Shown here: positions 1-64,000 of the stretch, one piece after another
Numbering within the stretch: the first letter of the stretch is position 1
How the letters are laid out: each line of letters begins with the position of its first letter
Source: a virus
Lineage: Duplodnaviria; Caudoviricetes
Length of the DNA: 64,000 nt
IMG/VR virus record: IMGVR_UViG_3300028887_000067
Location: 244,246-308,245 of that record
Strand: one strand, 5' to 3'
Notes under the pieces: generated by a model
Seen by the model: the letters and a program-made list of their open reading frames with translations, nothing else
Databases searched by the model: none
What the model was told of the DNA's origin: nothing
Translations under genes and position numbers: made by a program

Positions 1-449
1 ACAAGCTGATCAACCTAGAAAGACATTTCGACATTAAACGGGGAAGGAAAACAAGCAGGATGCTTACCGCCTTCTCCAACCCACAAATACGCAATGCGTT
101 GTACATGCGGACAACCGAAGAGTTGGGCGTCCCACTCCAGGAAGTCGATAACGTATGCAATTCGTTGCGGTGTCCAATGGACGGCTGGGTGCATGTAAAG
201 AACAGACCTAAGAAAGGAGTCGTATTCCGCTGCTGCAAATGCGGATACATCGACGATGCGGACAAGGTAGGTGCAATCAACGCCAACCTCCATGCAAATG
301 GTCTGCCCGACTGCAGTCACGCACTCGTATTCACGTGGAAGCTGCATAAGAAGTTCGGATTCTTCTGGACTAATGAAGGCTTCTTCGATGAAAAAGGAAA
401 TCCTATTTCCGTGGTCGGGAGTTCACAGTCCCCGACAGGCCTAAAATAA
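1..449 (+). CDS. tnpB: TnpB/Cas12f-like RNA-guided nuclease, C-terminal part (5' truncated by window edge)
   Basis: Frame open from position 3; INLE (RuvC-II-like), CPMDG...CCKCG zinc ribbon followed by DADKVGAIN (RuvC-III pattern). Confidence 0.75.
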   Translation, partial: KLINLERHFDIKRGRKTSRMLTAFSNPQIRNALYMRTTEELGVPLQEVDNVCNSLRCPMDGWVHVKNRPKKGVVFRCCKCGYIDDADKVGAINANLHANGLPDCSHALVFTWKLHKKFGFFWTNEGFFDEKGNPISVVGSSQSPTGLK

Positions 450-583
450 CTAGAAGCATTTTATATGATTTCTAGTAACTGTAATATATTGCTTTTTTTG
501 CCTTCCGGCCACCCGTTAGACAGGGTATTTTTAGCGAAATATGCAATATATTGCTGTTTTCGGCGAATATTTTAGCTGCATAA

Positions 584-1042
584 CTATCTTGCTTCCGGCC
601 AGAGCGTCCGTATGGCGGTCAACGTCTTGTTGAACGTCTCTATCTTGTCGTCGCCGGTAACGTCGACCATGGCGAGCTTGTTCTCCGTCATTCCGAACTG
701 GTCCATCTGTTTGAACGTCTCAAGATACAGGCCGTTGTACTTCGGCGCGTCGAGGTCGAAATCCGATATCGGCTTCTCCCGTGTTCGGATCCGGCGCATC
801 AGTTCCTCACTATCCGTGTTGACCATAAAGATGACGATTACGTCGTTGTTCTTCAGGTATTCACGGATATTGTTCGTGCGGGTGACCATGTTGATATCGA
901 ACATCATATTCGCCGATATCGTGTCGCGGTCGCGATCCTTGATTTTCACCGGAATGTAATGGCTTTGAAAATACTCGTCCAATGCCTTTATGACGGTGCT
1001 CTTGCCGACTCCGTCAGTACCTTCTATCACTATCGTCTTCAT
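584..1042 (-). CDS. P-loop nucleoside/nucleotide monophosphate kinase (thymidylate-kinase/NadR-kinase-like)
   Basis: N-terminal IVIEGTDGVGKST Walker A; last gene of an overlapping-stop/start operon with pnuC. Confidence 0.7.
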   Translation of the reverse strand: MKTIVIEGTDGVGKSTVIKALDEYFQSHYIPVKIKDRDRDTISANMMFDINMVTRTNNIREYLKNNDVIVIFMVNTDSEELMRRIRTREKPISDFDLDAPKYNGLYLETFKQMDQFGMTENKLAMVDVTGDDKIETFNKTLTAIRTLWPEAR

Positions 1043-1590
1043 ATCTTAGCCTCCTTGTTCCACTTCACCAGCGTGGCTACGGCGAGCGCAGTCCACACTA
1101 TATACAGGCCCAACAAGTACAGAGCCTGGTTCGGGAGCATCCAGAATTCCACGACGTAAGCAATGTCGTTCACGAGCCACACGACCCACGCTTCGACCTT
1201 CCGGAGCGCCATGAGCCAGAGAGCGACGAACGTGGTCACCGTTGTGAATGCGTCGATGAACGGCAACGGGTCGTCTGTGTTGCGCAGGATGACGCTCGCC
1301 ACGGCAACCGCCAATACAGTGAGGACTATTACGGCCGTTGCCTGAATCGCGGTACAGTACCTGATGGCCGACTCGGCGCGTCCCCACTGCCACCACGCGT
1401 ATGCGCATATGCCTACCATTATGCCGTTCTGTACCAGGTCGCCGTACAGGCTGTTCATATACGAGAACGCGATCAGGGCGACAAGCTGGACGATGTAGAC
1501 TATCCAGTTGCACCTCTTGTTCATGAGAACGAGGATTCCCTGGGCAAGCCCGAGTGCCGTAGCCAATATTTCGACCTGTGCCGATGTCAT
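1039..1590 (-). CDS. pnuC: PnuC-family nicotinamide riboside/nucleoside transporter
   Basis: Multi-TM hydrophobic protein with PnuC hallmarks (LYGD, WWQW, PFIDAFTT, EAWVVWLVND). Confidence 0.85.
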   Translation of the reverse strand: MTSAQVEILATALGLAQGILVLMNKRCNWIVYIVQLVALIAFSYMNSLYGDLVQNGIMVGICAYAWWQWGRAESAIRYCTAIQATAVIVLTVLAVAVASVILRNTDDPLPFIDAFTTVTTFVALWLMALRKVEAWVVWLVNDIAYVVEFWMLPNQALYLLGLYIVWTALAVATLVKWNKEAKI

Positions 1591-2135
1591 CTTGCGACTC
1601 CCCTGCTTAATCTATGCAGCTCGTCCAGGCACGCGTCTCGGGCGGCTGTCGCCGACTCGAACTCGTGGAACCTGATTTGCGGGTTGATTGCCTTCGCCTG
1701 TAGGAACGGGTACCAATAAGGATGGTGGATCTGGCCGTCTAGGCCGACCGCAGTCGAGTCTACCTCTGTTTTCCTAATGGACTTTACGTAGTACACGTCG
1801 ATATGTTTCAGCTCCGTCGCGGCGAACACGAGCTCGGCGAGCGTACCCGGCGCGTCCACGCCGTCGGGGAAGACGAGGAATACGTGGGTGGCATCCTTGA
1901 TGGCTTCTATCTCGGCCTCGACCACGTCGGACGGGCCTAAGCCACGCTTGTAGTAATAGAACGGACCGACGTAGTCAACCTCGCCGATGGCGACCGACGG
2001 ACCCTTTTGCTCGATGAACGGGTCGCCGACGAACGAGTACCTGAAATCCTTCTTGATGTTTTCCTCGGAAAACTCGGCGTACTTGAATGAGAACGGTCCG
2101 CCTATGTAGACCCTAGGCCTGTTGTTGCTGTTCAT
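1587..2135 (-). CDS. Nucleoside 2-deoxyribosyltransferase / Rcl-like N-glycosidase
   Basis: VYIGGPF N-terminal motif and DAPGTLAELVFA (GT.xE) motif. Confidence 0.7.
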   Translation of the reverse strand: MNSNNRPRVYIGGPFSFKYAEFSEENIKKDFRYSFVGDPFIEQKGPSVAIGEVDYVGPFYYYKRGLGPSDVVEAEIEAIKDATHVFLVFPDGVDAPGTLAELVFAATELKHIDVYYVKSIRKTEVDSTAVGLDGQIHHPYWYPFLQAKAINPQIRFHEFESATAARDACLDELHRLSRGVAR

Positions 2136-2490
2136 GGTATAGTCCTAACATTTTGAGTGTTGCTTCCATATCGACGTCCGGATAATACTTCTTCCAGGTG
2201 TCGTATGCGTCGAGCGGCTTATCCGGCTTTGTAAATCGGGCGCACTCCCAGTCGAGTGCTGCCTGCACCTTGTCCTTGATGTCGCCGGTGCTCCTGTGAT
2301 AATGGTGGTTTGACCATGCCCGGTGAAGAACCTGTGTCAGGCGCTTGCCGAACAAGATATACATCGGGACCTTGTCGAGGTCGTGAAACGGGAACGAGAA
2401 CCCCTTTTCCTTTGCGAGCTTCTGCAACGCCCTATGATGGTCGAGCGTGTACTTGATTAGCGCGATACGGGACTTCAATGTCTTAATCAT
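2113..2490 (-). CDS. HD-like putative metal-binding protein (DUF5662-like)
   Basis: H..HDLDK, HRAWSNHH, DWE motifs. Confidence 0.5.
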   Translation of the reverse strand: MIKTLKSRIALIKYTLDHHRALQKLAKEKGFSFPFHDLDKVPMYILFGKRLTQVLHRAWSNHHYHRSTGDIKDKVQAALDWECARFTKPDKPLDAYDTWKKYYPDVDMEATLKMLGLYHEQQQQA

Positions 2491-2495
2491 AGCCC

Positions 2496-2537
2496 AAATA
2501 TAGCAATTTGCTGTTTAAACCGATTGATGCTATATTT
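2496..2537. promoter_or_regulatory. Divergent pair of TGCTATATTT extended -10 promoters
   Basis: AAATATAGCA at 2496-2505 (minus) and TGCTATATTT at 2528-2537 (plus) between divergent genes. Confidence 0.7.
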
Positions 2538-2577
2538 AGGCGTGCATTCTTAAACAACCATTATCAATGGAGCTTTT

Positions 2578-3090
2578 ATGTCCGCTTTTGAAACCAAAGG
2601 AATCCTCGTGTCCAAGCAGGACGCCGTAATCAAGGAAACCCGCGTAACCAAGCTGAAATTCAAGATAACCTCTCCGGGATCGGTACGATCCTTCGCCCGT
2701 GCCCTGCAGACCGAATGCAAGGTCGACGGCGTCATCTCGGCGACCGATTCCACCAGCGGAAACTGGTCCTACAAGGTCAACACTAAGGAATACTGCATCT
2801 ACCTCAAGTTCTGCTTCGGTACCGAACTGGAGAACATCACCGAGTTTGACGGCCAGCTCGTCGGCGCGTCATTCTCCCATTCCATGAAGGAAGTCAAGGA
2901 AGAGCTCGTCGAGAAGTCGTCCTGCACCATAGAGATCCTGAAGGAGCGAGACACCGACGCCGACTTCAAGCTTGGCGAATACATCAAACGAACCATCACC
3001 GACGAGAAGACCAACAAGAAGATACTTGTCACGATGGTACTTTCTGCCGACCCGATTCCACAAAACCCGATTATAGGCACGGAAATCTAA
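2578..3090 (+). CDS. hypothetical protein
   Basis: 170 aa ORF, GGAG RBS, downstream of promoter motif. Confidence 0.75.
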   Translation: MSAFETKGILVSKQDAVIKETRVTKLKFKITSPGSVRSFARALQTECKVDGVISATDSTSGNWSYKVNTKEYCIYLKFCFGTELENITEFDGQLVGASFSHSMKEVKEELVEKSSCTIEILKERDTDADFKLGEYIKRTITDEKTNKKILVTMVLSADPIPQNPIIGTEI

Positions 3091-3091
3091 A

Positions 3092-3967
3092 ATGCAAAAA
3101 TTCCTGATATCTTCCGACATAGGCGGTGCAAGCCTTACCAAGGGCGCCCTAGAGTATATTCTCGACCATAATGGCGAAGCCGGCACTGACAACAAGTATT
3201 CGGAATCCAACGGATGCGTGTATAGGGAGTATACCCTTGGGTATACCGGCGCTCGGGAAACATGGCCCAGCCCGCTGTATACGGAATGGTATCAGCTCTA
3301 CAAGGAGCAGACCCCGACCGAATCAGTCCGTCCGTTCAACGAAATTCCACTCGACGCATCGGTCCAACTGCCCACAAGCAACTGCCTGAGAAACTTGTTG
3401 CCGCAGGGAATGACGCAATCCGTGTATGACGCGTACGTCCCGAGCGAATATTTCAGTGAGCTTGACCGGCTCAACGGTGGATGCCGTCTCCGCATCGTCA
3501 CCGTGCCGGAAGGCGCCGACGTGTATATTGTCTCCGATGACGACATGGGATGCGAGCGGGTCGAGGAATTTCACCGTTCTTGGTCTGTACAGCCTGACGA
3601 CGAAATCGCTTTTGTTGAAACGGTAAAGAGACTTTCGTCAGTTTTTGAACATGACCCGATCAAACCGAATCAAGTAGTGGACACCGATGAAATCCAGTTC
3701 GTTCACCGTGGCTGTAAAGGCGACGGCGTCCTCTTCGTGCATAATGGACGCGAGGGCATCGCCGTGTCCAAGAAAACGGGCAAGGTTGCTTTGCTCGTGC
3801 TCGCCGAATATTTCTGTGAGACGGACATACACCCGAAAAGTTGGTTCGAAATTGTCGGCGCGGAAAAGGATCACATCACGTCACAGTACGGAATGCTGTT
3901 CAAAATGAAAGAGATGAAATCATATATGGACTTGTGGACGCTACTCCAGCAACGGCTGAACAAATAG
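3092..3967 (+). CDS. hypothetical protein
   Basis: 291 aa ORF tightly packed in operon. Confidence 0.75.
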   Translation: MQKFLISSDIGGASLTKGALEYILDHNGEAGTDNKYSESNGCVYREYTLGYTGARETWPSPLYTEWYQLYKEQTPTESVRPFNEIPLDASVQLPTSNCLRNLLPQGMTQSVYDAYVPSEYFSELDRLNGGCRLRIVTVPEGADVYIVSDDDMGCERVEEFHRSWSVQPDDEIAFVETVKRLSSVFEHDPIKPNQVVDTDEIQFVHRGCKGDGVLFVHNGREGIAVSKKTGKVALLVLAEYFCETDIHPKSWFEIVGAEKDHITSQYGMLFKMKEMKSYMDLWTLLQQRLNK

Positions 3968-3973
3968 GAGGTT

Positions 3974-4378
3974 ATGGTGCCAGCAAATATGGAAAAATCG
4001 CTACCTGTTGTACAATCGTCGACAGCTGAGCGGGAAGCTAACATCATCAACTATTGTATAAAGTTGCAGAAAAAGATCAAGTATTGCGACACCGCTATGG
4101 CTGTATTGCATGCCTTGATTGTAGTCGACGCGGTGTCGTTATTTTTCTCAATGCTAATATACGCAAGCGCGGATGCCGCTTTGGCCGGCGTTATTTTTGT
4201 GGTATCTCTCAGCCTCGCGCCATTGTTGATACTGGGCATCATTTTCTGTCCTACTCCGAATCCATACGGAACCCAGCTCATGGTAGCGGCAAACAAGTTG
4301 CCGAACAACACGGATGCAATGATGCACTTGAAACGCCGACTCATCGACGAAGCCGAAGACGCCATAAAATGGCATTAA
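3974..4378 (+). CDS. hypothetical membrane protein (2 TM)
   Basis: GGAGG RBS; two hydrophobic segments. Confidence 0.65.
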   Translation: MVPANMEKSLPVVQSSTAEREANIINYCIKLQKKIKYCDTAMAVLHALIVVDAVSLFFSMLIYASADAALAGVIFVVSLSLAPLLILGIIFCPTPNPYGTQLMVAANKLPNNTDAMMHLKRRLIDEAEDAIKWH

Positions 4379-5025
4379 TCGTCCCAGAACTTCTCGATCG
4401 TTCCGACCAGTGCGTATTTACGCAACGCGCTTATGCAGGAATGGTATGACGAGTAGTGGTTCTGCACATTGAGAGCAATGTCCTTCAATGTCGCTCCCGG
4501 ATTCGCCTGCACGTATTCCTTGGCGCGTGCGATGAAACGCGAGAACGAAGTTGACCTGGAGCCGGCCTGTGTGCCGGCTTCAAGCTTTTTGTCCATGTGC
4601 CTGAGTTCGGGAAGCCAGAAATCGAGGTCGCCCGGCAATGGTTCGGCTTTCAGGGCGATTCTTGCGAACCTCTGGGGCGTGTCGTCGAGTATTCCCTGGT
4701 ATTCGCCAACCATTATATAGCCAATCCCCAGTGCGCGGAGCACCTGTCTGGCATCGTTGTTCAGCGTACAAGGACAGGCGACATACACACGTGTGGCTGT
4801 ATCGAGCCACCTGGTCGCTTGCGCAATGACCTTGATGTTCAGCTGTTTCTTGAGCTCGATAGCGATCACCTCGCCGTCGTTGAAGTATACCAGGTCGCAC
4901 GAACCCGATCCGCCGATGCCTACTTCCTCGGCCATCTCCATGCCCTTGAAAAGGTTGGCGTCCTTTATGGCGCGTCCTACCTCTACCTCGCTAATGTCGA
5001 ACTTGAATTGCTTGCGTCGTCTCAT
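4375..5025 (-). CDS. PD-(D/E)XK nuclease-family protein
   Basis: EEV...CDLV...IAIELK...Q motif arrangement. Confidence 0.65.
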   Translation of the reverse strand: MRRRKQFKFDISEVEVGRAIKDANLFKGMEMAEEVGIGGSGSCDLVYFNDGEVIAIELKKQLNIKVIAQATRWLDTATRVYVACPCTLNNDARQVLRALGIGYIMVGEYQGILDDTPQRFARIALKAEPLPGDLDFWLPELRHMDKKLEAGTQAGSRSTSFSRFIARAKEYVQANPGATLKDIALNVQNHYSSYHSCISALRKYALVGTIEKFWDD

Positions 5026-5216
5026 GCCGAAAATATAGCTAAATGTCCATAAAAAGCGAAATCCATCGCGTTTGCGATGGATTGCCCCTTGTGCTTCTCT
5101 TTCCTCGTGTACTTCGATTTTAGCTGTACCACCCTTGTTCGAAGGGTGGCGCCGTTGCTGGTTCCGGCAACCCTCGCCATGCGCTGTCGCGCCGTTTCGG
5201 TAGCTTTCGTCTTCAT
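5022..5216 (-). CDS. small basic protein, candidate ArfA/BrfA-like ribosome rescue factor
   Basis: GAGG RBS; LRTRVVQLKSKYTRKEKHKG basic motif followed by in-gene hairpin and hydrophobic tail. Confidence 0.5.
   Translation of the reverse strand: MKTKATETARQRMARVAGTSNGATLRTRVVQLKSKYTRKEKHKGQSIANAMDFAFYGHLAIFSA
5051..5083 (-). terminator. Intragenic hairpin/terminator inside the ArfA-like ORF
   Basis: 10-bp stem AATCCATCGC-AAAC-GCGATGGATT then TCGCTTTTT on minus strand. Confidence 0.6.
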
Positions 5217-5282
5217 ATTGCTTTCCTCGCGTTGATACAAGTTTAGCAATTTGCTATATTTCGGTCAACCAAAGAGGATCCG

Positions 5283-5765
5283 ATGGACACGAAAGACACA
5301 CTCAAGCTCAGCAACCTGTATAACGCTAAAAACCTGACTACCTTGGTCGGCGACCAACTCAAGGCGCTGAAGACGTACGACCCGCGCAAGTTCGCCCAGG
5401 TAATCGAGAACCAGCTGTGCCTGAACAGCGGAAACATGCCGAAGGCGTTCAAGGACGTGCTCAAGTTCAACGTACCCATACTGCAGTCCGAGCTGAAGCC
5501 TTACGTGTATGAAGATAAGTTCGGCCGTGGCACCGTGCCGACTGACACTTATTTCGTCAAGAGCTGTGGAAAGGTCAGCGCGATTATCAAGATCATCGGC
5601 GGGGAGACCGGCATCGGGACGGTCAGCCCGTCGAAAATACCCGATGACGTGTACGTGTATACGGTCGGGGAAATCAGCGAGAAGGTGGTCGCCACCATCA
5701 AGCTGTTCACCGACGAGATCGAACGTCTCCGCGCCGAGGAACGGGTGAAGAAGGAACAGGATTGA
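5283..5765 (+). CDS. hypothetical protein
   Basis: 160 aa, GAGG RBS, TGCTATATTT at 5252-5261. Confidence 0.75.
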   Translation: MDTKDTLKLSNLYNAKNLTTLVGDQLKALKTYDPRKFAQVIENQLCLNSGNMPKAFKDVLKFNVPILQSELKPYVYEDKFGRGTVPTDTYFVKSCGKVSAIIKIIGGETGIGTVSPSKIPDDVYVYTVGEISEKVVATIKLFTDEIERLRAEERVKKEQD

Positions 5766-6250
5766 TGAGAACCATCGGCTTGTGCGCACTTGCGGCCGTG
5801 CTCGTTGCCATTTCGGTGAAGAACGCATTCCGCGACTTCGTCCGCAAGTGCAACGGCATGATTCGTCTGGTGGCGTGCGCCGGCGGGTCCTATATGTTGT
5901 TAAGGTGCGTCGTGTTTCACGCCGACCCCTATCACTCGGCGATCGTATATGTCGCGTTGAGCGAGACGGAATGTAAATCTGTGATACAGGATATGTGTGA
6001 CAAGTACCCGAAGGTATTCGAATATGATGACATACTCGGCATTAAACGGTCCCGGCTCAAGACAAGCGGGTTTTTTATCTCGCCGAATGCGAAATTGAAG
6101 CAGACGATTCCTGATTGGGACGACTTCAGACATTTCCTAAAAAGCCTCAACAATGTCCCACCCTTCTGGCGCAATCCCGTGCCTGTAGACGACATTATCA
6201 GTGATTTCAAGTCACGATGGAAACAAACTATTATAAAATATGGAACATAA
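5765..6250 (+). CDS. hypothetical protein with N-terminal signal/TM
   Basis: TGATG overlap with upstream gene. Confidence 0.6.
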   Translation: MRTIGLCALAAVLVAISVKNAFRDFVRKCNGMIRLVACAGGSYMLLRCVVFHADPYHSAIVYVALSETECKSVIQDMCDKYPKVFEYDDILGIKRSRLKTSGFFISPNAKLKQTIPDWDDFRHFLKSLNNVPPFWRNPVPVDDIISDFKSRWKQTIIKYGT

Positions 6251-6259
6251 GGAGATCAT

Positions 6260-7651
6260 ATGACAAAGCGCATATCAGAATCCGTAATCGCCAAGGCGAG
6301 ACGTACGATTGGGCACCGCTCGGGCCGCGCCACTTCGGTGAGCCCGCGCCTTCCTAAGCAGTACAAGAAGAAGAACCCGAGCAAGTGGATAATCCACCAC
6401 TTGACCCAGACGGACCTGTACAAGTATTCAATGGGCCAGCTATACTTCCACAAGCACCGCAACGTGCAGGCCCGCTGGGAGTTCAAGCTGCGTTCCAAGG
6501 GGGTCCGTCTCGACCACCTTTACGAGGCGATCAACCTCGAGCTCGACCACCTCTGCACGCTTCGCTACACCATGACTGAACTGAACGGGCTCCGCGTAGT
6601 CGGCCCGTGGCTCGCTGAGGACTTCGTCCGTTACCTGAAACTCGTCCAGCTCAACCGCGAGTACATCCATTGCGAATACGACCCCGATGACGAGTGTGGT
6701 CTCAAGATATGGGCCGAGGGACCGCAGATGGACGTGTTCTGGTTTGAGATTTACTGCCTCCAGATTGTCCAGCACCTCTATTTTGATGACCTTGAGATCG
6801 ACTGGGACGCTTCCAAGGCAGCTCTCGACGAAGCTATCCAAAAGTGGAAGGCCGCCGCCGAACGCGGTATCAAGTTCACCATCTCTGACTTCGGTATCCG
6901 TCGCAGCGTCGACGACAATTGGAACGAGTATATGGTGTCCACCATGTTGAAGGAACTCCCCGGCGTATTTGTCGGCACCTCCAACGTTTACCTCGCAATC
7001 AAGCTGGGATGCAAGGCCATCGGAACTTTCGCCCACGAACTCTACCAGGTTTACCAGGGCCTCGACTACATCAACCTCCGCATGTTCCAGGTTGCCGTGT
7101 TCGAGGACTGGATGCACGAGTTCGGCGGTGACCTCGGTATCGCTCTCTCCGACATCGTCGGCTTCAAGGCATTCCTCGCCGACTTCGGTGGCGACGACCC
7201 GCGTGGCAAGCTCTACGCTAAGGTGTTCGACGGATGCCGTCACGATTCCGGCGACCCGTACACGTGGGGAGAGATGCTAATTGCGCATTACCGGAAGTTG
7301 AAGATTCTGCCCGAGACTAAGATCGGCTGCTGGAGCGACTCCCTCAACGTCGACAAGTCCATCGCCATCGCGGAACACTTCAATCTCCGCATCAAGATCG
7401 CTTTCGGAATCGGCCAGTTCCTCTGCGCGAGCCTCTTGAAATTCAAGAACAATACGGACAACCGCAAGCCGCTTTCCATGGTGATGAAGGTCGTCATGAT
7501 CAAGGCGCACGACAAGGCCCCGTGGGTATGGGTCGTCAAGCTGTCCGACTCGGTCGGAAAGACGATGTGCCCCGACCAGGAGCGCATCGACCTGATCAAG
7601 CGTACGTTCAACTACAGTTCGATTGACGACGACCCCCCGAGCTGCCAATAA
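6260..7651 (+). CDS. pncB: Nicotinate phosphoribosyltransferase
   Basis: TDLYKYSM, DFGIRR, GTSNV, GTFAHE (phospho-His), GCRHDSGDP, SDSL, FGIG, KLSD..GK motifs. Confidence 0.93.
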   Translation: MTKRISESVIAKARRTIGHRSGRATSVSPRLPKQYKKKNPSKWIIHHLTQTDLYKYSMGQLYFHKHRNVQARWEFKLRSKGVRLDHLYEAINLELDHLCTLRYTMTELNGLRVVGPWLAEDFVRYLKLVQLNREYIHCEYDPDDECGLKIWAEGPQMDVFWFEIYCLQIVQHLYFDDLEIDWDASKAALDEAIQKWKAAAERGIKFTISDFGIRRSVDDNWNEYMVSTMLKELPGVFVGTSNVYLAIKLGCKAIGTFAHELYQVYQGLDYINLRMFQVAVFEDWMHEFGGDLGIALSDIVGFKAFLADFGGDDPRGKLYAKVFDGCRHDSGDPYTWGEMLIAHYRKLKILPETKIGCWSDSLNVDKSIAIAEHFNLRIKIAFGIGQFLCASLLKFKNNTDNRKPLSMVMKVVMIKAHDKAPWVWVVKLSDSVGKTMCPDQERIDLIKRTFNYSSIDDDPPSCQ

Positions 7652-7708
7652 CTTGTTAACCAAAGAATCCAGTTGCCACGCGACTGGATTCTTTGCTATA
7701 TTTTTCGC

Positions 7709-8836
7709 ATGGCATCCATTACATTTATTTATGGCGGCGCGTTTGACCCGATTACCATCGGTCACGAGAGCATCATCTACAACTTGACGCTTTACATCGA
7801 CTCCATCATCGGAAAAGACAAATTTGATAGTGTCCACCGGATTATCGCCGTGACGGCGAACGACGAGAAGAGCTATCACTTATCGCTGAAGCATCGCATG
7901 GAGATGGTTCAAATCGCCATCCCGGAGGCGCTGGGGTGGAAAGTTGTCGAGCAGGAAACCCGCATGGCGGATTTCGTACGGAACCTGCGCAAAGAACAGC
8001 AGACCCCCGAAGATAGCATACCCGGTCCCTTGTTCGTCATTGCCCTCGGTTACGATGAATGGGAAGACTTGAAACATAACAAGTGGGTCGACTCCGATTT
8101 CCTCTTGCACAATTGCTCGTTCATCGTCGTGGATCGCCCTGATGTGCATAGCAAGTATACCCGTCAAGACGAGACCGGTTACTCGGTCACGCATGTTAAA
8201 TGGGGCGTGCCCTGCGTATCCTCGACACAGGTCAGAAACGATATGCGGAATACTCCGCTGTATGCCGGCAAGGACGTATCCATTCCCGTTTCGATGTACC
8301 TCCGCGGCCACCACCTGCTCGGCCAGACTACGGCGGTCGAGTACGAGGAGATAGAGAACGAAGGAATCAATTCCTATAACCCGAAAGACTTCCCGAAGCC
8401 GTCGGTCACGGCCACCACCCTTATTATGTTTAAGGATCGTGTGCTTCTTGTTCGGAGGAAGAATTTTCCCGACCACGACATGTGGTGCTTTCCGGGAGGC
8501 TTCGCCAACCCGCACGAGAATATCGAGACGGTCGGGGCTCGCGAGGTGTTCGAAGAGACCCAGATTTCCATACCAGAGGACAAAATCATCCAGCTCGGCG
8601 TGTTCACTCCCGACGACCCGCGCATCTGGAAGTTCGAAAAGTTCTGGTCGTACGACGTTGCCCTTTGGGCGGACGTGTCGTTCCATCAAAACACTAACTT
8701 ACTTGAGCCGAGGGCGGCCGACGACGCCAAGGACGCCTGCTGGTTCCCTATAAAGGAAGTCAGGGGCATGCAGTTGGCGTTCCACCACAACAAGATTCTC
8801 GAGAAGTTCTTATCCACACATCCCGGTTACGTTTAA
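7709..8836 (+). CDS. NadD-like nicotinate/nicotinamide-nucleotide adenylyltransferase fused to Nudix (ADP-ribose pyrophosphatase-like) hydrolase
   Basis: GGAFDPITIGH, LGYD..W, VSSTQVR; C-terminal PGGF....E.....AREVFEET Nudix box and AADDA. Confidence 0.85.
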   Translation: MASITFIYGGAFDPITIGHESIIYNLTLYIDSIIGKDKFDSVHRIIAVTANDEKSYHLSLKHRMEMVQIAIPEALGWKVVEQETRMADFVRNLRKEQQTPEDSIPGPLFVIALGYDEWEDLKHNKWVDSDFLLHNCSFIVVDRPDVHSKYTRQDETGYSVTHVKWGVPCVSSTQVRNDMRNTPLYAGKDVSIPVSMYLRGHHLLGQTTAVEYEEIENEGINSYNPKDFPKPSVTATTLIMFKDRVLLVRRKNFPDHDMWCFPGGFANPHENIETVGAREVFEETQISIPEDKIIQLGVFTPDDPRIWKFEKFWSYDVALWADVSFHQNTNLLEPRAADDAKDACWFPIKEVRGMQLAFHHNKILEKFLSTHPGYV

Positions 8837-8866
8837 ACCGGCATACAGCCAAAAGGAAAAACAACC

Positions 8867-9493
8867 ATGATTCAGAAAGATTCCTACGATTTCCTCGAAG
8901 TCACCGACTGGCAGGGCGACTTCAACGATGGTGCCCTCAAGAATGACGCCGCTATCGCGAAGGAAGATGCAGTCATCGCCGAAATCGACAACTTCGAAGG
9001 CGATGTCCTAATTGCAACCCGCGATACCCATGACAAGGACACATACGGCGATTCCGTCGAAGGACAGAACCTCCCGATTCACTGCGTAAGGGGCACTCCC
9101 GGCTGGGAAATCACCCCCCGTGTACAGGAAGCTCTCGATCGGGCGAAGGCCGCCGGAAAGACGGTCAAGTATGTCGACAAGTCGACATTCGGTTTCCTCG
9201 GCTGGCCGAAGGTACTGTTCGATATCGACAGCACCGACCAGGAAGCCGTACACGCGCTTCTCCGTGGCAAGAAGATCCGCATCCGCATCATCGGTACCTG
9301 TTCCAACATCTGCAACATGAGCGCTGCCGTAATCCAACGCGCCTGGTTCCCGATGGCCGATATTGAATTTGTCGATGGCGCATCCGCACCTTCCGGCCTT
9401 ACGTCTAAGGAAGTTGAGGATAACCAGAAAGCCGCGTTGACCATCGCGGCAAGTATGCTCTGTAAGGTTGTCCCCACGGTCTACAAGGGTTAA
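8867..9493 (+). CDS. pncA: Nicotinamidase (isochorismatase family)
   Basis: DWQGDF, TRDTH, HCVRGTPGW, DKSTFG, GTCSNIC catalytic D-K-C; adjacent to pncB. Confidence 0.85.
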   Translation: MIQKDSYDFLEVTDWQGDFNDGALKNDAAIAKEDAVIAEIDNFEGDVLIATRDTHDKDTYGDSVEGQNLPIHCVRGTPGWEITPRVQEALDRAKAAGKTVKYVDKSTFGFLGWPKVLFDIDSTDQEAVHALLRGKKIRIRIIGTCSNICNMSAAVIQRAWFPMADIEFVDGASAPSGLTSKEVEDNQKAALTIAASMLCKVVPTVYKG

Positions 9494-9496
9494 GAT

Positions 9497-10300
9497 ATGC
9501 CGGGCAAAGACGTAGTTCAGTTTACGCAGATAAGCGACATCCACCTCGGCGGGGATTACAAAGGATTTTTCCCCGTAGAGGAAAACTTCAAGCAGGTTCT
9601 CGACTGGGCGCCGGCGGACTCCTACCTCATTATCACGGGAGACCTTGCCGACAACAACCACCGCGAACACTACGAGCGCATCAAGCGTGACGTCGAGGCT
9701 AAGTTCAATGACCGGTACTCGGTCTTGCCGGGAAACCACGACGACGTAAATGTACTGAACGAAGTCTTTGCCGGCCATACGAGCTCCTTTGTATACAGGG
9801 GTGTCCCGGTGTCTCTAATCCCGACTATATGGGACGAGTCCGCAGGGAGCGAGTTCGGCGTAGGGATGGATTTCTTTGACGACTACGATATGTTGCCCGG
9901 TTCGATAGTGTTCACCCACTACCCCGTGTTCGACACGTCGCACAAGTTCATGAACAAGCACGCGCTGTCCCAGCCAGGAAAGCAACGCATCCGTAACCTG
10001 ATGGAAAAAACGAAGTCCTCCTTGCTGTTCTGTGGCCATTTTCACGATTGTTGCAAGTCAGAAATCACCAACACGGTAACTGAAACGCACGATATGGGTC
10101 ATACCGAGGTCAGGAACGGGACTGAATTTGTCCAGTACATCTGTCCCGCGACGCAGTGCCAGATCGACCCGTTGTCGGATATGTTCGTATGTTCGAGCAA
10201 GAAACCGAACGGGTTTACCATAAACGTCTATGTCGACACGCCGACTCCGCAATCCGTTATACGCCGTTCCGATGTCGGCGTCCGTCGTTTCGTAATTTGA
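9497..10300 (+). CDS. Calcineurin-like metallophosphoesterase (CpdA/Icc-like)
   Basis: SDIH, TGDL, GNHD, THYP, GHFH motifs. Confidence 0.85.
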   Translation: MPGKDVVQFTQISDIHLGGDYKGFFPVEENFKQVLDWAPADSYLIITGDLADNNHREHYERIKRDVEAKFNDRYSVLPGNHDDVNVLNEVFAGHTSSFVYRGVPVSLIPTIWDESAGSEFGVGMDFFDDYDMLPGSIVFTHYPVFDTSHKFMNKHALSQPGKQRIRNLMEKTKSSLLFCGHFHDCCKSEITNTVTETHDMGHTEVRNGTEFVQYICPATQCQIDPLSDMFVCSSKKPNGFTINVYVDTPTPQSVIRRSDVGVRRFVI

Positions 10301-10305
10301 ACGCC

Positions 10306-10767
10306 ATGATGAATAATCCGCTTATCGAAAATGAAATCTATGAGCTTCCACGATATCCCCATACGGAGGCCGTATTCATTGTTCCTAAAGACGGGATGTA
10401 CGAGATAACCAAATTCAATACGTTTAGGCTAGAAAATGACCAAAAACCAGTCTTGGTCGACAGCCTCTACGACGCATGTTGTCTTGTAACAGAGTATCTA
10501 AATTTCATTGCGCGTGAATTTCTTCATCCGCATACCGAGTTGTACGACTATTCCGGAAAACAGGTGTACTTCATACGGAATGCGCAATATGCGCTGGTTC
10601 CTGACTTCAATAAGGATGGCGGATGGCGGGTGTTCGACTTTGTCGGGCTGAACACGATTTCGTTCAATACATATACCGAAGCGAAGGACGCGCTAAATAC
10701 GCTGATGAGTGTTGTCTCTCGGAAAGACGACGTGTTCGTCGCCGCTCCGGGATGTTCTTTGAAATGA
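10306..10767 (+). CDS. hypothetical protein
   Basis: ORF following phosphoesterase; start chosen at MMNN. Confidence 0.6.
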   Translation: MMNNPLIENEIYELPRYPHTEAVFIVPKDGMYEITKFNTFRLENDQKPVLVDSLYDACCLVTEYLNFIAREFLHPHTELYDYSGKQVYFIRNAQYALVPDFNKDGGWRVFDFVGLNTISFNTYTEAKDALNTLMSVVSRKDDVFVAAPGCSLK

Positions 10768-10777
10768 AGAGGATGCA

Positions 10778-11074
10778 ATGAGTAGCCCGCATGTATGTTC
10801 TAAGATTTCCTACGTGGTTATTAGCGCACAAGTCAAGGAGTTCCTCTGGTTCGGTACAACCTATCACGGCGTCGGGCTCGACTCGCTGAGCGCATATTCT
10901 GACCTTATGACGTGCTTGACCGACTTCGACAAACGTCATGCCGATTACCGAATAAAGGTAATGTATATTGATACAGTGGGTAAGGCGAGAACCTTATGGC
11001 GTACTCGGCCGATGACGTTCGACTTTATTAAACGTCTTGCTACCGAAAACTGGAGCAAGAAGGACCACAATTGA
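10778..11074 (+). CDS. hypothetical protein
   Basis: GAGG RBS, 98 aa. Confidence 0.6.
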   Translation: MSSPHVCSKISYVVISAQVKEFLWFGTTYHGVGLDSLSAYSDLMTCLTDFDKRHADYRIKVMYIDTVGKARTLWRTRPMTFDFIKRLATENWSKKDHN

Positions 11075-11430
11075 AATTCTCTCCGATAAAAGATGATTCC
11101 ATTGGATTCAAGCACGTCAACGGTGTCTATTTCGCCGGCTCTCTGCAACAGAAGCTCTGTACCGACCTGGTCGACATATCCGAGGTCGACATCGATCTTT
11201 TCAAGGTATTGATAAATGGCGGCAACGGCATAAACGGTCTCTCCGTCGAGGTGGAAGGATTTGATGGAGACGCCGTTCTGTATGCGTGGAAATCCAACCG
11301 AGGCGTAGTAATGATTTGCAATCCCGGATTCGAGGCTTTGTGGTTCCGTGGATTCATCGTCGACAAGTCCGACAAGGATGCAGTTGAATACGCGTCGAAA
11401 TGTTTCGAGGAAAAGAGACAAATTTTGTAA
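11071..11430 (+). CDS. hypothetical protein
   Basis: overlapping TTG start with AAGGA RBS. Confidence 0.55.
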   Translation: MKFSPIKDDSIGFKHVNGVYFAGSLQQKLCTDLVDISEVDIDLFKVLINGGNGINGLSVEVEGFDGDAVLYAWKSNRGVVMICNPGFEALWFRGFIVDKSDKDAVEYASKCFEEKRQIL

Positions 11431-11440
11431 TTGCAAAAAG

Positions 11441-11470
11441 TTGTCATCAAAATTTTAATATGCTATATTT
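11441..11470 (+). promoter_or_regulatory. sigma70-type promoter
   Basis: TTGTCA-17nt-TATATT within TGCTATATTT. Confidence 0.7.
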
Positions 11471-11485
11471 AGGCGCGAGGTTAGT

Positions 11486-12406
11486 ATGAGCTGGACAGAC
11501 TTGACTAAAAGACTGAAGGACATTGGCATCCATACAGCAGCGGACGGCGTCGGAAATTATGGGTTTTCGTATAACGGGTATCACCTCGGCGGATATACAG
11601 ATGGCGACCCGTATGTCACGTTCGCTACCGACTGGAAACGCAACGACAATGACAAATACTCGTTCGCATCCCCTGAATACATCATGTCCGTCGATACGAA
11701 GAAATACAAGTGCGCCGATTTCGACAAACTCTCGGACGACGAGGTAATCAACATTATTACCGATTCGCTCAAGCTCTTGAAAGCGAAGTACCCGCAAGTC
11801 GACCGCATCCCGCAGACATTAAACGGCCCCATACGGTCGTCCCGCTTCATCGTTTTCGAAGGCATCGACAATTCCGGTAAGACGACCGTGTCCAAGCGGG
11901 TCGCCGAAATGATGCCGTGGTTCACTTGGACGAAGGAGCCGGCTTTCTCTACCGAGGAGGCCGACCGGCTGAATTCCGACGAGTTCAAGGGCAAGGACGC
12001 CAAACGCGAGGTGTTCTTCCTCGAATCCCGATTGAAGCAGCAGTTGCTGTACAGATCCTCTCCCTGTCTGCTAGACAGGTATCTATGGACTGGCATCGCC
12101 TACGTGAAGGCGTTCTCCCCGTCGATATACGAATTCTGCGCCGAGCTGTACACCAACCATAACATTTTCATGAAGCCCGACCTCGTGTTCTTCATGGAAA
12201 CCTCGATCGATAAATGTTACGACCGGGAACCGAAACTGAAGAAAGAGCCCGGACGCCTCGAACGTATCCGCCGGGCATACAGCGACACCGAGAATCTCGT
12301 TTCTTCCCCCATTGTCTACATCGATGGCAACATGGGAATCGAGGAATGTGCGAAATTCTGCGCCGACGAGATAGTCAGGCGCTTTCCCGACCAGGAAATT
12401 TTCTAA
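11486..12406 (+). CDS. tmk: Thymidylate (dTMP) kinase with extra ~115 aa N-terminal domain
   Basis: FIVFEGIDNSGKTT, TKEP, LDRY, KPDL motifs. Confidence 0.8.
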   Translation: MSWTDLTKRLKDIGIHTAADGVGNYGFSYNGYHLGGYTDGDPYVTFATDWKRNDNDKYSFASPEYIMSVDTKKYKCADFDKLSDDEVINIITDSLKLLKAKYPQVDRIPQTLNGPIRSSRFIVFEGIDNSGKTTVSKRVAEMMPWFTWTKEPAFSTEEADRLNSDEFKGKDAKREVFFLESRLKQQLLYRSSPCLLDRYLWTGIAYVKAFSPSIYEFCAELYTNHNIFMKPDLVFFMETSIDKCYDREPKLKKEPGRLERIRRAYSDTENLVSSPIVYIDGNMGIEECAKFCADEIVRRFPDQEIF

Positions 12407-12444
12407 ATTAACCTACAACAACCACAAACAAAAGGACGTCTAAC

Positions 12445-12771
12445 ATGAAAAAGACTGATCTGATTACCAATTCCACCCCTTCCGCTTGCGGTTGCGGTGC
12501 AAGCTGCAAGGCTTCCTGCGCCTGCAAGTGCCACGCAGCCAGCAAGGTTGCCAAGCTCGCCGACGCTAAGAAGGCCGCCGCTTCCAACCTCAAGACGCTC
12601 CGTGACGCCGCCAAGGCCTCTGCAAAGAGCCACAGCGCCGTCGCCAAGAGCTTCAAGGAAAGCCAGAAGGGTCTCAACAAGGCCAACAAGGCCGTTGCCA
12701 AGGCCAAGGCCGTCTACGAGCAGGCATCCCGCCGTCTCGCCGAAGCCAAGGCAAACCTCAAGACTAAGTAA
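12445..12771 (+). CDS. Lys/Ala-rich histone-like protein with Cys-rich N-terminus
   Basis: CGCGASCKASCACKCH followed by K/A-rich helix; AAAGGA RBS. Confidence 0.65.
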   Translation: MKKTDLITNSTPSACGCGASCKASCACKCHAASKVAKLADAKKAAASNLKTLRDAAKASAKSHSAVAKSFKESQKGLNKANKAVAKAKAVYEQASRRLAEAKANLKTK

Positions 12772-12789
12772 TCCTCCAGTTGATGGGAG

Positions 12790-12815
12790 GGGCGGCCTCA
12801 CGGCCGCCCTTTCTT
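12790..12815 (+). terminator. Rho-independent terminator
   Basis: GGGCGGCC-TCAC-GGCCGCCC-TTTCTT. Confidence 0.8.
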
Positions 12816-12819
12816 GTTT

Positions 12820-13209
12820 CTAAGCCATCTTTCCGTGGCACATGAAGAACGCCTCGGTAAGCACCTTCCTCAATTTCAGGTCAACTTGCATCACGGATTC
12901 CTGGAACGCGCCGGGGGGCAACTGCTCGTAAGACCACGAACCGGACATATCGTCCTTGATGTGCTCGGATACGGTTTCCAATCCAGCAGTCACGGTATCG
13001 CCCATCCGGTTGGACTTGTATACGAATCGTTGCTCGCCGTCCTGAACGTCTCCGTACCCGACCTCCCCGAAAACCTCGTCATACGGGTCGATCAGCTCGA
13101 CCGTGTCCCCCTTGTCGCGGGTACGCAGGCCGGTGCCCTTCACCATCGCGTTCACCGCGTCGTGCAGGGCGGAACTAAGCTTGACGTTGACGATTTCGGG
13201 ACGTGGCAT
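12820..13209 (-). CDS. hypothetical protein
   Basis: GGAG RBS before ATG 13209. Confidence 0.65.
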   Translation of the reverse strand: MPRPEIVNVKLSSALHDAVNAMVKGTGLRTRDKGDTVELIDPYDEVFGEVGYGDVQDGEQRFVYKSNRMGDTVTAGLETVSEHIKDDMSGSWSYEQLPPGAFQESVMQVDLKLRKVLTEAFFMCHGKMA

Positions 13210-13267
13210 GTTGTTTCTCCGTTGATTCAGATGTAGTTTATCGTCGGGAGGCATAAACTTACCTCAT

Positions 13268-13732
13268 ATGAGCAAGATTGACGAAAAACATCCCATCGTG
13301 GAAGGCCTTGACGCGCCGAACTGCCTTTCGTTCGGCCGTGGATACGGGGAGACCGCTTCCCCGTTCGGCGTGGACGCCACCACGAGGTACAACTCGTTCG
13401 TCACGCGCACCGACCCGTACACTGGCCGTACGAACCCGGTTCTCGCCAGGGTTGCCGGATTCGAGGCGAACAACGCGGGAAAGTACAGGCCCGACCCAAA
13501 TCCAGAACTTGACGAGTTCGTCGATACACTTTTCCTCGACGACATGGGCCCCGAGGGCAGCTTCATCAACGGCGAGAACACGTACAAGGTGATAGAGAGC
13601 ATCCCGTCACGCGAAGTCGCTTCCGCCCCGCAGATGCCGGCTCCGAAGAAAGTCGACGACGTAAATGAAAAGGAAGCCATCGACGACGGCTTCCTGGACT
13701 TCGCTTCAATGTTCGGTTCGGCTAGAAATTGA
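13268..13732 (+). CDS. hypothetical acidic protein
   Basis: 154 aa ORF. Confidence 0.65.
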   Translation: MSKIDEKHPIVEGLDAPNCLSFGRGYGETASPFGVDATTRYNSFVTRTDPYTGRTNPVLARVAGFEANNAGKYRPDPNPELDEFVDTLFLDDMGPEGSFINGENTYKVIESIPSREVASAPQMPAPKKVDDVNEKEAIDDGFLDFASMFGSARN

Positions 13733-14075
13733 CGCCGCAGTCGGAATTGTTGAACTCGCGGTTGATAAAATCCATCCCCTCGGAATTGCTGGTGTTGCCG
13801 CGTTCCTCGTCCCACGGTAGACAGCGCGGGCCGTTGTTGGACACGGTTCCCGGTTCCATCACGTACCCGTTAGCTATCATGTCGTAGCGTCCGTCGGCGT
13901 ATCGCACGGCGGTCATCTCGTGGTCCGTGGTCGGGGCCGCCTCGACTATTTTCAATGTCCCGAAATGCGGTTCCGGGCGAGGAGGGGGGCACGCCATCCC
14001 CGGATAGTGGGACGGGTGCCTGAGGTCCGGATGTTCCGGACCTGGGCCAAAGAACGGGTTGAACGGCGGTTTCAT
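13722..14075 (-). CDS. Pro-rich hypothetical protein
   Basis: GGAGG RBS; operon with 14079-14966. Confidence 0.6.
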   Translation of the reverse strand: MKPPFNPFFGPGPEHPDLRHPSHYPGMACPPPRPEPHFGTLKIVEAAPTTDHEMTAVRYADGRYDMIANGYVMEPGTVSNNGPRCLPWDEERGNTSNSEGMDFINREFNNSDCGVNF

Positions 14076-14078
14076 AGA

Positions 14079-14459
14079 TTACCTCCCGTAACACCTGAAC
14101 GGGATGCACCCGTTGGGCGGATAGGCCATGTAGAAAGGCATATACGGGCCGTACGCGTGATGGGGCATGGGCGGGCGCCACGGGCCACCGCAACGGCCGC
14201 ACGGATTCGGGTACTGTATCGATGGTACGTACTCCCAAGGACCCTTCTGCGGGGCAGGGAACGAGCAACAGCTGAAGTCGGGCACGGGCGGCTGGTTCGG
14301 GATAAACAGGACGGGACCGCAGGGGGCGCAACTCCTGGTGAAGAAGGCCGGCGACTGGCCGATGTGCGGATGTACGCAACAACCCCCGTAATTCGGCGGG
14401 GGTACCGGCGTCGGGCGCGGCATAGGCTGTACGTAGTTTCTCTGGCAGGCGCAGCTCAT
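14079..14459 (-). CDS. Pro/Cys/Tyr-rich hypothetical protein
   Basis: GGAGG RBS; very high Pro and Cys content. Confidence 0.55.
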   Translation of the reverse strand: MSCACQRNYVQPMPRPTPVPPPNYGGCCVHPHIGQSPAFFTRSCAPCGPVLFIPNQPPVPDFSCCSFPAPQKGPWEYVPSIQYPNPCGRCGGPWRPPMPHHAYGPYMPFYMAYPPNGCIPFRCYGR

Positions 14460-14462
14460 AGG

Positions 14463-14966
14463 CTACCTCCCGGACATTGACGTCCTTCTGCTAATGGTTC
14501 GGCGGGACTTCCTGGCCGGAGCGTTGGGCATCCGGAGAACCTGCGTGTGTATCTCGTGTATGTAGGAATTGCCGCCCAAGTCGGAATAGACCTTGTACAT
14601 CTTCTCGAAATTCTCCCGGTCGTAGTCGCCGATGTAACCCTTCTCGATCGCGTTGTTGTAGATTGCGGTGAGGTCGTTGCGCGTTGACGCTATTGTCGCT
14701 TCCTTCATTAGCGCCTGTTCTTTCCGGTCGTTGTCGAACTTGACTTCGAGGTCCTGTTTCAGGACGGTCACGAAGTTGTTGATGTTGGCGACGTCGGCCT
14801 CGATCTTGGTGACACGGGTGTTGAAGTCAACGGACTTGTTTAGACGTTGAACCACCCATCTGCGCAGAGGACTTACAAAGCCCACGACGGCGGCGGATAA
14901 CGATGTCATCGCAATGATAAGGCCCGAAACAAGTTGGATATAATCGGTCAGCGTACTAAGTTCCAT
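14463..14966 (-). CDS. Holin-like membrane protein
   Basis: N-terminal TM, coiled coil, Y..Y..LGGN motif seen in phage holin-associated proteins. Confidence 0.5.
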   Translation of the reverse strand: MELSTLTDYIQLVSGLIIAMTSLSAAVVGFVSPLRRWVVQRLNKSVDFNTRVTKIEADVANINNFVTVLKQDLEVKFDNDRKEQALMKEATIASTRNDLTAIYNNAIEKGYIGDYDRENFEKMYKVYSDLGGNSYIHEIHTQVLRMPNAPARKSRRTISRRTSMSGR

Positions 14967-15024
14967 GTTCAGCGATTCCTATGTTACACCAGTTAAGTTT
15001 ATAGCAGGCGGGACCCATTTCCCA

Positions 15025-15053
15025 TTGACAAACGGGGGTCTGAAAACTATATT
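15025..15053 (+). promoter_or_regulatory. sigma70-type promoter
   Basis: TTGACA-17nt-TATATT. Confidence 0.8.
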
Positions 15054-15090
15054 TTTATTATTATTTTTCATCCACCAACAGAGGTCAATT

Positions 15091-15564
15091 ATGGTATACA
15101 TCGAACAGCACATGGACATCCGCAACTTTATCGACGGGGACGACGTAGTGGTCGCCCACTGCATAGCTGCTGACCTCAACTGGGGAAGCGGTGTCGCCCC
15201 GATAATCAACCGGGAAATGTTCGACGCGGAGGACGCCTGCCGTTACCGCTGTTCCACGAACGCCATCGGGGTGCCGACCCCACTGCGCGTGGGCGAGTGC
15301 CTGCCGGTCAAGACGTACAAGCATCACGCAACGCTCGTCAACCTCATCACCAAGCTCCGTTCCCAGTACAAGCCGACTTACGAGAGCCTCACCGAGTCAC
15401 TGGTGTCCCTCCGCTCGTACATGCAGGTGAACGGCAAGAACATCCTCTATATGCCCAAGATCGGTTGCGGTATCGACATGCTCCACTGGGACGTAGTGAG
15501 CAACATCATCAAGGGCGTGTTCAACGGAACCGATGTCAAGATAACCATCGCCATCAAGGACTAA
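15091..15564 (+). CDS. Macrodomain protein (Poa1p/TARG-like ADP-ribose processing)
   Basis: AHCIAADLNWGSGVA, NLITK, MPKIGCGID.L.W motifs. Confidence 0.85.
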   Translation: MVYIEQHMDIRNFIDGDDVVVAHCIAADLNWGSGVAPIINREMFDAEDACRYRCSTNAIGVPTPLRVGECLPVKTYKHHATLVNLITKLRSQYKPTYESLTESLVSLRSYMQVNGKNILYMPKIGCGIDMLHWDVVSNIIKGVFNGTDVKITIAIKD

Positions 15565-15566
15565 CC

Positions 15567-16616
15567 ATGAAATATCCAGCAATTATAAACCGCCTACACG
15601 AACGCGTACGCAAGATTGTCGCCTCGGTCATCCCGAATAAGGCCAAGGACGACGACACGAAGTCGAACAACGAGCTTCCGCAAGATCTACACTCGAGGAT
15701 GAAGCGGTACGAGTCTTACTTCACGGGCAAGCAGACCAAGGATATCCTTCCAAACTTCCCGCATCGGAACGCGGTCGTCATACCCGCAGGCTGGCCCATT
15801 GGGCTCGACGGCTATACCACGATCCCCGAAGGGTTCTACCCCGTAATCCGTGTCGACGGGCACAAGTTCAGCACATTCACGAAACAGTTCGACAAGCCTT
15901 TCGACAAACGCGTCACAGATGCGATGATCGCCGCCACCAAGGCCATCGTTGACAATTTCCAGGGCATCATCGGCTATACCCAGTCCGACGAGATCACCCT
16001 CGTCCTTCCCAAGCATTCTGAGATGTTCGGGCGCCAGTGCCAGAAACTCGCGTCACTCGCCGCCTCGTGCGCTGCGGTGCATTTCTACGACTCCCTCATC
16101 AAGTCCGGCTACGGGGCGGGAAAGTCCGTCGTGAAGATGCCGGAGTTTGACGGTCGCACGTTCGGCATTCCCGACGACTCCGAACTCGCCAATATGTTCG
16201 TATGGCGCGAACGCGACGCTATCCGTAACTCTATCAGCGCCGTCGCCCGCCGTTTTTTCAGCGACAAGTCCCTGCTCGGTATCAACAGCACAGAGAAGCT
16301 TGCCAAGCTCTCTGAAAAAGGTGTCGACTTCTGGAATATGTACCCGCCGTGCTGCACCAGGGGAGCGTACTTCAAGCGCGTCGAGATCGACCGCAATTTC
16401 AATGTGGAAGACCTCGAGAAACTACCCCCGAAGCACCACGCCCGTACCAACCCGGAAGAGTTCTTCGCCCGTCACCCGACCTGCACCGTCGTGCAGGAGA
16501 TGAAGTTCCCGGTGATATCCACGATTGCCAACCTTCCGGACGTCCTTATCAACAACGCCACGCCCGTACGGAAGGATGAGGCCGGCAACCCGCTTAAATC
16601 GGTAGACGAGGCGTAA
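15567..16616 (+). CDS. tRNA(His) guanylyltransferase Thg1-like protein (3'-5' polymerase)
   Basis: RMKRYE, IRVDGHKFSTFT, GYTQSDEITL, KLASL, FDGR, WRE.DA.RNS motifs. Confidence 0.9.
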   Translation: MKYPAIINRLHERVRKIVASVIPNKAKDDDTKSNNELPQDLHSRMKRYESYFTGKQTKDILPNFPHRNAVVIPAGWPIGLDGYTTIPEGFYPVIRVDGHKFSTFTKQFDKPFDKRVTDAMIAATKAIVDNFQGIIGYTQSDEITLVLPKHSEMFGRQCQKLASLAASCAAVHFYDSLIKSGYGAGKSVVKMPEFDGRTFGIPDDSELANMFVWRERDAIRNSISAVARRFFSDKSLLGINSTEKLAKLSEKGVDFWNMYPPCCTRGAYFKRVEIDRNFNVEDLEKLPPKHHARTNPEEFFARHPTCTVVQEMKFPVISTIANLPDVLINNATPVRKDEAGNPLKSVDEA

Positions 16617-16617
16617 C

Positions 16618-17046
16618 ATGGGCCTTATCGGGAACATCATCGGCAGCGTGCTTACCGACATGGCGACGAAGGCCGTCGGCAAGGTCATCGCCAAGGTAAT
16701 CGGCCTACGCAAGGGTGACGGCATCGACATCAACGGGACGAAGGTCAAGGCCGACGGCGGGGACCTCAAGGTTGACGAGCACGGAGTTCATGTCGACGGC
16801 AAAACCTACGCCGTCAAGGACAGAATAGTCAACATTTCCGTGTACGGAAACCCCGGACACGTGTCGACGGCGAGCGGACGCGTCAGCGTATCGGGATCGT
16901 CCGGCTCCGTCACGACGACGTCAGGAGACATCAGCGTGGGCGGCAACGTCACGGGAAACACGCAGAGCGTATCTGGAGACATCGACATCTCGGGTCGCGT
17001 AGGCGGTAACGTGTCGTCCGTGAGCGGCGACATCGATATAGGATAG
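16618..17046 (+). CDS. beta-strand-repeat protein (DUF4097-like)
   Basis: repeated T.SGD.. / SVSGDI motifs. Confidence 0.6.
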   Translation: MGLIGNIIGSVLTDMATKAVGKVIAKVIGLRKGDGIDINGTKVKADGGDLKVDEHGVHVDGKTYAVKDRIVNISVYGNPGHVSTASGRVSVSGSSGSVTTTSGDISVGGNVTGNTQSVSGDIDISGRVGGNVSSVSGDIDIG

Positions 17047-17049
17047 TAG

Positions 17050-17883
17050 ATGCTCACATATTTCATTTCGGACATCCACGCGGACGCGTGGCTCCCCCTG
17101 ACGAAGAACGAATCCGTCCTCCGTCCGGAACTGGAGCGGATGTACGACCGCTATTTCCACCCCGCCGACGCCGTGTCGCTGTCGGGCGACATAGCCGACG
17201 ACTCGACCCTATTCCTGTCCGTGGTGAAATTCCTCGCGGAGAAATATTCCCGCGTCTTCCTCACGCTCGGCAACCACGAGCTCGCCGTGAGCGACAAGTT
17301 CGTCATCGACGATGCGTTCGACGACACCGAGTCCAAAATCGCGTTCCTGAAGGAACACCTATCGGATATCGGCAACGTCCACCTGCTCGACGGTGACGTC
17401 GTCGAAGGGTTCGGCGGTACGATGGGGATGTGCGACTTCAGCTTCCAGGTCGAAGATGGGCGTCCGTACGACTCGGTGGCAATGTGGAGTCGCGCATACC
17501 ACGACGGCAGGTGCTGGAAGTACATGAACCAGGACCCACTCGCCATCCTGAAATCGGAACGCGAGAAGCTTTCCGGAATAGTGGAACTGGCGCCGAAGGT
17601 CGTTCTGACCCATTTCTTCCCTGTACAGATGGGTGTGCGTGGCAGCTTCGCGGAGGACGAGAAGACGGCGTTCTATTGTTTCGACGCGAGTGAATATCTG
17701 GAATCCCTGCCCGAGTCCACTATATGGCAGTGCGGACATACGCACAACATAGTCGACACTACATGGGTGGATAAAAATAACAAGGGGCATCGCATCATCT
17801 GCAATCCCCTTGGCCTTCCGTCCGAGAACAACGGATTCAACTTCTTCTACGACGAGAAGACGTTTCTTATCAACATTTGTTAG
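17050..17883 (+). CDS. Calcineurin-like metallophosphoesterase
   Basis: SDIH, SGDI, GNHE, THF, GHTH, CNPLG. Confidence 0.85.
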   Translation: MLTYFISDIHADAWLPLTKNESVLRPELERMYDRYFHPADAVSLSGDIADDSTLFLSVVKFLAEKYSRVFLTLGNHELAVSDKFVIDDAFDDTESKIAFLKEHLSDIGNVHLLDGDVVEGFGGTMGMCDFSFQVEDGRPYDSVAMWSRAYHDGRCWKYMNQDPLAILKSEREKLSGIVELAPKVVLTHFFPVQMGVRGSFAEDEKTAFYCFDASEYLESLPESTIWQCGHTHNIVDTTWVDKNNKGHRIICNPLGLPSENNGFNFFYDEKTFLINIC

Positions 17884-19165
17884 GTTCGGTCCAGTCCATC
17901 GCGTAATGCACGATGGTATTGCCGATAGTTATCGCTATCGTCGGTGGAACCTGTTTGGCACGACGGGCATAGTCCTCCTCGGTCAACCGGCGCACGGCCT
18001 CGCCGTACTCCTTTCCGGGGGCGATGCCCATCGAGGCCACCTTTTTCCGGATGTCGGCGGGGTCGGTATGGTTGTCCTTCAGGAACAGTGCCGTCTGCAG
18101 GCGGATGGCGAAATCCGAGCAGCGCTCGACCGTGTAGCCGGTGGCGGCGATCAGGGTGACAAAGTCGCCGCTGATAAACCTGACCGCGTCGGTCCAACTG
18201 GTCTCCCAGTTACCCGAATCCACGACGTGCTTGTTCTGGACATACCATTGGAACAGGTCCTTCTCCTCCCTGGTGGGGACGAGGCTTTCCAGCGTCTGGT
18301 ACGGGCTGTGGGACAGGAACGCGAGGACGGGCACCAGGTTGCGTTCGTTCAGGAGAACCTTGGGCGCGTGTTCCGTCAAGAAGGTACGTGCGTACATCCT
18401 GGGCAGGGCGGACAGCAACGACATCTTGTTGCATTGCGACAGCGCCTTGATGTGATGCATTATGTCGAGATCCAGCACCATGTTCACGAACGTGTAGAAG
18501 TTGCCGCGACTGACGACACTCATGAACTCCTTGCGCACGCGCTCAAGAGTGAGGCCGTCGAGCTTATCGGCGTTCCGCTTAATCGAGTCGGCCGTGTCCT
18601 TGTCGAGGGAATATCCGAACACGTTGGCAAACCTGAGGGCGCGAATCATACGGAGCGCGTCCTCGCCGAACCGCTGGTCGGGGTCGCCCACCGTGCGAAC
18701 CCTCCTGTGGACTATGTCGACGACGCCGTCGAAATAGTCCACCACCTCGCCGTTGTCGTCGAGACCCATCGCGTTAATCGTGAAGTCGCGACGAGACGCG
18801 TCCTCGCGGAACGTCTTGGCGAACGTAACGGAATCGGGATGGCGCCCGTCGGAATATTCGCCGTCGTTACGGAACTGGGTGACCTCGAACGCCTCGCCAC
18901 AATGAAGGACAAGGATGGTACCGTGCTTTTCGCCGTTATTGCTCCTTGTCGCGTATTGCTTTTTGAGGGAATCGATGGGCATGTTCGTGGCGATGTCGAC
19001 ATCGTGGATGTCGAGCATGTCCGACTGCCGGAGATCGTACCTGACAAGATCCCGAACACATCCGCCGACGGCGTACGCCTCGTAGCCGAGTTTCCTGATG
19101 TCGGAAACCAAGGACATCGCGTCCTCGAGCAGCTTAATGTTGTACTTGTGGTAATCTATCTTCAT
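17870..19165 (-). CDS. cca: CCA-adding tRNA nucleotidyltransferase (class II)
   Basis: VGGCVRD, DVDIAT, FEVTQFR, RRDFTINAM, RFGEDALRMIRALRF, ERVRKE. Confidence 0.92.
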   Translation of the reverse strand: MKIDYHKYNIKLLEDAMSLVSDIRKLGYEAYAVGGCVRDLVRYDLRQSDMLDIHDVDIATNMPIDSLKKQYATRSNNGEKHGTILVLHCGEAFEVTQFRNDGEYSDGRHPDSVTFAKTFREDASRRDFTINAMGLDDNGEVVDYFDGVVDIVHRRVRTVGDPDQRFGEDALRMIRALRFANVFGYSLDKDTADSIKRNADKLDGLTLERVRKEFMSVVSRGNFYTFVNMVLDLDIMHHIKALSQCNKMSLLSALPRMYARTFLTEHAPKVLLNERNLVPVLAFLSHSPYQTLESLVPTREEKDLFQWYVQNKHVVDSGNWETSWTDAVRFISGDFVTLIAATGYTVERCSDFAIRLQTALFLKDNHTDPADIRKKVASMGIAPGKEYGEAVRRLTEEDYARRAKQVPPTIAITIGNTIVHYAMDWTEPNKC

Positions 19166-19185
19166 TTTGCCTCGCTTTTGGGCTA

Positions 19186-19260
19186 AATATAGAAGAAACT
19201 ATTAAAAATGTCAATACTTCTCGGAAAACTCTTGACGGGCACCCAGTTTAAATGTATATT
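19186..19260. promoter_or_regulatory. Divergent sigma70-type promoters
   Basis: minus: TTGACA(19214-19209)-17-TATATT(19191-19186); plus: TTGACG(19232)-17-TATATT(19255). Confidence 0.75.
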
Positions 19261-19282
19261 GCGTACAAAACACGAGGACACA

Positions 19283-20119
19283 ATGCCAGAATTAAACGAC
19301 GACAAGTACAAACTCCACGACGAGCCCGTCGTGGTCCACCACCCAGCGGGGAATATCGCCAAGCGCATCCAAAGCGAGCCGGCCATCCATATCCTCGTAG
19401 ACCTCGAGGGTACTGTCATAGAGTCGCTCAGGAATCCCCGATTGCTCATATACAACTGCGTGAACATCAGCGAGTTCATCAAGACGCGGATCGCGGTGAT
19501 GAGGAAGCCGGTAGTAGTCGACATTTTCACGTGGGGATGGAAGACGAAGGACGAAGTCAACGGCGAGCTCGTCGAACAAGTATACAACAGCATCGGGGTC
19601 TACTCCGAACATCGCGGCTCCGTGTTCGTCAAGGAGGATTCCGTCGACGTCTGGTTGGACAGAACTCACGACGTGCAGGATAAGGATGCCATGAAGCGGA
19701 TTCTTATGCAACCCGGCGGAATGGGCAAGTTTATGGTTAGGAAGGCCAGTTGCGCCATCGACCTGCTGGGTGATAACGACGAGGCCATCCTGATCGACGA
19801 CACGGTCATCGACGGCGTCGACACCGCTCCCGGCAGGTACGGGCGCAGGGTCACCTGCGTCAACCCGAACACCCTTCTCGTCAAGGTGCATAACGAGCTC
19901 GGCATGTTCCAGTCGGAACTCATGCTATGCTCCCCTGACGGGAAGTACGTCGGATGCGTGAAGAACCGCGCAGCGTATGACGACGTGCTATCCCAGATAC
20001 GAAAGAAACATCTGGAAGGCTTTTACTTCATGCTCAATACGGGGCGCGTATACATCAGTGCCGACGGCGATATCGTCGACCCCACGCCCGAGTTCAAAAT
20101 CATTATCAAAGAGGACTAA
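19283..20119 (+). CDS. hypothetical protein, possibly HAD-like
   Basis: GAGG RBS; ILVDLEGT and ILIDD motifs. Confidence 0.55.
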   Translation: MPELNDDKYKLHDEPVVVHHPAGNIAKRIQSEPAIHILVDLEGTVIESLRNPRLLIYNCVNISEFIKTRIAVMRKPVVVDIFTWGWKTKDEVNGELVEQVYNSIGVYSEHRGSVFVKEDSVDVWLDRTHDVQDKDAMKRILMQPGGMGKFMVRKASCAIDLLGDNDEAILIDDTVIDGVDTAPGRYGRRVTCVNPNTLLVKVHNELGMFQSELMLCSPDGKYVGCVKNRAAYDDVLSQIRKKHLEGFYFMLNTGRVYISADGDIVDPTPEFKIIIKED

Positions 20120-20121
20120 AC

Positions 20122-20961
20122 ATGACCGAACAAGTTCACCACACCACGCGTCGCCTCCACAAAGAACTGAGGCCTACCCATCTACTTAACGCAATCAAGA
20201 TGATGAAGGCGGCCAGCCCCAACTGGGTCGACTGGGTTCTGAACATCAGACAGTCCATGGGTATGGAATCGCTGTCCTATGACACACTGACCCGTCCCGA
20301 CGTGATTGTCGCCAAGACCATATTCGAACTCAAGGCAAAGCTAAAAGAGATCAATTCCGAGCAGCAGGCGCTTAACCGGCTGAACAAGGCCGTTCCTGCC
20401 TTGAGGAAGGATTTTCCACACGCCCACATTACGGATCTTATCGACAATGCCAGAAAGCACTGCAACGCGATTGTAGAGGCATCCGCCGCATGGCGCGATA
20501 TGCTGTCCCTGCTGGCGGAACTGCACAGGGTGTCCTGCGGGAGCATGCGTCTCGTCAACGACATCCTCCACAACATCAATCCCCAACGCTGGTACTCGAT
20601 CATATCCGTCGAAGTCACCAAAATGCTTTCGATATACGACACCCGCGAACCCGAATTCCGCTATAACCAGATTCCCGAATTTAATCCCCGTTTCCTCGGG
20701 GCCAACAGCACTATCCTGCCCGAAGACGGGACGAAGGGATGCGGCGTCCACGCCATTATCTTCGCCGGTTACGAACCTAACGGGCGCCCGATCCTGTTCT
20801 CGACGGACGGCACGTTCCGTTATGTCAAGAATCAGGCCGGCAAGAAAATCATCCAGTTCGACATGATTTCCGGCGAACCGATTTCCCCGCAGTGGCATAT
20901 CGTGTGTTTCCAGCCGTCGCATCCCGAGTTCGCCCGTCCGCGCAAGGACCAACCGGCATGA
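20122..20961 (+). CDS. hypothetical protein
   Basis: 279 aa, GAGG RBS. Confidence 0.7.
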   Translation: MTEQVHHTTRRLHKELRPTHLLNAIKMMKAASPNWVDWVLNIRQSMGMESLSYDTLTRPDVIVAKTIFELKAKLKEINSEQQALNRLNKAVPALRKDFPHAHITDLIDNARKHCNAIVEASAAWRDMLSLLAELHRVSCGSMRLVNDILHNINPQRWYSIISVEVTKMLSIYDTREPEFRYNQIPEFNPRFLGANSTILPEDGTKGCGVHAIIFAGYEPNGRPILFSTDGTFRYVKNQAGKKIIQFDMISGEPISPQWHIVCFQPSHPEFARPRKDQPA

Positions 20962-21518
20962 CCAAACCCGTACACGCATACTATCCAGGCTCGTTCAACC
21001 CGGTTACGCCGGGACATCTCGCCGTGGCGGCGAGCGCCTCCGTGCTATTCGAACGGGTGACGTTCCTGGTGGCCGTAAATCCGGCCAAGAACTACGGGGT
21101 GTCCGCCGAACAGAGAGCCGCTTGGATTCGCCGTTCCGTCGCCGGCATAGATAACATCGACGTGGAAATCCTGCCTCAGGGCGAGACCGTCGTCGGCCAC
21201 CTTGTCAAGGACCAGAACAACGTCATAATCAAGGGACTTCGGGGAGTGGCGGATGTGGAAAGCGAGTTCGAGCAACAGGTATACAACGAGATGCTGAACG
21301 ACATCGGCGTGCCTCTCCGGTTTATGTACATGTTCATCCCGCCGATGAAGTACATATCGTCGACCGGTCTACGCGACACGGCGAAGCTTGTCGATTACAA
21401 TAAATTCTTTTCGATGTTCAGCATAGACACGGCATTGCTTGACCAGCTTGCCTTACATAACACCTTACTGAGCTACAATACCATCCTGAAGGAAGTATAC
21501 GAGACTTACCATGGATAG
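20958..21518 (+). CDS. coaD: Phosphopantetheine adenylyltransferase
   Basis: YPGSFNPVTPGH, VAVNPAK, IKGLR...E, ISST motifs. Confidence 0.85.
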   Translation: MTKPVHAYYPGSFNPVTPGHLAVAASASVLFERVTFLVAVNPAKNYGVSAEQRAAWIRRSVAGIDNIDVEILPQGETVVGHLVKDQNNVIIKGLRGVADVESEFEQQVYNEMLNDIGVPLRFMYMFIPPMKYISSTGLRDTAKLVDYNKFFSMFSIDTALLDQLALHNTLLSYNTILKEVYETYHG

Positions 21519-22290
21519 CACAAAATTCGTCATAATTACAGGTCAGATGGGATGCGGAAAGTCCACGGTATGTTCCGACCTCCGTGAAATGGGCTACCTG
21601 ACCTGCGACTCCGACACGTTAGTACGCACCCTATACACGAAGGACAACATAAAGACGGCTTGTGCCAATGCGTTCGGAGAAGATGTACTCGACACCAACA
21701 AAAGCATCGACATCAAGGTGCTGGCCGAACGGTATTTCCGTCTGGACTATACGACGGGAAGGGTGGCGTTCGAGGATGTACTGTTCCCCGAATATGCCGA
21801 CTTGGTCATCGAGCGGTACAAGGACACGAAAAAGCTGGTGTTTATCGAGATCCCGCCAATTAAACAGATAGCCGAGTTCGGAAAGCGAATCAAGGTAGAA
21901 GGAGTCGCCTATATTCATGTTGACCCCGACGTACAGAGGGAACGCCTGCGGGCCCGTGGAATGAACGATACTGACATACTGAACCGTCTGATGTTGCAGA
22001 ACGCCAGCAACGTACTCGGTGGCCAATGGATATCCGGAATTGTCCCGAACGTAATCCACGGAAACACGTTCCCATACGACTATCCTTCAATTCGAATGGC
22101 TGCCGAAATCGTGTCTTTGTTCGCGTCGGATCTCGACAAGATGCACGCGTTCAGCCAACAGTTCAGTGGTTTCAACCGCTATACGCAAAAAAAGATAGTA
22201 TGCAAGATGTGGCACGATGCGCCATGCGGATGCACGAAGTGCCCATACCAGTGCAGCCCATACCAGTGCAATCGCGCAAGGGAGAGTTAA
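21511..22290 (+). CDS. coaE: Dephospho-CoA kinase with Cys-rich tail
   Basis: ITGQMGCGKSTV, DSD, EIP, QRERL.AR; adjacent to coaD. Confidence 0.8.
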   Translation: MDSTKFVIITGQMGCGKSTVCSDLREMGYLTCDSDTLVRTLYTKDNIKTACANAFGEDVLDTNKSIDIKVLAERYFRLDYTTGRVAFEDVLFPEYADLVIERYKDTKKLVFIEIPPIKQIAEFGKRIKVEGVAYIHVDPDVQRERLRARGMNDTDILNRLMLQNASNVLGGQWISGIVPNVIHGNTFPYDYPSIRMAAEIVSLFASDLDKMHAFSQQFSGFNRYTQKKIVCKMWHDAPCGCTKCPYQCSPYQCNRARES

Positions 22291-22291
22291 A

Positions 22292-22663
22292 ATGGGTAAA
22301 TTATTCTTTTTCTTATTGGGCATCGCGACCGGCGCCTGTATTGTCACCGGGATAATGCTGTTCACCGACTGGTTGTCAAGGGAACCGGCACCGCCGTGCA
22401 AGAACGAAAATTATATCGTGTGTTTCAAACCGGCCACGAACGAGATTACGGTTCCATATGTCAATATGACGATAAATGTGGGCAACGTGTCGATAAACAA
22501 TGCCGGAAATGTCGCATGCAAGTCGTTCCCGCTTAATGACTACATCATAGAACGTACATGGTTAACCCACCGTCTCTTTTTTACTAACAAGGTTAACCCG
22601 ATCGAAACGTTCGAATTCAACACATATGAACTGTCGTCACATCGCAAGCTATGTCTGGATTGA
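22292..22663 (+). CDS. hypothetical membrane-anchored protein
   Basis: GGAG RBS, N-terminal TM. Confidence 0.6.
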   Translation: MGKLFFFLLGIATGACIVTGIMLFTDWLSREPAPPCKNENYIVCFKPATNEITVPYVNMTINVGNVSINNAGNVACKSFPLNDYIIERTWLTHRLFFTNKVNPIETFEFNTYELSSHRKLCLD

Positions 22664-22774
22664 TTCAGTTTCCCGTTTCATATCAACCAGACAAGTGACG
22701 ACAGGCACCCCACCGCGATAGTCAACAAGGCTATGCCGGCCAAGTAGATAGTTTTCTTGAGTGGGGACATATCG

Positions 22775-23563
22775 TTAGACTGAGACGTTGCCATAATCCC
22801 TGATCTCCTGAAGTATGTTTTTTCGCATGATGGCTTTCATCTTCTGGCCGATGGAATCCAGATAACGGACGAGGTCGGCCTCGTTCGTCTTGTAATCCAT
22901 ATAGGCACCGAGCCGTCCATAGCTGATCGTGTTTTTTTTAGGCCCGAAATATGTGATTATCATGTCGTAATCTTCGTCTTCGTGCCTGCCGACCGAAAAT
23001 GTTATGGAGTAGCGGCCTAGACTAGCCGTGAAGAAAACATGGTCTGACCGCCTCGAGTTACGCACGGCATCTTTGTACGCCTCCAGCGTGTCGATATTGA
23101 GGTGGTGCGTGGTTAGCCGCTTCCCGTAGCTCTCGACTGCATCGAGAAGTTTCCCGTATGCAAGATGCAACTTGTTTAACCTATCCTCGGCATTAATCTC
23201 GGCAATCCGCTTGAGCTTGGCGTCCATGGCGACGTCATATTGTTCCTTCACGAAGTGGGCGAACTTTGAAAGCTCGTCTTCGTTCATGAAGAATGGTTCT
23301 ATACTGACCCCAAAAGCATTATAAGCAGTTTCGAGCTTGATATGTCTAGTTTCGTTTGGCCTAGTTACGACGCTCGCCCCGATAATTTCGTTCGGTGCCG
23401 GCATATTTATGTTCAGTATCTTGCCGTCCGGCATTTGAATCGTATGCAGCTCTCCGCCGTATTGGAAAAGTTGTCCGCACACGTGCTTGACGTGCTCGAT
23501 AAATCCCTGGTGACTGTCGACATGCTTGTTGAAAGCATCGTTGGTGGTTGCTATCGGTTCCAT
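22775..23563 (-). CDS. hypothetical protein
   Basis: 262 aa, AGGAG RBS. Confidence 0.7.
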   Translation of the reverse strand: MEPIATTNDAFNKHVDSHQGFIEHVKHVCGQLFQYGGELHTIQMPDGKILNINMPAPNEIIGASVVTRPNETRHIKLETAYNAFGVSIEPFFMNEDELSKFAHFVKEQYDVAMDAKLKRIAEINAEDRLNKLHLAYGKLLDAVESYGKRLTTHHLNIDTLEAYKDAVRNSRRSDHVFFTASLGRYSITFSVGRHEDEDYDMIITYFGPKKNTISYGRLGAYMDYKTNEADLVRYLDSIGQKMKAIMRKNILQEIRDYGNVSV

Positions 23564-23572
23564 AAGAGTCTC

Positions 23573-24349
23573 CTATCCATGAAACGCGTCGCCGTATTTG
23601 TAAGCCAACACGTCCGACAGTTTCGGTTCCTTACCATACTCGTCGAACAACGGAGCGCGGGTAGATTCCGGTTCACTACCACTGATATCCATAAGTTCTT
23701 GCAAACTCGCGTCGAAGAATCCGGAAGGATAGTCGACCACATGGCCTTCCTGAACAAACGACCCGTGCTCGTTCAATGTCATCGGCTTGCTGCGACCGTG
23801 CGTGGCGAAGTGGAAAAGACAGATGTTCGGCTTGTGCTCGTAATCGGTCGCCGTGAGATAGCGGATATGGTTGATGAAATGGAAACCGGGGTTCTGCATT
23901 GTCAGGCTTATGTTTTTCGTCCCAGCCTGCGCAAATACGAAGTCCGCGAACTTGATATCGGCTTCCGGCCAGAACGAACCCAGTATGATTGCCTGCAGCT
24001 GGTCTTTTGACGTGTCGGCGAAGTAAAGGCGCGTGACCCAAGTAGCCAGACGCTTGACCATAAAGTCTTGAAGGTCGTCCATATGGTTCATATATTCAAG
24101 CGATATGTCGGTCACCTTCCCGTCGCCATCGCGGTTCACCTTGATTGAACGACGCCCGTAACGCTTGGCAGCTTCCTCGGGCGTAATGCCCAGCATCCCG
24201 GAAAGGATGTCAGAGCATTTGGCGGCCTGTTCCAGCGCCCAGTCGGTATCGGCGTTCTTGATGTCGGGGTATACGATGCGCGGGTTTTGCGACGGACGGG
24301 GCCTGTCGATCAAGTGAGGCGAACCGGTATAGATGGTAATAGCGCCCAT
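23573..24349 (-). CDS. hypothetical protein
   Basis: 258 aa, AGGAG RBS, TGTATATTT upstream. Confidence 0.7.
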   Translation of the reverse strand: MGAITIYTGSPHLIDRPRPSQNPRIVYPDIKNADTDWALEQAAKCSDILSGMLGITPEEAAKRYGRRSIKVNRDGDGKVTDISLEYMNHMDDLQDFMVKRLATWVTRLYFADTSKDQLQAIILGSFWPEADIKFADFVFAQAGTKNISLTMQNPGFHFINHIRYLTATDYEHKPNICLFHFATHGRSKPMTLNEHGSFVQEGHVVDYPSGFFDASLQELMDISGSEPESTRAPLFDEYGKEPKLSDVLAYKYGDAFHG

Positions 24350-24400
24350 TGTTATATCTCCTGTTGAATGATAAAAATATACATTATATGACAGCCGGTG

Positions 24401-24889
24401 TCAATGTGAAAATCTTGGACAGGCCGGCTTCGGCAGTTCGTCGATTGCTTGCAATATGGCGGTCGTGACCAGGCTTTGAATACACCGGTCAGTTAATGGC
24501 CGACAATTACCGAAGGCATTTGATTCCAAGGTTTTCTCGATTAGAGTATTGATATAGACCGGCGGTCCATACGACATCACGAGTACCCGAAATCCGGCAG
24601 GCGGTTTGTTTAGCTGTACCTCATTGTTCAATCGCTTAGCTAGATATTCTCTGACCCGACTTATATTATTCATTGTCGTTATGGCAACAAACTTCTTGTT
24701 TAAATAATATCTGTCATTATCCGAACCTTGATACCACGGGAGATTCACATTGTCCTTATACATTACGCCAAATATGACGACAGTATATGAAGGAGACAGT
24801 GTCATGAAGTATCGCCACCGGCTTATGGAATGACGGATGCCAGCCAGAAAGCTGCATAGCAATACGAATCGTGCGATTTTTCCTTTCAT
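24401..24889 (-). CDS. low-GC signal-anchored paralog family member
   Basis: hydrophobic N-terminus then AGIRHS. Confidence 0.6.
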   Translation of the reverse strand: MKGKIARFVLLCSFLAGIRHSISRWRYFMTLSPSYTVVIFGVMYKDNVNLPWYQGSDNDRYYLNKKFVAITTMNNISRVREYLAKRLNNEVQLNKPPAGFRVLVMSYGPPVYINTLIEKTLESNAFGNCRPLTDRCIQSLVTTAILQAIDELPKPACPRFSH

Positions 24890-25404
24890 TCTCTAGTAGC
24901 CATTTTGTGCAACGATTTCGCACAGTCGACAAGTAGGTGTATATACAAATGTTCAGCGTAAGTCTTGACTGTTTCCCGTACGAGTTCTAACTCGTCGTGC
25001 CGAATAGTCTGTTCATTGCGCAAACGACCCAACCCATATTTTTTGCGTAGAACTACGACTTCTTGACGGGACTGGCATTCACGGACCGATATTCGCAAGT
25101 TAGAACTATGCTTATCCAATTCGGCGTTCACATATTTTTGGAACATATCTATACAATATTTGGTATCTAAATTCCACGGGGAAAATATCCGTCTTTCAAT
25201 GGTGTATCGTATGATCGACCCATTTTTATCGGTTACCCATATGAAGACTCTAATTCCCCTATGGTAACGCGCCATGAAACTTCCGACCCAACGCATGTAC
25301 AAACCGAGCCGAGTGACTCTCATCAATCGGTTGAACGAACGGAAACCCGCGTGAATAGCGACAATCGCGTATATGACGAGTAGACTGGTATTCTTCAAGC
25401 GCAT
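24886..25404 (-). CDS. low-GC signal-anchored paralog family member
   Basis: hydrophobic N-terminus then AGFRS. Confidence 0.6.
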   Translation of the reverse strand: MRLKNTSLLVIYAIVAIHAGFRSFNRLMRVTRLGLYMRWVGSFMARYHRGIRVFIWVTDKNGSIIRYTIERRIFSPWNLDTKYCIDMFQKYVNAELDKHSSNLRISVRECQSRQEVVVLRKKYGLGRLRNEQTIRHDELELVRETVKTYAEHLYIHLLVDCAKSLHKMATRE

Positions 25405-25487
25405 TACGACCTCTGGTTCGAAAGCGACCGCAGGTAGTTCGGCTGTGACGATTTTGTCATCATGGACAGGATCATTGTGTCTCCTTG

Positions 25488-25546
25488 ATGCCGGAAATAT
25501 AGCAATATGTGGCCGTCACGTGCCGTTATTGCTATATTTCCGGCAT
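25488..25546. promoter_or_regulatory. Perfect 20-bp inverted repeat carrying two divergent TGCTATATTT promoters
   Basis: ATGCCGGAAATATAGCAATA (25488-25507) / TATTGCTATATTTCCGGCAT (25527-25546). Confidence 0.75.
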
Positions 25547-25582
25547 AGGCAATCCCGCCTATTCATTTTCGAGGCTATACAA

Positions 25583-26416
25583 ATGGACCACAAACCTAAA
25601 ATGAAGCTGATGACCATCACACCCAAGATGGCCGCTGACATTCTCGAACGTACCGCGAAAGCCGGCGTCAAGAACCGCAACATAACCCAGTCCACGATTG
25701 AGAAATACGCCAACGCGATCAAGAACGGCCGCTGGAAGCTGAACTCGCAGACTATCGTCCTCGACGAGAACGGATGCATTATCGACGGGCAGCACCGCCT
25801 GAGCGCCTGCGTCCTCGCCGGCGTCCCGTTCACTACGTATGTGGCGAAGGGTCTCGACCGCGACGAGGTGTTCGACACTATCGACTGCGGGCGCACCCGT
25901 ACCCTGTCGCAGCTCCTCGCTATGCAGGGGCGCAAGTACAGCCGCAGTATTTCCGGCATCATCACCGGATCCGCCGAAATTATGAGCGAAGGCCACACGG
26001 CTAACCACAGCCGCTGTATCTCCAACCAGGACGGGATGGACGAGTACTACCGCAACCAGTCCCACTACGACTTTGCCGCAGAGGTCGGCGTTCCCAGTGT
26101 GGTGTATTCGAGGAGCATGACCCCGAAACTTGCAGGCGCCATCGCCTACGTGCTCGTCCACCATCTCCACCAGGACCCCGCCGTGGTCAAGGACTTCGTC
26201 ATCGGGATCAACTCCATTTCCACCCACAGCAACAAGACCATCGACTCCGTACGCAAGTGGCTTGCTCGTCACTCCCACACGAAGATTTCCGAGCGCATCA
26301 AGCTCGCCAACGTGATCAACGCATGGAACGCCTTCGCGACCGGCTCGGACAAGTTTACACCGGGCGACCGTTGCCGCATCGACCCGATGCCAAAGTTCGT
26401 CCCGATGTCCAAGTAG
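25583..26416 (+). CDS. ParB/DGQHR-like domain protein
   Basis: NR.I, G.W, IIDGQHRL, ID.GR.R motifs; GAGG RBS. Confidence 0.7.
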   Translation: MDHKPKMKLMTITPKMAADILERTAKAGVKNRNITQSTIEKYANAIKNGRWKLNSQTIVLDENGCIIDGQHRLSACVLAGVPFTTYVAKGLDRDEVFDTIDCGRTRTLSQLLAMQGRKYSRSISGIITGSAEIMSEGHTANHSRCISNQDGMDEYYRNQSHYDFAAEVGVPSVVYSRSMTPKLAGAIAYVLVHHLHQDPAVVKDFVIGINSISTHSNKTIDSVRKWLARHSHTKISERIKLANVINAWNAFATGSDKFTPGDRCRIDPMPKFVPMSK

Positions 26417-26436
26417 TTTCTGTTGCCACTGAATAC

Positions 26437-26467
26437 AGGGCGCCCCTCGCGGGACGCCCTTTCTTTA
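26437..26467 (+). terminator. Rho-independent terminator
   Basis: AGGGCG..CGCCCT stem followed by TTCTTT. Confidence 0.6.
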
Positions 26468-26468
26468 T

Positions 26469-27936
26469 GACAAAGAGGCGGTCGCAAGCTCACACCCTTT
26501 AGGGTGTGGGTAAGACCCGCCGATTGTGAATGTAAGAAATAAATTACATAACAAGACTACTAAATCATATTATATTTGAGTTGGATAGTTATAAACTTTA
26601 AGCGAAGTCAAGAATTTAAATATGGAACTTGTAAGAAGCGAAGATACGAAGGCCAAGATACGGGCGAGCATGTCCGCAACGAAGGCCAGACGGCAGACGC
26701 AAGTCTGTCGAGTATTCGAGCTTAAAGTTTCCATCAGGCACAATCCGAAGGAAACCTTCCAAAAGCTGTCCAACTGTTTCAAGGAAGCGAAGTGGGTAAT
26801 CAACGACATGCTGTCGTTGTCCAAGGATAATCCAGACAACAGCATGTTCGACTACAAGTACACCGAGCATAAGGATGTAGTCCACTACGACAAGGACAAG
26901 AACCCGATAACGGATACAGTCACATTGCCGTCAGTTCTACATAGGGCAACCGTAGCTCAGAAGAAGACGGATATTGTCAACCTTGCCAAGGCCAAGAAGA
27001 AAGGCATCAAGGTCGGTGCGTTGAAGTTCAAGTCGGAAGTCAACTGCCTACCAATTATTACCGGATTTACGCAGATTCTGGACGGATGTCGAATAACCAT
27101 TCCTGGCTTTCGTAAGCTCCGTGTACACGGCCTTAATCAATTACATCAATTTGAGAAGTTTGAACTTGCCGATGCCAAGCTGATTAGGAAGGCATCCGGC
27201 TACTACGTGAAGATTAGCGTAATGCTACCGAAGGAGAAGAGGATTCCTACCAACCGCAACGTTGGTCTCGACTTCGGCATAAAGGATTCCATAACGACAT
27301 CGTACGGTGACAAGTACAAGTGTAATGTGCGAGAAACAGACCGCCTAAAATTCCTGTCGCGGAAACTTAACCGTAGAGGGAAGAAAAAGAACGAGAAGGG
27401 GTCGAAGCTGTATTACAAGTGTCTTCGTCAACTGAATCGTGAGTATGAACATATTGCCAATGTCCGCAAGGACATTGCCAATAAAATCTACCACAAACTG
27501 GTAACCGATTATGATGTTATCTACTTTCAAGATGAGCAGATAAAGAACTGGCATAAGGGACTGTTCGGAAAACAGGTGCAGTCCTCGTGTCTTGGCGCAT
27601 TGAAACAACGGCTAGTTGCATTGGAAGCATCCGGTCGTAGCTTCAAGATTTCCAAGTGGGAACCGACTACCAAGCTATGTCCAGTATGCGGTACTATCAA
27701 CCATCCTACTCTTGCCGACCGTATCTATAAGTGTGAATGTGGTTATACGATGGATAGGGATGTTCATTCTGCCCGTGTAGTCTTGATGATTGGCTCCTCA
27801 AAAAGAGCTGAGTGCTTGGAACAAGCCTCGCCGGAGCTGAGTCCGCTACCGACTTGCAATCCGATTGCAACTAGGCAAGACTTGGCGTCGATGGCACAAC
27901 ACGAAGCTCACCGCCTTTAGGCGGTGGGTAGTTCAC
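26469..27936 (+). mobile_element. IS200/IS605-family non-autonomous element (tnpB only)
   Basis: left hairpin AAGCTCACACCCTTTAGGGTGTGGG (~26486) and right hairpin GAAGCTCACCGCCTTTAGGCGGTGGGTAGTTCAC (27903-27936); left boundary inferred. Confidence 0.8.
26622..27920 (+). CDS. tnpB: TnpB RNA-guided endonuclease
   Basis: VGLDFG (RuvC-I), FQDE (RuvC-II), CPVCG/CECG zinc finger, DRD (RuvC-III). Confidence 0.92.
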   Translation: MELVRSEDTKAKIRASMSATKARRQTQVCRVFELKVSIRHNPKETFQKLSNCFKEAKWVINDMLSLSKDNPDNSMFDYKYTEHKDVVHYDKDKNPITDTVTLPSVLHRATVAQKKTDIVNLAKAKKKGIKVGALKFKSEVNCLPIITGFTQILDGCRITIPGFRKLRVHGLNQLHQFEKFELADAKLIRKASGYYVKISVMLPKEKRIPTNRNVGLDFGIKDSITTSYGDKYKCNVRETDRLKFLSRKLNRRGKKKNEKGSKLYYKCLRQLNREYEHIANVRKDIANKIYHKLVTDYDVIYFQDEQIKNWHKGLFGKQVQSSCLGALKQRLVALEASGRSFKISKWEPTTKLCPVCGTINHPTLADRIYKCECGYTMDRDVHSARVVLMIGSSKRAECLEQASPELSPLPTCNPIATRQDLASMAQHEAHRL

Positions 27937-28178
27937 GGCGACAGCGTGTAATATCTCCCGTCCCTAGCTATCAATACAATAAATACATAGCACCTAGCGC
28001 CGGCGCGAACATGGTTGGGTGTATGAAATTTTAATCCGAGCACATTATATATACGGGTCCGCATTCTCCGTACGGACGAACGGCACCCGGCATATATCGC
28101 GTAAAGAGCCAGAAGATATCTAGCCTTAAATAAGCAATGGACAACGAGTGATACCATCTTGCCTATCATGTGACCCAA
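27933..28178 (-). CDS. low-GC signal-anchored paralog (short)
   Basis: AGCRSS motif; stop codon lies inside the IS right end. Confidence 0.5.
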   Translation of the reverse strand: MGHMIGKMVSLVVHCLFKARYLLALYAIYAGCRSSVRRMRTRIYNVLGLKFHTPNHVRAGARCYVFIVLIARDGRYYTLSP

Positions 28179-28699
28179 ATTCCCTTCGACCGGTATTCCA
28201 GTACTAGTTGACGACGGGTTGCTTCGAGCTGACGCATAATCGTTTTATTCGGTCTCGCTATATCAATCTGGCTCCACTGGATATTGTTGATCAGTTCGCC
28301 GGAATCATCCTTCCACAATGCATAGGCAATGGAAACCGACTTGAACTCCATCGTAAAGCATTTATTCATATCTGACTCGAACTTCATGATGACCTTGGTG
28401 GCCTCGTAATAGTCTTTGCCTGGTACAATCAAGTCGAGACCGGTATGTATCTTCGTGAACGGGGGACCCTCGCGTACATCGGCGATACGATAGAACCTCT
28501 TCAGCGGTGCGTAATAAAACATTGCGCGGAAATGGTACCGTTTCGAGCCCCAGTTGAACACGCCGTATTTAAGCATATTCTGCACGGAATGGCGCAGTCC
28601 GGCGCATATAACCAGCCCGACCAATATCCACGCGGCTAACCTAAACGACACATAACGCACGGGCATCATAAATCCACTTTCCTTTACTACGATATTCAA
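28166..28699 (-). CDS. low-GC signal-anchored paralog
   Basis: AGLRHS motif, C-terminal EYRSKG; start uncertain. Confidence 0.6.
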   Translation of the reverse strand: MNIVVKESGFMMPVRYVSFRLAAWILVGLVICAGLRHSVQNMLKYGVFNWGSKRYHFRAMFYYAPLKRFYRIADVREGPPFTKIHTGLDLIVPGKDYYEATKVIMKFESDMNKCFTMEFKSVSIAYALWKDDSGELINNIQWSQIDIARPNKTIMRQLEATRRQLVLEYRSKGIWVT

Positions 28700-29111
28700 T
28701 GACGGCTTTCTTCTTGGCGTTGTAAAACGGCAGAAGAAACCATGTTGATATCGTGATGTACGACGTTATACGGCTGTACTCATTATCAGTAACAAATACC
28801 AATACATGCGGGTCGGATGGGTAACCCAATGCATCATTGACCGATTTGGCGAACAATTTGGCCGTTGTTATGGCTTCCCACAGATTGGCTGCCATTATGA
28901 TGATATCCAGCTCGTCGGTAAGTTCACGGAATGCTCCATTGCACACAAAGCCTGAATATATACGGTATGTTCCTCCGCGCCTCTTATGGAATATTACCCC
29001 GTGAAACTTGTACTGAACCAATCTGGTATCGTATATATGCGTAACCAGCCTCCGACACGATCTAAAGATTCCGGCCACTAAAGCCAACAATGCAAGGAAA
29101 ACCTTAATCAA
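28641..29111 (-). CDS. low-GC signal-anchored paralog
   Basis: AGIFRS motif, C-terminal EYRSKG. Confidence 0.6.
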   Translation of the reverse strand: MIKVFLALLALVAGIFRSCRRLVTHIYDTRLVQYKFHGVIFHKRRGGTYRIYSGFVCNGAFRELTDELDIIIMAANLWEAITTAKLFAKSVNDALGYPSDPHVLVFVTDNEYSRITSYITISTWFLLPFYNAKKKAVIEYRSKGKWIYDARALCVV

Positions 29112-29661
29112 GCCGCGCCTCCTTAATTAATTCCTTGGCGCATTCCTCTGGCGATCGCTCGCCACAGGCGACTTGCCTTAACTTTGCGTGGTTAGCCACA
29201 GCGTATGCGCTTACCGCCTTGATAAGGCGCATCATTCGGGGACTGACGCTCCGCTCCGGCGATTGCGACGGCCAGTACCCCCCCTGCCACATACGAAGTT
29301 TCCTATTATAGAAATAGGCTCCGCAACTAACGGTTGCGATGTGGTATGGAGCTATTTCCCTCCTGATTCGTAATAATGATAAAGCCGCATTGACTACATC
29401 ATTTAAGCCAGTTAACGTAGCTAATTTCTGGTTATCGTTGATAACTAATATTTCGGTGCCCTTAATTGGATGGACAATAATCGAAGTCTCTGTGATAAGT
29501 TCTAACACTATTTGGCGCAACGACAATATTGTCTCCGACGTGTTGGACGGGAGTTGGAATGGCAACGATTTGCTGCCCATCAGATACTTGGCCCGGTTCC
29601 GCAACGCGGAAACGATGCCGGCACACAGTACCCCCGCCAATATGAATAACCTAGTCATCAC
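29104..29661 (-). CDS. low-GC signal-anchored paralog
   Basis: AGIVSALR after hydrophobic N-terminus. Confidence 0.6.
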   Translation of the reverse strand: MMTRLFILAGVLCAGIVSALRNRAKYLMGSKSLPFQLPSNTSETILSLRQIVLELITETSIIVHPIKGTEILVINDNQKLATLTGLNDVVNAALSLLRIRREIAPYHIATVSCGAYFYNRKLRMWQGGYWPSQSPERSVSPRMMRLIKAVSAYAVANHAKLRQVACGERSPEECAKELIKEARLD

Positions 29662-30128
29662 CTATCTTGCTCCCCGTATTTTCTGCCCGCCCGATATTCC
29701 ATGAGTATCCGTTCCGGATTGTTGTTCATCTTCTCGATTACAGCCAACATTGCGTCGAACTCGGCCGGCTCGATAATACGGCATACGTAGATCATGTAAT
29801 TGATTGGTATAACATCGATATGCTCGCGATATATACACATCTCCTCGTGTATCCTGGCAAGCTGGTCGATCATCGCCTGATGTATCACATTGCTATAAGG
29901 AAAACACTTGATGTTTATGGCGGGGAATGACCGCCAGTTGCGGTCTCTCACGGCGCATGTTTCGCCACTCTGATTAATAATGACGACTTTGTAACGGATC
30001 GACTTATCCGCGACCAGTATCCGCCACCCAAACTTGGTCAGCGCACGGATGCCGGAAAATACGCCGAGCGCCGCCGAAAAGGCGAGCGCGGCCAGTTTTC
30101 CGTAAAATTTGATGTCTCGGAACTTCAT
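29658..30128 (-). CDS. low-GC signal-anchored paralog
   Basis: GVFSGIR after hydrophobic N-terminus, C-terminal EYRAG. Confidence 0.6.
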   Translation of the reverse strand: MKFRDIKFYGKLAALAFSAALGVFSGIRALTKFGWRILVADKSIRYKVVIINQSGETCAVRDRNWRSFPAINIKCFPYSNVIHQAMIDQLARIHEEMCIYREHIDVIPINYMIYVCRIIEPAEFDAMLAVIEKMNNNPERILMEYRAGRKYGEQDR

Positions 30129-30137
30129 TTCGACATC

Positions 30138-30172
30138 AAATATAGCTATTCGCCGTTACATATGCTATATTT
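30138..30172. promoter_or_regulatory. Divergent pair of (T/A)GCTATATTT promoters
   Basis: AAATATAGCT 30138-30147 (minus), TGCTATATTT 30163-30172 (plus). Confidence 0.7.
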
Positions 30173-30191
30173 CGGCACAAAGGAGATCTAT

Positions 30192-30746
30192 ATGGATATC
30201 AGCGCTATGTTTACCAGGGACGACGCTATACAAGCAATAATGAAGGCCGCCGAACTTCCTACGGACGCGTATTCCGTAAAAAACAACACGTCCAATGAAC
30301 TGTCATACGTATACAAGGATTCGGGACGCTTGTTCATTGAGGCCGCAGGTGACCTCGAGAACAACAGCGGAATGACCATCCAGCTGTATGAGCCGAAATT
30401 AAAGAAATACTGGTTCCGTGACACCGAGACGTTTGACCAGCTCCTGCCGCTCATCGTGAAACACGTCCGCGCCCTCCACCTCTACTGCAAGTCCGAGATC
30501 AAGATAAACAACGGCACGTTCAAGGTCATCGTGCAGGACCTTCGCGAAACTACGAATTCCATCTGTGGACGCCTGAGTTCACCGAACGGATTGTGGACGG
30601 TAAGATACCGCCAGGGTTCCATATACCTGGACAACCCGGACCTATTCCCCGAACAGATGTCCGACTATACCTACATGGTGCATCAGTTCTTCATCCCCGC
30701 AGTGAAAGAGCTCACGGCGAAGGACAAGAATGAAACGGACGTATAA
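30192..30746 (+). CDS. hypothetical protein
   Basis: AAGGAG RBS. Confidence 0.7.
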   Translation: MDISAMFTRDDAIQAIMKAAELPTDAYSVKNNTSNELSYVYKDSGRLFIEAAGDLENNSGMTIQLYEPKLKKYWFRDTETFDQLLPLIVKHVRALHLYCKSEIKINNGTFKVIVQDLRETTNSICGRLSSPNGLWTVRYRQGSIYLDNPDLFPEQMSDYTYMVHQFFIPAVKELTAKDKNETDV

Positions 30747-31011
30747 GGACAGGCGCGACAAGAAGTTGCGCCGTATGCTGATGGAATACGACAAGGTCAA
30801 TCACGGCGCAGGAGCCGACGTCCTGAGGAAGTACGGGGCGGACACCGACGACCTGCACAGCGCGATCAGGGAAACCTGTTCCGTACCGGGCCCGGCCGAC
30901 AACAGCAGGGCGGCCTACCGGCACGAAATACGTTCCAACAAGGAAAGGGCGCTATCCAAGTACGAGCGCCGAGAACTGGAAGAAGCAATCAACGATGAGG
31001 AAACCACATGA
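30730..31011 (+). CDS. hypothetical protein
   Basis: AAGGA RBS, 93 aa. Confidence 0.6.
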   Translation: MKRTYKDRRDKKLRRMLMEYDKVNHGAGADVLRKYGADTDDLHSAIRETCSVPGPADNSRAAYRHEIRSNKERALSKYERRELEEAINDEETT

Positions 31012-32210
31012 GCGAAGACGCCAAGCCAAACGACAAAATGAACGCATGTACTACCGACATCATAGACCCGTCGTCGGTAATGAAAAATGACCCGACTTTC
31101 TGCGGGTCTACATTGCAACAGGGAATGCCCGACCCCCGCACCGCCGAGCCCAAGGAATCCTTCCTGTTCGGCGGCGTTGTAAAGAATATGACGTTTCGCG
31201 ATGACGATATAAACCTTGTCGGCCGCCTAATCACGTTCTACAACTGCCGCTTCGAGGGCGATATCAATATCAATGCCGAAGGGTGCGCATCAATCGCGTT
31301 CAAATTTTGCTCGTTTACCAACAGCGTTACCATCAATTTGAAAAACGGGACGAATTTGTTTATCGACGACTCTGACGGAAACAACATCTCCATAAAGGCT
31401 CGTGATGATTCCATTACATGCGCCCGTATACACAATACTCGGCTATCTCGCCTTCGTATGTCGCACATACAAACGGTCCACATCAGCAAACGCATCCCTG
31501 TGAGCGTAGAAATAGCATACTGGAGCAACGTCACCATATACGACATAGTCAATGAGTTCAAATGGAGCTCCTTGTGCCTGAATTGCTCCATCGGCGAAGC
31601 CGACCTTTCACTGCACAATGTCGACATGAATAATCGTGGCTGGATTGGGATCTACGACTCCCTTTGCAAGATATACGCGAACCACGGGTCGAAAATCAAT
31701 GTTCTCCGCGCCAACAAGTCGTGCATCAAGAAACTGTCCTTGACCGACGCGAGCGTCCACATCCTGGCGGGCAATGATTCTCTTATCGACCACTGCGACA
31801 TGGTCGAATACGCCGGCGCGACCCAATCCCACGGCTTCCCCGAAATTCCGATGACCCTGTACAAGAAGGTGAAACTGAAGACCTACACCCTGTTCGGTAA
31901 ATTTGTCGGCGTGGGGCCGGCAATCGTCAAGCTGGAGGTGCCCGAACACGCCATCAAGCATTTCTCCATCGGCTCCAATAACAAGATACGCGTGTCCGAG
32001 GCGATGCCGGTCGCCGTGCTCGACATCACCGGAAGCGAGATCCGACTGCCGTGGCGCTACCGAATCACTTCATTGTTCGACCCCACGTACGAGTACCGGA
32101 TCGGACGGACCGCAGTCCCGAATCGCCCCTTCGACGACTCCGACGCCACCTGCGCTTCCGGAATCCACGGATTCCTCGACATTAAATCTGCCGTCGAGTA
32201 TACAGGATAG
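31008..32210 (+). CDS. beta-helix-like repeat protein with C-terminal DUF5758-like domain (paralog 1)
   Basis: F.NC.F repeats; LYKK, KIRVSEA, Y.IG, PFDDS..CASGIHGF. Confidence 0.75.
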   Translation: MSEDAKPNDKMNACTTDIIDPSSVMKNDPTFCGSTLQQGMPDPRTAEPKESFLFGGVVKNMTFRDDDINLVGRLITFYNCRFEGDININAEGCASIAFKFCSFTNSVTINLKNGTNLFIDDSDGNNISIKARDDSITCARIHNTRLSRLRMSHIQTVHISKRIPVSVEIAYWSNVTIYDIVNEFKWSSLCLNCSIGEADLSLHNVDMNNRGWIGIYDSLCKIYANHGSKINVLRANKSCIKKLSLTDASVHILAGNDSLIDHCDMVEYAGATQSHGFPEIPMTLYKKVKLKTYTLFGKFVGVGPAIVKLEVPEHAIKHFSIGSNNKIRVSEAMPVAVLDITGSEIRLPWRYRITSLFDPTYEYRIGRTAVPNRPFDDSDATCASGIHGFLDIKSAVEYTG

Positions 32211-32212
32211 CC

Positions 32213-33415
32213 ATGTCAAGCGAAAGTAACAAGACAATAAAGATAAAGAACAAGCGCGATGTCTTCGTCGACGGCGGCGCCGGCCTCGCGAACTATGTAT
32301 CGAAGTTCTTTGAAACGGTCGGACACGGCGACGAGGAGAGGACCATCTGCGTGTCCGACACCACCTTCGTCGTGAGAAACGACCAGTCCCATTTCTTCAT
32401 CCCCGGCACGCAGGTCAAGTTCCTCAGGTGCAAGTTCAATTGCATCGAACTCCTCATGGCGAACCAGTGCGTGTTCCAGAACTGCATCTTCGATGCCGAC
32501 ACCGTAATCTCGATGGTCCACGACAAGAAGATCTCCCTGGTCGGCTGTACGAAGGGATCGCTGATCCGCTTCACCTCGTACTACCCAAGGGCGGAGCTCG
32601 TCATCGACGGCGTCAACCGCTCGGTCTCCCTCGGCATATCGGCGACCGGCTTCGGCAAGGTGACCATCGCCAACCTTTCCGACCCGCTGGACGGCGTCCT
32701 GATCGAGAAGACCGGCGAGGTGGTGTTCGACCACGTGTGCATGTATGGCAGGACCCAGCCCGACTGCGCAATACGCATCAACGATATGAACGGCGCCGAC
32801 GACAGGGGGTTGACGTTCATCGAATCGACCATCAACGTACCCGTCCTCGTCCGCGACTCGTTCGTCAACATATTCGCCAGGAACCATTCCACGGTCAACT
32901 ACCTCGAGGTGGACCTCTCCATGCTGAAACGCATCTGGGTCGAGCTCAAGTGCGCCGTGAACACGCTGAAGACGTTCCGCAGCACGTTCGCCTCGAACCG
33001 CGTCGGGCCGGGCAAGGCCAACCTGTTCCCCACCCAGTCCAGCGGCTACGACACGTTGCCGGAAATATTCATCTACAAGAAGGCCGACCTGTATCTCGGC
33101 CCGTGGTTCCTGCCGTCATGGCTCTGCATCAAGACCCGCCACCAAGTGATAGTGGAACTCCGCGTCCCCGAGGGGGCCGGGCGCCACGCGTCCATCGACG
33201 GCAAGATCAGGGTGGAACGCGCCAAGGTATTCGCCTTCCGCTACCTCCAAGGGAAGGTCGGCCCGTTCCACTCGGTCCGCAGCTTGCACTACCCGAATTT
33301 CACGTACAGGATGTGCAAGGACGTCCGGCCCGACGAGCCGTTCGACAACTCCGACAACACGTGCGCCTCCGGGATCCACGGGTTCCTCTCCCTCAATGAA
33401 GCGCTCAACTACTAG
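32213..33415 (+). CDS. DUF5758-like paralog 2
   Basis: IYKK, KIRVERA, PFDNSDNTCASGIHGF. Confidence 0.75.
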   Translation: MSSESNKTIKIKNKRDVFVDGGAGLANYVSKFFETVGHGDEERTICVSDTTFVVRNDQSHFFIPGTQVKFLRCKFNCIELLMANQCVFQNCIFDADTVISMVHDKKISLVGCTKGSLIRFTSYYPRAELVIDGVNRSVSLGISATGFGKVTIANLSDPLDGVLIEKTGEVVFDHVCMYGRTQPDCAIRINDMNGADDRGLTFIESTINVPVLVRDSFVNIFARNHSTVNYLEVDLSMLKRIWVELKCAVNTLKTFRSTFASNRVGPGKANLFPTQSSGYDTLPEIFIYKKADLYLGPWFLPSWLCIKTRHQVIVELRVPEGAGRHASIDGKIRVERAKVFAFRYLQGKVGPFHSVRSLHYPNFTYRMCKDVRPDEPFDNSDNTCASGIHGFLSLNEALNY

Positions 33416-33423
33416 GATGACAT

Positions 33424-34716
33424 ATGGAAGAAATTAGCCTTTCGAAGAAAAAGTGGCCGAAGGACCCCGAACTGGTCCGGAAGACCGACCCGCAATTCCG
33501 CGGATCGACCCTGGAATACGACTACTGCGAGACGCATTGCGTCACCGACGACGGCTTTGCCAGGGTCGTCGACGAACACGCCATGGTGGATGTCGACGAC
33601 GACCACAACCCGATCGTCGTCATCCGCGACATGGTGTTCGCCGGACGCATCTACGTTACCCTGGACGGCACCAAGTTCGCGTCCAAGATATACCCCCACC
33701 GCGTCGTGTTCAGGAACTGCGTGTTCCAGATGGACCTCGGCCTCCCGCCCGCGATCTACGTAAGCTCGACCACCGTGTTCGCCGACTGCTCGTTCAGCCC
33801 GAATACTATCGTCCACGCCGGATGTCGCTCGAACATCACCTTCCGCTACCCCTTCAGCGCATCGATGGAAGTGCGCGGGACGGAACCGGTCGAAATGCTT
33901 CCCGGCACCAGAGTGTCCTTCGACCACGCGGACGGCGTCAGGGACCTCCACATCAACTACGTGAGGGAAGCCACCATACACGACGGGACGGCGCCCTACT
34001 GCGTCCAAGCCTACGCCTGCTGCAGACTGACGCTCGCCCGTCTCGGCCCGAACAGCCATCAGAAAACGTCGGTCAGCTTCGACAATGCAGCCGGGTACCG
34101 CCCGCAGCTGTCCTTCGACAGGTGCTCTCTCGACCCGTCTGTGTCGACCGTGAGCGTAAACGACTCGGCGGACTGCGGCGTGTCGTCCGTCGAATCGGAG
34201 CTCGGGTGCCTCCACGTGGTCGACAGCGTCCTCAGGTCGTTCAACCTCGAAAGGGGGTCCATACGCGTCCTCAGCGCGACCAACTCCATCTGCAAGCTGT
34301 GGGAAGGCGACCCGCCGGGCTTCGCGGCGTCCATCAATTCCCTCGGCTTCCCCGAGACCCCCGCCGTCCTGTACAAGAAGGTCCGCATCGACTACCACGA
34401 CGGGAGGCCGGCGCTACGCACCCTGCTCAAGCTCGAGGTCCCCGCCGGCGCCCTCAAGTGCTACAGCAGCTACAACACGGGAACCTGCGGGAAGATACGC
34501 GTCTCCGAGGCGAGGGTCGTCGCCATGGTCGACTCCGACGGCAACCCCCACAGGAAGCCGTTCCTCTCGTCGCTCTCCAGCATCCACGACCCCAACTTCA
34601 AGTACAGGATAGGCAAGACCGTCCGCCCGAAGACACCGTTCCTCGTGGCCGACGAGGTCTGCGCCCCCGGTATCCACGGGTTCCTCTCCGTCGAGGAAGC
34701 GGCAAACTACGAATAG
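33424..34716 (+). CDS. DUF5758-like paralog 3
   Basis: LYKK, KIRVSEA, CAPGIHGF. Confidence 0.75.
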   Translation: MEEISLSKKKWPKDPELVRKTDPQFRGSTLEYDYCETHCVTDDGFARVVDEHAMVDVDDDHNPIVVIRDMVFAGRIYVTLDGTKFASKIYPHRVVFRNCVFQMDLGLPPAIYVSSTTVFADCSFSPNTIVHAGCRSNITFRYPFSASMEVRGTEPVEMLPGTRVSFDHADGVRDLHINYVREATIHDGTAPYCVQAYACCRLTLARLGPNSHQKTSVSFDNAAGYRPQLSFDRCSLDPSVSTVSVNDSADCGVSSVESELGCLHVVDSVLRSFNLERGSIRVLSATNSICKLWEGDPPGFAASINSLGFPETPAVLYKKVRIDYHDGRPALRTLLKLEVPAGALKCYSSYNTGTCGKIRVSEARVVAMVDSDGNPHRKPFLSSLSSIHDPNFKYRIGKTVRPKTPFLVADEVCAPGIHGFLSVEEAANYE

Positions 34717-34722
34717 CGAGAC

Positions 34723-35052
34723 ATGAAGACGTACACAGAGAAGAAAGCCCTGGAACTGCTCGCGCTGCCGTGTCTCGGCTACCACACGTATTCCCCCGAC
34801 GGGAACGAGTTCGACTGCGAATACCAGGCCGAATGCATCTGCGAGGACTGCATCTGCAACTTCGGCGAATGCCACGGCCACATCGACCCCAGGACGAACC
34901 ACCACGTCTCCCAGAAAATCCTCGACAAGATGCGGGAAATCTACTCCTTGCCGTTCCGGCGGATGAAGGACAACCCGCTGCCCCCAGAAGAGTTCCGGAA
35001 GTACCTAGAAGACCTCCAATACTGGAAATATCCCACGCCGTACAGAGGGTAA
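34723..35052 (+). CDS. Cys-rich hypothetical protein
   Basis: C..Y, CICEDCIC cluster; fills gap between paralogs. Confidence 0.6.
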   Translation: MKTYTEKKALELLALPCLGYHTYSPDGNEFDCEYQAECICEDCICNFGECHGHIDPRTNHHVSQKILDKMREIYSLPFRRMKDNPLPPEEFRKYLEDLQYWKYPTPYRG

Positions 35053-35055
35053 CCC

Positions 35056-36363
35056 ATGACCAAGAAAAAGACAGACACCAAAGAAGACAGCGCCGTCCTC
35101 CTGGACGACAGCCTCCCCTTCGACACGTTCCTAAAAAAGCACGCCCGCGTGGACAGCTTCCTCTTCCAGGAAGAGAGCTGGCGTTCCGGCGAAGTCCCGA
35201 AAGGCCTGGCCAAGGCGTACACCCTGCCGGCCTTCATCGTCGAGAACCTCACCCTGATGTCGAACGACATCCGCATCGAACCCGGCGACAAGTCCCGCCC
35301 CGTCGTCTTCAGGAACTGCACCTTCCGCCCCGTCCTGAACAAATGCACGACGTTCGTGCGGATCGCCGAGGAGAGGAAGGCTGAGTTCGTCGACTGCAGG
35401 TTCGAGGCGCCGCACAGGACCTGCTTCACCGTCGAATCAGGCGCCGACCTCAACCTCACCCGCTCGAAAACCGAGTCCACGATACTCGTCGAGGGGATGG
35501 GCAACTCCGACGTCAGGGTGGACGACTGCGACATCTTCAATTTCCTCGTGATGTCCGTCTACCGCATCAACTTCGTCTCGAGACTCCCCTACTCGGTCGA
35601 CATCGAACAGGCCTCGTACGTACAGGTCTCCGACGTGGACGAGTCGGACCCCAGGTTCGAGTCGGCGCACCCGTGTCTCTCCGTCTGGAACGGGAAGGAC
35701 GGCGCGTTCTCCACTGTCCGTTTCTACGACTCCGCCCTATCCGCAAAAAGGGTCGTTTCCATCCGGGACTCCGTATACTCCGTCTACTGCCTGCGTTCCC
35801 ATATACAGGTCCTCGACATAGAGCAGTCGCTCATAAGGCAGCTCTATACCCCCGATTCCACGATACGGATGCTCAGGACGGCCGACTCGACCCTCGTCGA
35901 GCCCTGCGGCAAGTCCGTGGAGAACGCGGTGCGCTCCTGCGCCCCCGCGAGGTCGCACGGCTTCCCCGACCTGCCCATGGTCCTGTACAAGAAGGCCGTA
36001 CTCCGTATCCCTAGCCGAAACCCATTCTCCCGAAAATGCGCCCGCAGCGAGGAGGTCATCGTCAAGCTGTCCGTCCCCGCCTCGGCCAGGAAACGCTACG
36101 ATACCTCCTACAGGAAGATAAGGGTCTCCGAGGCCGTCGTCACGGGCCTGTACAACCTGAAGAACGAAGAGCTGACCCTCCCTGCCCTCGGTCGCCTCCT
36201 CGGACGCTACGAGGTCCACTCGTTCAGGGACACCTCCTTCAGGTACTGGCCGAACAAGACGGTGAAGCCGTCCCTCCCGTTCGACGACTCCGACAACACG
36301 TGCTCCTCCGGGATCCACGGGTTCCTCGACTTCGAGGACGCCGTCAACTACAGCATCTGGTAG
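35056..36363 (+). CDS. DUF5758-like paralog 4
   Basis: LYKK, KIRVSEA, PFDDSDNTCSSGIHGF. Confidence 0.75.
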   Translation: MTKKKTDTKEDSAVLLDDSLPFDTFLKKHARVDSFLFQEESWRSGEVPKGLAKAYTLPAFIVENLTLMSNDIRIEPGDKSRPVVFRNCTFRPVLNKCTTFVRIAEERKAEFVDCRFEAPHRTCFTVESGADLNLTRSKTESTILVEGMGNSDVRVDDCDIFNFLVMSVYRINFVSRLPYSVDIEQASYVQVSDVDESDPRFESAHPCLSVWNGKDGAFSTVRFYDSALSAKRVVSIRDSVYSVYCLRSHIQVLDIEQSLIRQLYTPDSTIRMLRTADSTLVEPCGKSVENAVRSCAPARSHGFPDLPMVLYKKAVLRIPSRNPFSRKCARSEEVIVKLSVPASARKRYDTSYRKIRVSEAVVTGLYNLKNEELTLPALGRLLGRYEVHSFRDTSFRYWPNKTVKPSLPFDDSDNTCSSGIHGFLDFEDAVNYSIW

Positions 36364-36678
36364 CGGACACGTCACCCAGTACCCCCCTACCCCCCGTACC
36401 CCCCAAATTTTTTTTGAAAACGGGTCACTGGGCATGCGTTTTTACGTGGGTAGGGCCCGACGGCACCCCTATATGAATATGCCGAGACCCCCCAGCATAT
36501 AGTATGCTCCGGTCGATTTTCCGCACCGGGGCTTTTGATTTTTTTGTTTTTTCGTACCCATGAATAATTTTTGAAAAATTTCCCCGCCCCTCTTCCCCTG
36601 CCTCTCCCTTGCCTCCCTCTGCCCCCGTTGTCCGACCCTGCCAGGCCCTGCCGGTTCCGGCAACCCCCGGCACACCCC

Positions 36679-36725
36679 TGCCAGACCCATGCCAGACCCA
36701 TGCCAGACCCATGCCAGACCTTGCC
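36679..36725 (+). repeat. 11-bp tandem repeat TGCCAGACCCA x~4
   Basis: units at 36679, 36690, 36701 and a partial one at 36712. Confidence 0.9.
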
Positions 36726-36892
36726 GGAGCCGGCCCGCCTGGCCACCGGCCGCGAGCGTAAACCCCCACCAGAAAAAGGTGCCCGAATGTGCCCTACGGC
36801 GGTTTCGGCCACTACCGATCCGGGTCCGGGGTTCCTCCGGGTCGGCATCGGGATGGACGTGAGGACACAACCCCCTCGCATCGGAGTTGACT

Positions 36893-37048
36893 ATAGCAAC
36901 GTGTGACATTGACAAGTTCTTCGACGACCTCGTGGCGAACGGAGCCAAGGAGCTGGATGCAGACAGGTACTTCAGGTGCCTGCGCAGCGGCATAAAGCCC
37001 CAAATGGCGGTGAAGATTTCCGCCATCCGCACGTCGCGTAAAGGTTAG
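36893..37048 (+). CDS. 51-aa ORF with non-canonical ATA start (or start-mutated pseudogene)
   Basis: element copy 36826 + GGAGTTGA RBS, then ATA GCA ACG...GGT TAG open frame. Confidence 0.45.
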   Translation: MATCDIDKFFDDLVANGAKELDADRYFRCLRSGIKPQMAVKISAIRTSRKG

Positions 37049-37233
37049 GCGCTTGTAATGGACATTTGGGCATATACGGCGGTTTCCCGCCGTATATTTT
37101 TGCCCTTCCGGCCTGTGCCACTGCCGGCCCGTTGCCGGGGCTCCTCAGCGCCCCCATCGGATGTGTGTAAGGCGAAAGGCCGAGCACCGAACGGGTGGCG
37201 GTAAGGTTCCACCCCTCTCAAAGGAGTTAAGCT

Positions 37234-38100
37234 ATGTTGAAAGCCATTAACACGGCGTTCTTGGAGAAGTTCTATTCTTCGTTCGCCCGTCTTGAATACT
37301 GCGGAAAGGTCAAACTTGTCCAAAAGGCGAGGCTTGCGAACGCTGTCCTTGCTGGCAAGATTGCCGAACACGGGCTCTACGTTGCCCCCGTTGGCGACCC
37401 CTGCACCCTTGGCGACGTCTACAAGAGCAACACCTACGCCATCCAGCTTGGCGGTTCTATGGACTACAAGCGGTGCGTGATGAACGCCATCGGCCGTGCC
37501 GGAAACAAGGGCATTGTGGAAAGCTACGAGCCCGACCAGCGCAACACGGGTTACTTCCCCATCTTCAAGGATTTCCTGTACTGCAAGAACGACCTGACGG
37601 ACTACGCTATCGCCGTGTACCGCCGGAGCGACACGTCCGACCCGAAATATTTTCTTGCAAACGGCACGGAAATCGACAAGTACGCCTTCGCCCAGTGGGC
37701 TCCGTCCGACGATTTCAAGCGTTGGAGCGGTGAAGAAGTCAAGAAGTCGGCCGTGGGCGTGATGGTTCCCGTGTTCACCAGCGACGGAAAAATGATTTTT
37801 GAGACGGATGCTGAAGGGAATCAGATTCTTGGCAAGGACGGCAAGCCCGTGCCCAAGAAAAAGAAGGTGATGCTCCCTGCACGTGACGACAACGGGGATA
37901 TTATTTTTGAGAAGGATGCCGACGGCAATCTCGTACCGAAAGAAATTCCTCTCCCCCCGTTCCAGCGCATCAACCTCTCGAATTGCCGTGTGTACATCAA
38001 GGAACACAACATCACCGACCAAATTTTGTTGAACCGCCCCGTTGATATGGCGTGGCTGTTGCAGAAAAAGGCCGAATTTGAAGAACGGGTCGGGAAGTAG
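37234..38100 (+). CDS. hypothetical protein with D.DGN/GKDGK motifs
   Basis: 288 aa, AAGGAG RBS after element. Confidence 0.8.
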   Translation: MLKAINTAFLEKFYSSFARLEYCGKVKLVQKARLANAVLAGKIAEHGLYVAPVGDPCTLGDVYKSNTYAIQLGGSMDYKRCVMNAIGRAGNKGIVESYEPDQRNTGYFPIFKDFLYCKNDLTDYAIAVYRRSDTSDPKYFLANGTEIDKYAFAQWAPSDDFKRWSGEEVKKSAVGVMVPVFTSDGKMIFETDAEGNQILGKDGKPVPKKKKVMLPARDDNGDIIFEKDADGNLVPKEIPLPPFQRINLSNCRVYIKEHNITDQILLNRPVDMAWLLQKKAEFEERVGK

Positions 38101-38118
38101 GGAAACCTACCAACGGCA

Positions 38119-38140
38119 GGGGGCGCAAGCCCCCTTTTTT
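38119..38140 (+). terminator. Rho-independent terminator
   Basis: GGGGGC-GCAA-GCCCCC-TTTTTT. Confidence 0.85.
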
Positions 38141-38168
38141 ATTTGCTCCAAAACTTTTGTTTTGGGGC

Positions 38169-38305
38169 TTTTTCCGTTCGTGCGCCCTATGGCGTTTTTT
38201 GTTCTGTAACCGCCTAGGGCGGTTTTTTCCGTTCGTGCGCCCTATGGCGTTTTTTTCGTTCTGTAACCGCCTAGGGCGGTTATTCTTTTTTAAGCTCCCT
38301 ATGGC
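38169..38305 (+). repeat. ~55-bp tandem duplication built from ~28-bp CCTA-centred units
   Basis: TTTTTCCGTTCGTGCGCCCTATGGCGTTTTTT..GTTCTGTAACCGCCTAGGGCGGT twice; CCTA at 38186,38213,38241,38270,38298. Confidence 0.85.
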
Positions 38306-38513
38306 GCCCGTGGATGCCGTTTTTTGCGGTTCCCGTAGCCCGTGGGCTCGTTTTGTGCCTATGCCGTGTTGGTGTGGGGGTTTCTTTTTCGTGCCCTGCG
38401 TGGGCGGTTCGTGGCCGTCCCCCGGCCTGTCACTGCCGGACGGTGGCCGGGGCTCCTCCGCGCCCCCATCGGGTGTGTGTGAGGCGATGAGGCCTCGCAA
38501 AGGAGTCAAGCAA

Positions 38514-38837
38514 ATGAAAAACAAGTTTTTGCAAGTCCTGTTCGCCAACAGGGAGACCCTGTTGAAGCAGGCACGTGCGGACTGGGAGTCCAAGAAGCGC
38601 CCCCACGGGCCGTTCCTCTCCCGTCTCTTCGTGGACGAACGCGGTAAGGTGTTCTACGACTGCCGTAACGACCACGACCTGAACACGGCTCTCGTGACCC
38701 GTGTCCGTCTCGGCAAGGTCGTCATCGCCGCCATCAAGGGCGTGCTGAAGGTGACGACCGAGGACGAATGCGAGCACGTGAGGATGGCGGAGCTCACCGA
38801 GGAGTACAAGCGCCTCCACGCTGGGGCGCAGGCCTAA
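38514..38837 (+). CDS. hypothetical protein
   Basis: element + AAGGAG RBS. Confidence 0.75.
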   Translation: MKNKFLQVLFANRETLLKQARADWESKKRPHGPFLSRLFVDERGKVFYDCRNDHDLNTALVTRVRLGKVVIAAIKGVLKVTTEDECEHVRMAELTEEYKRLHAGAQA

Positions 38838-38991
38838 GGCCTAGCCGTCCGACCCCCGACCCCGAGGGGGCAACGGACGGCCTTTGCCGTCCCTCCCAGG
38901 GTTCGGCACTGCCGGCCCGTGGCCGGGTTTCCTCGGGGGCGGGATAAATAATGTGTAAGGCGATGGTGCCTTACGGAAAGGAGTCAAGCAA

Positions 38992-39963
38992 ATGGAAAAA
39001 AGACTTACTTGCCGTGAAGTGGAGCGCAGGATAGGCGTTGAAATCACGGAAAAATTTTTGGAGGCGCTTGACAGGCGTGTCATCCCTTGGGAACAGCCTT
39101 GGCTCAAGCGTGAGAGCGACTACTACGGAGCGTCGGGCAAGCCCTACGGGTTCCTGAACTCTCTCCTTCTGTGGCTCGGAGGCCAACAGGCGGGCGAGTT
39201 CGTGACGGTCGACCAGGTGATTAAGCGCACCGGCACCAGCCGCAATGGCGAGGGCGAGGCGTGCGTGTGGAATCGGTTCATCCGCAAGGACGGCAAGTTC
39301 CCCGAGGGCACTTATATCGTCTTCAGGGGCAAGGTGCTGGGCAAGCGCCGTGACGAGAACGGCAACGTCGTCAAGGACAAGGACGGCAACCCCGAGCTTG
39401 TGGAATATTGGTGCCTGAAGAGTCACAAGGTGTACCGCATCGGCACCGAGGTTGACTGCCCGAGGAACATTCCCGAAAAAACTTTTGACAAGACCCTGCG
39501 TGTGGCTAACCCCATACCGAGAGCCGAAAAGATTGTTCTCGACTACGTTTCCCGAGAGGGGGTCGGGTTCGGCCACGAGATGCAGGGCAGGGCGTTCTAT
39601 CACCCTGCGACCGACCGCATCAACGTGCCGAGCATAGAAAACTTTGTTTCCGAGCCCGCCTACTATCAGGCTTGCTTCCACGAGATGGCTCACTCCACGG
39701 GTCACTCCAAGCGCCTGCACCGCCCGAAATTTTTCGTCAAGGGCGACGAACGCTACTCCCGTGAGGAACTCATAGCGGAAATCGCTTCTGCGGTGTTGCT
39801 TCACGAGAACGGGCTGGCGGTCAACACGACCGACAGGAACCACGTGGCCTACATTCAGAGCTGGGGCAAGGCGCTGAAGAGCGACCCGCTCTTGATAGAG
39901 AAGGCAATGGCCGGAGCTATGGCGGCCGTGGAGTACATCTACCACGGCAAGGCGAAAAAATAA
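38992..39963 (+). CDS. ardC: ArdC-like antirestriction protein (ssDNA-binding + zincin-like domain)
   Basis: IPWEQPW, SGKPY..LN.L.L, AFY.P..D.I..P, FHEMAHSTGH..RL.R, YSREELIAE, YIQSW. Confidence 0.9.
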   Translation: MEKRLTCREVERRIGVEITEKFLEALDRRVIPWEQPWLKRESDYYGASGKPYGFLNSLLLWLGGQQAGEFVTVDQVIKRTGTSRNGEGEACVWNRFIRKDGKFPEGTYIVFRGKVLGKRRDENGNVVKDKDGNPELVEYWCLKSHKVYRIGTEVDCPRNIPEKTFDKTLRVANPIPRAEKIVLDYVSREGVGFGHEMQGRAFYHPATDRINVPSIENFVSEPAYYQACFHEMAHSTGHSKRLHRPKFFVKGDERYSREELIAEIASAVLLHENGLAVNTTDRNHVAYIQSWGKALKSDPLLIEKAMAGAMAAVEYIYHGKAKK

Positions 39964-39973
39964 ATCCGAAAAC

Positions 39974-39999
39974 GGGGGAGCCGTGAGGCTCCCCCCTTT
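39974..39999 (+). terminator. Rho-independent terminator
   Basis: GGGGGAGCC-GTGA-GGCTCCCCC-CTTT. Confidence 0.7.
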
Positions 40000-40358
40000 C
40001 CCTAGGGGGTTCAAATGTTTTTTTCAATTAAACTTTTGCTTTGCGTCGTCGTGGGTTTCGTAATCACGGCCAAGTATATCAAGGGCAAGGCCTTCGCCGT
40101 GTTGCTGAGCTTTGTCGGGATTGTTTGCGTGACGTGGTGCGTCACGAGCTACATTCAGAAGATTTTTGCTTAACTCCTAGGGGGAGCCGTGGCGCTCCCC
40201 CTTCCAAGATTTTTGCTTACTCCGATGGGCCCGCGGATCGATCTGCGGGCCCTGTTTCGGTGGCTCGGGGCTGGGCCACTGCCGTGGACAGTCCGGGGTT
40301 CCGCTCGGGCCGCATCATTAATATACAAGGAAACGGACAACCAACAAGGAGTTAAGCC

Positions 40359-40553
40359 ATGTCCAAGGAAACCAAGGAATTTGACGTCGTCGTGATGGAT
40401 TGCGCCAACCGCAAGGTCACGAAGACCCGTCGCCGCCTCCCCGTCGACATCACCAAGGTCGAACTCGAGGAGCTGCTGGTGCTTGAGGGCGACTACGACC
40501 AGAACACGTGCCACGTGATGTTCGGCGACCACATCAAGGTGGAGGCCGCCTAG
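40359..40553 (+). CDS. hypothetical protein
   Basis: element + RBS. Confidence 0.7.
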   Translation: MSKETKEFDVVVMDCANRKVTKTRRRLPVDITKVELEELLVLEGDYDQNTCHVMFGDHIKVEAA

Positions 40554-40554
40554 C

Positions 40555-40833
40555 ATGGGAGTGCCGACCAAGAAGAAGGACAGGCACCGGCCTGGCTACT
40601 ACAAGGACTACGCCAAGCGCACGGGCCGCAAGGACCGCCACCGCAAGGGGTACTACAGGCAGTACAACCTCGCCCACCCCGAGCGCATAGCGCACCTGCT
40701 GTGCGACGTGCAGGCCAACAAGCCGTGGTCTCCGAAGCACCCCGACTGGTTTGACGAGTACGGCAGGCTCATAAAAGATTTCGGCGACGCCGACGACGTT
40801 CACCCGTGTTCCGAAGAAGGACTCGGGCAGTAG
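40555..40833 (+). CDS. basic hypothetical protein with KDRHR.GYY repeat
   Basis: GGAGG RBS; duplicated motif. Confidence 0.65.
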   Translation: MGVPTKKKDRHRPGYYKDYAKRTGRKDRHRKGYYRQYNLAHPERIAHLLCDVQANKPWSPKHPDWFDEYGRLIKDFGDADDVHPCSEEGLGQ

Positions 40834-40866
40834 TACAACATTTTACCGAAAGGAGAATTTTAAATT

Positions 40867-41073
40867 ATGAATCCGAAACTTTCCCAACTGCTGAAAGTGA
40901 ACAGCTGGGACAAATGGGTCCCCAAGAACCAGCGCACGGCAGAAAATCTTTTGCGCCTCGTGATTGCCGAGAGCCCCGACGACGCTCCCGCAATGATGGA
41001 ACAGATGAAGAAGCACGGCCTCACCATCCCGGACGACCTCGCACCGGCCAGAACGTGGAGCGACTTCAAGTAA
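40867..41073 (+). CDS. hypothetical protein
   Basis: AAGGAG RBS. Confidence 0.65.
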   Translation: MNPKLSQLLKVNSWDKWVPKNQRTAENLLRLVIAESPDDAPAMMEQMKKHGLTIPDDLAPARTWSDFK

Positions 41074-41197
41074 TATGGCGAAACATCAACGAATCTACAA
41101 GCCCACCAAGAAGCGCGTCAGCGGGTAGGCCGATCCCCTGGCGCGTCCGGGGCTCCTCCGGGAGCCCATTCCTCCTGTACCAACCAAAGGAGTAAGC

Positions 41198-41422
41198 ATG
41201 AACAAATTTAAAATTCTGAACAAGAAATCCGTAGGCTACTGGTCCGCGCTCAACGGGCTGGAGGTCAAGGAAATCGGCGACGACTACGTGGAATGTGTCA
41301 GCGGGTCGTGGGACGGCCACAAGAAGGTGGCTCACTGCGTAAAAATTCATCACAACACCAAGGGCGCCTTTATCCGCCTTAGGGGTTACAACTTCTACCT
41401 TAGGGACATCGTACCGATGTAA
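41198..41422 (+). CDS. hypothetical protein
   Basis: element + RBS. Confidence 0.7.
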   Translation: MNKFKILNKKSVGYWSALNGLEVKEIGDDYVECVSGSWDGHKKVAHCVKIHHNTKGAFIRLRGYNFYLRDIVPM

Positions 41423-41433
41423 TGGAGGCCAAA

Positions 41434-41574
41434 ATGTACAGACTTTTGTCAAAGACCCGTTTCCTGCGCTTCGCCCAGTTTGCGAGCGGTATCGGCCTCG
41501 TGGCTCCCGTTCCCGTGGCCAAGCACGCCTGCAGCGACCTTTACGGGCGGTTCGTGAAGCGCAACGGGCGATAG
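41434..41574 (+). CDS. 46-aa hypothetical protein
   Basis: GGAGG RBS; below ORF-track cutoff. Confidence 0.45.
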   Translation: MYRLLSKTRFLRFAQFASGIGLVAPVPVAKHACSDLYGRFVKRNGR

Positions 41575-41699
41575 CGGGGGGCGCGTGCGGCCGGGCCTGC
41601 GGGCCCGTCCACGTGCGGGAACCGTCCCGCACAATGCCGGCGGCCGGCCGGGGCTCCTCCGGGCCCGCATCCATCCTATACAACGAAAGGAGCTAAGCG

Positions 41700-42278
41700 A
41701 TGGAAACGAACGAAACCAAGACCCTTTACCTCAGGTACGACTGCACGTCCGAAGCGGACGACGTGGCCTGCCTCGTGACGACAATGACCGGCGACGCCTA
41801 CGAGGTCGCCGTGAGGAACCCCGCCGACATCCAGGCCGCCGTGGCCAAGGCCGTGACCGGCCCGACGAGGCCGCTGGTGGCTGCGCTGCTCGAACGCATG
41901 GGCGGTCTCGACAGGGATAGCATCGGCACGGTCGAGGAGACCGGCTGGTACGAAAGCGCCCGCATCAACTGGGCCGACCCCGCCGCCTCGACCGACCACG
42001 ACGGCGGGCTGTACAGGGCCGAGGTGCGCCTCGACGACGGCCTGCTCGAGCTCCTGCGCTCCGACGTAGCCTACGCGCTGGACGACTGGTCGGACTGGGA
42101 CAAGGACAGGGACGGGGTGAACCCGACCACCGAGGCCGTGTGCGAAAAGATTTGTTCCGACGCCGGATTTGGCGACGCGGTGCGGGAAATTTTTCCCAAG
42201 GTGCTGGACGTGCTCCCCAAGGTGATTTACGACATTATCGCCGACCGCTTGGACGGGGCCGACATAAAGGAGGAATAA
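41700..42278 (+). CDS. acidic hypothetical protein
   Basis: element + RBS. Confidence 0.75.
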   Translation: METNETKTLYLRYDCTSEADDVACLVTTMTGDAYEVAVRNPADIQAAVAKAVTGPTRPLVAALLERMGGLDRDSIGTVEETGWYESARINWADPAASTDHDGGLYRAEVRLDDGLLELLRSDVAYALDDWSDWDKDRDGVNPTTEAVCEKICSDAGFGDAVREIFPKVLDVLPKVIYDIIADRLDGADIKEE

Positions 42279-42280
42279 AA

Positions 42281-42544
42281 ATGATTTCTTTCGCCGAATA
42301 CGCCGAAAAAGACCCCCGATACGTGCGCCTGCGCAAGAAATTTAAATCCATTGAAGCGCTTGCCGACAGGGTTGAAGAGAAGCTGGGCACACGGCAGACC
42401 CCCACGGGGTTCGGCCAGAACTTTGACAAGGTGACGGCCGTGCAGAATATGATGACCGAGCGCCTTGTGCAGCTCCGCAAGTGGTACGACAGCGGTGTGC
42501 AGGCCGAGAAGGCGGGCAAGCTGCCCCCGAAGACATTTGCTTAA
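42281..42544 (+). CDS. hypothetical protein
   Basis: AAGGAGG RBS. Confidence 0.7.
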   Translation: MISFAEYAEKDPRYVRLRKKFKSIEALADRVEEKLGTRQTPTGFGQNFDKVTAVQNMMTERLVQLRKWYDSGVQAEKAGKLPPKTFA

Positions 42545-42679
42545 CTCCTGCGGGGACGGGCGGGAAACCGCCCGCCTGCCCCCGTTCCACGGTCCGGCTA
42601 TGCCTGCGGGCGGCCGGGGCTCCCGTGGGAACGCATCAACCCTATACAAGCGAGGAACAATCAACAAAGGAGTTAAGAA

Positions 42680-43285
42680 ATGGGAACCGCTAGTTTCAAA
42701 CAGGGGATAGACCCCAAGTTCATCCCGAGGGTCGTCGAGGAACACCCGACCATCCCCGTGGCGACGACTCAGGTCACGCTGGCCGCCATCCGTCCGATAG
42801 CCAAGCGCATCATTAACGGAGCCCGCTGCATCATGTACGACGCCCCGTGCGTAGCCGAGAGCCACGGCGGTAAGCTGGAATACGTTGCGTGGGGCTCCGG
42901 GCGCACCATCAACGACGGGCTCGCCACGCTGTTCGACGCGACCCGCATCGTAACCACCATCCCCCGCACGAGCATCCTGAAGCCCGGCGAGGTGGCGGTG
43001 AGCCTGGAACGCAACGGGAGCGTGTCCTTCTACAAGATGCCCGAGTCCACGGAAGAGATGAAGGCGATGGCGTGGATTAACGCGGGCAAGCCCTGCGGAT
43101 ACCGCTACGGATTTTCTTGGAAGGGTGCGAGCACGAGACAAATTTCTTCGGACTCCGCCCGTGCCAGACTCTCGCAGAAGAAATATTTTGAACTCAGCTA
43201 CGAACGCCGTGGGGCGAGCACCATCACGTCACAGGGCGAAGAATGGCTCGTGTTCGTGGAATATTCCGAAAACGACCTCCTGTAA
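42680..43285 (+). CDS. hypothetical protein
   Basis: element + RBS. Confidence 0.75.
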   Translation: MGTASFKQGIDPKFIPRVVEEHPTIPVATTQVTLAAIRPIAKRIINGARCIMYDAPCVAESHGGKLEYVAWGSGRTINDGLATLFDATRIVTTIPRTSILKPGEVAVSLERNGSVSFYKMPESTEEMKAMAWINAGKPCGYRYGFSWKGASTRQISSDSARARLSQKKYFELSYERRGASTITSQGEEWLVFVEYSENDLL

Positions 43286-43406
43286 GGGTGCGGCGGGGCG
43301 GGAATCCCGCCCCCCGTTCCCTTCGGGAAACGGTGCGATCGATCCCGGCCGCCCGCCGGGGCTTCCCTGCGGGCGCATTTTTTCTATACAACCAAAGGAG
43401 TTGAAA

Positions 43407-43823
43407 ATGCCTACTAAAACAATCAAGAATGTCGCCAAGAAGGTGACGGGATGCCTGAATAGCATCGTAAAGGGGATGCGTGTCGTCGTCCTCAGCTGCA
43501 GGTACAACACGTCGAGAAGCGGGGACGGCGTCTTCCCGCCCGTGGTATGCTCCACGCCGAGCCGTGCCCGTGAAGAGATGTGGAAGGACGTCAAGAAGTA
43601 CATGAAGACATCCATTGGCGCGGTCAATAAAGACGGGACGATAGATTGGAATTCCGTGGCCGAGATAGGCGATTTTGACGGCACCGAAGAGGACAGCCCC
43701 AAGACGCTTGACGACTTGGAGAAGTACATCATGTCGGGCGATTTCGGGGACAGCCTCACCATACGCAAGGACGAAGACGGGAACTGGTGCGAATGGCGCA
43801 TTGACGAAACCAAGTGCATCTAA
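43407..43823 (+). CDS. hypothetical protein
   Basis: element + RBS. Confidence 0.75.
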   Translation: MPTKTIKNVAKKVTGCLNSIVKGMRVVVLSCRYNTSRSGDGVFPPVVCSTPSRAREEMWKDVKKYMKTSIGAVNKDGTIDWNSVAEIGDFDGTEEDSPKTLDDLEKYIMSGDFGDSLTIRKDEDGNWCEWRIDETKCI

Positions 43824-43947
43824 TCGGGTGAACATGAGCGGGGCCGCGTGCCCCGTTTTTTCTTTCGGAAACGGCCCGGCGATGCCTGCCGCCGTCCGGG
43901 GTTCCTCCGGGAGACCATACGTACTATACAACGAAAGGAGTTAAACA

Positions 43948-44262
43948 ATGGACAGACAACAGCAAGAACTCGTGGACGTACTGGTCAGAGCCAAGCTCGC
44001 ATCGGCCGACGTGGCGAAGGAACTGAAGCTCGTGCGCTACGACCTCGTCAACGCAGCCAGCATCGCCCAGCCGGAACGCAACGCCGCCTACGACAAGCTC
44101 ACCCATAGCATCAACACGGCGCTGGACACCGTCGCCAAGCTGAATCACGCCATCCTGATGGTCGACCCCGAGCACGACATTGCCCACGACAGGGAACGAC
44201 TCGCCGCTCTCGCCGAGGAACACTCGCACGGCTCCGAACCCTGCGACGGGACTCTGGGCTAG
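43948..44262 (+). CDS. hypothetical helical protein
   Basis: element + RBS. Confidence 0.7.
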   Translation: MDRQQQELVDVLVRAKLASADVAKELKLVRYDLVNAASIAQPERNAAYDKLTHSINTALDTVAKLNHAILMVDPEHDIAHDRERLAALAEEHSHGSEPCDGTLG

Positions 44263-44272
44263 GGAGGCTGCC

Positions 44273-44737
44273 ATGTACAGGGTAGACGCCTACGACTTGA
44301 AGCTGGTGAGCGTGCCGGATAGCCACAGGGAGTGCTCCGTGTGCGGCCACTGGCTCCCGCCCGAGAATAATAGCGAGCCGTACCGCAGGACGAACTGCGA
44401 CGCTTGCTACAACGCTCCCATTGAAAAATATAATGAACTTCTAAATAAAACCAATGCGAACAAAAAGAATAAAAAGTACGACGAACTTTGTGAGCTCGCC
44501 GAAAAGCTGAACGCGTGCCAGACCAAGCGCGAGCTTATGGAAAAAATAACCAAGGCGCTCGCCGGCATACCCGACGACGGGCTTGTGTTGCTGGAGCGCG
44601 AGGTCATTCAGCAGGATTACGACGAGACTATCTACGAGGACGACGTGTTCGATACGCAGGCACGTGCGATAGACGCCACTGCGGAACCCGCCCTGGCGGG
44701 TCTCGTGGAACGGTTCTGGGTGATCGGGCTCCCGTAG
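44273..44737 (+). CDS. hypothetical zinc-finger protein
   Basis: CSVC...CDAC; GGAGG RBS. Confidence 0.65.
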   Translation: MYRVDAYDLKLVSVPDSHRECSVCGHWLPPENNSEPYRRTNCDACYNAPIEKYNELLNKTNANKKNKKYDELCELAEKLNACQTKRELMEKITKALAGIPDDGLVLLEREVIQQDYDETIYEDDVFDTQARAIDATAEPALAGLVERFWVIGLP

Positions 44738-44796
44738 CGGGGCCGGGGCTCCTCGGGGCCCCCATCTTTCCTATACAACGAAAAAAGGAGTTAAAA

Positions 44797-45378
44797 ATGG
44801 AAGAATCTACAACCAAGCAGCTCACCCCCGAGGAAAACCGGGCCGAAATTCTGCGCCTGCGCAATATTGCGGAGGAATACCGCAAGGCGTTCGTAAACCA
44901 CCCCAAGTTCGAGGTGAGGAACCGGCACGACAAGCCCGAACGGCTCATCAGGTATCTCGACGACCTTCTCGAAATGGATGCCGAACCGGGCTACAGGATT
45001 GAACGGGAAGAATTCGTAATCCGTACCGGCAGCTACTACACCCGTCCCAAGCTGCCCGACCCCAATGCCCGCTACGTCGTGTGGACGGCAGGCGGCCTCG
45101 GCCCCCTCCTGTTCGGCGACGAATCGATGTGGGCGCAGCTTTGCCCCATCTATGACCGCTTCATCGAGAAGCTCAAGGCGTTCTCGCCCGTTCTCGTGGA
45201 CACCGCAGGCAGCGGAAATATGTTCTTTGACCTGAAGAACGGCAAGCGTGTAATGGACGCCTACGACGAAATCTTCAAGGCCGCAACCGACGAGGCGAAG
45301 GTACTGCGTGACGAAAAGAGACGCCAAGACCTCCTTGCCGAGCTTGCATCGCTCGACGGGCCAACCAAAGTCCAGTAG
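44797..45378 (+). CDS. hypothetical protein
   Basis: element + RBS. Confidence 0.75.
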   Translation: MEESTTKQLTPEENRAEILRLRNIAEEYRKAFVNHPKFEVRNRHDKPERLIRYLDDLLEMDAEPGYRIEREEFVIRTGSYYTRPKLPDPNARYVVWTAGGLGPLLFGDESMWAQLCPIYDRFIEKLKAFSPVLVDTAGSGNMFFDLKNGKRVMDAYDEIFKAATDEAKVLRDEKRRQDLLAELASLDGPTKVQ

Positions 45379-45444
45379 GATGCCGGGGCTCCTCTGGCCC
45401 CCCATCTTTACTATACAAGGAAACAACAGAAAGGAGTTAACAAA

Positions 45445-45861
45445 ATGGCACAGAAACTCATCACCAAGCCCATCATCGACGCTCTCGCCAAGACCCCGTA
45501 CAGGTCGACGGAAAAGGTCGCCCCCGACGACAAGAAGGTCATCGCCCGCTTCTTCGGAGGTTGCGCCTGCACGTGGTACGTCCTCGAGGACGACAGCTTC
45601 TTCAAGGACTACAAGTTGGACGAAAAGACCGGCCTGCTTGTCCCCACCAGTCTCGATGCCGACCACATCGAACCGAACATGACGGTCTTCGGGGCGGTCA
45701 CCCTCGGCCACGGGCTCGAGCTCGGCCCCTTCTCCCTGAAGGAGATTAGCTCTATCCACTTCCCCCCGTTCGGCCTCGGCCTGGAACGCGACATCATGGT
45801 CACGCCGTTGAAGGAAACGCTCGGCGAGCTCCGCAAGCGCTACGGCGAGGAATGGATGTAA
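45445..45861 (+). CDS. DUF2958-like protein
   Basis: ARFF...CTWYV.E, FG.V.LG...ELG.FSL.E, LERD pattern. Confidence 0.7.
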   Translation: MAQKLITKPIIDALAKTPYRSTEKVAPDDKKVIARFFGGCACTWYVLEDDSFFKDYKLDEKTGLLVPTSLDADHIEPNMTVFGAVTLGHGLELGPFSLKEISSIHFPPFGLGLERDIMVTPLKETLGELRKRYGEEWM

Positions 45862-45934
45862 GGTTTGCTTAACTCCGAAACAGGGGCGGGCTCGCCCGCC
45901 CCTTCTTTATCTTTTTTCCATACACGAGGAATAC

Positions 45935-46417
45935 ATGAACACGAAGACAAAAGAAAGTTTCGACATGGACGACCTGCGCACGGAGGAATTTGTCCCGTCC
46001 GGCGAGACACGCGCCAAGGTCGAGAAGTTCCTGGCGGGCATCTACCCGGACGACAACGACCCGGAAATTTTCGACTCGGCGAAGGCGGTCGGCATTGACC
46101 CCGAATACACCATAAAGACGACGGAACATCTTACCTATGACCGTTGCGAGAACGTCCTGACATTTTTACATGTATCGCTCCCCGACGACGAGAAGGCCGA
46201 ACAACTGGCCGAACTGCTGGGAGGCGAGGTCGTCGACGGCCTGCACGGCCACCCCGACGGCAAACGGTTCCGCATTACTTTCCGCGCCGAAATCTACATC
46301 GACGCGGTGAGCGAGGCGGAGGCCCGCGTGAAGTTCGAGCAGATCGATCTATTCGCACCCGACGCGAAGTCGAAGGGAGCGGCCTACGTCGAGGAGTGCA
46401 GCTTCGAGGAGGTGTAA
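45935..46417 (+). CDS. acidic hypothetical protein, paralog of 61273-61836
   Basis: EKFL.GIYPDD, LP...A..LA...GG.VVD shared. Confidence 0.7.
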   Translation: MNTKTKESFDMDDLRTEEFVPSGETRAKVEKFLAGIYPDDNDPEIFDSAKAVGIDPEYTIKTTEHLTYDRCENVLTFLHVSLPDDEKAEQLAELLGGEVVDGLHGHPDGKRFRITFRAEIYIDAVSEAEARVKFEQIDLFAPDAKSKGAAYVEECSFEEV

Positions 46418-46491
46418 CAATTCCCCGGACGGTCCGGGGCTCCTCCGGCCGTCCATCCATCCTATACAAGGAAACAACAAAGGAGCCAAAC

Positions 46492-46926
46492 ATGAAAGTT
46501 TTCGAGATTCTGAACGCCGTCAAGCACTTGAATCGGCGCAGCAAATGGGACAAAGGCGTCAAGGCCTACGCCATCGACCTGCTGGAGCGAGTGGTGAACC
46601 TGTACCAGGCCGACGGCGTGAAGGGCGCAGCAACCGCCGACCAGTTCACCGACTACGAGCAGCTCACCCTGCGCCACGCCATGCAACACAACAACGCCGA
46701 GAAGTACAAGTGGTCCGACCGGTCACCCGAGGCGAAGACGGTCGTCAGTGAGTGCTCGGAAGGCGCCGTGTTCCTCGTGTCCAACGAGGACATAGCCAAC
46801 CGCCTGTTGACGAAGCGCCAGAAGGCCTGCCTGCGCACGTACTGCCTAGGCACGGCTCACCAAACACGTGCCCTATGGGAGGCGCTCGACCTTATCAGGC
46901 GTATCGCACGTGGCGACCGCTACTAG
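46492..46926 (+). CDS. hypothetical protein
   Basis: element + RBS. Confidence 0.75.
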   Translation: MKVFEILNAVKHLNRRSKWDKGVKAYAIDLLERVVNLYQADGVKGAATADQFTDYEQLTLRHAMQHNNAEKYKWSDRSPEAKTVVSECSEGAVFLVSNEDIANRLLTKRQKACLRTYCLGTAHQTRALWEALDLIRRIARGDRY

Positions 46927-47069
46927 ATCGATCGCCCGTGGCATAATTTTCTTAACTCCGTATCCCCCTTCTGGGGGTTGTTCCTTGGGGAGCTCCGGGC
47001 GGCGACTACCCAGCCGTCGCCGGGGCTCCTTTGCCCGTCCATCGACCCTACATCAGAAAGGAGGTAAAC

Positions 47070-47633
47070 ATGAAACATTTCGGCATCAAGACCAAACGAA
47101 AAACTCTGAAACCGATTGACGAGACGCTGGTGCGCTTCGACACGGGCGGCGACGAATGGCTCTACGTGAGCAAGCTGTCGGGCGATATCGAGCTCGGCGA
47201 CGGCCGCAAGTGCGGCGTGAAGCTCGCCGTGTGGGTGCTCGACGAGATGGCGGTCCCGTCCGGCGACACCAAGCCAGGCGACTACGGAATCCACTTGTGC
47301 ATGGTCCCCGACGCGTCGAGGCTCGGGCCCAAGGCCAAGAAGCGCGTCGCCGACTCGTGCGGCATCGACCCCAAGGACGTGGACGAATACGAGTGCTGGC
47401 GGTACGGGTTCGGCGTGGCTTACGGCAGGGAGTGCTTCGACATCTCCATCGGCCGTTGCGAGAAGCTGGAGGGAATCACCGGCGTGGACGACCCCCGTGT
47501 GCAAGAACTTGTTCAGTTCGCCGGAGACGTTGTCGCCCCCTGCGCCGTCTCGCTCGTGGGGTACACGCTTGACCTGCCAGTGAACCACGCTGGAAAGACG
47601 GGATGGGACGCCGTCAAGGACTGGGTGGAATGA
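47070..47633 (+). CDS. hypothetical protein
   Basis: element + AAGGAGG RBS. Confidence 0.75.
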   Translation: MKHFGIKTKRKTLKPIDETLVRFDTGGDEWLYVSKLSGDIELGDGRKCGVKLAVWVLDEMAVPSGDTKPGDYGIHLCMVPDASRLGPKAKKRVADSCGIDPKDVDEYECWRYGFGVAYGRECFDISIGRCEKLEGITGVDDPRVQELVQFAGDVVAPCAVSLVGYTLDLPVNHAGKTGWDAVKDWVE

Positions 47634-47703
47634 CCCCGGACCGGGGCTCCCCGGAGCCCCGATATTTCCTGTACAAGGAACCCAACCACAAAGGAGTTAA
47701 AAC

Positions 47704-48183
47704 ATGGGACACTACATTTGCTATCACGAGCAGCACACCGTCCGTTTCCGACCCGGCTACGCACAGTCCGACCTTTCCACCTGGTGGCGTCAGCAAACTC
47801 CCGCAAAGCGGGACGGCTGCACCGACTACCCCGAGGTGCGCATCCTGAATGACGGCGCGATTTCCAAGGCCGCCCTGTCCAAGTACGACAAGACTTACCG
47901 TGACGGCGCCATCGCAATGGGCAAGGACGCCCCCGACCAATTCATGGAACTCATCCCGCAGTACAAGTGTCACGCCGTGTTGCTCGGTATCAAGGGGTGG
48001 CGTGCCGTCCGCAGGGTCCGCAAGGTCGTTAACCACCACATCCGCGAGGTGGAGGAAACCAAGGACTACAAGACCCGCCCCAAGACCCCGCTGAAGGGTT
48101 CCACGCTCTACGCCCTGGGAGTTTTCTGTGTGAGCTATGACGCCCGTGACTACGACCCGATGGAGCACGCCTCCTTCGACTAA
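47704..48183 (+). CDS. hypothetical protein
   Basis: element + RBS. Confidence 0.75.
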   Translation: MGHYICYHEQHTVRFRPGYAQSDLSTWWRQQTPAKRDGCTDYPEVRILNDGAISKAALSKYDKTYRDGAIAMGKDAPDQFMELIPQYKCHAVLLGIKGWRAVRRVRKVVNHHIREVEETKDYKTRPKTPLKGSTLYALGVFCVSYDARDYDPMEHASFD

Positions 48184-48309
48184 TATCGGGGGGCTCAGGC
48201 CCCCTTTCCCTCGATCGATGGTGTTGACACTGTCGGCAACCGTCCGGGGCTCCTCCGGGCGACCATCCGTACTATACAACGAAACAACCAACCACAAAGG
48301 AGTTAACCA

Positions 48310-49119
48310 ATGAAAAAGACGGCACTTACCGGCATCACCACCATCCTCCCCTTCGACACGGACTACATCAAGGTCGGCAAGGACAAGGACACCAAGTGGA
48401 ACCTCATGGACAAGGACGGCAAGCTGATTTCCACGACCTGGTTCCAGAGCGTCGAACGCAACCGTGACGGCAGCATCTCCACGACCGTCATCGAGGCGAA
48501 GACCCACACTGTGGCACCCGTGAAGTTCATCGACGTCGTCGCCATGCGCAGCTTCTCCGACGTGGTGGCCATCATGCCCCCCGTCGTGATGAACCTCGTC
48601 GACACGGGCAGCATCAAGCCCTGCGACGACGGCAGGTACGTGGCGACCGCCTCGTTCTACGGGATGAAGGTGTACATCACCAAGGAGGGGCACATCTACG
48701 ATACGAACGGCGTCAAGCTGCGCATCCTCTTCAACACGGTCGACACGGAGCGCCTGAACAATTGCCTGAACAAGCTGAACAAAAAGTTGAATTTTGATTT
48801 TGATGGCAACGAAAAAAGTTTCCAGTGGAGCGACACCATCAAATCCAAGGAGGCAATTTTTGCCTTCTACTGGGTGACCGATGATTGTTCCGTCGACCTC
48901 GGCTGCAACACTCCCTTGACGCATATGGGAAGCGAAAAGTGGTCCGACGACCTGAAAATCCGCGCTGACCAGCTGATGCCCGAAACCGTCCGCCAGTCCC
49001 TCTCCAAAACATGGAACAAGACTCCCGAATACATGGATGGCTCCGGCTACTCTTCTTGGACGTGGACATTCAAGAAGGAGCAGCTTGAAGAAATTATCTC
49101 CGCTCTTGAGGCCATCTAG
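48310..49119 (+). CDS. hypothetical protein with WG-repeat-like segments
   Basis: KWNLMDKDGKLISTTWF; element + RBS. Confidence 0.7.
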   Translation: MKKTALTGITTILPFDTDYIKVGKDKDTKWNLMDKDGKLISTTWFQSVERNRDGSISTTVIEAKTHTVAPVKFIDVVAMRSFSDVVAIMPPVVMNLVDTGSIKPCDDGRYVATASFYGMKVYITKEGHIYDTNGVKLRILFNTVDTERLNNCLNKLNKKLNFDFDGNEKSFQWSDTIKSKEAIFAFYWVTDDCSVDLGCNTPLTHMGSEKWSDDLKIRADQLMPETVRQSLSKTWNKTPEYMDGSGYSSWTWTFKKEQLEEIISALEAI

Positions 49120-49197
49120 CCCGGTGGAAATGGCTCTGCCCGGCCGGGGCTCCTCGGCCGGGTCATTTTTTCTATACAACGGAAAAAGGAGTTTAAA

Positions 49198-49623
49198 ATG
49201 GAAGAAAAGAAAGAACCCACGAAATACGTCGTCCTCACCAGCAACGACTCTACCGAATGCAGAACCGAGAACCCCGAGTTCGGCTGCCGCCTCTACTCTG
49301 ACGAGGACGGCAAAGACCCCGTAACCAAGGCGTCCGAGGAAATCTGGAGCCGCATGCAGGCCGACCTCAGCAAGGATAACATCGTAAAGGTCGAGCTGAA
49401 CGGCGAGGTCGTCTTCTGCGACGAAAACAACGAATGCGAATGGGGCGCCGTCGGCACCATGAGCGACGTCCGCGACCTTCAGAAGCTCGAGCACGACGAA
49501 GTGGTGAAGACCTACGGGCTCCTCAGTTCGGCCGCCGTGCTCGTGTCCGACGACGGCCTGTACTGCGGCGTGTTCCACAGCACCCACCACCGAATCCCCA
49601 ACGACGACACCGCAGAGTGGTAA
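49198..49623 (+). CDS. acidic hypothetical protein
   Basis: element + RBS. Confidence 0.75.
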   Translation: MEEKKEPTKYVVLTSNDSTECRTENPEFGCRLYSDEDGKDPVTKASEEIWSRMQADLSKDNIVKVELNGEVVFCDENNECEWGAVGTMSDVRDLQKLEHDEVVKTYGLLSSAAVLVSDDGLYCGVFHSTHHRIPNDDTAEW

Positions 49624-49711
49624 ATGTTCAAGCCCGCCGGACCGGGCCTCCCCGGACCGGCAATTTTTCCTATACAAGGAAACAACCATCACCACCAACA
49701 AGGAGTTAACA

Positions 49712-50269
49712 ATGGGCTGGAGCTGCGACTACATCCGCACGACAAAGGAACAAATCAAGGAATATGCCAAGGGGCTCGACCCGAACAAGGTCGAACTGGT
49801 CGGCATCACCGGTTCGTGGATTAAGTACATCCGGAAGGAGTCCAACACTCCGTGCGCCCTGGTTCTTCTCATGCACAAGTACGAAGGCTTTGTATTGTAT
49901 AAAGCCGTAAGTGCGAGCGCTGGCCCGAACGAGCTGAACCAAGGCGTTGCCCGCTGGATTAAGAAGGAATACGAGGCCCGAGGCCTCACCCCCGACGGAT
50001 ACCTCAAGGAATGGCTCGACCGGTGCGACAAGGCGAAGGCGGAGGCGGACCGCATCAAGGCCTTCGCCGACACCCTGGTGGTGGGCCAGCGTTACCCCGT
50101 CAAGCATGATTTCGAGGCGGGGCCGTACAAGTTCAAGGCGGGCGAAGAATTTATCTACTGGGGCGCCTCTCCGCGTTGCACCAAGAGGCGTTCTTTCCAC
50201 TTCGACGGCATCCCTGTAAATTTCAGGCTGTCGTTAGACCTTTTCATGGAGGACAATATGAAGAAGTAA
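49712..50269 (+). CDS. hypothetical protein
   Basis: element + RBS. Confidence 0.75.
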   Translation: MGWSCDYIRTTKEQIKEYAKGLDPNKVELVGITGSWIKYIRKESNTPCALVLLMHKYEGFVLYKAVSASAGPNELNQGVARWIKKEYEARGLTPDGYLKEWLDRCDKAKAEADRIKAFADTLVVGQRYPVKHDFEAGPYKFKAGEEFIYWGASPRCTKRRSFHFDGIPVNFRLSLDLFMEDNMKK

Positions 50270-50389
50270 GATCGATCGGCGCCGCCCCACGGGGCGGCTT
50301 TCCCGCATTGCGGGAGCATTGCCACTGCCGGACAGTATCCGGGGCTCCTCCGGCGTGCTATATTTTATATGAAGAGAAAAGGAGCTTAC

Positions 50390-50647
50390 ATGGCAACTAC
50401 GGAAATGACAGAAGAGGAGAAGGACACGCGTCGCAGGGAGCAATACGAGAGGTCCACCATGACGGTGGACGAGCTCTGGGAGGCGCTCGGCGAGCTCAGG
50501 GAGCGCGGTGACGGCGACGCCATGATTGACGTCGACGACAACTGCGGGGGCAGCTATGCGTTGCATAAGTTCGGCGGGCCCACAGGCACGCCCCCGCTGA
50601 AGGCCGAAACGGGTAAATACGGGAAGTGGATAACCCTCGGTTTCTGA
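50390..50647 (+). CDS. hypothetical protein
   Basis: element + RBS. Confidence 0.7.
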   Translation: MATTEMTEEEKDTRRREQYERSTMTVDELWEALGELRERGDGDAMIDVDDNCGGSYALHKFGGPTGTPPLKAETGKYGKWITLGF

Positions 50648-50697
50648 CCGGGGTTACCCACACACCTTATCTACACTATGTCAACAAGGAGTTAACA

Positions 50698-50976
50698 ATG
50701 GAACACATCAACATCGTATCCAAGCTCAACACTGCCCTGGCCACCGGCACGCCCGTCGACGAGCTCGACATAGAGTGCGAGGTGGGCAACGTCGCCAGAG
50801 AAGTGTTCGGCCGAAAGACCGTGTGCCAGCGGGTTTTCCTCGACCTCGAGCATCCGCCCCAGTACAACATTTTCGCCAAGGTAGACGGGGAGTGGAAGCT
50901 CGTCCTCACGGTCAAGGTAAACGCCTGCCTGCAACCCGGCGACAAGTACACGGTGTACTGCACTCACGTCGAATAG
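50698..50976 (+). CDS. hypothetical protein
   Basis: degenerate element + RBS. Confidence 0.7.
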   Translation: MEHINIVSKLNTALATGTPVDELDIECEVGNVAREVFGRKTVCQRVFLDLEHPPQYNIFAKVDGEWKLVLTVKVNACLQPGDKYTVYCTHVE

Positions 50977-51030
50977 CCGGGGCTCCTCCGGAGCCCCATC
51001 CGTACTATACCAACCGAAAGGAGACAACCA

Positions 51031-51138
51031 ATGGAAACCAAGACCTACAGTGCACCGCTCATGGTGGCCGACGGGAAGACCCTCAAGGTCAAGAACGACG
51101 TTCCTGTCAACGAAGAAAAAGCAAAGAAGGAAAAGTAG
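51031..51138 (+). CDS. 35-aa peptide METKTYSAPLMVADGKTLKVKNDVPVNEEKAKKEK
   Basis: sole ORF between element copies 50977 and 51143, AAGGAG RBS. Confidence 0.65.
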   Translation: METKTYSAPLMVADGKTLKVKNDVPVNEEKAKKEK

Positions 51139-51195
51139 TCGTCCGGGGCTCCCCGGGGGGCCCATCACCACTATACCAACCGAAAAGGAGTTAAC

Positions 51196-51513
51196 ATGAA
51201 CACTATCAGCAAGGGCACCGACACCGGCCTCGTCGACCTCGACGGCAAGCCAATCCTCGTGGGCGACCTCGTGAGCTTCCCCTACATCGACCCGATGGGT
51301 AAGGAGCACATCGACACCCCGAACGACGAGCTCATGGAAATCCGCTACGACCACGGCAACATGGTCGCCGCATCCCTCGACCCGGAAGAACCCCACCGCA
51401 CGGTCAAGCTGTCCGACCGTGTCGACCGTGACCCGCAGGGCATCTACATCTGCAACTACGGCACGTTCCACCCGTACTCGTCCAACAAGGTACACTGTTG
51501 GAAGAAGGGGTAG
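51196..51513 (+). CDS. YopX-like protein
   Basis: TGLVDLDGKPILVGDLV resembles YopX TG..D.NG..I..GD.V. Confidence 0.6.
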   Translation: MNTISKGTDTGLVDLDGKPILVGDLVSFPYIDPMGKEHIDTPNDELMEIRYDHGNMVAASLDPEEPHRTVKLSDRVDRDPQGIYICNYGTFHPYSSNKVHCWKKG

Positions 51514-51515
51514 CC

Positions 51516-51779
51516 ATGAAAATAAACATCGAACTCGTCCTGTTCGTGCTCGCCTATGCGCTCCCCGTCGCCGTCGAGCTGCTGGGACGAGCCATCCGCT
51601 GGAACGTGACCGCCCGCATGCTCCTGTTCGTGATTGACTTTTACGCCTTCGCAGGCCTCATTCTCAGCGTCGGCATGGTGGACACGGAAATTTTCGCACG
51701 TACGTGCGATATCTTGCTTATCATTCCCGCGCTTATACGAACTATATGGCTCGGGGCTTCGATGGACACGAGAGCATGA
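51516..51779 (+). CDS. hypothetical membrane protein
   Basis: three hydrophobic segments; start at MKINIE. Confidence 0.55.
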   Translation: MKINIELVLFVLAYALPVAVELLGRAIRWNVTARMLLFVIDFYAFAGLILSVGMVDTEIFARTCDILLIIPALIRTIWLGASMDTRA

Positions 51780-51970
51780 AGAAGCGCCGGAAATTCATAG
51801 TCCCGACCAAACGGGAATCGGTCGGGATGTTCGACGCCCGTCTGGCCAGCGTGGCCAAGTCCTTCGGGCTCCGGCTCGTCTACGAATACCCGCACAACTT
51901 CGACGGGTGGTTCAACCGCCCGCACTACCGCTGGCTGGCCGGGCTTCGCCGGAACGACGATCGATCGTAA
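51776..51970 (+). CDS. small basic hypothetical protein
   Basis: ATGA overlap with upstream gene. Confidence 0.5.
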   Translation: MKKRRKFIVPTKRESVGMFDARLASVAKSFGLRLVYEYPHNFDGWFNRPHYRWLAGLRRNDDRS

Positions 51971-51988
51971 GCCAACCGAGAGGACAAA

Positions 51989-52381
51989 ATGAAAATTCTT
52001 ATCGCATCCAGAATCTGCACCGACCAGCGAGCGTCGGACAACGAACGGCTCGAAGTATGCACCCCGATGGTCGTCGCCGTGGAAAGCGGGGTCAACAAGG
52101 ACCAGAACACCATCAGAGACTCCCTCGTGGAGTCCATGAAGCTGCTGGCGAGCGTCGACTTCTCGAAGTTCCGCTACAAGACGGAGCCGGCCGCAGAGTT
52201 CGCGAGGATTCCGACCTGCGTCAACCCTTCCGCCTCCTTCGACGAGCGCATGGCGAATTTCGTGCGTTACGCCTCCAACGTGGCCAACTACGTAGCCAAC
52301 AACACCAGGAACGCCGCCCTGTACATCTGCATTGCGGGCAAGGAGGACTGCGTCGAGGTGTACCGGGTGTCCGAGGTGTAG
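51989..52381 (+). CDS. hypothetical protein
   Basis: GAGG RBS. Confidence 0.7.
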   Translation: MKILIASRICTDQRASDNERLEVCTPMVVAVESGVNKDQNTIRDSLVESMKLLASVDFSKFRYKTEPAAEFARIPTCVNPSASFDERMANFVRYASNVANYVANNTRNAALYICIAGKEDCVEVYRVSEV

Positions 52382-52436
52382 TGCCGGGGTTCCTCCGGGA
52401 GCCCATCCATCCTGTACCAACCAAGGAGAATGAAAA

Positions 52437-53051
52437 ATGATTACCGATGCACATGTCAACCTCCTCAACGAATTGGGGAAGAAGGTACTGCAGCTCGACT
52501 TCGTGAAGAAGTACGGGCCTGCCGACCCTGTCGCCACCCCGCTCTACAAGAACGGAGTCGTGGTGGTCCAGCTCGACCAGAAGTTGGCGAAGACGGCCGA
52601 CGGCTACATCCGCAAGAACGTACTTAGGGCGCATGCCCACATCGACACGCGCTGGAAGGAACTGGTAGGCCGTTCCTGCCGGTCCGAGTTGTCCACGTCC
52701 GGCGGTTCCAACGTCCGGCTCCTCGTCAAGGTCGAGAACTACTACAAGCCGTTCACGAAGAAGGTGAAGTGCAAGACGACGACGCCGCTGGCGAAGATGC
52801 TGGCCGTGTTCAAGACGGTCAAGAAGGCCGTCTCGGAAGGAAACGACAGGCTCGTCGTGAGCGCTATGGCCAGCACCATCGAAGTCTGCAGCCATGGAAG
52901 GTTTTTCAACCGCGACCGCGACACCGACTTCGACATAATGGCAAAGCTCGGGAATATTTTCCGTTTCGGCCTGGGCGACCCGTGCTACAAAGTGAACGAG
53001 GTCAGGGTGACCGACACGGACACGAAGGACACCTACGTGATCCCGATGTGA
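52437..53051 (+). CDS. hypothetical protein
   Basis: element + RBS. Confidence 0.75.
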   Translation: MITDAHVNLLNELGKKVLQLDFVKKYGPADPVATPLYKNGVVVVQLDQKLAKTADGYIRKNVLRAHAHIDTRWKELVGRSCRSELSTSGGSNVRLLVKVENYYKPFTKKVKCKTTTPLAKMLAVFKTVKKAVSEGNDRLVVSAMASTIEVCSHGRFFNRDRDTDFDIMAKLGNIFRFGLGDPCYKVNEVRVTDTDTKDTYVIPM

Positions 53052-53104
53052 CGCCGGGGCTCCTCCGGGAGCCCATCCTCTCTATACAACAAAGGAGAAC
53101 CGAC

Positions 53105-53242
53105 ATGGCGACCAAAAACGACAAGCCCAAAAAGGCGACCAAGAAGAAACCCGACGAACTCAAGTGCCCCTACTGCGGCGGCACCACCATAAGCACCGAC
53201 AGCGAAGGTCATTGCTGTATGGAATGCTACGGCATGTTCTAG
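53105..53242 (+). CDS. 45-aa zinc-ribbon protein
   Basis: CPYCG...CMEC; element + RBS. Confidence 0.65.
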   Translation: MATKNDKPKKATKKKPDELKCPYCGGTTISTDSEGHCCMECYGMF

Positions 53243-53294
53243 ACCGGGGCTCCCCTGAACCGGCATCCGTACTACATCAACCAAAGGAGATAAC

Positions 53295-53693
53295 ATGGCT
53301 ACTACCAAGAAAACCACCGGAACCACTGCCGCAACGAAGAAGGTTGCGACGAAGAAGACCTCCAAGAAGACAGTCGAGACCGCCGAGAAGACAGTCGAGG
53401 CCGCCGAGACGCCGTCCTACCCGACGCTCGAGGTCACCAAGGTGGAAGTGTTCCCGTTCAAGGGGGGAATGTCCCTCGGCAAAATCAAGGCGATGGCCAG
53501 CGTCGTGCTCAACGACCAGCTGCAAATCCGCGGCCTGCGTGTTTATGACGGCATCAACGGCCTTTTCGTAGGCTATCCGTGCGACCCGTTCTTCAAGGGC
53601 GAAGAAAACCGCTACGTGTGCGTCCCCACCACGTCCGAGCTCAGGGCGGTAATCGAAAAGGCAGTCCTCGACAAGTTCAACGAAGTCAAGTAG
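53295..53693 (+). CDS. spoVG: SpoVG-family nucleic-acid-binding protein with K/T-rich N-terminal extension
   Basis: EVTKVEV, KAMASVVLND.L.IRGLRV.DG.NGLFV.YP, P....R..I pattern. Confidence 0.85.
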   Translation: MATTKKTTGTTAATKKVATKKTSKKTVETAEKTVEAAETPSYPTLEVTKVEVFPFKGGMSLGKIKAMASVVLNDQLQIRGLRVYDGINGLFVGYPCDPFFKGEENRYVCVPTTSELRAVIEKAVLDKFNEVK

Positions 53694-53756
53694 GCCTGCT
53701 GGCCGGCCGGGGCTCCTCCGGAGCCCTATTTTTTCTATATCAACAAAGGAGGCAAT

Positions 53757-54146
53757 ATGGCATTCAGGACATCACTGGTAACTCTGTCTGAATTTATCGA
53801 CGGGAAGCGCTGGGAACGTCTCACCAACCGTTCATCTACGTTCGACGAGGCGTTCGACGACCTGGGTGCCCGCATGAAGAAGGTATTCAGAGAGTGCAAG
53901 GAGAAGGACGAACCGGTCGCCATCAGCGTCGTCAACGGCTACGAAGGAATGGCGAACGCCGAGGTCACGAAGCCGGAGGACGTCGACCAGTTCCTCGAGA
54001 AGCTGAAACCGCTGTACGGCACCGACAACAAGAACCACGTGTGCCTGCTCATATACTACACCAACCGCAACCTATCCTACAACGCCGGATATTTCGCCGA
54101 CAAGGATTACCACTGCAAGTCGCTCATCCTCGAGTCCTGCCTGTAA
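53757..54146 (+). CDS. hypothetical protein
   Basis: element + RBS. Confidence 0.75.
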   Translation: MAFRTSLVTLSEFIDGKRWERLTNRSSTFDEAFDDLGARMKKVFRECKEKDEPVAISVVNGYEGMANAEVTKPEDVDQFLEKLKPLYGTDNKNHVCLLIYYTNRNLSYNAGYFADKDYHCKSLILESCL

Positions 54147-54207
54147 CCGGGGCTCCCTCGACCATGCATCCGGGTAGACGAAGCCAACCACAACAGGAGA
54201 ATTTCCA

Positions 54208-54777
54208 ATGATTAAGCTAATTACCGGCGACAGCGGCGAGGGGACATTCCTCATCGAAGTTGCCAACTTCACGAAGCAGCAGGACAACGAAATCATGACC
54301 AAGATGTCCACGGAGATTCGCGGCGGCGTCAACGCCATCGAGTGCGGAAAGTTCAGGATGGTACAATGTCGATTGAAGGACGAATACGACACCGCTATCG
54401 ACCTGATCGATCACCTCCAGGTCGAATATGTCCACGCCGACGTCTACGTGAAGGAATCGAATGAAAGCGTCACAATGATGTCGTCGGTGGACGTCCCCCT
54501 GTGCGAGGACGCTAGGATTGACTTCTACGACAGACCCGTCGGGCGTTTCTTCGGAAAGGTCTGGACCGAACCCAGGTACGCCGGCACGTTCTTCCACATG
54601 GACTCCGTCGACGACTTTTTCTGGACCGCGAGCACGAAGAAACTTCTATCCGTCGACGAGATAAAGGAGCTCATGGTCGAATATCTCAAGCAGGTCCCCG
54701 AAACCGGCGCTTCCGAGGAAAACTGGAAGGAATTCTTCAAGAACCACGGGCTCGACGCCTGCAACTCCAACGAATGA
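54208..54777 (+). CDS. hypothetical protein
   Basis: degenerate element + RBS. Confidence 0.75.
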   Translation: MIKLITGDSGEGTFLIEVANFTKQQDNEIMTKMSTEIRGGVNAIECGKFRMVQCRLKDEYDTAIDLIDHLQVEYVHADVYVKESNESVTMMSSVDVPLCEDARIDFYDRPVGRFFGKVWTEPRYAGTFFHMDSVDDFFWTASTKKLLSVDEIKELMVEYLKQVPETGASEENWKEFFKNHGLDACNSNE

Positions 54778-54814
54778 GCCGGGGCTCCCCCGGCTCGGGA
54801 TCAATCGGGTGCCC

Positions 54815-54843
54815 TTGACAGGGCGACCTAAAAAACTTACATT
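54815..54843 (+). promoter_or_regulatory. sigma70-type promoter inserted after element copy 54779
   Basis: TTGACA-17nt-TACATT. Confidence 0.65.
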
Positions 54844-54877
54844 TAACAGTATAACCAACCACGACAAAGGATTTAAA

Positions 54878-55159
54878 ATGCCCCTAAAGACAGGCGACCC
54901 GGCAACCATCAGCGTACAAGCTTTGTACAACAGCATCAGCGACAGGCCCGCGAAGACGGCACTGGGTCACGAGATTACCCACAAGGGGAACTACTTCGAC
55001 CTCCACAGCAAGCTCGGAGTGGCCTGCATGGACGGCGAGACGTGCTTCGTCGAGTCCGTGAACGAAGACGGCTCCGTCACCTTCCGCAACAGCAGCGGGG
55101 ACGACGACACCATGTTCACCCTCACGGCGGCCGAGGTCGCCACAGCCACGTTCGCCTAG
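54878..55159 (+). CDS. hypothetical protein
   Basis: AAAGGA RBS. Confidence 0.7.
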   Translation: MPLKTGDPATISVQALYNSISDRPAKTALGHEITHKGNYFDLHSKLGVACMDGETCFVESVNEDGSVTFRNSSGDDDTMFTLTAAEVATATFA

Positions 55160-55231
55160 GAGGCCAGCTTGTCCAAGAATTCCACCCGCATCCTGAAACC
55201 AACCAAGAAACGCATATCAGGGAGGTAGCCC

Positions 55232-55564
55232 ATGGGCCAATCTTTCAAGGAAACGCTCGACTCGGTGCTGAAGATCGAAAACTTCGCCGCTGTCGCCGGA
55301 AAGAAGAACACTTACGAGCGCACGTTCGACGTGCAGAAAAAGAAGGCGGGCCTGAAGGTCGAGAAGGTCAGGGTCAGGCTCCGCGTGGCGGGGCAAAACA
55401 TCGCCTACACCGTCAACTGGGTCGACATGGTCGGCAACCGCACGAAAAGGGTGCGCACCGGCTCCGTGCAGCTCCTTCCCACGGACGGCCACGCGGACAT
55501 CTGGTGCAAGGTCGGCGACATCGCCAAGATCGGCAAGCAGTTCGCCGTCGCCTACGCCCAGTAA
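55232..55564 (+). CDS. hypothetical protein
   Basis: GGAGG RBS. Confidence 0.7.
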   Translation: MGQSFKETLDSVLKIENFAAVAGKKNTYERTFDVQKKKAGLKVEKVRVRLRVAGQNIAYTVNWVDMVGNRTKRVRTGSVQLLPTDGHADIWCKVGDIAKIGKQFAVAYAQ

Positions 55565-55622
55565 TCGTCCGGGCCTCCTCGAGGGGCCCATCCTCCCTGT
55601 ACCAACCACAAGGAGTTAAAAA

Positions 55623-56225
55623 ATGTTCCAATTAATAATCCGCCAGACCTACCCGACCGACTGGGCAGACGCCGTCCTCCGTGCCGAGGCGTATGCCTTC
55701 GCCCACCAGGCGTGGGACGCCATCAAATACACGCTCGTCAAGTTCCTCGAAAGCCACGTCGGCTGCGCGGTGTTCCGCAAGAAGTATGACGAGGTCAAGA
55801 AGATGGAAAAGGAGGCCATCGCCGAGGCAGAGCGCCGCTGGGCGGAGAAGAGAGCCGAGCTGGACCGCAAGCTGAACGCCGAGGACATGGTCTTCCACGA
55901 CCGCCTGCGGGACACCCTGTCGAACTACGGGCTGCGCTCCGCCGAGTATGCCGAGGTGCAGGCCGAGGCCGAGAAGATGGCGAAACGCCGTGCCGACGAG
56001 TACGACAAGCTCGACGCGGGGCGCAAGGCCGAAATCGACAATATCGAGGCGGACTTCAAGAAAAAGAAGGAAAACTGGGTGCTCAGAAAGGGCGGCTCCG
56101 TCGACGACTTCGTCAACAGCTGCCGCAAGGAGAAGCTGAACCTGGACGGGATTGAGCTTCTCATCGACAGGCAACACGACAAGACCGGCGTGCCGGACCA
56201 GACGATCATCACCTCGGCCCCGTAG
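55623..56225 (+). CDS. coiled-coil hypothetical protein
   Basis: element + RBS; E/K/A-rich. Confidence 0.75.
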   Translation: MFQLIIRQTYPTDWADAVLRAEAYAFAHQAWDAIKYTLVKFLESHVGCAVFRKKYDEVKKMEKEAIAEAERRWAEKRAELDRKLNAEDMVFHDRLRDTLSNYGLRSAEYAEVQAEAEKMAKRRADEYDKLDAGRKAEIDNIEADFKKKKENWVLRKGGSVDDFVNSCRKEKLNLDGIELLIDRQHDKTGVPDQTIITSAP

Positions 56226-56289
56226 ATCCCGCCTGGGCTCCGGGGTTCCTCCGGGGTCCCATACTCCCTGTACCAACCAAGGAGGCAAC

Positions 56290-56706
56290 ATGAAGACCTG
56301 CGAAATCCCCAAGGAGAAGAGCGTAGCCGCTTTCAGGAACTACGACTTCGAGAACAACTACGTCCCCGAGAAGTTCCAGGGGGAGGTGGGCTACCAGCGG
56401 TTCGCCAAGGGTTACTTCATCCCCATCGCCAGACGGGAGATGAGGAAACTCGCCAAGAACATCGGCGCGAAGCTCGCCAGCTTCAGCAACAACACCTTCG
56501 AGTTCAGCTGCATGTTCAAGAAGGACGGCCGCTTCATCTACGCGAGGATCGACGACGTGCGCTGGAACGACTGGTACGGTCGCGTGCTGTACCGCACGGC
56601 CGACGACGTGAACGACTGCAGGGGCGGTAGCAACAACTGGTGCAGCTACGACCGGCTCGAGGAGTCCGTCAAGTCCCTGTTCGACGTGATGGCCCGCCGC
56701 AACTAG
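56290..56706 (+). CDS. hypothetical protein
   Basis: element + RBS. Confidence 0.75.
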   Translation: MKTCEIPKEKSVAAFRNYDFENNYVPEKFQGEVGYQRFAKGYFIPIARREMRKLAKNIGAKLASFSNNTFEFSCMFKKDGRFIYARIDDVRWNDWYGRVLYRTADDVNDCRGGSNNWCSYDRLEESVKSLFDVMARRN

Positions 56707-56799
56707 TCGACAGCGTTTCCACAGGATGTGGGCAGGACGTCAACGGACTGCCCATATTTTGTAAACTTTTTATTTACAATTTATCAACAGGGGTTCAAC

Positions 56800-57087
56800 A
56801 TGCCGTACGTTCTGAAGAAGGGCGAGAAGACCTACACGGACCTGTTCGGGATGGCCGATTTCCTCTCTTTCGAGGAGGCCGCCGAGTGCAACTACGAGCT
56901 GCTCAACAACGAGTACGAGATAGTACCCTCGGAGAAGACCGAGGCCCAGGTGCTCGCCGAGAGGAAAGCCATTTTCGACCGCCTGAAAGCAGGCGGATCC
57001 CGTAAGCCGGCCGGGGCTCCTCCGGAGTCCCATCCGTCCTGTACCAACCAAGGAGGCACAAAATGTTCAGATTCTTATGCGCGGTGA
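56800..57087 (+). CDS. hypothetical protein whose frame runs through element copy 57011
   Basis: AGGGG RBS; out-of-frame TAA at 57003 just before the element. Confidence 0.5.
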   Translation: MPYVLKKGEKTYTDLFGMADFLSFEEAAECNYELLNNEYEIVPSEKTEAQVLAERKAIFDRLKAGGSRKPAGAPPESHPSCTNQGGTKCSDSYAR

Positions 57088-57311
57088 TCGTGGTCATCTT
57101 CGCTATCCTGTTTTTCCTGTCCACGCCGAGCACACAGAAGACGGTGAAGGACGCGGGAAAGTCCATGGCGTCCGACGTGGCCACTATGGCCGTCGACGCT
57201 GTGGTGGAGTACGCCGAGGCGAGCGCCCGCAAGCTCGTGGCGAAGACCGACGAGGCCCGTGCGGCCGGCGGAAAGACCCTCAGCGAGGCGGGAAAGGTGG
57301 TGTCGAAATGA
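57063..57311 (+). CDS. hypothetical membrane-anchored protein
   Basis: element + RBS; N-terminal TM. Confidence 0.7.
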   Translation: MFRFLCAVIVVIFAILFFLSTPSTQKTVKDAGKSMASDVATMAVDAVVEYAEASARKLVAKTDEARAAGGKTLSEAGKVVSK

Positions 57312-57604
57312 AAGACTACTTCAAGGGCAGTACCACCACACTATCCTCGGCGCGACACGCCGCCGTGTCGGCAATCGCCAGCTTCTTCTGCGCCGAGCGC
57401 GATCGATCGAACCGGCCCGAGGACTGCTCCTACGTCGTGGACTACGGGAGCGGGGCGTTCCAAGTCGCCAGCATCTTCGGGCGCAGCGATTCTCAGTTCT
57501 ACGAGGATATGAACGAGCGACTGCCGAGGAAACTGGCCGGCCGGACAATTTTCGTCGCAGAGATCGGAAACCGCAGGCGCAAGCCCAAGAAGTTCCAGTT
57601 CTGA
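57308..57604 (+). CDS. hypothetical protein
   Basis: ATGA overlap. Confidence 0.65.
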   Translation: MKDYFKGSTTTLSSARHAAVSAIASFFCAERDRSNRPEDCSYVVDYGSGAFQVASIFGRSDSQFYEDMNERLPRKLAGRTIFVAEIGNRRRKPKKFQF

Positions 57605-57656
57605 CCGGGGCTCCTCCGGGAGCCCATTTTTCCTGTACCAACCAACGGAGGCTAAA

Positions 57657-58418
57657 ATGAAACGACTTATTCAGATGGTCGAGATCACGTACAGGCGATT
57701 CACCCTCAATGGCTACTACTCGGACTGGTTTGAACATCTGTCCAACCGGATATACGACCGAATCCACGAGATCCAGAACAATCTCCGCCACAAGTACAAC
57801 GGCCAATCCGTCCTGTTCGATATGGTCGTCAATGACCGCGGCGACCACGACGGCGAGGAGGGTTTCGTCAAGGCGGTGTTCATTGTCCCCGAGGACGAAG
57901 TCAAGGAGTGTATCAACCCCGTCAAGAGCCTCGACAGTAACATAGAGGTCTCGACTGAGCGGCTGAAACAGAAGACGCCTAACAAGAAGATCAAGCCGCT
58001 CAACGAAGGGCAGTTCGTGTGGCTGCGCTACGAGAACACCCTGTACTACGATTTCCCCCGTCTTACCAAGTACGAGCAAGATTTTGTACACGGGCAGGCC
58101 AGGTCCGTCGTCTTCGTGAACAAGACCGGCATAACCCGTTCCACGCTGGCCAAGCTGACCGACTTCGTGGACGCGGATACAAAATTTGTTTCCAGCATAC
58201 GACGCGACGCGGTGCAGGCAGGCGCATCCTATATGCCGATGTCCTACGGCATGACGCTGGAGAGGGCAAAGGCGTTGCTCAGCCTCTGCCGCAGGAACCG
58301 CGACGCCATCCGGTTCACCATAGGCTTCGAAGAGCACAGGTTTTTCCAGCTGGGCCAGAAGACGGCCATTGAGCTCCTTGAGCACGTGGTATCGATCCAT
58401 AAGGCGAAGAAGAAATAG
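57657..58418 (+). CDS. hypothetical protein
   Basis: element + RBS. Confidence 0.75.
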   Translation: MKRLIQMVEITYRRFTLNGYYSDWFEHLSNRIYDRIHEIQNNLRHKYNGQSVLFDMVVNDRGDHDGEEGFVKAVFIVPEDEVKECINPVKSLDSNIEVSTERLKQKTPNKKIKPLNEGQFVWLRYENTLYYDFPRLTKYEQDFVHGQARSVVFVNKTGITRSTLAKLTDFVDADTKFVSSIRRDAVQAGASYMPMSYGMTLERAKALLSLCRRNRDAIRFTIGFEEHRFFQLGQKTAIELLEHVVSIHKAKKK

Positions 58419-58481
58419 CCGCGACGCGCCGGGGCTCCTCCGGGAGCCCATTTCTTCTATACCAACCAAAGGAGATACGGA

Positions 58482-58907
58482 ATGAAATTCTACACGGCAA
58501 TCGGAAACAAGAACGGGAAGCTCGAGTGCGTAGTCCGCACCAAGGGGCGCGACGCCCGCAACGCGTGCGCGGTTCTGGCCAGCGGTCACCTCGGAGAGGG
58601 GGACGCGACGCTGGAGAAGTTCGTCGAGGCGTCCATCGACGGGACCCCGTACAACGACAAGGACACGTACGAGGCCGCCGTGCGCAAGGCCATCCGCCAC
58701 GCCAACCACACCGACTTCTACCTGAAGACGAGCAGGGGCGAGTACAGGACGGCTCTTGACACGCAGAACGTCGACCTGAAGGTGTACCTCGTGCAGGACC
58801 CCGAGCATCCGGGCGTCGTCACCATGTCCGAGAAGGTGCGCGACAACCTGACCATCCAGTACGCAGGCATGAAGAAACGGGCGGTAGTGTCCGAGACCAC
58901 GTTCTAG
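58482..58907 (+). CDS. hypothetical protein
   Basis: element + RBS. Confidence 0.75.
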   Translation: MKFYTAIGNKNGKLECVVRTKGRDARNACAVLASGHLGEGDATLEKFVEASIDGTPYNDKDTYEAAVRKAIRHANHTDFYLKTSRGEYRTALDTQNVDLKVYLVQDPEHPGVVTMSEKVRDNLTIQYAGMKKRAVVSETTF

Positions 58908-58964
58908 TACAGGCCGGGGCTCCTCGGAACCCCCATTTTTTCTGTACCAACCAAAGGAGAACAC

Positions 58965-59453
58965 ATGGCAAAATCTGAAAAACTTTTCGTCGTCGTCGAA
59001 TGGGACGACGGGGCTGACCTGAGCGAAAGCCCGGATATCGCCGGGACGGCTTGCACGACCGAGCAGCTCGCGCTGGCCAGCGCCAACGTAGCAGCCCAGG
59101 AGTACGGGCGGTCGAGCCGATGCAAGTTCGATATCAAGGTCGACCGTGACGACCGGAGAGTGAGCTGCTCCATCCTCGGACAGGCGCACCGCTTCAAGGT
59201 CCGCGAGGTCAAGCTGCCCGCAGGGTACGTGCTCGTGAAGACGGGGGCGACCGGCAAGCCCAAGAAGAAGGACCGGGTCACCGTGATCACCCGTGGATTT
59301 GGGAAGTACTACGACAACGCGGAGGCGGCCATCAAGTTCTACACGGAAGCCGTCCACGGATGCGACCCCCAAAGCTCCGAATGCGCCCGCTACAATACGA
59401 TCCTCGACATGCTCCGGCGCGGTTTCAAAGTTATCCACGCGGATCACGTCTAG
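58965..59453 (+). CDS. hypothetical protein, N-terminal domain shared with 62977-63447
   Basis: element + RBS; H.F.V..V.LP..G...KPKK. Confidence 0.75.
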   Translation: MAKSEKLFVVVEWDDGADLSESPDIAGTACTTEQLALASANVAAQEYGRSSRCKFDIKVDRDDRRVSCSILGQAHRFKVREVKLPAGYVLVKTGATGKPKKKDRVTVITRGFGKYYDNAEAAIKFYTEAVHGCDPQSSECARYNTILDMLRRGFKVIHADHV

Positions 59454-59514
59454 TCCGATGACCGGGGCTCCTCTGGGGCCCCATTCCTTCTGTACCATCC
59501 AAAGGAGTTCGAAC

Positions 59515-59925
59515 ATGAAAGACGAATTGAAGGCAAAACTTATTGCCACCGACGCGAAGAATCCCTTAAAGCTGACCGGCGAAGAAATGGACAAGAGAAT
59601 CCAGGAGGTGTGTACGGCGTGGTACAACCGCCAGTCCAAGTGTGAAGTGGTCGCCTATCCGGCCCACTTCATGCCGAGCTATGGGTACAAGATAAACGGA
59701 TCGCCCATGTTCCCGTTTCAGAGCGTCGTTGTCGTGAACGACGGTTCTGGATGGAAGCACGCCGTCGATATCAACATAAGCACGACCCGTGAGCTCCTTC
59801 CACCGGAGCGCGAGCCGGACGGAAGGATTACTAGGACCCCGCTGTACATGGTGTCTAGTATCTGCTTGGACTTCAACCGAGCTGGCCGTGAAGCTCTCGA
59901 ACCGCGAAGGCCGACTGGCCGATGA
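59515..59925 (+). CDS. hypothetical protein
   Basis: element + RBS. Confidence 0.7.
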   Translation: MKDELKAKLIATDAKNPLKLTGEEMDKRIQEVCTAWYNRQSKCEVVAYPAHFMPSYGYKINGSPMFPFQSVVVVNDGSGWKHAVDINISTTRELLPPEREPDGRITRTPLYMVSSICLDFNRAGREALEPRRPTGR

Positions 59926-59980
59926 TGACCGGGGCTCCTCCGGCGCCCCATCCATCCTGTACCAATCAAGGAGATCAGAC

Positions 59981-60253
59981 ATGGCAAACAAAATGTCAGA
60001 TAAGGAAATTGACAAAAGGGTCGCCCGCATCACCAAGCAGGTCGACCAGTACAACAGTACCCACGACAAGAAGCTGGTGTTCGTCGCCGAGGAACGCACC
60101 CCCGAAAAGGACCAGATGGTCGTGGCCCGCAAATACAAGCTCGGCAGGCGCACTTTCTACTTCTGCGGGTGCCGCACGTTGCCCGAACAGGCCGTGGTGC
60201 CCGGTAAAAAGGGTTACGCCGAGTACCTCGACGAATTTCTCGAAACCCTGTAG
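59981..60253 (+). CDS. hypothetical protein
   Basis: element + RBS. Confidence 0.7.
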   Translation: MANKMSDKEIDKRVARITKQVDQYNSTHDKKLVFVAEERTPEKDQMVVARKYKLGRRTFYFCGCRTLPEQAVVPGKKGYAEYLDEFLETL

Positions 60254-60317
60254 CAACGGTACCGGGGCTCCCCCGGATGCCTATAACCACTATACCAACC
60301 GCAAAGGAGACTAAAGA

Positions 60318-60737
60318 ATGCTGTGGTCAAAGGAAATCAACAAACAGTTTGGAAAGACGATACCCCGCTTCTATAAGAACTGCTGGGCAGTGGCCAAGGA
60401 CGGCTTCTATCTCGGCAAGCCGGTCCACCTCGTCACGATCGCTCTGAAGGCGATCCAGGACGGCGACACTTGTCCGTACTGTGGAGGCAAGGCCGACCCC
60501 AACGAAGTGTCTATGTCCGTGATGTCCACCAATTGGGAGCGCGGCAAGGCACTCCCCCAAGACCCCTATATAGAGGCCAGTTGCCAGTGCGCGAAGTGCA
60601 AGGAGTGGTGGACGGTTCGCCAGCGCGGCACCGAAGTCTGTCTTGACTACTATCCGCCTCGTACCGGCCACGACAGCTACAGTCTGTCCGAAACCGCTCT
60701 GTACGGAGCGTACCGTGGGAAAACTGGCTCGAAGTAG
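60318..60737 (+). CDS. zinc-ribbon hypothetical protein
   Basis: CPYCG...CAKC; element + RBS. Confidence 0.7.
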   Translation: MLWSKEINKQFGKTIPRFYKNCWAVAKDGFYLGKPVHLVTIALKAIQDGDTCPYCGGKADPNEVSMSVMSTNWERGKALPQDPYIEASCQCAKCKEWWTVRQRGTEVCLDYYPPRTGHDSYSLSETALYGAYRGKTGSK

Positions 60738-60787
60738 CCGGGTTTCCCTTGGTTTGCCATAACCACTATACCAACAAGGAGTTAACA

Positions 60788-61198
60788 ATGGCGCACACAC
60801 CATCATGCATTTCCCGAGCTACCCAGAAGGTACTCAACGTGGTCACCACGCATCCTGACGTCACTCAGCTGCTTCAGAAATGGGTTACCAAGCCTTTACT
60901 CGACGGTCTCGCCGACGGGATGTCACTGGGATGCTTCCACTTCGACATGAAGCCGTCAGCGTTCGCATACGCCGGAACACGCCGGGCCAGACTGAAAGCA
61001 ACGGCCAAGCGTGACTTCGACTGTATCCAAGCCGCCTGTAACGGTGGACTGTTCAGACAAGGCAAGTTCTGGATGAAGGTCAGTGCATCGTTCGTACCAG
61101 TTTACGACCCAGTGGTCAAAAAGCCGCAATACCGTTACATTGTGGAGTTCCAGCTTATGTCTGAAAATACACCACAGAACGAGTTCACGGCACGGTAG
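60788..61198 (+). CDS. hypothetical protein
   Basis: element + RBS. Confidence 0.7.
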   Translation: MAHTPSCISRATQKVLNVVTTHPDVTQLLQKWVTKPLLDGLADGMSLGCFHFDMKPSAFAYAGTRRARLKATAKRDFDCIQAACNGGLFRQGKFWMKVSASFVPVYDPVVKKPQYRYIVEFQLMSENTPQNEFTAR

Positions 61199-61272
61199 CC
61201 ATACTGGTTTCGAACCGGCCGGGTCTCCCCGGCCCGGTTATTTTCTCTATACCAACCACAAGGAGTTCAAAA

Positions 61273-61836
61273 ATGAGCGTTAATTCCCACATCCACGAAT
61301 ATGACAGTACCGAAGTCGATAGCTTCCTCTCTGAATGCGGTTGCCGCCTCTCTGATTCCGAGGCCGCCGAGAAGTTCCTCCACGGTATCTACCCCGACGA
61401 CTCCGAACCGGACGACGATTCCGCCTACGATATGGACAAGGGTAAGGACGACCCGGTGTTCAAGATCCGGGTGAACGACAACTCTATGGACGACTACTAC
61501 GAGGAGAACTACCTCAAGATCCACTTGCCGAACCGTGACGCGGCCGATGAACTGGCTGCAATTGTGGGCGGCGATGTCGTCGACGAACCCGAAGGCCAGT
61601 TCTTCATCAGCGGCTGCCACCACTTCGAAGACGGCGACGAGGTAATCCAGGTGCCGACTATCTTCGACAGTCTCGACGACGCTGCCAAGACCGTCCGCGA
61701 TATCGTGAACGAAACGATCACGGAAAGCAATTCGAGCCACGAAAAGGTGACTGCCGAAGATTGTAAGGACGGCTACGAATTGTCGCCGCACGGAGGGGTC
61801 GAAAAACTTTTCCTGAAGATCATCAAGGCGAAGTAA
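61273..61836 (+). CDS. highly acidic hypothetical protein, paralog of 45935-46417
   Basis: element + RBS; D/E-rich. Confidence 0.75.
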   Translation: MSVNSHIHEYDSTEVDSFLSECGCRLSDSEAAEKFLHGIYPDDSEPDDDSAYDMDKGKDDPVFKIRVNDNSMDDYYEENYLKIHLPNRDAADELAAIVGGDVVDEPEGQFFISGCHHFEDGDEVIQVPTIFDSLDDAAKTVRDIVNETITESNSSHEKVTAEDCKDGYELSPHGGVEKLFLKIIKAK

Positions 61837-61902
61837 TGTCTCTGGGTGTCCGGGGCTCCTCCGGAGCCCCATTCTCCCTGTACCAACCACAAGGAGTTAA
61901 AT

Positions 61903-62448
61903 ATGGCCGACGAACTTAAAATTACCCACGAACAGATCTTGGAAATGCCGCTTAGCAAGTACATCGCCAAGCACCCCAAGAAGTTCAAGATCACCGACCC
62001 GCACGACTGGCCGTATATGTTGAGCTTGTCAATCTATAACCCCTATGACAAGAAGTTCCACCACTTGTCCGACATCCGTCAAGGCGACACTGTACACGAT
62101 CAAGGCCGTCCGTACCTCGAAACAAGCTCATACATCTTCTTCGACTGCGAATGGGATGCCAAGATGATATGGACTGACGGACCGCTCAAGAATGGCTGCC
62201 CCGAAACCTATTCTCCCACACGCGCTCTCTTTACCACACGCGGTGTCGATAAGACGTGGTTCGACACTATGACCCCCAAGCAGATTGACGAGATCTATGA
62301 CCGATTCCTCGGCTTCTATAAGAAGGTAGCCGACTGGATCAAGGCGGACAAGGCCAAGCGCAAGGACGATTTCAAGAAGCGCAAGGACGAAGTTATCTTG
62401 GCCGCAAAATCCTTTACCGATATGGCCAAGCACCTTCTCACGAATTGA
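61903..62448 (+). CDS. hypothetical protein; frame stays open after TGA to 62604
   Basis: element + RBS. Confidence 0.7.
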   Translation: MADELKITHEQILEMPLSKYIAKHPKKFKITDPHDWPYMLSLSIYNPYDKKFHHLSDIRQGDTVHDQGRPYLETSSYIFFDCEWDAKMIWTDGPLKNGCPETYSPTRALFTTRGVDKTWFDTMTPKQIDEIYDRFLGFYKKVADWIKADKAKRKDDFKKRKDEVILAAKSFTDMAKHLLTN

Positions 62449-62659
62449 AAAAAGGCCAAGTGTCCCGATGACTACGATTTCCTTCGTGAGATCGATGAAA
62501 ATTGGCGAGCCATCCAGGACGCTAAGAGCAGCTTGGAAACTCTCATCAAGCGCGGAGAACGGCTCAACCCCGCCAAGAAACCCGAAGCTACTGTCCAGCA
62601 GTAGCCGGGCTTCCCCCGGATGCCTATAACCACTATACCAACCAAAAGGAGATACGAAA

Positions 62660-62902
62660 ATGGCTACGACCAATTGGAACGAGCTCGGCGCAAAGGACGC
62701 CGAAAAGGAAACACCCCGCAAGACCGAAGGTTTCCCTGACGAAAGCGCTCAGAACGAATACAACGAAGGTTTCAACAACAAGTGGTGGGAAAAGGGTAAC
62801 GACGACGCACGTGCCAGCCGCGAGCAACGCACCGACCTTCCCAAAGACGACGCCCAGCTGGTCATCCACTACAGCGACGGCTACCAAGACGGCGAATACT
62901 AG
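62660..62902 (+). CDS. acidic hypothetical protein
   Basis: element + RBS; Y..GF/W..G/Y..GY helical repeats. Confidence 0.7.
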   Translation: MATTNWNELGAKDAEKETPRKTEGFPDESAQNEYNEGFNNKWWEKGNDDARASREQRTDLPKDDAQLVIHYSDGYQDGEY

Positions 62903-62976
62903 GCCGCTGTCTGGACCGGACCGGGCCTCCCTGGCCCGGATATCATCTCTATACCAACCAACATCAAGGAGCGGAT

Positions 62977-63447
62977 ATGCAGAAACAAGTTTGGGTCATC
63001 GTCGAGAACGACGACCGCGAAGCGACTGAAGTCACCGTGCACAAGCAGTCGATTGAAGAGTACGACAAGGCGTTCGGTAAAGCGATGAGCCTTGCGCTCA
63101 AGTACCGCGCCGACATGCCGGGCGCTTCCGAGATAACCCACAACAAAGACGATGGTAAAGTCCACGTCGAGGTGGCTGGACTGTACCACCACTTCACGGT
63201 ACACGCGGTCAACTTGCCCCCGGCCGGCAAGGACAAGCCGAAAAAGAACCTTTTCAAGAAAGGCGATGAAGTATGGGTCAGCGGTTACATTTCCACTGAA
63301 GACTACAACTGCCGTGTAGATTCGCAGGGGGTCGTCGAGGCTGACCAGAAAACGGTTCGCTCGAAGGTCTTGGTGACTATCGACTATATCGACGGCGACC
63401 ACAAGGCGTGCCTCTCCGTGGATCCCAAGCTACTCTCCCTCAAGTAG
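62977..63447 (+). CDS. hypothetical protein, N-terminal domain shared with 58965-59453
   Basis: element + RBS. Confidence 0.75.
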   Translation: MQKQVWVIVENDDREATEVTVHKQSIEEYDKAFGKAMSLALKYRADMPGASEITHNKDDGKVHVEVAGLYHHFTVHAVNLPPAGKDKPKKNLFKKGDEVWVSGYISTEDYNCRVDSQGVVEADQKTVRSKVLVTIDYIDGDHKACLSVDPKLLSLK

Positions 63448-63527
63448 ACTGGTCCAACGATACCGGGTCTCCACGGCCCGGATATCATCGCTATACCAAC
63501 CAACAACCAACCAAAAGGAGTCAAGAA

Positions 63528-63848
63528 ATGAAAATCGTAGAAATCAAGACAGTTGACGAATGCTGCAACGGCTATGTCGACTACAATGTTCAGGCAAAGG
63601 ACGTTGACAATATCGACAGCGCGTCTGCCACCCTTACCGAAATGGTTCAGGCCCAGCTCGATAAGCACGAAATCACCATTCCGCCCGTCGCCGACGGCAA
63701 GGAGTACAGTATCGACGGCGAAGACGAAGTCGATGAAGAAAACATGCTTCGTGTTGACCCTCTGAACAACACCAGCGCCACGGAACCCGTCGCCGTACTG
63801 AACATCTCCGAAAGCAACACCTCGGTCAAATGGTTCCTCGTGGACTAA
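63528..63848 (+). CDS. acidic hypothetical protein
   Basis: element + RBS. Confidence 0.7.
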   Translation: MKIVEIKTVDECCNGYVDYNVQAKDVDNIDSASATLTEMVQAQLDKHEITIPPVADGKEYSIDGEDEVDEENMLRVDPLNNTSATEPVAVLNISESNTSVKWFLVD

Positions 63849-63860
63849 AGGAGTGTGGAA

Positions 63861-64000
63861 ATGAAGACCAACAAACTCACCGACGCAATCATTCGAGGCT
63901 CTTGTGCTGTCCGCCGTGTCGAAGGCGGTATGGACGGCTCCGAAAACCTCGCCGTTCAGATTACCCCCAAGGGTCGCGAATTCCCGACCACCATCGACCT
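63861..64000 (+). CDS. hypothetical protein (3' truncated by window)
   Basis: AAGGAG RBS, open to window end. Confidence 0.6.
   Translation, partial: MKTNKLTDAIIRGSCAVRRVEGGMDGSENLAVQITPKGREFPTTID

Follow-up and report, generated by a model that had tools for sequence, protein, structure and literature searches.

The window analyzed here forms the final 64 kb of a virus record that is 308 kb long and 81% complete. A sequence-only reading of this DNA had described a 64-aa basic ORF with a distinctive core, and both were recovered. The ORF listing and translation place 64 codons at 5216–5022 on the minus strand, and residues 1–45 of the product have a pI of 11.7 and contain 13 K/R. Residues 46–64 contain no K/R and have a GRAVY of +0.98. 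Upstream lies a predicted sigma70-type promoter (TTGACC-17-TAAACT, 5240–5268, minus strand, 9/12 match, TG-extended), and homologues carry similar elements at this place. The ATG is preceded at 7 nt by a Shine-Dalgarno-like GAGGA (5224–5228, minus strand), whose counterpart in host copies of the gene is AAGGAG(G). Codons 1–44 (5085–5216, minus strand) form a conserved basic core with a synonymous divergence of 0.51 at conserved residues. The core comprises a predicted helix at residues 9–18 (E7, R12, R15), an NG motif, L25-R-T-R-V-V, and the basic C-terminal motif Y36-x-R-K-x-K41-H42. K41-H42 is near-invariant among close relatives and absent from some distant host copies. The AlphaFold model predicted the N-terminal helix at low overall confidence (pTM 0.34).

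The core is followed, within the coding sequence, by an in-frame 10-bp RNA hairpin with five G-C pairs and a variable 4-nt loop (codons 45–53, 5060–5083, minus strand). Its folding z-score was −3.0, equalled by 1 of 200 shuffles, and it occurs once in the 308-kb genome. The hairpin reported earlier is real, and its covariation and frozen synonymous sites exceed chance. A U-rich tract, TTTCGCTTTTT (5050–5062, minus strand), lies behind it. The T-run noted before is thus present, but as an interrupted rather than continuous run, whereas most intergenic terminators of the same phage have uninterrupted ones; most copies of the gene have 5–6 T in 10 nt. Termination strength at this site is uncertain, and the interruption may make termination leaky. 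Other terminator-like hairpins of the phage number 38 between genes versus 5 inside sense ORFs. The predicted mRNA 3′ end falls near 5052–5050, past codon F55 and with no stop codon. Such an mRNA would yield a stop-less product of about 55 residues, matching active E. coli ArfA in size. Codons 56–64 (5022–5051, minus strand) form an unconserved read-through tail; it closes with the first stop, whose overlap with the following start codon reads ATGA. The hydrophobic tail of the sequence-only reading holds for residues 46–64 of the phage copy, and its MDFAF is encoded by the 3′ arm of the hairpin and the T-run. Conservation of a hydrophobic tail was rejected: family tails have a mean GRAVY of 0.19, with 58% positive, and are random in length and sequence.

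Homologue searches returned 18 close homologues and about 120 remoter ones. They fall into two classes, those with the core, a hairpin-encoded peptide and an arbitrary tail, and short forms ending soon past the basic motif. Named family members are Fibrobacter proteins, and 58 of 58 genome matches were to Fibrobacter or Fibrobacterales. The gene was present in 101 of 151 Fibrobacteraceae genomes, nearly always as a single copy, and in 38 of 151 genomes sampled across the phylum. The gene is thus not confined to phages but is a standard chromosomal gene of Fibrobacteraceae. The nearest relatives of the phage gene itself were on large viral or unbinned contigs. In a tree of 114 columns with the hairpin left out, host copies stood apart from most non-host copies; this tree does not give the direction of transfer. 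Because of the family distribution and a phage-type copy beside Thg1 that was binned in a Fibrobacter MAG (G004:C23), we infer that Fibrobacter is the phage host. Spacers from CRISPR arrays of the 151 Fibrobacteraceae genomes gave no convincing match to window positions 1–20000. Another contig of the same MAG (G004:C105) carries a 67%-identical NAPRTase stretch. Campylobacter phages and others encode short proteins related to the C-terminal motif, and these end at ordinary stops.

The tail was said to overlap the promoter of the next gene (4375–5025, minus strand), and as a prediction this stands. A predicted extended −10 element, GCTATATT (5032–5039, minus strand), has its TATATT at 5037–5032, with 6 nt separating it from the ATG at 5025. 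The same element precedes an ATG by 6–7 nt in 24 of 35 non-host copies. The next gene probably lacks a leader. Compared with close relatives, its promoter has lost 12 nt in length, which puts the −35 region on the U-tract. Its product matches phrog_12193 with faint NucS/VRR-NUC similarity. In hosts, the upstream gene is divergent in 64 of 66 cases and the downstream gene is variable, being convergent in 40 of 62. The host gene stands alone with changing neighbors.

These data bear on the possibility that the ORF is a leader peptide or attenuator, in which translation across the hairpin governs read-through into the next gene. The ATGA overlap, present in this gene and in 7 of the 35 non-host copies, and the frequent presence of Thg1 downstream would fit it. 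However, downstream genes of the family fall into 40 clusters and are mostly convergent in hosts, the downstream genes of phages have their own promoter element, and none of 71 host copies shows the overlap. Coupling of translation to the next gene is not conserved. We consider a leader or attenuator very improbable because the host gene stands alone and its downstream gene is variable and mostly convergent.

Several other genes of the phage give context. A Thg1 domain (15819–16172, plus strand) lies 10.6 kb from the gene in this window and is the direct downstream neighbor in many relatives, with direct adjacency at 14 non-host loci that belong to related phages and are not independent. The head domain of a CCA-adding/poly(A) polymerase (18695–19078, minus strand) provides context only; the Thg1 and CCA-type enzymes lie 10–14 kb from the gene. 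An NAD-salvage cluster (1039–1590 and 6260–9493) contains an NAPRTase by Pfam; judged by eye, it also has a transporter resembling PnuC, a fusion of nucleotidyltransferase and Nudix, and a nicotinamidase-like gene. Searches of the 81%-complete phage genome found only two tRNA genes, both tRNA-Ala and outside the window (25–268 of the record), and no phage tmRNA.

The sequence-only reading had proposed a built-in non-stop switch, which homologues lacking the hairpin would have spoken against. The hairpin was present in 110 of 120 distinct DNA copies, and 109 of these 110 had no stop ahead of the hairpin end. The sole copy with an earlier stop is a host copy in which an insertion interrupts the hairpin and supplies the stop codon (L100:4109-4200). 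The distance from hairpin to stop varied between 3 and more than 300 codons, with a median of 24. In one copy (L117:1600 onward), the read-through frame stays open for 329 codons and enters Thg1 in frame. Among the 10 copies without a called hairpin, 8 viral or metagenome copies had ordinary stops, a single host copy had a mismatch in its stem, and the last was cut by a contig end.

Stem pairing was retained in 98% of cells across 25 distinct stems, a value matched by 0 of 500 shuffles, while slid controls reached 38–47%; relatedness inflates these covariation tests, and the stem changes nonetheless lie on separate branches of the hairpin-free tree. One stem position was found as A-U, C-G, U-A, U-G, and G-C, and G-U pairs are tolerated at four positions. 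Synonymous divergence among non-host copies was 0.00 for the stem codons, compared with about 0.4 for the loop and 0.51 for the core. As an independent test, we also examined 14 extra copies from host genomes, the majority of them divergent. In 13 of the 14, the basic motif was immediately followed by a stop-free hairpin and T-run, and among these hairpins were at least five sequence types unrelated to that of the phage. Because the hairpin sequence is wholly replaced in distant hosts, what is conserved is hairpin position and structure, not sequence or peptide. The in-gene hairpin and the protein core are both under selection. Absent stops, covariation, frozen synonymous sites, and hairpins of replaced sequence together strongly support the built-in non-stop design at the level of comparative sequence analysis.

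This evidence also weighs on two further explanations of the hairpin. It could be a weak or reverse-strand terminator that sits at the gene end by chance, with most mRNA reading through to give a full-length protein with a junk tail and no tmRNA control. The interrupted U-tract and the convergent next gene in 40 of 62 cases in hosts speak for this explanation. On this view a stop before the hairpin would do no harm, yet 109 of 110 copies have none, and the same holds where the hairpin sequences are unrelated; moreover, the hairpin is retained with the gene even where the neighbor is on the same strand. We regard a chance terminator as improbable. Alternatively, the palindrome could be a DNA operator or repeat, or the encoded peptide could be the conserved feature, as near-identity of the sequence among phage copies might suggest. 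The tolerated G-U pairs, the single genome copy, and the complete replacement of both sequence and encoded peptide in distant hosts make this hardly credible. A genome-wide repeat or operator was rejected on the same grounds of single copy and replaced sequence.

The relation of the product to known rescue factors was less direct. Neither the protein nor any of 64 relatives matched ArfA (PF03889) at the curated cut-off, and Pfam, NCBIfam, and PDB sequence searches gave no ArfA or BrfA match. PHROGs returned unnamed families only, and the ESM Atlas returned unnamed clusters, with DUF7230 in 10% of one. HHalign of the query family against a 14-sequence ArfA alignment gave a probability of 11% and an E-value of 0.003 over 19 K/R-rich columns, exceeding 60 of 60 column shuffles. 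The alignment pairs L25-R-T-R-V with ArfA F25-R26-Q-R28-V29, and Y36-x-R-K-x-K41-H42 with ArfA Y39-x-R41-x-x-K44-H45 across a three-residue gap. This gap falls on the K-G-K-G-S-Y segment of ArfA, which is absent here. ArfA residues 25–29, to which L-R-x-R-V aligns, contact RF2 in ArfA structures.

A second line of evidence runs through DUF7230 (PF23876), a family of small basic phage proteins for which our literature search found no paper naming it. Via DUF7230-like marine proteins, which match both the ArfA and DUF7230 Pfam models, HHalign gave 97% to the family and 98% to ArfA, with the bridging set itself having been found by similarity to the query. The phage protein scored 16.8 bits against DUF7230, below the cut-off of 27, and 40 of 64 family members matched it weakly (best E 1e-5). 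DUF7230 shares the C-terminal motif and the same gap relative to ArfA. It differs in its N-terminus, and the DUF7230 proteins whose gene ends were examined have ordinary stops. One protein of Pseudoalteromonas phage J2-1 (L216:483-638) exceeds both the ArfA and DUF7230 Pfam cut-offs, and this double match suggests that DUF7230 is an ArfA-related family. The proposed likeness to ArfA is thus upheld weakly and transitively, and membership in Pfam ArfA is not. On this sequence comparison, the gene product is probably a distant ArfA relative that, by the same searches, falls outside PF03889 and BrfA.

Compared with ArfA (YhdL) of E. coli and beta/gammaproteobacteria, the family shares a small basic protein, an in-gene stem-loop before the stop, the aligned L/F-R-x-R-V and Y-x-R-K-x-K-H motifs, a truncated product (predicted here) of about 55 aa, and a poorly conserved tail (PMC8012679). 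In contrast, it falls below Pfam detection, lacks the three-residue GKG segment, has a different N-terminus (predicted helix and NG motif), and has a short hairpin of 10–12 bp with a U-tract. It is also found in Fibrobacterota, while arfA was present in 0 of 1,956 FCB genomes surveyed (PMC11633108).

Kinship with BrfA, also put forward earlier, was not detected. HHalign against BrfA gave 0.3%, equalled by 23 of 50 shuffles; the query was identical to PDB 6SZS chain y, and its alignment was shallow and confined to the B. subtilis group. There is thus no sequence homology above shuffled controls, but the two share an intrinsic terminator within the ORF and a charged N-terminal helix (both predicted for the present gene), a K-H motif, and a spacing of 13 residues from a conserved Arg to K-H (BrfA is YqkK of Bacillus subtilis, PMC6881298). 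Cross-compatibility of ArfA and BrfA is poor (PMC6881298). The 64-aa protein has neither the GGQ motif nor the RF-1 domain of ArfB (YaeJ), and no Pfam or NCBIfam match pointed to Francisella ArfT.

ArfA-type genes are already annotated in phages, namely pelagiphage HTVC027P gp30 (PMC12753301), Pseudoalteromonas phage J2-1, and Citromicrobium phage vB_CbaS-RXM. Unlike the present family, these are Pfam-level ArfA proteins with GKG and mostly ordinary stops, known by annotation only, and the literature gave no functional test of them or account of non-stop control. The annotated arfA of vB_CbaS-RXM (OL963731, L217:483-665) is above the Pfam cut-off, and its ORF contains, ahead of the stop, a G+C-rich hairpin and pyrimidine run, so that this cultured phage probably has the non-stop design. 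Phages Arash, pf16, RsoM2USA, and CRP-212 carry ArfA-like ORFs that end in ordinary stops; these lack an annotation or are misnamed, in one case as ribosomal protein L2. Literature searches found no report of this Fibrobacter/phage family.

Host rescue machinery was surveyed in five genomes of Fibrobacter, the presumed host. All five encode tmRNA, SmpB, RF1, and RF2, and Pfam ArfA and NFACT had no match in them. A third RF-1-domain match, a short GGQ protein, was also found in all five. In G004 (L170:1441-1932), this protein is 163 aa long and combines part of an RF-1 domain with the GGQ motif. It is possibly an ArfB-like peptidyl-tRNA hydrolase acting as a back-up.

We put at roughly two in three the probability that the gene encodes, by analogy with arfA and brfA, a tmRNA-repressed, release-factor-recruiting, divergent ArfA-type back-up rescue factor of Fibrobacteraceae and their large phages. 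This reading is favored because the hairpin-bearing genes lack stops, the stem covaries, and the design and product size match arfA and brfA. It is tempered because no library ArfA match was obtained, GKG and the ArfA-type N-terminus are missing, the U-tract is interrupted, and the short GGQ protein of the hosts could be an ArfB-like back-up. In the proposed mechanism, the transcript would end at the in-gene hairpin and U-tract, either because it terminates intrinsically or because its 3′ end is trimmed as far as the hairpin, and ribosomes would stall at its stop-less end. With tmRNA-SmpB to spare, the product would be tagged for degradation. An overload of trans-translation would let the protein of roughly 55 residues escape. 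Its basic Y-x-R-K-x-K-H end would then enter the mRNA channel left empty in stalled ribosomes, and the bound protein would recruit a release factor of the host (by analogy, RF2). The end of the transcript, the tagging, the binding to ribosomes, the recruitment of a release factor, and the benefit to infection are all inferred steps. The first of them, a transcript ending at the hairpin, has strong comparative support; the later ones would follow by analogy with ArfA and BrfA (PMC8012679, PMC6881298). A complex prediction of the protein with Fibrobacter RF2 scored 0.05, which weighs neither way.

Alternatively, the non-stop switch could be real and the protein could do something else, for instance blocking the mRNA channel so that ribosomes are parked or inhibited, or serving as an RNA-binding regulator when translation is under stress. 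The similarity to ArfA is confined to 19 basic C-terminal columns, nothing in ArfA corresponds to the N-terminal helix or the NG motif, and many phage relatives are constitutive, all of which would suit such a role. Against it stands the alignment of L-R-x-R-V with the RF2-contacting residues of ArfA. In addition, the only known genes of this design are release-factor-recruiting rescue factors (PMC8012679). We judge a different function unlikely, if still worth keeping in mind.

The earlier suggestion that the gene protects the phage against translation-targeting defenses is a conjecture. It fits a role proposed for jumbo-phage Thg1, CCA enzymes, and Pth2 (PMC7824862), and the adjacency of Thg1 in relatives is suggestive in this regard. 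The surprise of a phage rescue gene is limited, as phage arfA genes are already annotated in GenBank. ArfA and BrfA have nonetheless been thought narrow in distribution (Proteobacteria and the B. subtilis group), and reviews foresee small rescue factors missed by similarity searches (PMC8012679, PMC11633108). As a tentative and rather doubtful extension, the family may be the first rescue factor in the FCB group that recruits a release factor, and a branch of a wider ArfA-DUF7230 superfamily. Its phages would then keep a host-type tmRNA-sensing switch to free ribosomes jammed by translation-targeting defenses, and other phage lineages would have swapped in an ordinary stop for constitutive expression.

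Herein, our analysis provides a concrete, synthesizable 55-residue rescue-factor candidate for Fibrobacteraceae, and the family suggests a function for DUF7230. Related viruses with both gene designs, the switch kept or replaced by an ordinary stop, offer a natural pair for the question of sensing versus bypassing host trans-translation.

Follow-up and report, generated by a model that had tools for sequence, protein, structure and literature searches.

A common 50-base signal, most likely a promoter unlike the host's standard type, heads about 42 small genes of an uncultured giant T4-type phage

The window analysed here is a stretch of 64,000 nucleotides (positions 244,246 to 308,245 of IMG/VR record IMGVR_UViG_3300028887_000067) from the 308-kb contig of an uncultured giant phage (G000), whose T4-type affinity is supported by a late-promoter box, tail sheath and DNA polymerase in its genome. 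Near the end of this contig lie about 42 small genes, each headed by a common 50-base signal. The signal is present in 36 alignable and 6 variant cassette copies, all on the + strand and all within the last 27 kb. Its core word, CCGGGGCTCC, occurs exactly 28 times, always on the + strand and between 37135 and 61850, and nowhere else in the contig; one- or two-base variants of it complete the 36 alignable copies. Columns and + offsets are counted from the start of CCGGGGCTCC in each cassette (column 0).

36826..64000, + strand: cassette array of about 42 single-gene units, running off the contig end
36826, 37135, 38447, 38923, 40293, 41147, 41648, 42614, 43356, 43896, 44743, 45383, 46434, 47020, + strand: column 0 of cassettes 1-14
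47641, 48244, 49144, 49642, 50339, 50977, 51143, 52384, 53054, 53244, 53707, 54147, 54779, 55569, + strand: column 0 of cassettes 15-28
56240, 57011, 57605, 58429, 58914, 59462, 59929, 60262, 60738, 61219, 61850, 62605, 62921, 63463, + strand: column 0 of cassettes 29-42

Four boxes (U, B, C and D) stand in invariant register over ~52 bp, as illustrated by the copy at 41147:

41132..41138, + strand: box U, columns -15 to -9; consensus ACTGnCY, here GATCCCC
41139..41168, + strand: GC-rich hairpin, from folding and arm-swap tests
41147-41158, + strand: box B, CCGGGGCTCC(TC), 5' arm and loop of the hairpin
41167..41169, + strand: box C, (C/T)AT, columns 20-22; candidate -12 to -10 if the start is column 32
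41175..41182, + strand: box D, CTRTACMA, columns 28-35; putative RNA 5' end near 41177-41179
41186..41200, + strand: Shine-Dalgarno AAAGGAG and ATG of a 74-aa gene

The spacing is invariant, with (C/T)AT at +20 and CTRTAC at +28 from CCGGGGCTCC. A search with variable gaps returned gaps of 10 and 5 in 32 of 35 copies, and the remaining three fit the same gaps if A at +28 or GAT at +20 is permitted. Aligned at this fixed spacing, all copies (36/36) have A at +21, T at +22 and T at +29, and 34/36 have C at +28; at column +30, 25 carry A and 11 carry G. Invariant and free columns alternate in this way in the alignments of G000, relative and metagenome copies alike. An earlier note on this DNA had placed CAT at +20 and T(A/G)TAC at +29 in the copies at 41147, 41648, 50977 and 57605, all four of which read as it stated, and had described the distance to the ribosome-binding site as variable, as it is (from column +32 to ATG, standard copies span 18-38 nt and variants as much as 99). 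It went on to take the fixed spacing as showing a promoter class, but spacing by itself is not proof of a promoter. Cassettes end in a Shine-Dalgarno sequence and start codon, and at their other end the hairpin often abuts the stop codon of the preceding gene (gap 0-20 nt).

What had been described as a simple GC-rich upstream box, CCGGGGCTCC, in fact forms the 5' arm and loop of a GC hairpin whose closing end lies at about +20; this hairpin, box U at -15 and the layout of a promoter-early stem-loop (PeSL) are additions to an anatomy that was correct as far as it went. The stems average 8 pairs, reach 12 and are GC-rich, with their centre near column 6-7. The 5' arm and loop are invariant in sequence, whereas the 3' arm varies and pairing is all that the lower stem requires. 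Exchanging flanks and arms between copies gave less stable folds than the native combinations (0/200, 0/200 and 0/100 swaps were as stable; z ~-9.7), evidence that the hairpin is under selection as a structure. No single fixed register showed column-by-column covariation above expectation, the copy-specific pairing being visible only in the swap test. Five or more T in columns 21-28 were counted in 9 of the 42 G000 copies, so most cassette hairpins are probably not classical terminators; the relatives' copies are more T-rich. Outside the array, in both G000 and the related phage G001, boxes C and D without the hairpin occur at chance level only, so that the hairpin, instead of being a module of its own, may contribute to recognition. 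The cassette matched no Rfam family.

The position counts of the cassette contain no sigma70-like hexamers, that is, no -35, 17-bp spacer and -10. A sigma70 consensus scan found no site on the + strand between 35000 and 43400, hence none feeding the start of the array, and none on either strand between 55000 and 64000 against 3.0 expected; the single site in the array is at 54815. Counts and scan thereby bear out, indirectly, the earlier view that the element is not of the sigma70 type, and sigma70-type promoters coexist with cassettes in the arrays, metagenome loci included, for particular genes. The variant cassettes and other features relevant to the start of transcription are the following:

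36634..36725, + strand: tandem repeat of about 9 box U-like 11-bp units (ACCCATGCCAG), shortly before the first cassette
38447..38513, + strand: variant cassette with U, B and CAT kept and D replaced by GTGTGTGA
38478-38499, + strand: leader hairpin of that cassette, from column 31; z = -3.0
38923..38991, + strand: variant cassette with a GAT box, heading the ArdC-like gene
38954-38975, + strand: leader hairpin of that cassette, from column 31
38992..39963, + strand: ArdC-like anti-restriction gene (ArdcN + MPTase-PolyVal), the sole array gene with a family match
43836..43868, + strand: canonical terminator, GC stem and T-run, 38 nt upstream of cassette 43896
54779-54801, + strand: hairpin and GAT of a natural variant (cassette 54779..54860)
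54815-54843, + strand: sigma70-type promoter TTGACA-N17-TACATT inserted in that variant
54850-54860, + strand: D-like leader TATAACCAACC of that variant, where the inserted promoter should start

Canonical terminators directly precede cassettes at 38118-38380 and 43836, and cassette 43896 carries its own hairpin in addition to the true terminator at 43836..43868. Cassettes sitting behind a terminator still conserve box U and the 5' flank. Because sigma70-like promoters are otherwise absent and terminators stand before cassettes, an internal promoter would be needed in the array. Judged from its sequence, the cassette most likely acts as a promoter of another type than the host's standard one, and we infer that transcription starts at the cassettes and gives an RNA 5' end near +30 to +32. 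In the shortest copies GGAG already begins at column 39-40, which confines the start to positions upstream of about column 38. Four different variant copies, drawn from two phages, have a leader hairpin beginning at column 31/32, and the promoter inserted at 54815, by pointing at a D-like leader, supports the same 5' end; its arrangement with the hairpin recurs in a metagenome locus (L144). The start near +32 proposed earlier thus fits four indirect arguments, and the leader hairpins then cited at +32 in 38447 and 38923 do exist, one base off, at +31. With a start at column 32, box B falls at -32 to -21 and CCGGGGCTCC at -32 to -23. The position given for this box was right, but its supposedly sigma-like geometry is off by ~3 bp: box B lies that far downstream of a normal -35 hexamer and runs on into the spacer, and a 17-bp spacer would place the hexamer at columns -3 to +2.

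Several known signals were tried and rejected. Box D as a -10 element, like that of the TATAAACT late promoters or sigmaE/K CATACA, would put the start 6-7 nt downstream and therefore inside the Shine-Dalgarno sequence of the shortest copies. E. coli sigma32 promoters read CTTGAAA-N13-15-CCCCATNT. The CCCCAT found ahead of the presumed start in some G000 copies had been likened to their -10 box, but the resemblance is superficial: CCCCATNT is matched in 3/42 copies, and the relative's cassettes read GGYTAT. No TTGAAA appears in the counts, and the upstream box is, as had been noted, unlike that of sigma32. By inspection, a sigma54 reading of box U has no -12 element at the right distance. There is no Mot box TGCTT at -30 and no sigma70 -10 TAnnnT, as a T4 middle promoter or a middle-promoter stem-loop (PmSL) would have; nor are there the conserved RYYYAAC/GTTRRRY cores of an integron attC site. 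An N4-type hairpin promoter differs in stem size, with 5-7 bp and a 3-nt loop, and in having its centre 11-12 nt ahead of the start.

Cassettes of the same geometry also head arrays in G001, a related 355-kb phage (93%-complete), and in at least 19 metagenome loci (128 unique copies). In G001 A21 and T22 are present in 17/17 cassettes. Box U, whose columns were left free in the metagenome search pattern, is conserved in 117 metagenome copies (A at -15 in 100, T at -13 in 102 and C at -10 in 92). The gene order of the array is shuffled between G000 and G001, whereas the rest of the genome is collinear, and the last five G000 cassettes carry the box type of the relative:

60738..63500, + strand: last five cassettes (CCGGGTTTCC, CCGGGTCTCC, CCGGGCTTCC, CCGGGCCTCC), with TAT in four

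No tandem or iteron-like repeat was found at the start of the G001 array. The more distant G007 clade has arrays with a different cassette that still includes a CAT. BLAST of 7.9 kb of the array against GenBank phages gave no match, and neither did the strict G000 pattern in IMG/VR; a relaxed skeleton found arrays in G001 only, plus 14 loci with chance single matches that fall into three unrelated sequence types, twelve of them near-identical.

Either a sigma-like factor or a phage RNA polymerase had been envisaged as the reader, with a search of the genome for such genes. The phage does encode a 270-aa sigma of the sigma70 family with regions 2 and 4 (PF04542, 33.2 bits against a cut-off of 24; PF04545, 27.4 bits against 24.1), which aligns to SigA/RpoD chains over residues 48-257. 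At positions 430/433/434/437/440, which we take to be the E. coli numbering of the -10-reading residues, it has F, F, E, R and D and differs from sigma70. Its family comprises ~54 clusters, all near 270 aa and some on contigs of up to 479 kb, and is set off by a gap, cellular sigmas being down at 30% identity; it is specific to an uncultured clade of T4-type jumbo phages. The sigma of the relative G002 is 56% identical, on a contig without the array region, and no second sigma was found in G001. In the G007 clade, the region 4.2 helix of the sigma differs and region 2.4 is nearly unchanged. This sigma probably reads the cassettes, to judge from these comparisons, although it could equally read the TTG-N17-TATATT class; TTGCAT-N17-TATATT precedes its own gene. 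For a polymerase of the phage's own the outcome was negative, with neither a T7-like nor a two-barrel enzyme found. The PF00940 profile had no match in G000 or the 93%-complete G001 (control genomes were silent too), two-barrel signatures (DFDGD, D.D.D motifs) were absent, and family-A motif B was confined to the known PolA-like gene. PHROG and Pfam searches of 12 large proteins identified no RNA polymerase, leaving at least five late proteins of 1420-2198 aa that match neither; one of these, of 1994 aa, has a late promoter box upstream and returned nothing from the ESM Atlas.

PeSLs are known from the T4-like phages RB49/phi1, T4/PST and KVP40/nt-1 (Arbiol et al. 2010, PMC2839356; Comeau et al. 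2014, PMC4122927), and it is common for their stem-loop to be placed within the promoter (PMC2839356). The cassettes described here are a new version of this combination of promoter and stem-loop, with which accessory genes are shuffled in T4-like phages. Both occupy a hyperplastic region of a T4-type genome, with one cassette between consecutive small orphan genes in a single orientation; both follow the order of stop codon, GC stem-loop in or over the promoter, Shine-Dalgarno sequence and ATG; and in both, gene units are shuffled between relatives. The present cassettes differ in that TTGACA/TATAAT-like boxes are absent from the promoter part, the stem combines an invariant 5' arm and loop with a variable 3' arm, four boxes keep a fixed ~52-bp register, most stems are without a T-run and the phage carries an extra full-length sigma.

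We hold with about even confidence that the cassettes join a stem-loop to a promoter in the manner of PeSLs, that the promoter belongs to a non-sigma70 class, and that the phage sigma is its probable reader. The cassette would be a composite unit, a stem-loop fused to promoter, leader and ribosome-binding site, that moves with one orphan gene. In read-through RNA the GC hairpin (about columns -8 to +20) would form and either attenuate incoming transcription or shield the preceding message at its 3' end. The AT-rich island (C/T)AT-N5-CTRTAC would be the site of DNA opening, with RNA starting at about column 30-32 and upstream contacts supplied by box B and perhaps box U. The reader would most likely be host core RNA polymerase with the 270-aa sigma, itself made from a sigma70-type promoter common to the replication genes, and the array would then be of a delayed-early or middle class. 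Phage sigmas such as SPO1 gp28 and gp33/34 and phiEco32 gp36 redirect host core polymerase to phage promoters, and the likeness proposed here is that an early phage sigma, expressed from host-type promoters, serves a phage-specific class; their promoters have no obligatory hairpin, however, and the sigma family considered here, whose link to the cassette is putative, belongs to an uncultured T4-type jumbo clade alone. Three features count against this reading: box B is not where region 4 normally binds, the T at -7 (column 25) is not conserved (18/36), and sigma-dependent promoters are seldom so strongly conserved around the start. Nor does the ArdC-like gene, expected to be immediate-early, sit well with a sigma whose synthesis has to come first. 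Quite improbably, the hairpin may itself belong to promoter recognition, the clade-specific 270-aa sigma or an unrecognised phage polymerase reading a structured promoter of a new class whose conserved hairpin top and flanking boxes, at fixed register, would drive the whole shuffling accessory array, with cassettes co-evolved clade by clade.

The promoter could be real and its reader another, namely a phage activator at box B and/or U that redirects host polymerase, or a host alternative sigma, which we consider unlikely. T4 middle promoters combine a Mot box at -30 with a sigma70 -10, through sigma appropriation by MotA/AsiA, and the cassettes resemble them in having a box centred near -27 to -30 in place of the -35, a fixed distance to a -10-like element and early-region genes. 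Box B (centre near -27) and box U (near -44) lie at typical activator positions, the U-like units of 11-bp period before the first cassette resemble a protein-binding array, and the sigma70-type promoters of particular array genes show a separate regulatory class; moreover, PmSLs with Mot boxes are known in phage nt-1 (PMC4122927). Yet the box reads CCGGGnnTCC here and TGCTT there, and the -10 region has no TAnnnT, which a sigma70-dependent middle promoter requires. The free 3' arm of the inverted repeat makes a symmetric dimer site unlikely, no activator gene was identified in searches that left out the MotA and AsiA families, and the scarcity of sigma32 -10 matches speaks against a host alternative sigma. 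It is also rather doubtful that the cassettes are RNA-level punctuation and no promoter, with processing at box D and the hairpin as a 3' stabiliser, like the RNase III sites of T7 early RNA. Selection on the hairpin as a structure, its position against the upstream stop codon and the dependence of boxes C and D on it would all agree with this, and leader hairpins at column 31/32 suit a processed 5' end equally well. But nothing sigma70-like feeds the array start, terminators within the array stand directly ahead of cassettes, and at least 27 kb and 42 genes would require internal starts; the upkeep of box U and the 5' flank behind a terminator and the silence of Rfam point the same way.

The N4 virion RNA polymerase uses an extruded DNA hairpin with a 5-7 bp stem, a 3-nt loop and its centre at -11/-12, and in the cassettes, too, a hairpin whose top is conserved stands ahead of the presumed start of early genes. 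An unrecognised phage or virion polymerase acting in this manner on immediate-early genes is very improbable. The invariant top over a lower stem that only pairs is typical of protein-recognised hairpins, the anti-restriction gene argues for very early expression, and the unmatched large late proteins, notably the 1994-aa one, might include such an enzyme; against this stand the negative profile and motif searches, with the PF00940 controls also silent, a hairpin centre ~25 nt before the presumed start and longer, GC-rich stems of 8-12 bp. No polymerase is known from T4-type phages. Least probable of all, and scarcely credible on its own, is that the cassettes serve chiefly for recombination, a role proposed for PeSLs and comparable to that of attC, and carry no transcription signal of their own. 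The shuffling of single-gene units between the two phages and the relative's box type in the last five cassettes favour it, but alternating invariant and free columns and an AT-rich C/D fixed to the leader are unneeded for homology-driven exchange, attC cores are absent and none of the genes beside the array is an evident integrase; recombination is in any case compatible with a promoter and not an alternative to it.

If the preferred reading, a PeSL-like promoter read through the phage sigma, is true, T4-type promoter-plus-stem-loop cassettes are not bound to host sigma70 promoters, and, in addition to host-type promoters and the late promoters of gp55 type, a third and phage-specific class would control an accessory region of more than 27 kb. 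The candidate pair of sigma and promoter is testable with purified components even though the phage is uncultured. The short pattern finds arrays of orphan genes in metagenomes, and these probably hold anti-defence and host-takeover genes; ten array proteins other than the ArdC-like one had no match in Pfam (0/10). The genes neighbouring the array include DUF5758 paralogues and a TnpB-like gene.

Each small gene of the array is headed by a cassette of about 50 bases, whose columns we number from the first C of its box B. The window holding the array is the final 64 kb of a linear, 308,245-bp IMG/VR virus contig (G000, estimated completeness 81%), and three features lie ahead of the array:

Window 26622-27920: TnpB-like gene with OrfB_IS605 and Cas12f1-like TNB domains
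Window 31008-36363: four paralogous genes in tandem (400-435 aa), all with a DUF5758 domain at the end, directly upstream of the array
Window 36495-36509: perfect palindrome AGCATA-TAG-TATGCT, non-coding

There are 28 exact occurrences of CCGGGGCTCC, all on the + strand between 37135 and 61850 and none in the rest of the contig; with near-variants included, the set grows to 36 copies that can be aligned and 6 that are divergent. With the gaps left to float, 32 of 35 copies gave 10 nt to (C/T)AT (box C, columns 20-22) and a further 5 nt to CTRTAC (box D, from column 28), and the remaining three fall in the same register if column 20 may start GAT or column 28 may be A. Under fixed alignment of the 36 copies, columns 0-4, 7, 9, 21, 22 and 29 are invariant (36/36), columns 8, 32 and 35 are conserved in 35 and columns 28 and 31 in 34, and columns 15-17 and 23-25 are nearly free. 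The fixed spacing claimed in the earlier note is correct and far beyond chance, as is the variable distance to the ribosome-binding site that it set against these boxes correct, with 18-38 nt between column 32 and the ATG in standard copies. To these we add a fourth conserved box that the note did not remark on, box U (ACTGnCY, columns -15 to -9), conserved at a constant distance except where the upstream gene extends into it. Just before the first cassette (window 36634-36725) stand about nine tandem 11-bp units, ACCCATGCCAG, that resemble box U; the related 355-kb phage contig G001 has no counterpart of this repeat.

Also previously unremarked, box B (columns 0-11) belongs to a GC-rich hairpin, of which it supplies both the 5' arm and the loop; closure falls at about column 19-20 in nearly all copies. 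The hairpin register differs among copies, the 3' arm pairing either with box B itself or with the variable 5' flank. As a control for GC-richness, we kept each copy's flank and box and exchanged 3' arms among copies. Native arms were more stable in G000 (mean -14.8 vs -13.5 kcal/mol; 0/200 shuffles as low), in G001 (-16.1 vs -13.3 kcal/mol; 0/200) and in 117 metagenome copies (-13.5 vs -11.3 +/- 0.23; 0/100). Column-by-column pairing in any single register was not above expectation, so that the evidence is for pairing as such and not for a fixed helix. Because a T-rich tail follows the hairpin in only 9 of 42 G000 cassettes, most of these hairpins can at best attenuate transcription or stabilise 3' ends. 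The cassette has no match among Rfam families.

The cassette and its array recur in relatives. G001, also an IMG/VR contig and 93% complete, shares the gene order of G000, with nucleotide identities of 63-89% (the two are collinear), and carries an array at 339-355 kb in which variant copies come first and 17 canonical cassettes then run from 342 kb to the end of the contig; the geometry is the same with another box, CCGGG(T/C)(T/G)TCCCC, then mostly TAT and CTATACAA. The last five G000 cassettes have this G001-type box. Of the 41 array genes of G000 that encode 35 aa or more, 14 have G001 homologues, in scrambled order; one array gene is ArdC-like, and ten of the larger array proteins match no Pfam family. 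A skeleton pattern detects arrays with several copies in 19 or more metagenome loci (128 unique cassettes); elsewhere in IMG/VR it gives only chance single matches. In a more distant clade (G007, IMGVR_UViG_3300028591_000075), six or more small genes form an array at about 250600-253312 that reaches the contig end, and each gene is headed by a 75-bp cassette of another kind, consisting of CCACCGTGT, an inverted repeat GTGCC/GGCAC and GAACATCGTGGGAATGTTCA.

The closest known system is the promoter-early stem-loop (PeSL) of T4-like phages, a composite cassette of hyperplastic regions in which a stop codon is followed by a stem-loop, a sigma70-like early promoter, a Shine-Dalgarno site and ATG. 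Frequently made of poly-G and then poly-C, the stem-loop is placed in most cases over the -10 box or in the interval separating it from the -35 box; the cassettes have been demonstrated to act as promoters and terminators, and they mediate gene shuffling (PMC2839356, PMC4122927). Location, order, stem-loop and shuffling are common to the present cassette, which differs in having no sigma70-type promoter and, relative to the promoter-middle stem-loops, no Mot box. New with respect to the PeSL would be the putative promoter part, of non-sigma70 type, together with the invariant sequence of the hairpin top and the fixed four-box register.

Several features of the sequence bear on where transcription would start. 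The shortest copies have GGAG from column 39-40 onward, so the start must lie upstream of about column 38; the same spacing rules out box D as a -10 element. Four variant copies with unrelated leader sequences (38447 and 38923 in G000; 339.4 and 339.8 kb in G001) have a stable leader hairpin from column 31 or 32, as would be expected of an RNA whose 5' end lies there or immediately upstream. Set in surroundings of about 58% GC, columns 20-35 make up an AT-rich island, as expected of a melted region. Copy 54779 contains about 45 bp with TTGACA-N17-TACATT between the hairpin and a D-like TATAACCAACC, with a counterpart in metagenome locus L144, and by the usual 7-nt rule this inserted promoter would start on the D-like sequence. 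Altogether six such arguments favour a start in the neighbourhood of column 32, which would put A21 at about -11, lending support to the placement proposed earlier. That a 5' end here would be processed rather than primary is a weakened alternative, countered mainly by the near-absence of sigma70-like promoters in the array and by canonical terminators directly ahead of cassettes. A consensus scan of the array's + strand found only the promoter at 54815 and three weak 9-of-12 matches (43401, 45197, 52930), all inside long open reading frames, and none occurs on either strand of 55000-64000, where shuffles give 3.0 +/- 1.5. Terminators with proper T-runs lie within the array at 38118-38380 and 43836, ahead of cassettes 38447 and 43896, where transcription must consequently restart. 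The former cluster, between an array gene and cassette 38447, comprises about eight short hairpins each with a T-run, several of them near-repeats (e.g. GCGCCCTATGGCG and AACCGCCTAGGGCGGTT), and may represent either tandem terminators or small RNA genes.

We give about an even chance to a PeSL-like cassette that combines a stem-loop with a promoter of a non-sigma70 class, starts at about column 30-32 and is probably read through a clade-specific phage sigma. The observation in the earlier note is confirmed and its interpretation as a non-sigma70 promoter partly supported; the likeness it saw to a sigma32 -10 box is found in 3 of 42 copies and absent in relatives. The search for a sigma gene that it proposed did yield a candidate: G000:C1:154897-155706 encodes a 270-aa sigma70-family protein with regions 2 and 4 above Pfam cut-offs, whose best family matches (RpoD, RpoS and RpoH models) are far under their cut-offs. 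Aligned to solved SigA chains, its -10-reading region has F, F, E, R and D where E. coli sigma70 has Y430, W433, W434, Q437 and T440, and its region 4.2 recognition helix retains E and one R. The family comprises about 54 clusters of 37-100% identity, all of about 270 aa and some on contigs up to 479 kb; identity falls to 30% at cellular sigmas, GenBank isolate phages hold no close homologue, and G001 has exactly one member. Across clades region 2.4 is almost unchanged; the region 4.2 helix differs in G007, whose sigma is 42% identical to that of G000, a change that goes with retained CAT and different upstream boxes but is suggestive only.

Against a sigma, however, a start at column 32 puts box B at -32 to -21 and not at -35 to -30, T at -7 is unconserved, the surroundings of the start are strongly conserved, boxes C and D are never found without the hairpin outside the array, and one would expect an anti-restriction gene to be expressed sooner than a sigma-dependent class permits. 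The phage sigma could instead serve the host-type class TTG-N17-TATATT, of which TTGCAT-N17-TATATT stands upstream of the sigma gene itself. The late class, NATAAACT, is represented by ATAAACT upstream of a 1994-aa gene and also on the strand opposite the sigma gene. A cryptic phage polymerase is a much less likely reader. No T7-like polymerase was matched in G000 or G001, in a search to which control genomes were silent too, and no DFDGD-type motif or extra family-A motif B was found; large late proteins without matches leave room for one. Pfam and PHROGs returned nothing for five of 1420-2198 aa, PHROGs nothing for another four (1043-1418 aa), and a search of the ESM Atlas with the 1994-aa protein brought no usable match. 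The five, the 1994-aa protein among them, are encoded at:

G000:C1 90575-96559
G000:C1 183098-189694
G000:C1 32223-36971
G000:C1 69883-74574
G000:C1 15692-19954

Other elements were noticed as well. Inside related arrays (L111, - strand, about 12350-13000; also L078 and L145) lies a conserved 195-aa gene that G000 and G001 lack, headed by its own TTGACA-N17-TATATT promoter and not by a cassette; its product shows repeated W-T-x-E/K-x-I motifs and, at the C-terminus, a helix-turn-helix. G007 carries at about 246800-247800 a CRISPR-like array in which a 36-nt repeat, GGTAGAGGTGCCACCGGTTTACATGGCGCCGATACC, occurs 15 times or more; the spacers measure about 30 nt, and the first three are identical. 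A second recurrent element, TTTGCTTAACTCC followed by a GC hairpin, is found at gene 3' ends in the window:

40162-40260
42536-42590
45864-45910
46947-46980

Its 10-mer is the exact complement of the array ribosome-binding region GGAGTTAAGC and matches the window 12 times where 2.7 would be expected; 4 matches are in this sense orientation, and the other 8 are the ribosome-binding sites themselves. These units could act as antisense RNAs, derived from 3' UTRs, on the ribosome-binding sites of the array; three stand in tandem in G001 at about 341060-341210.
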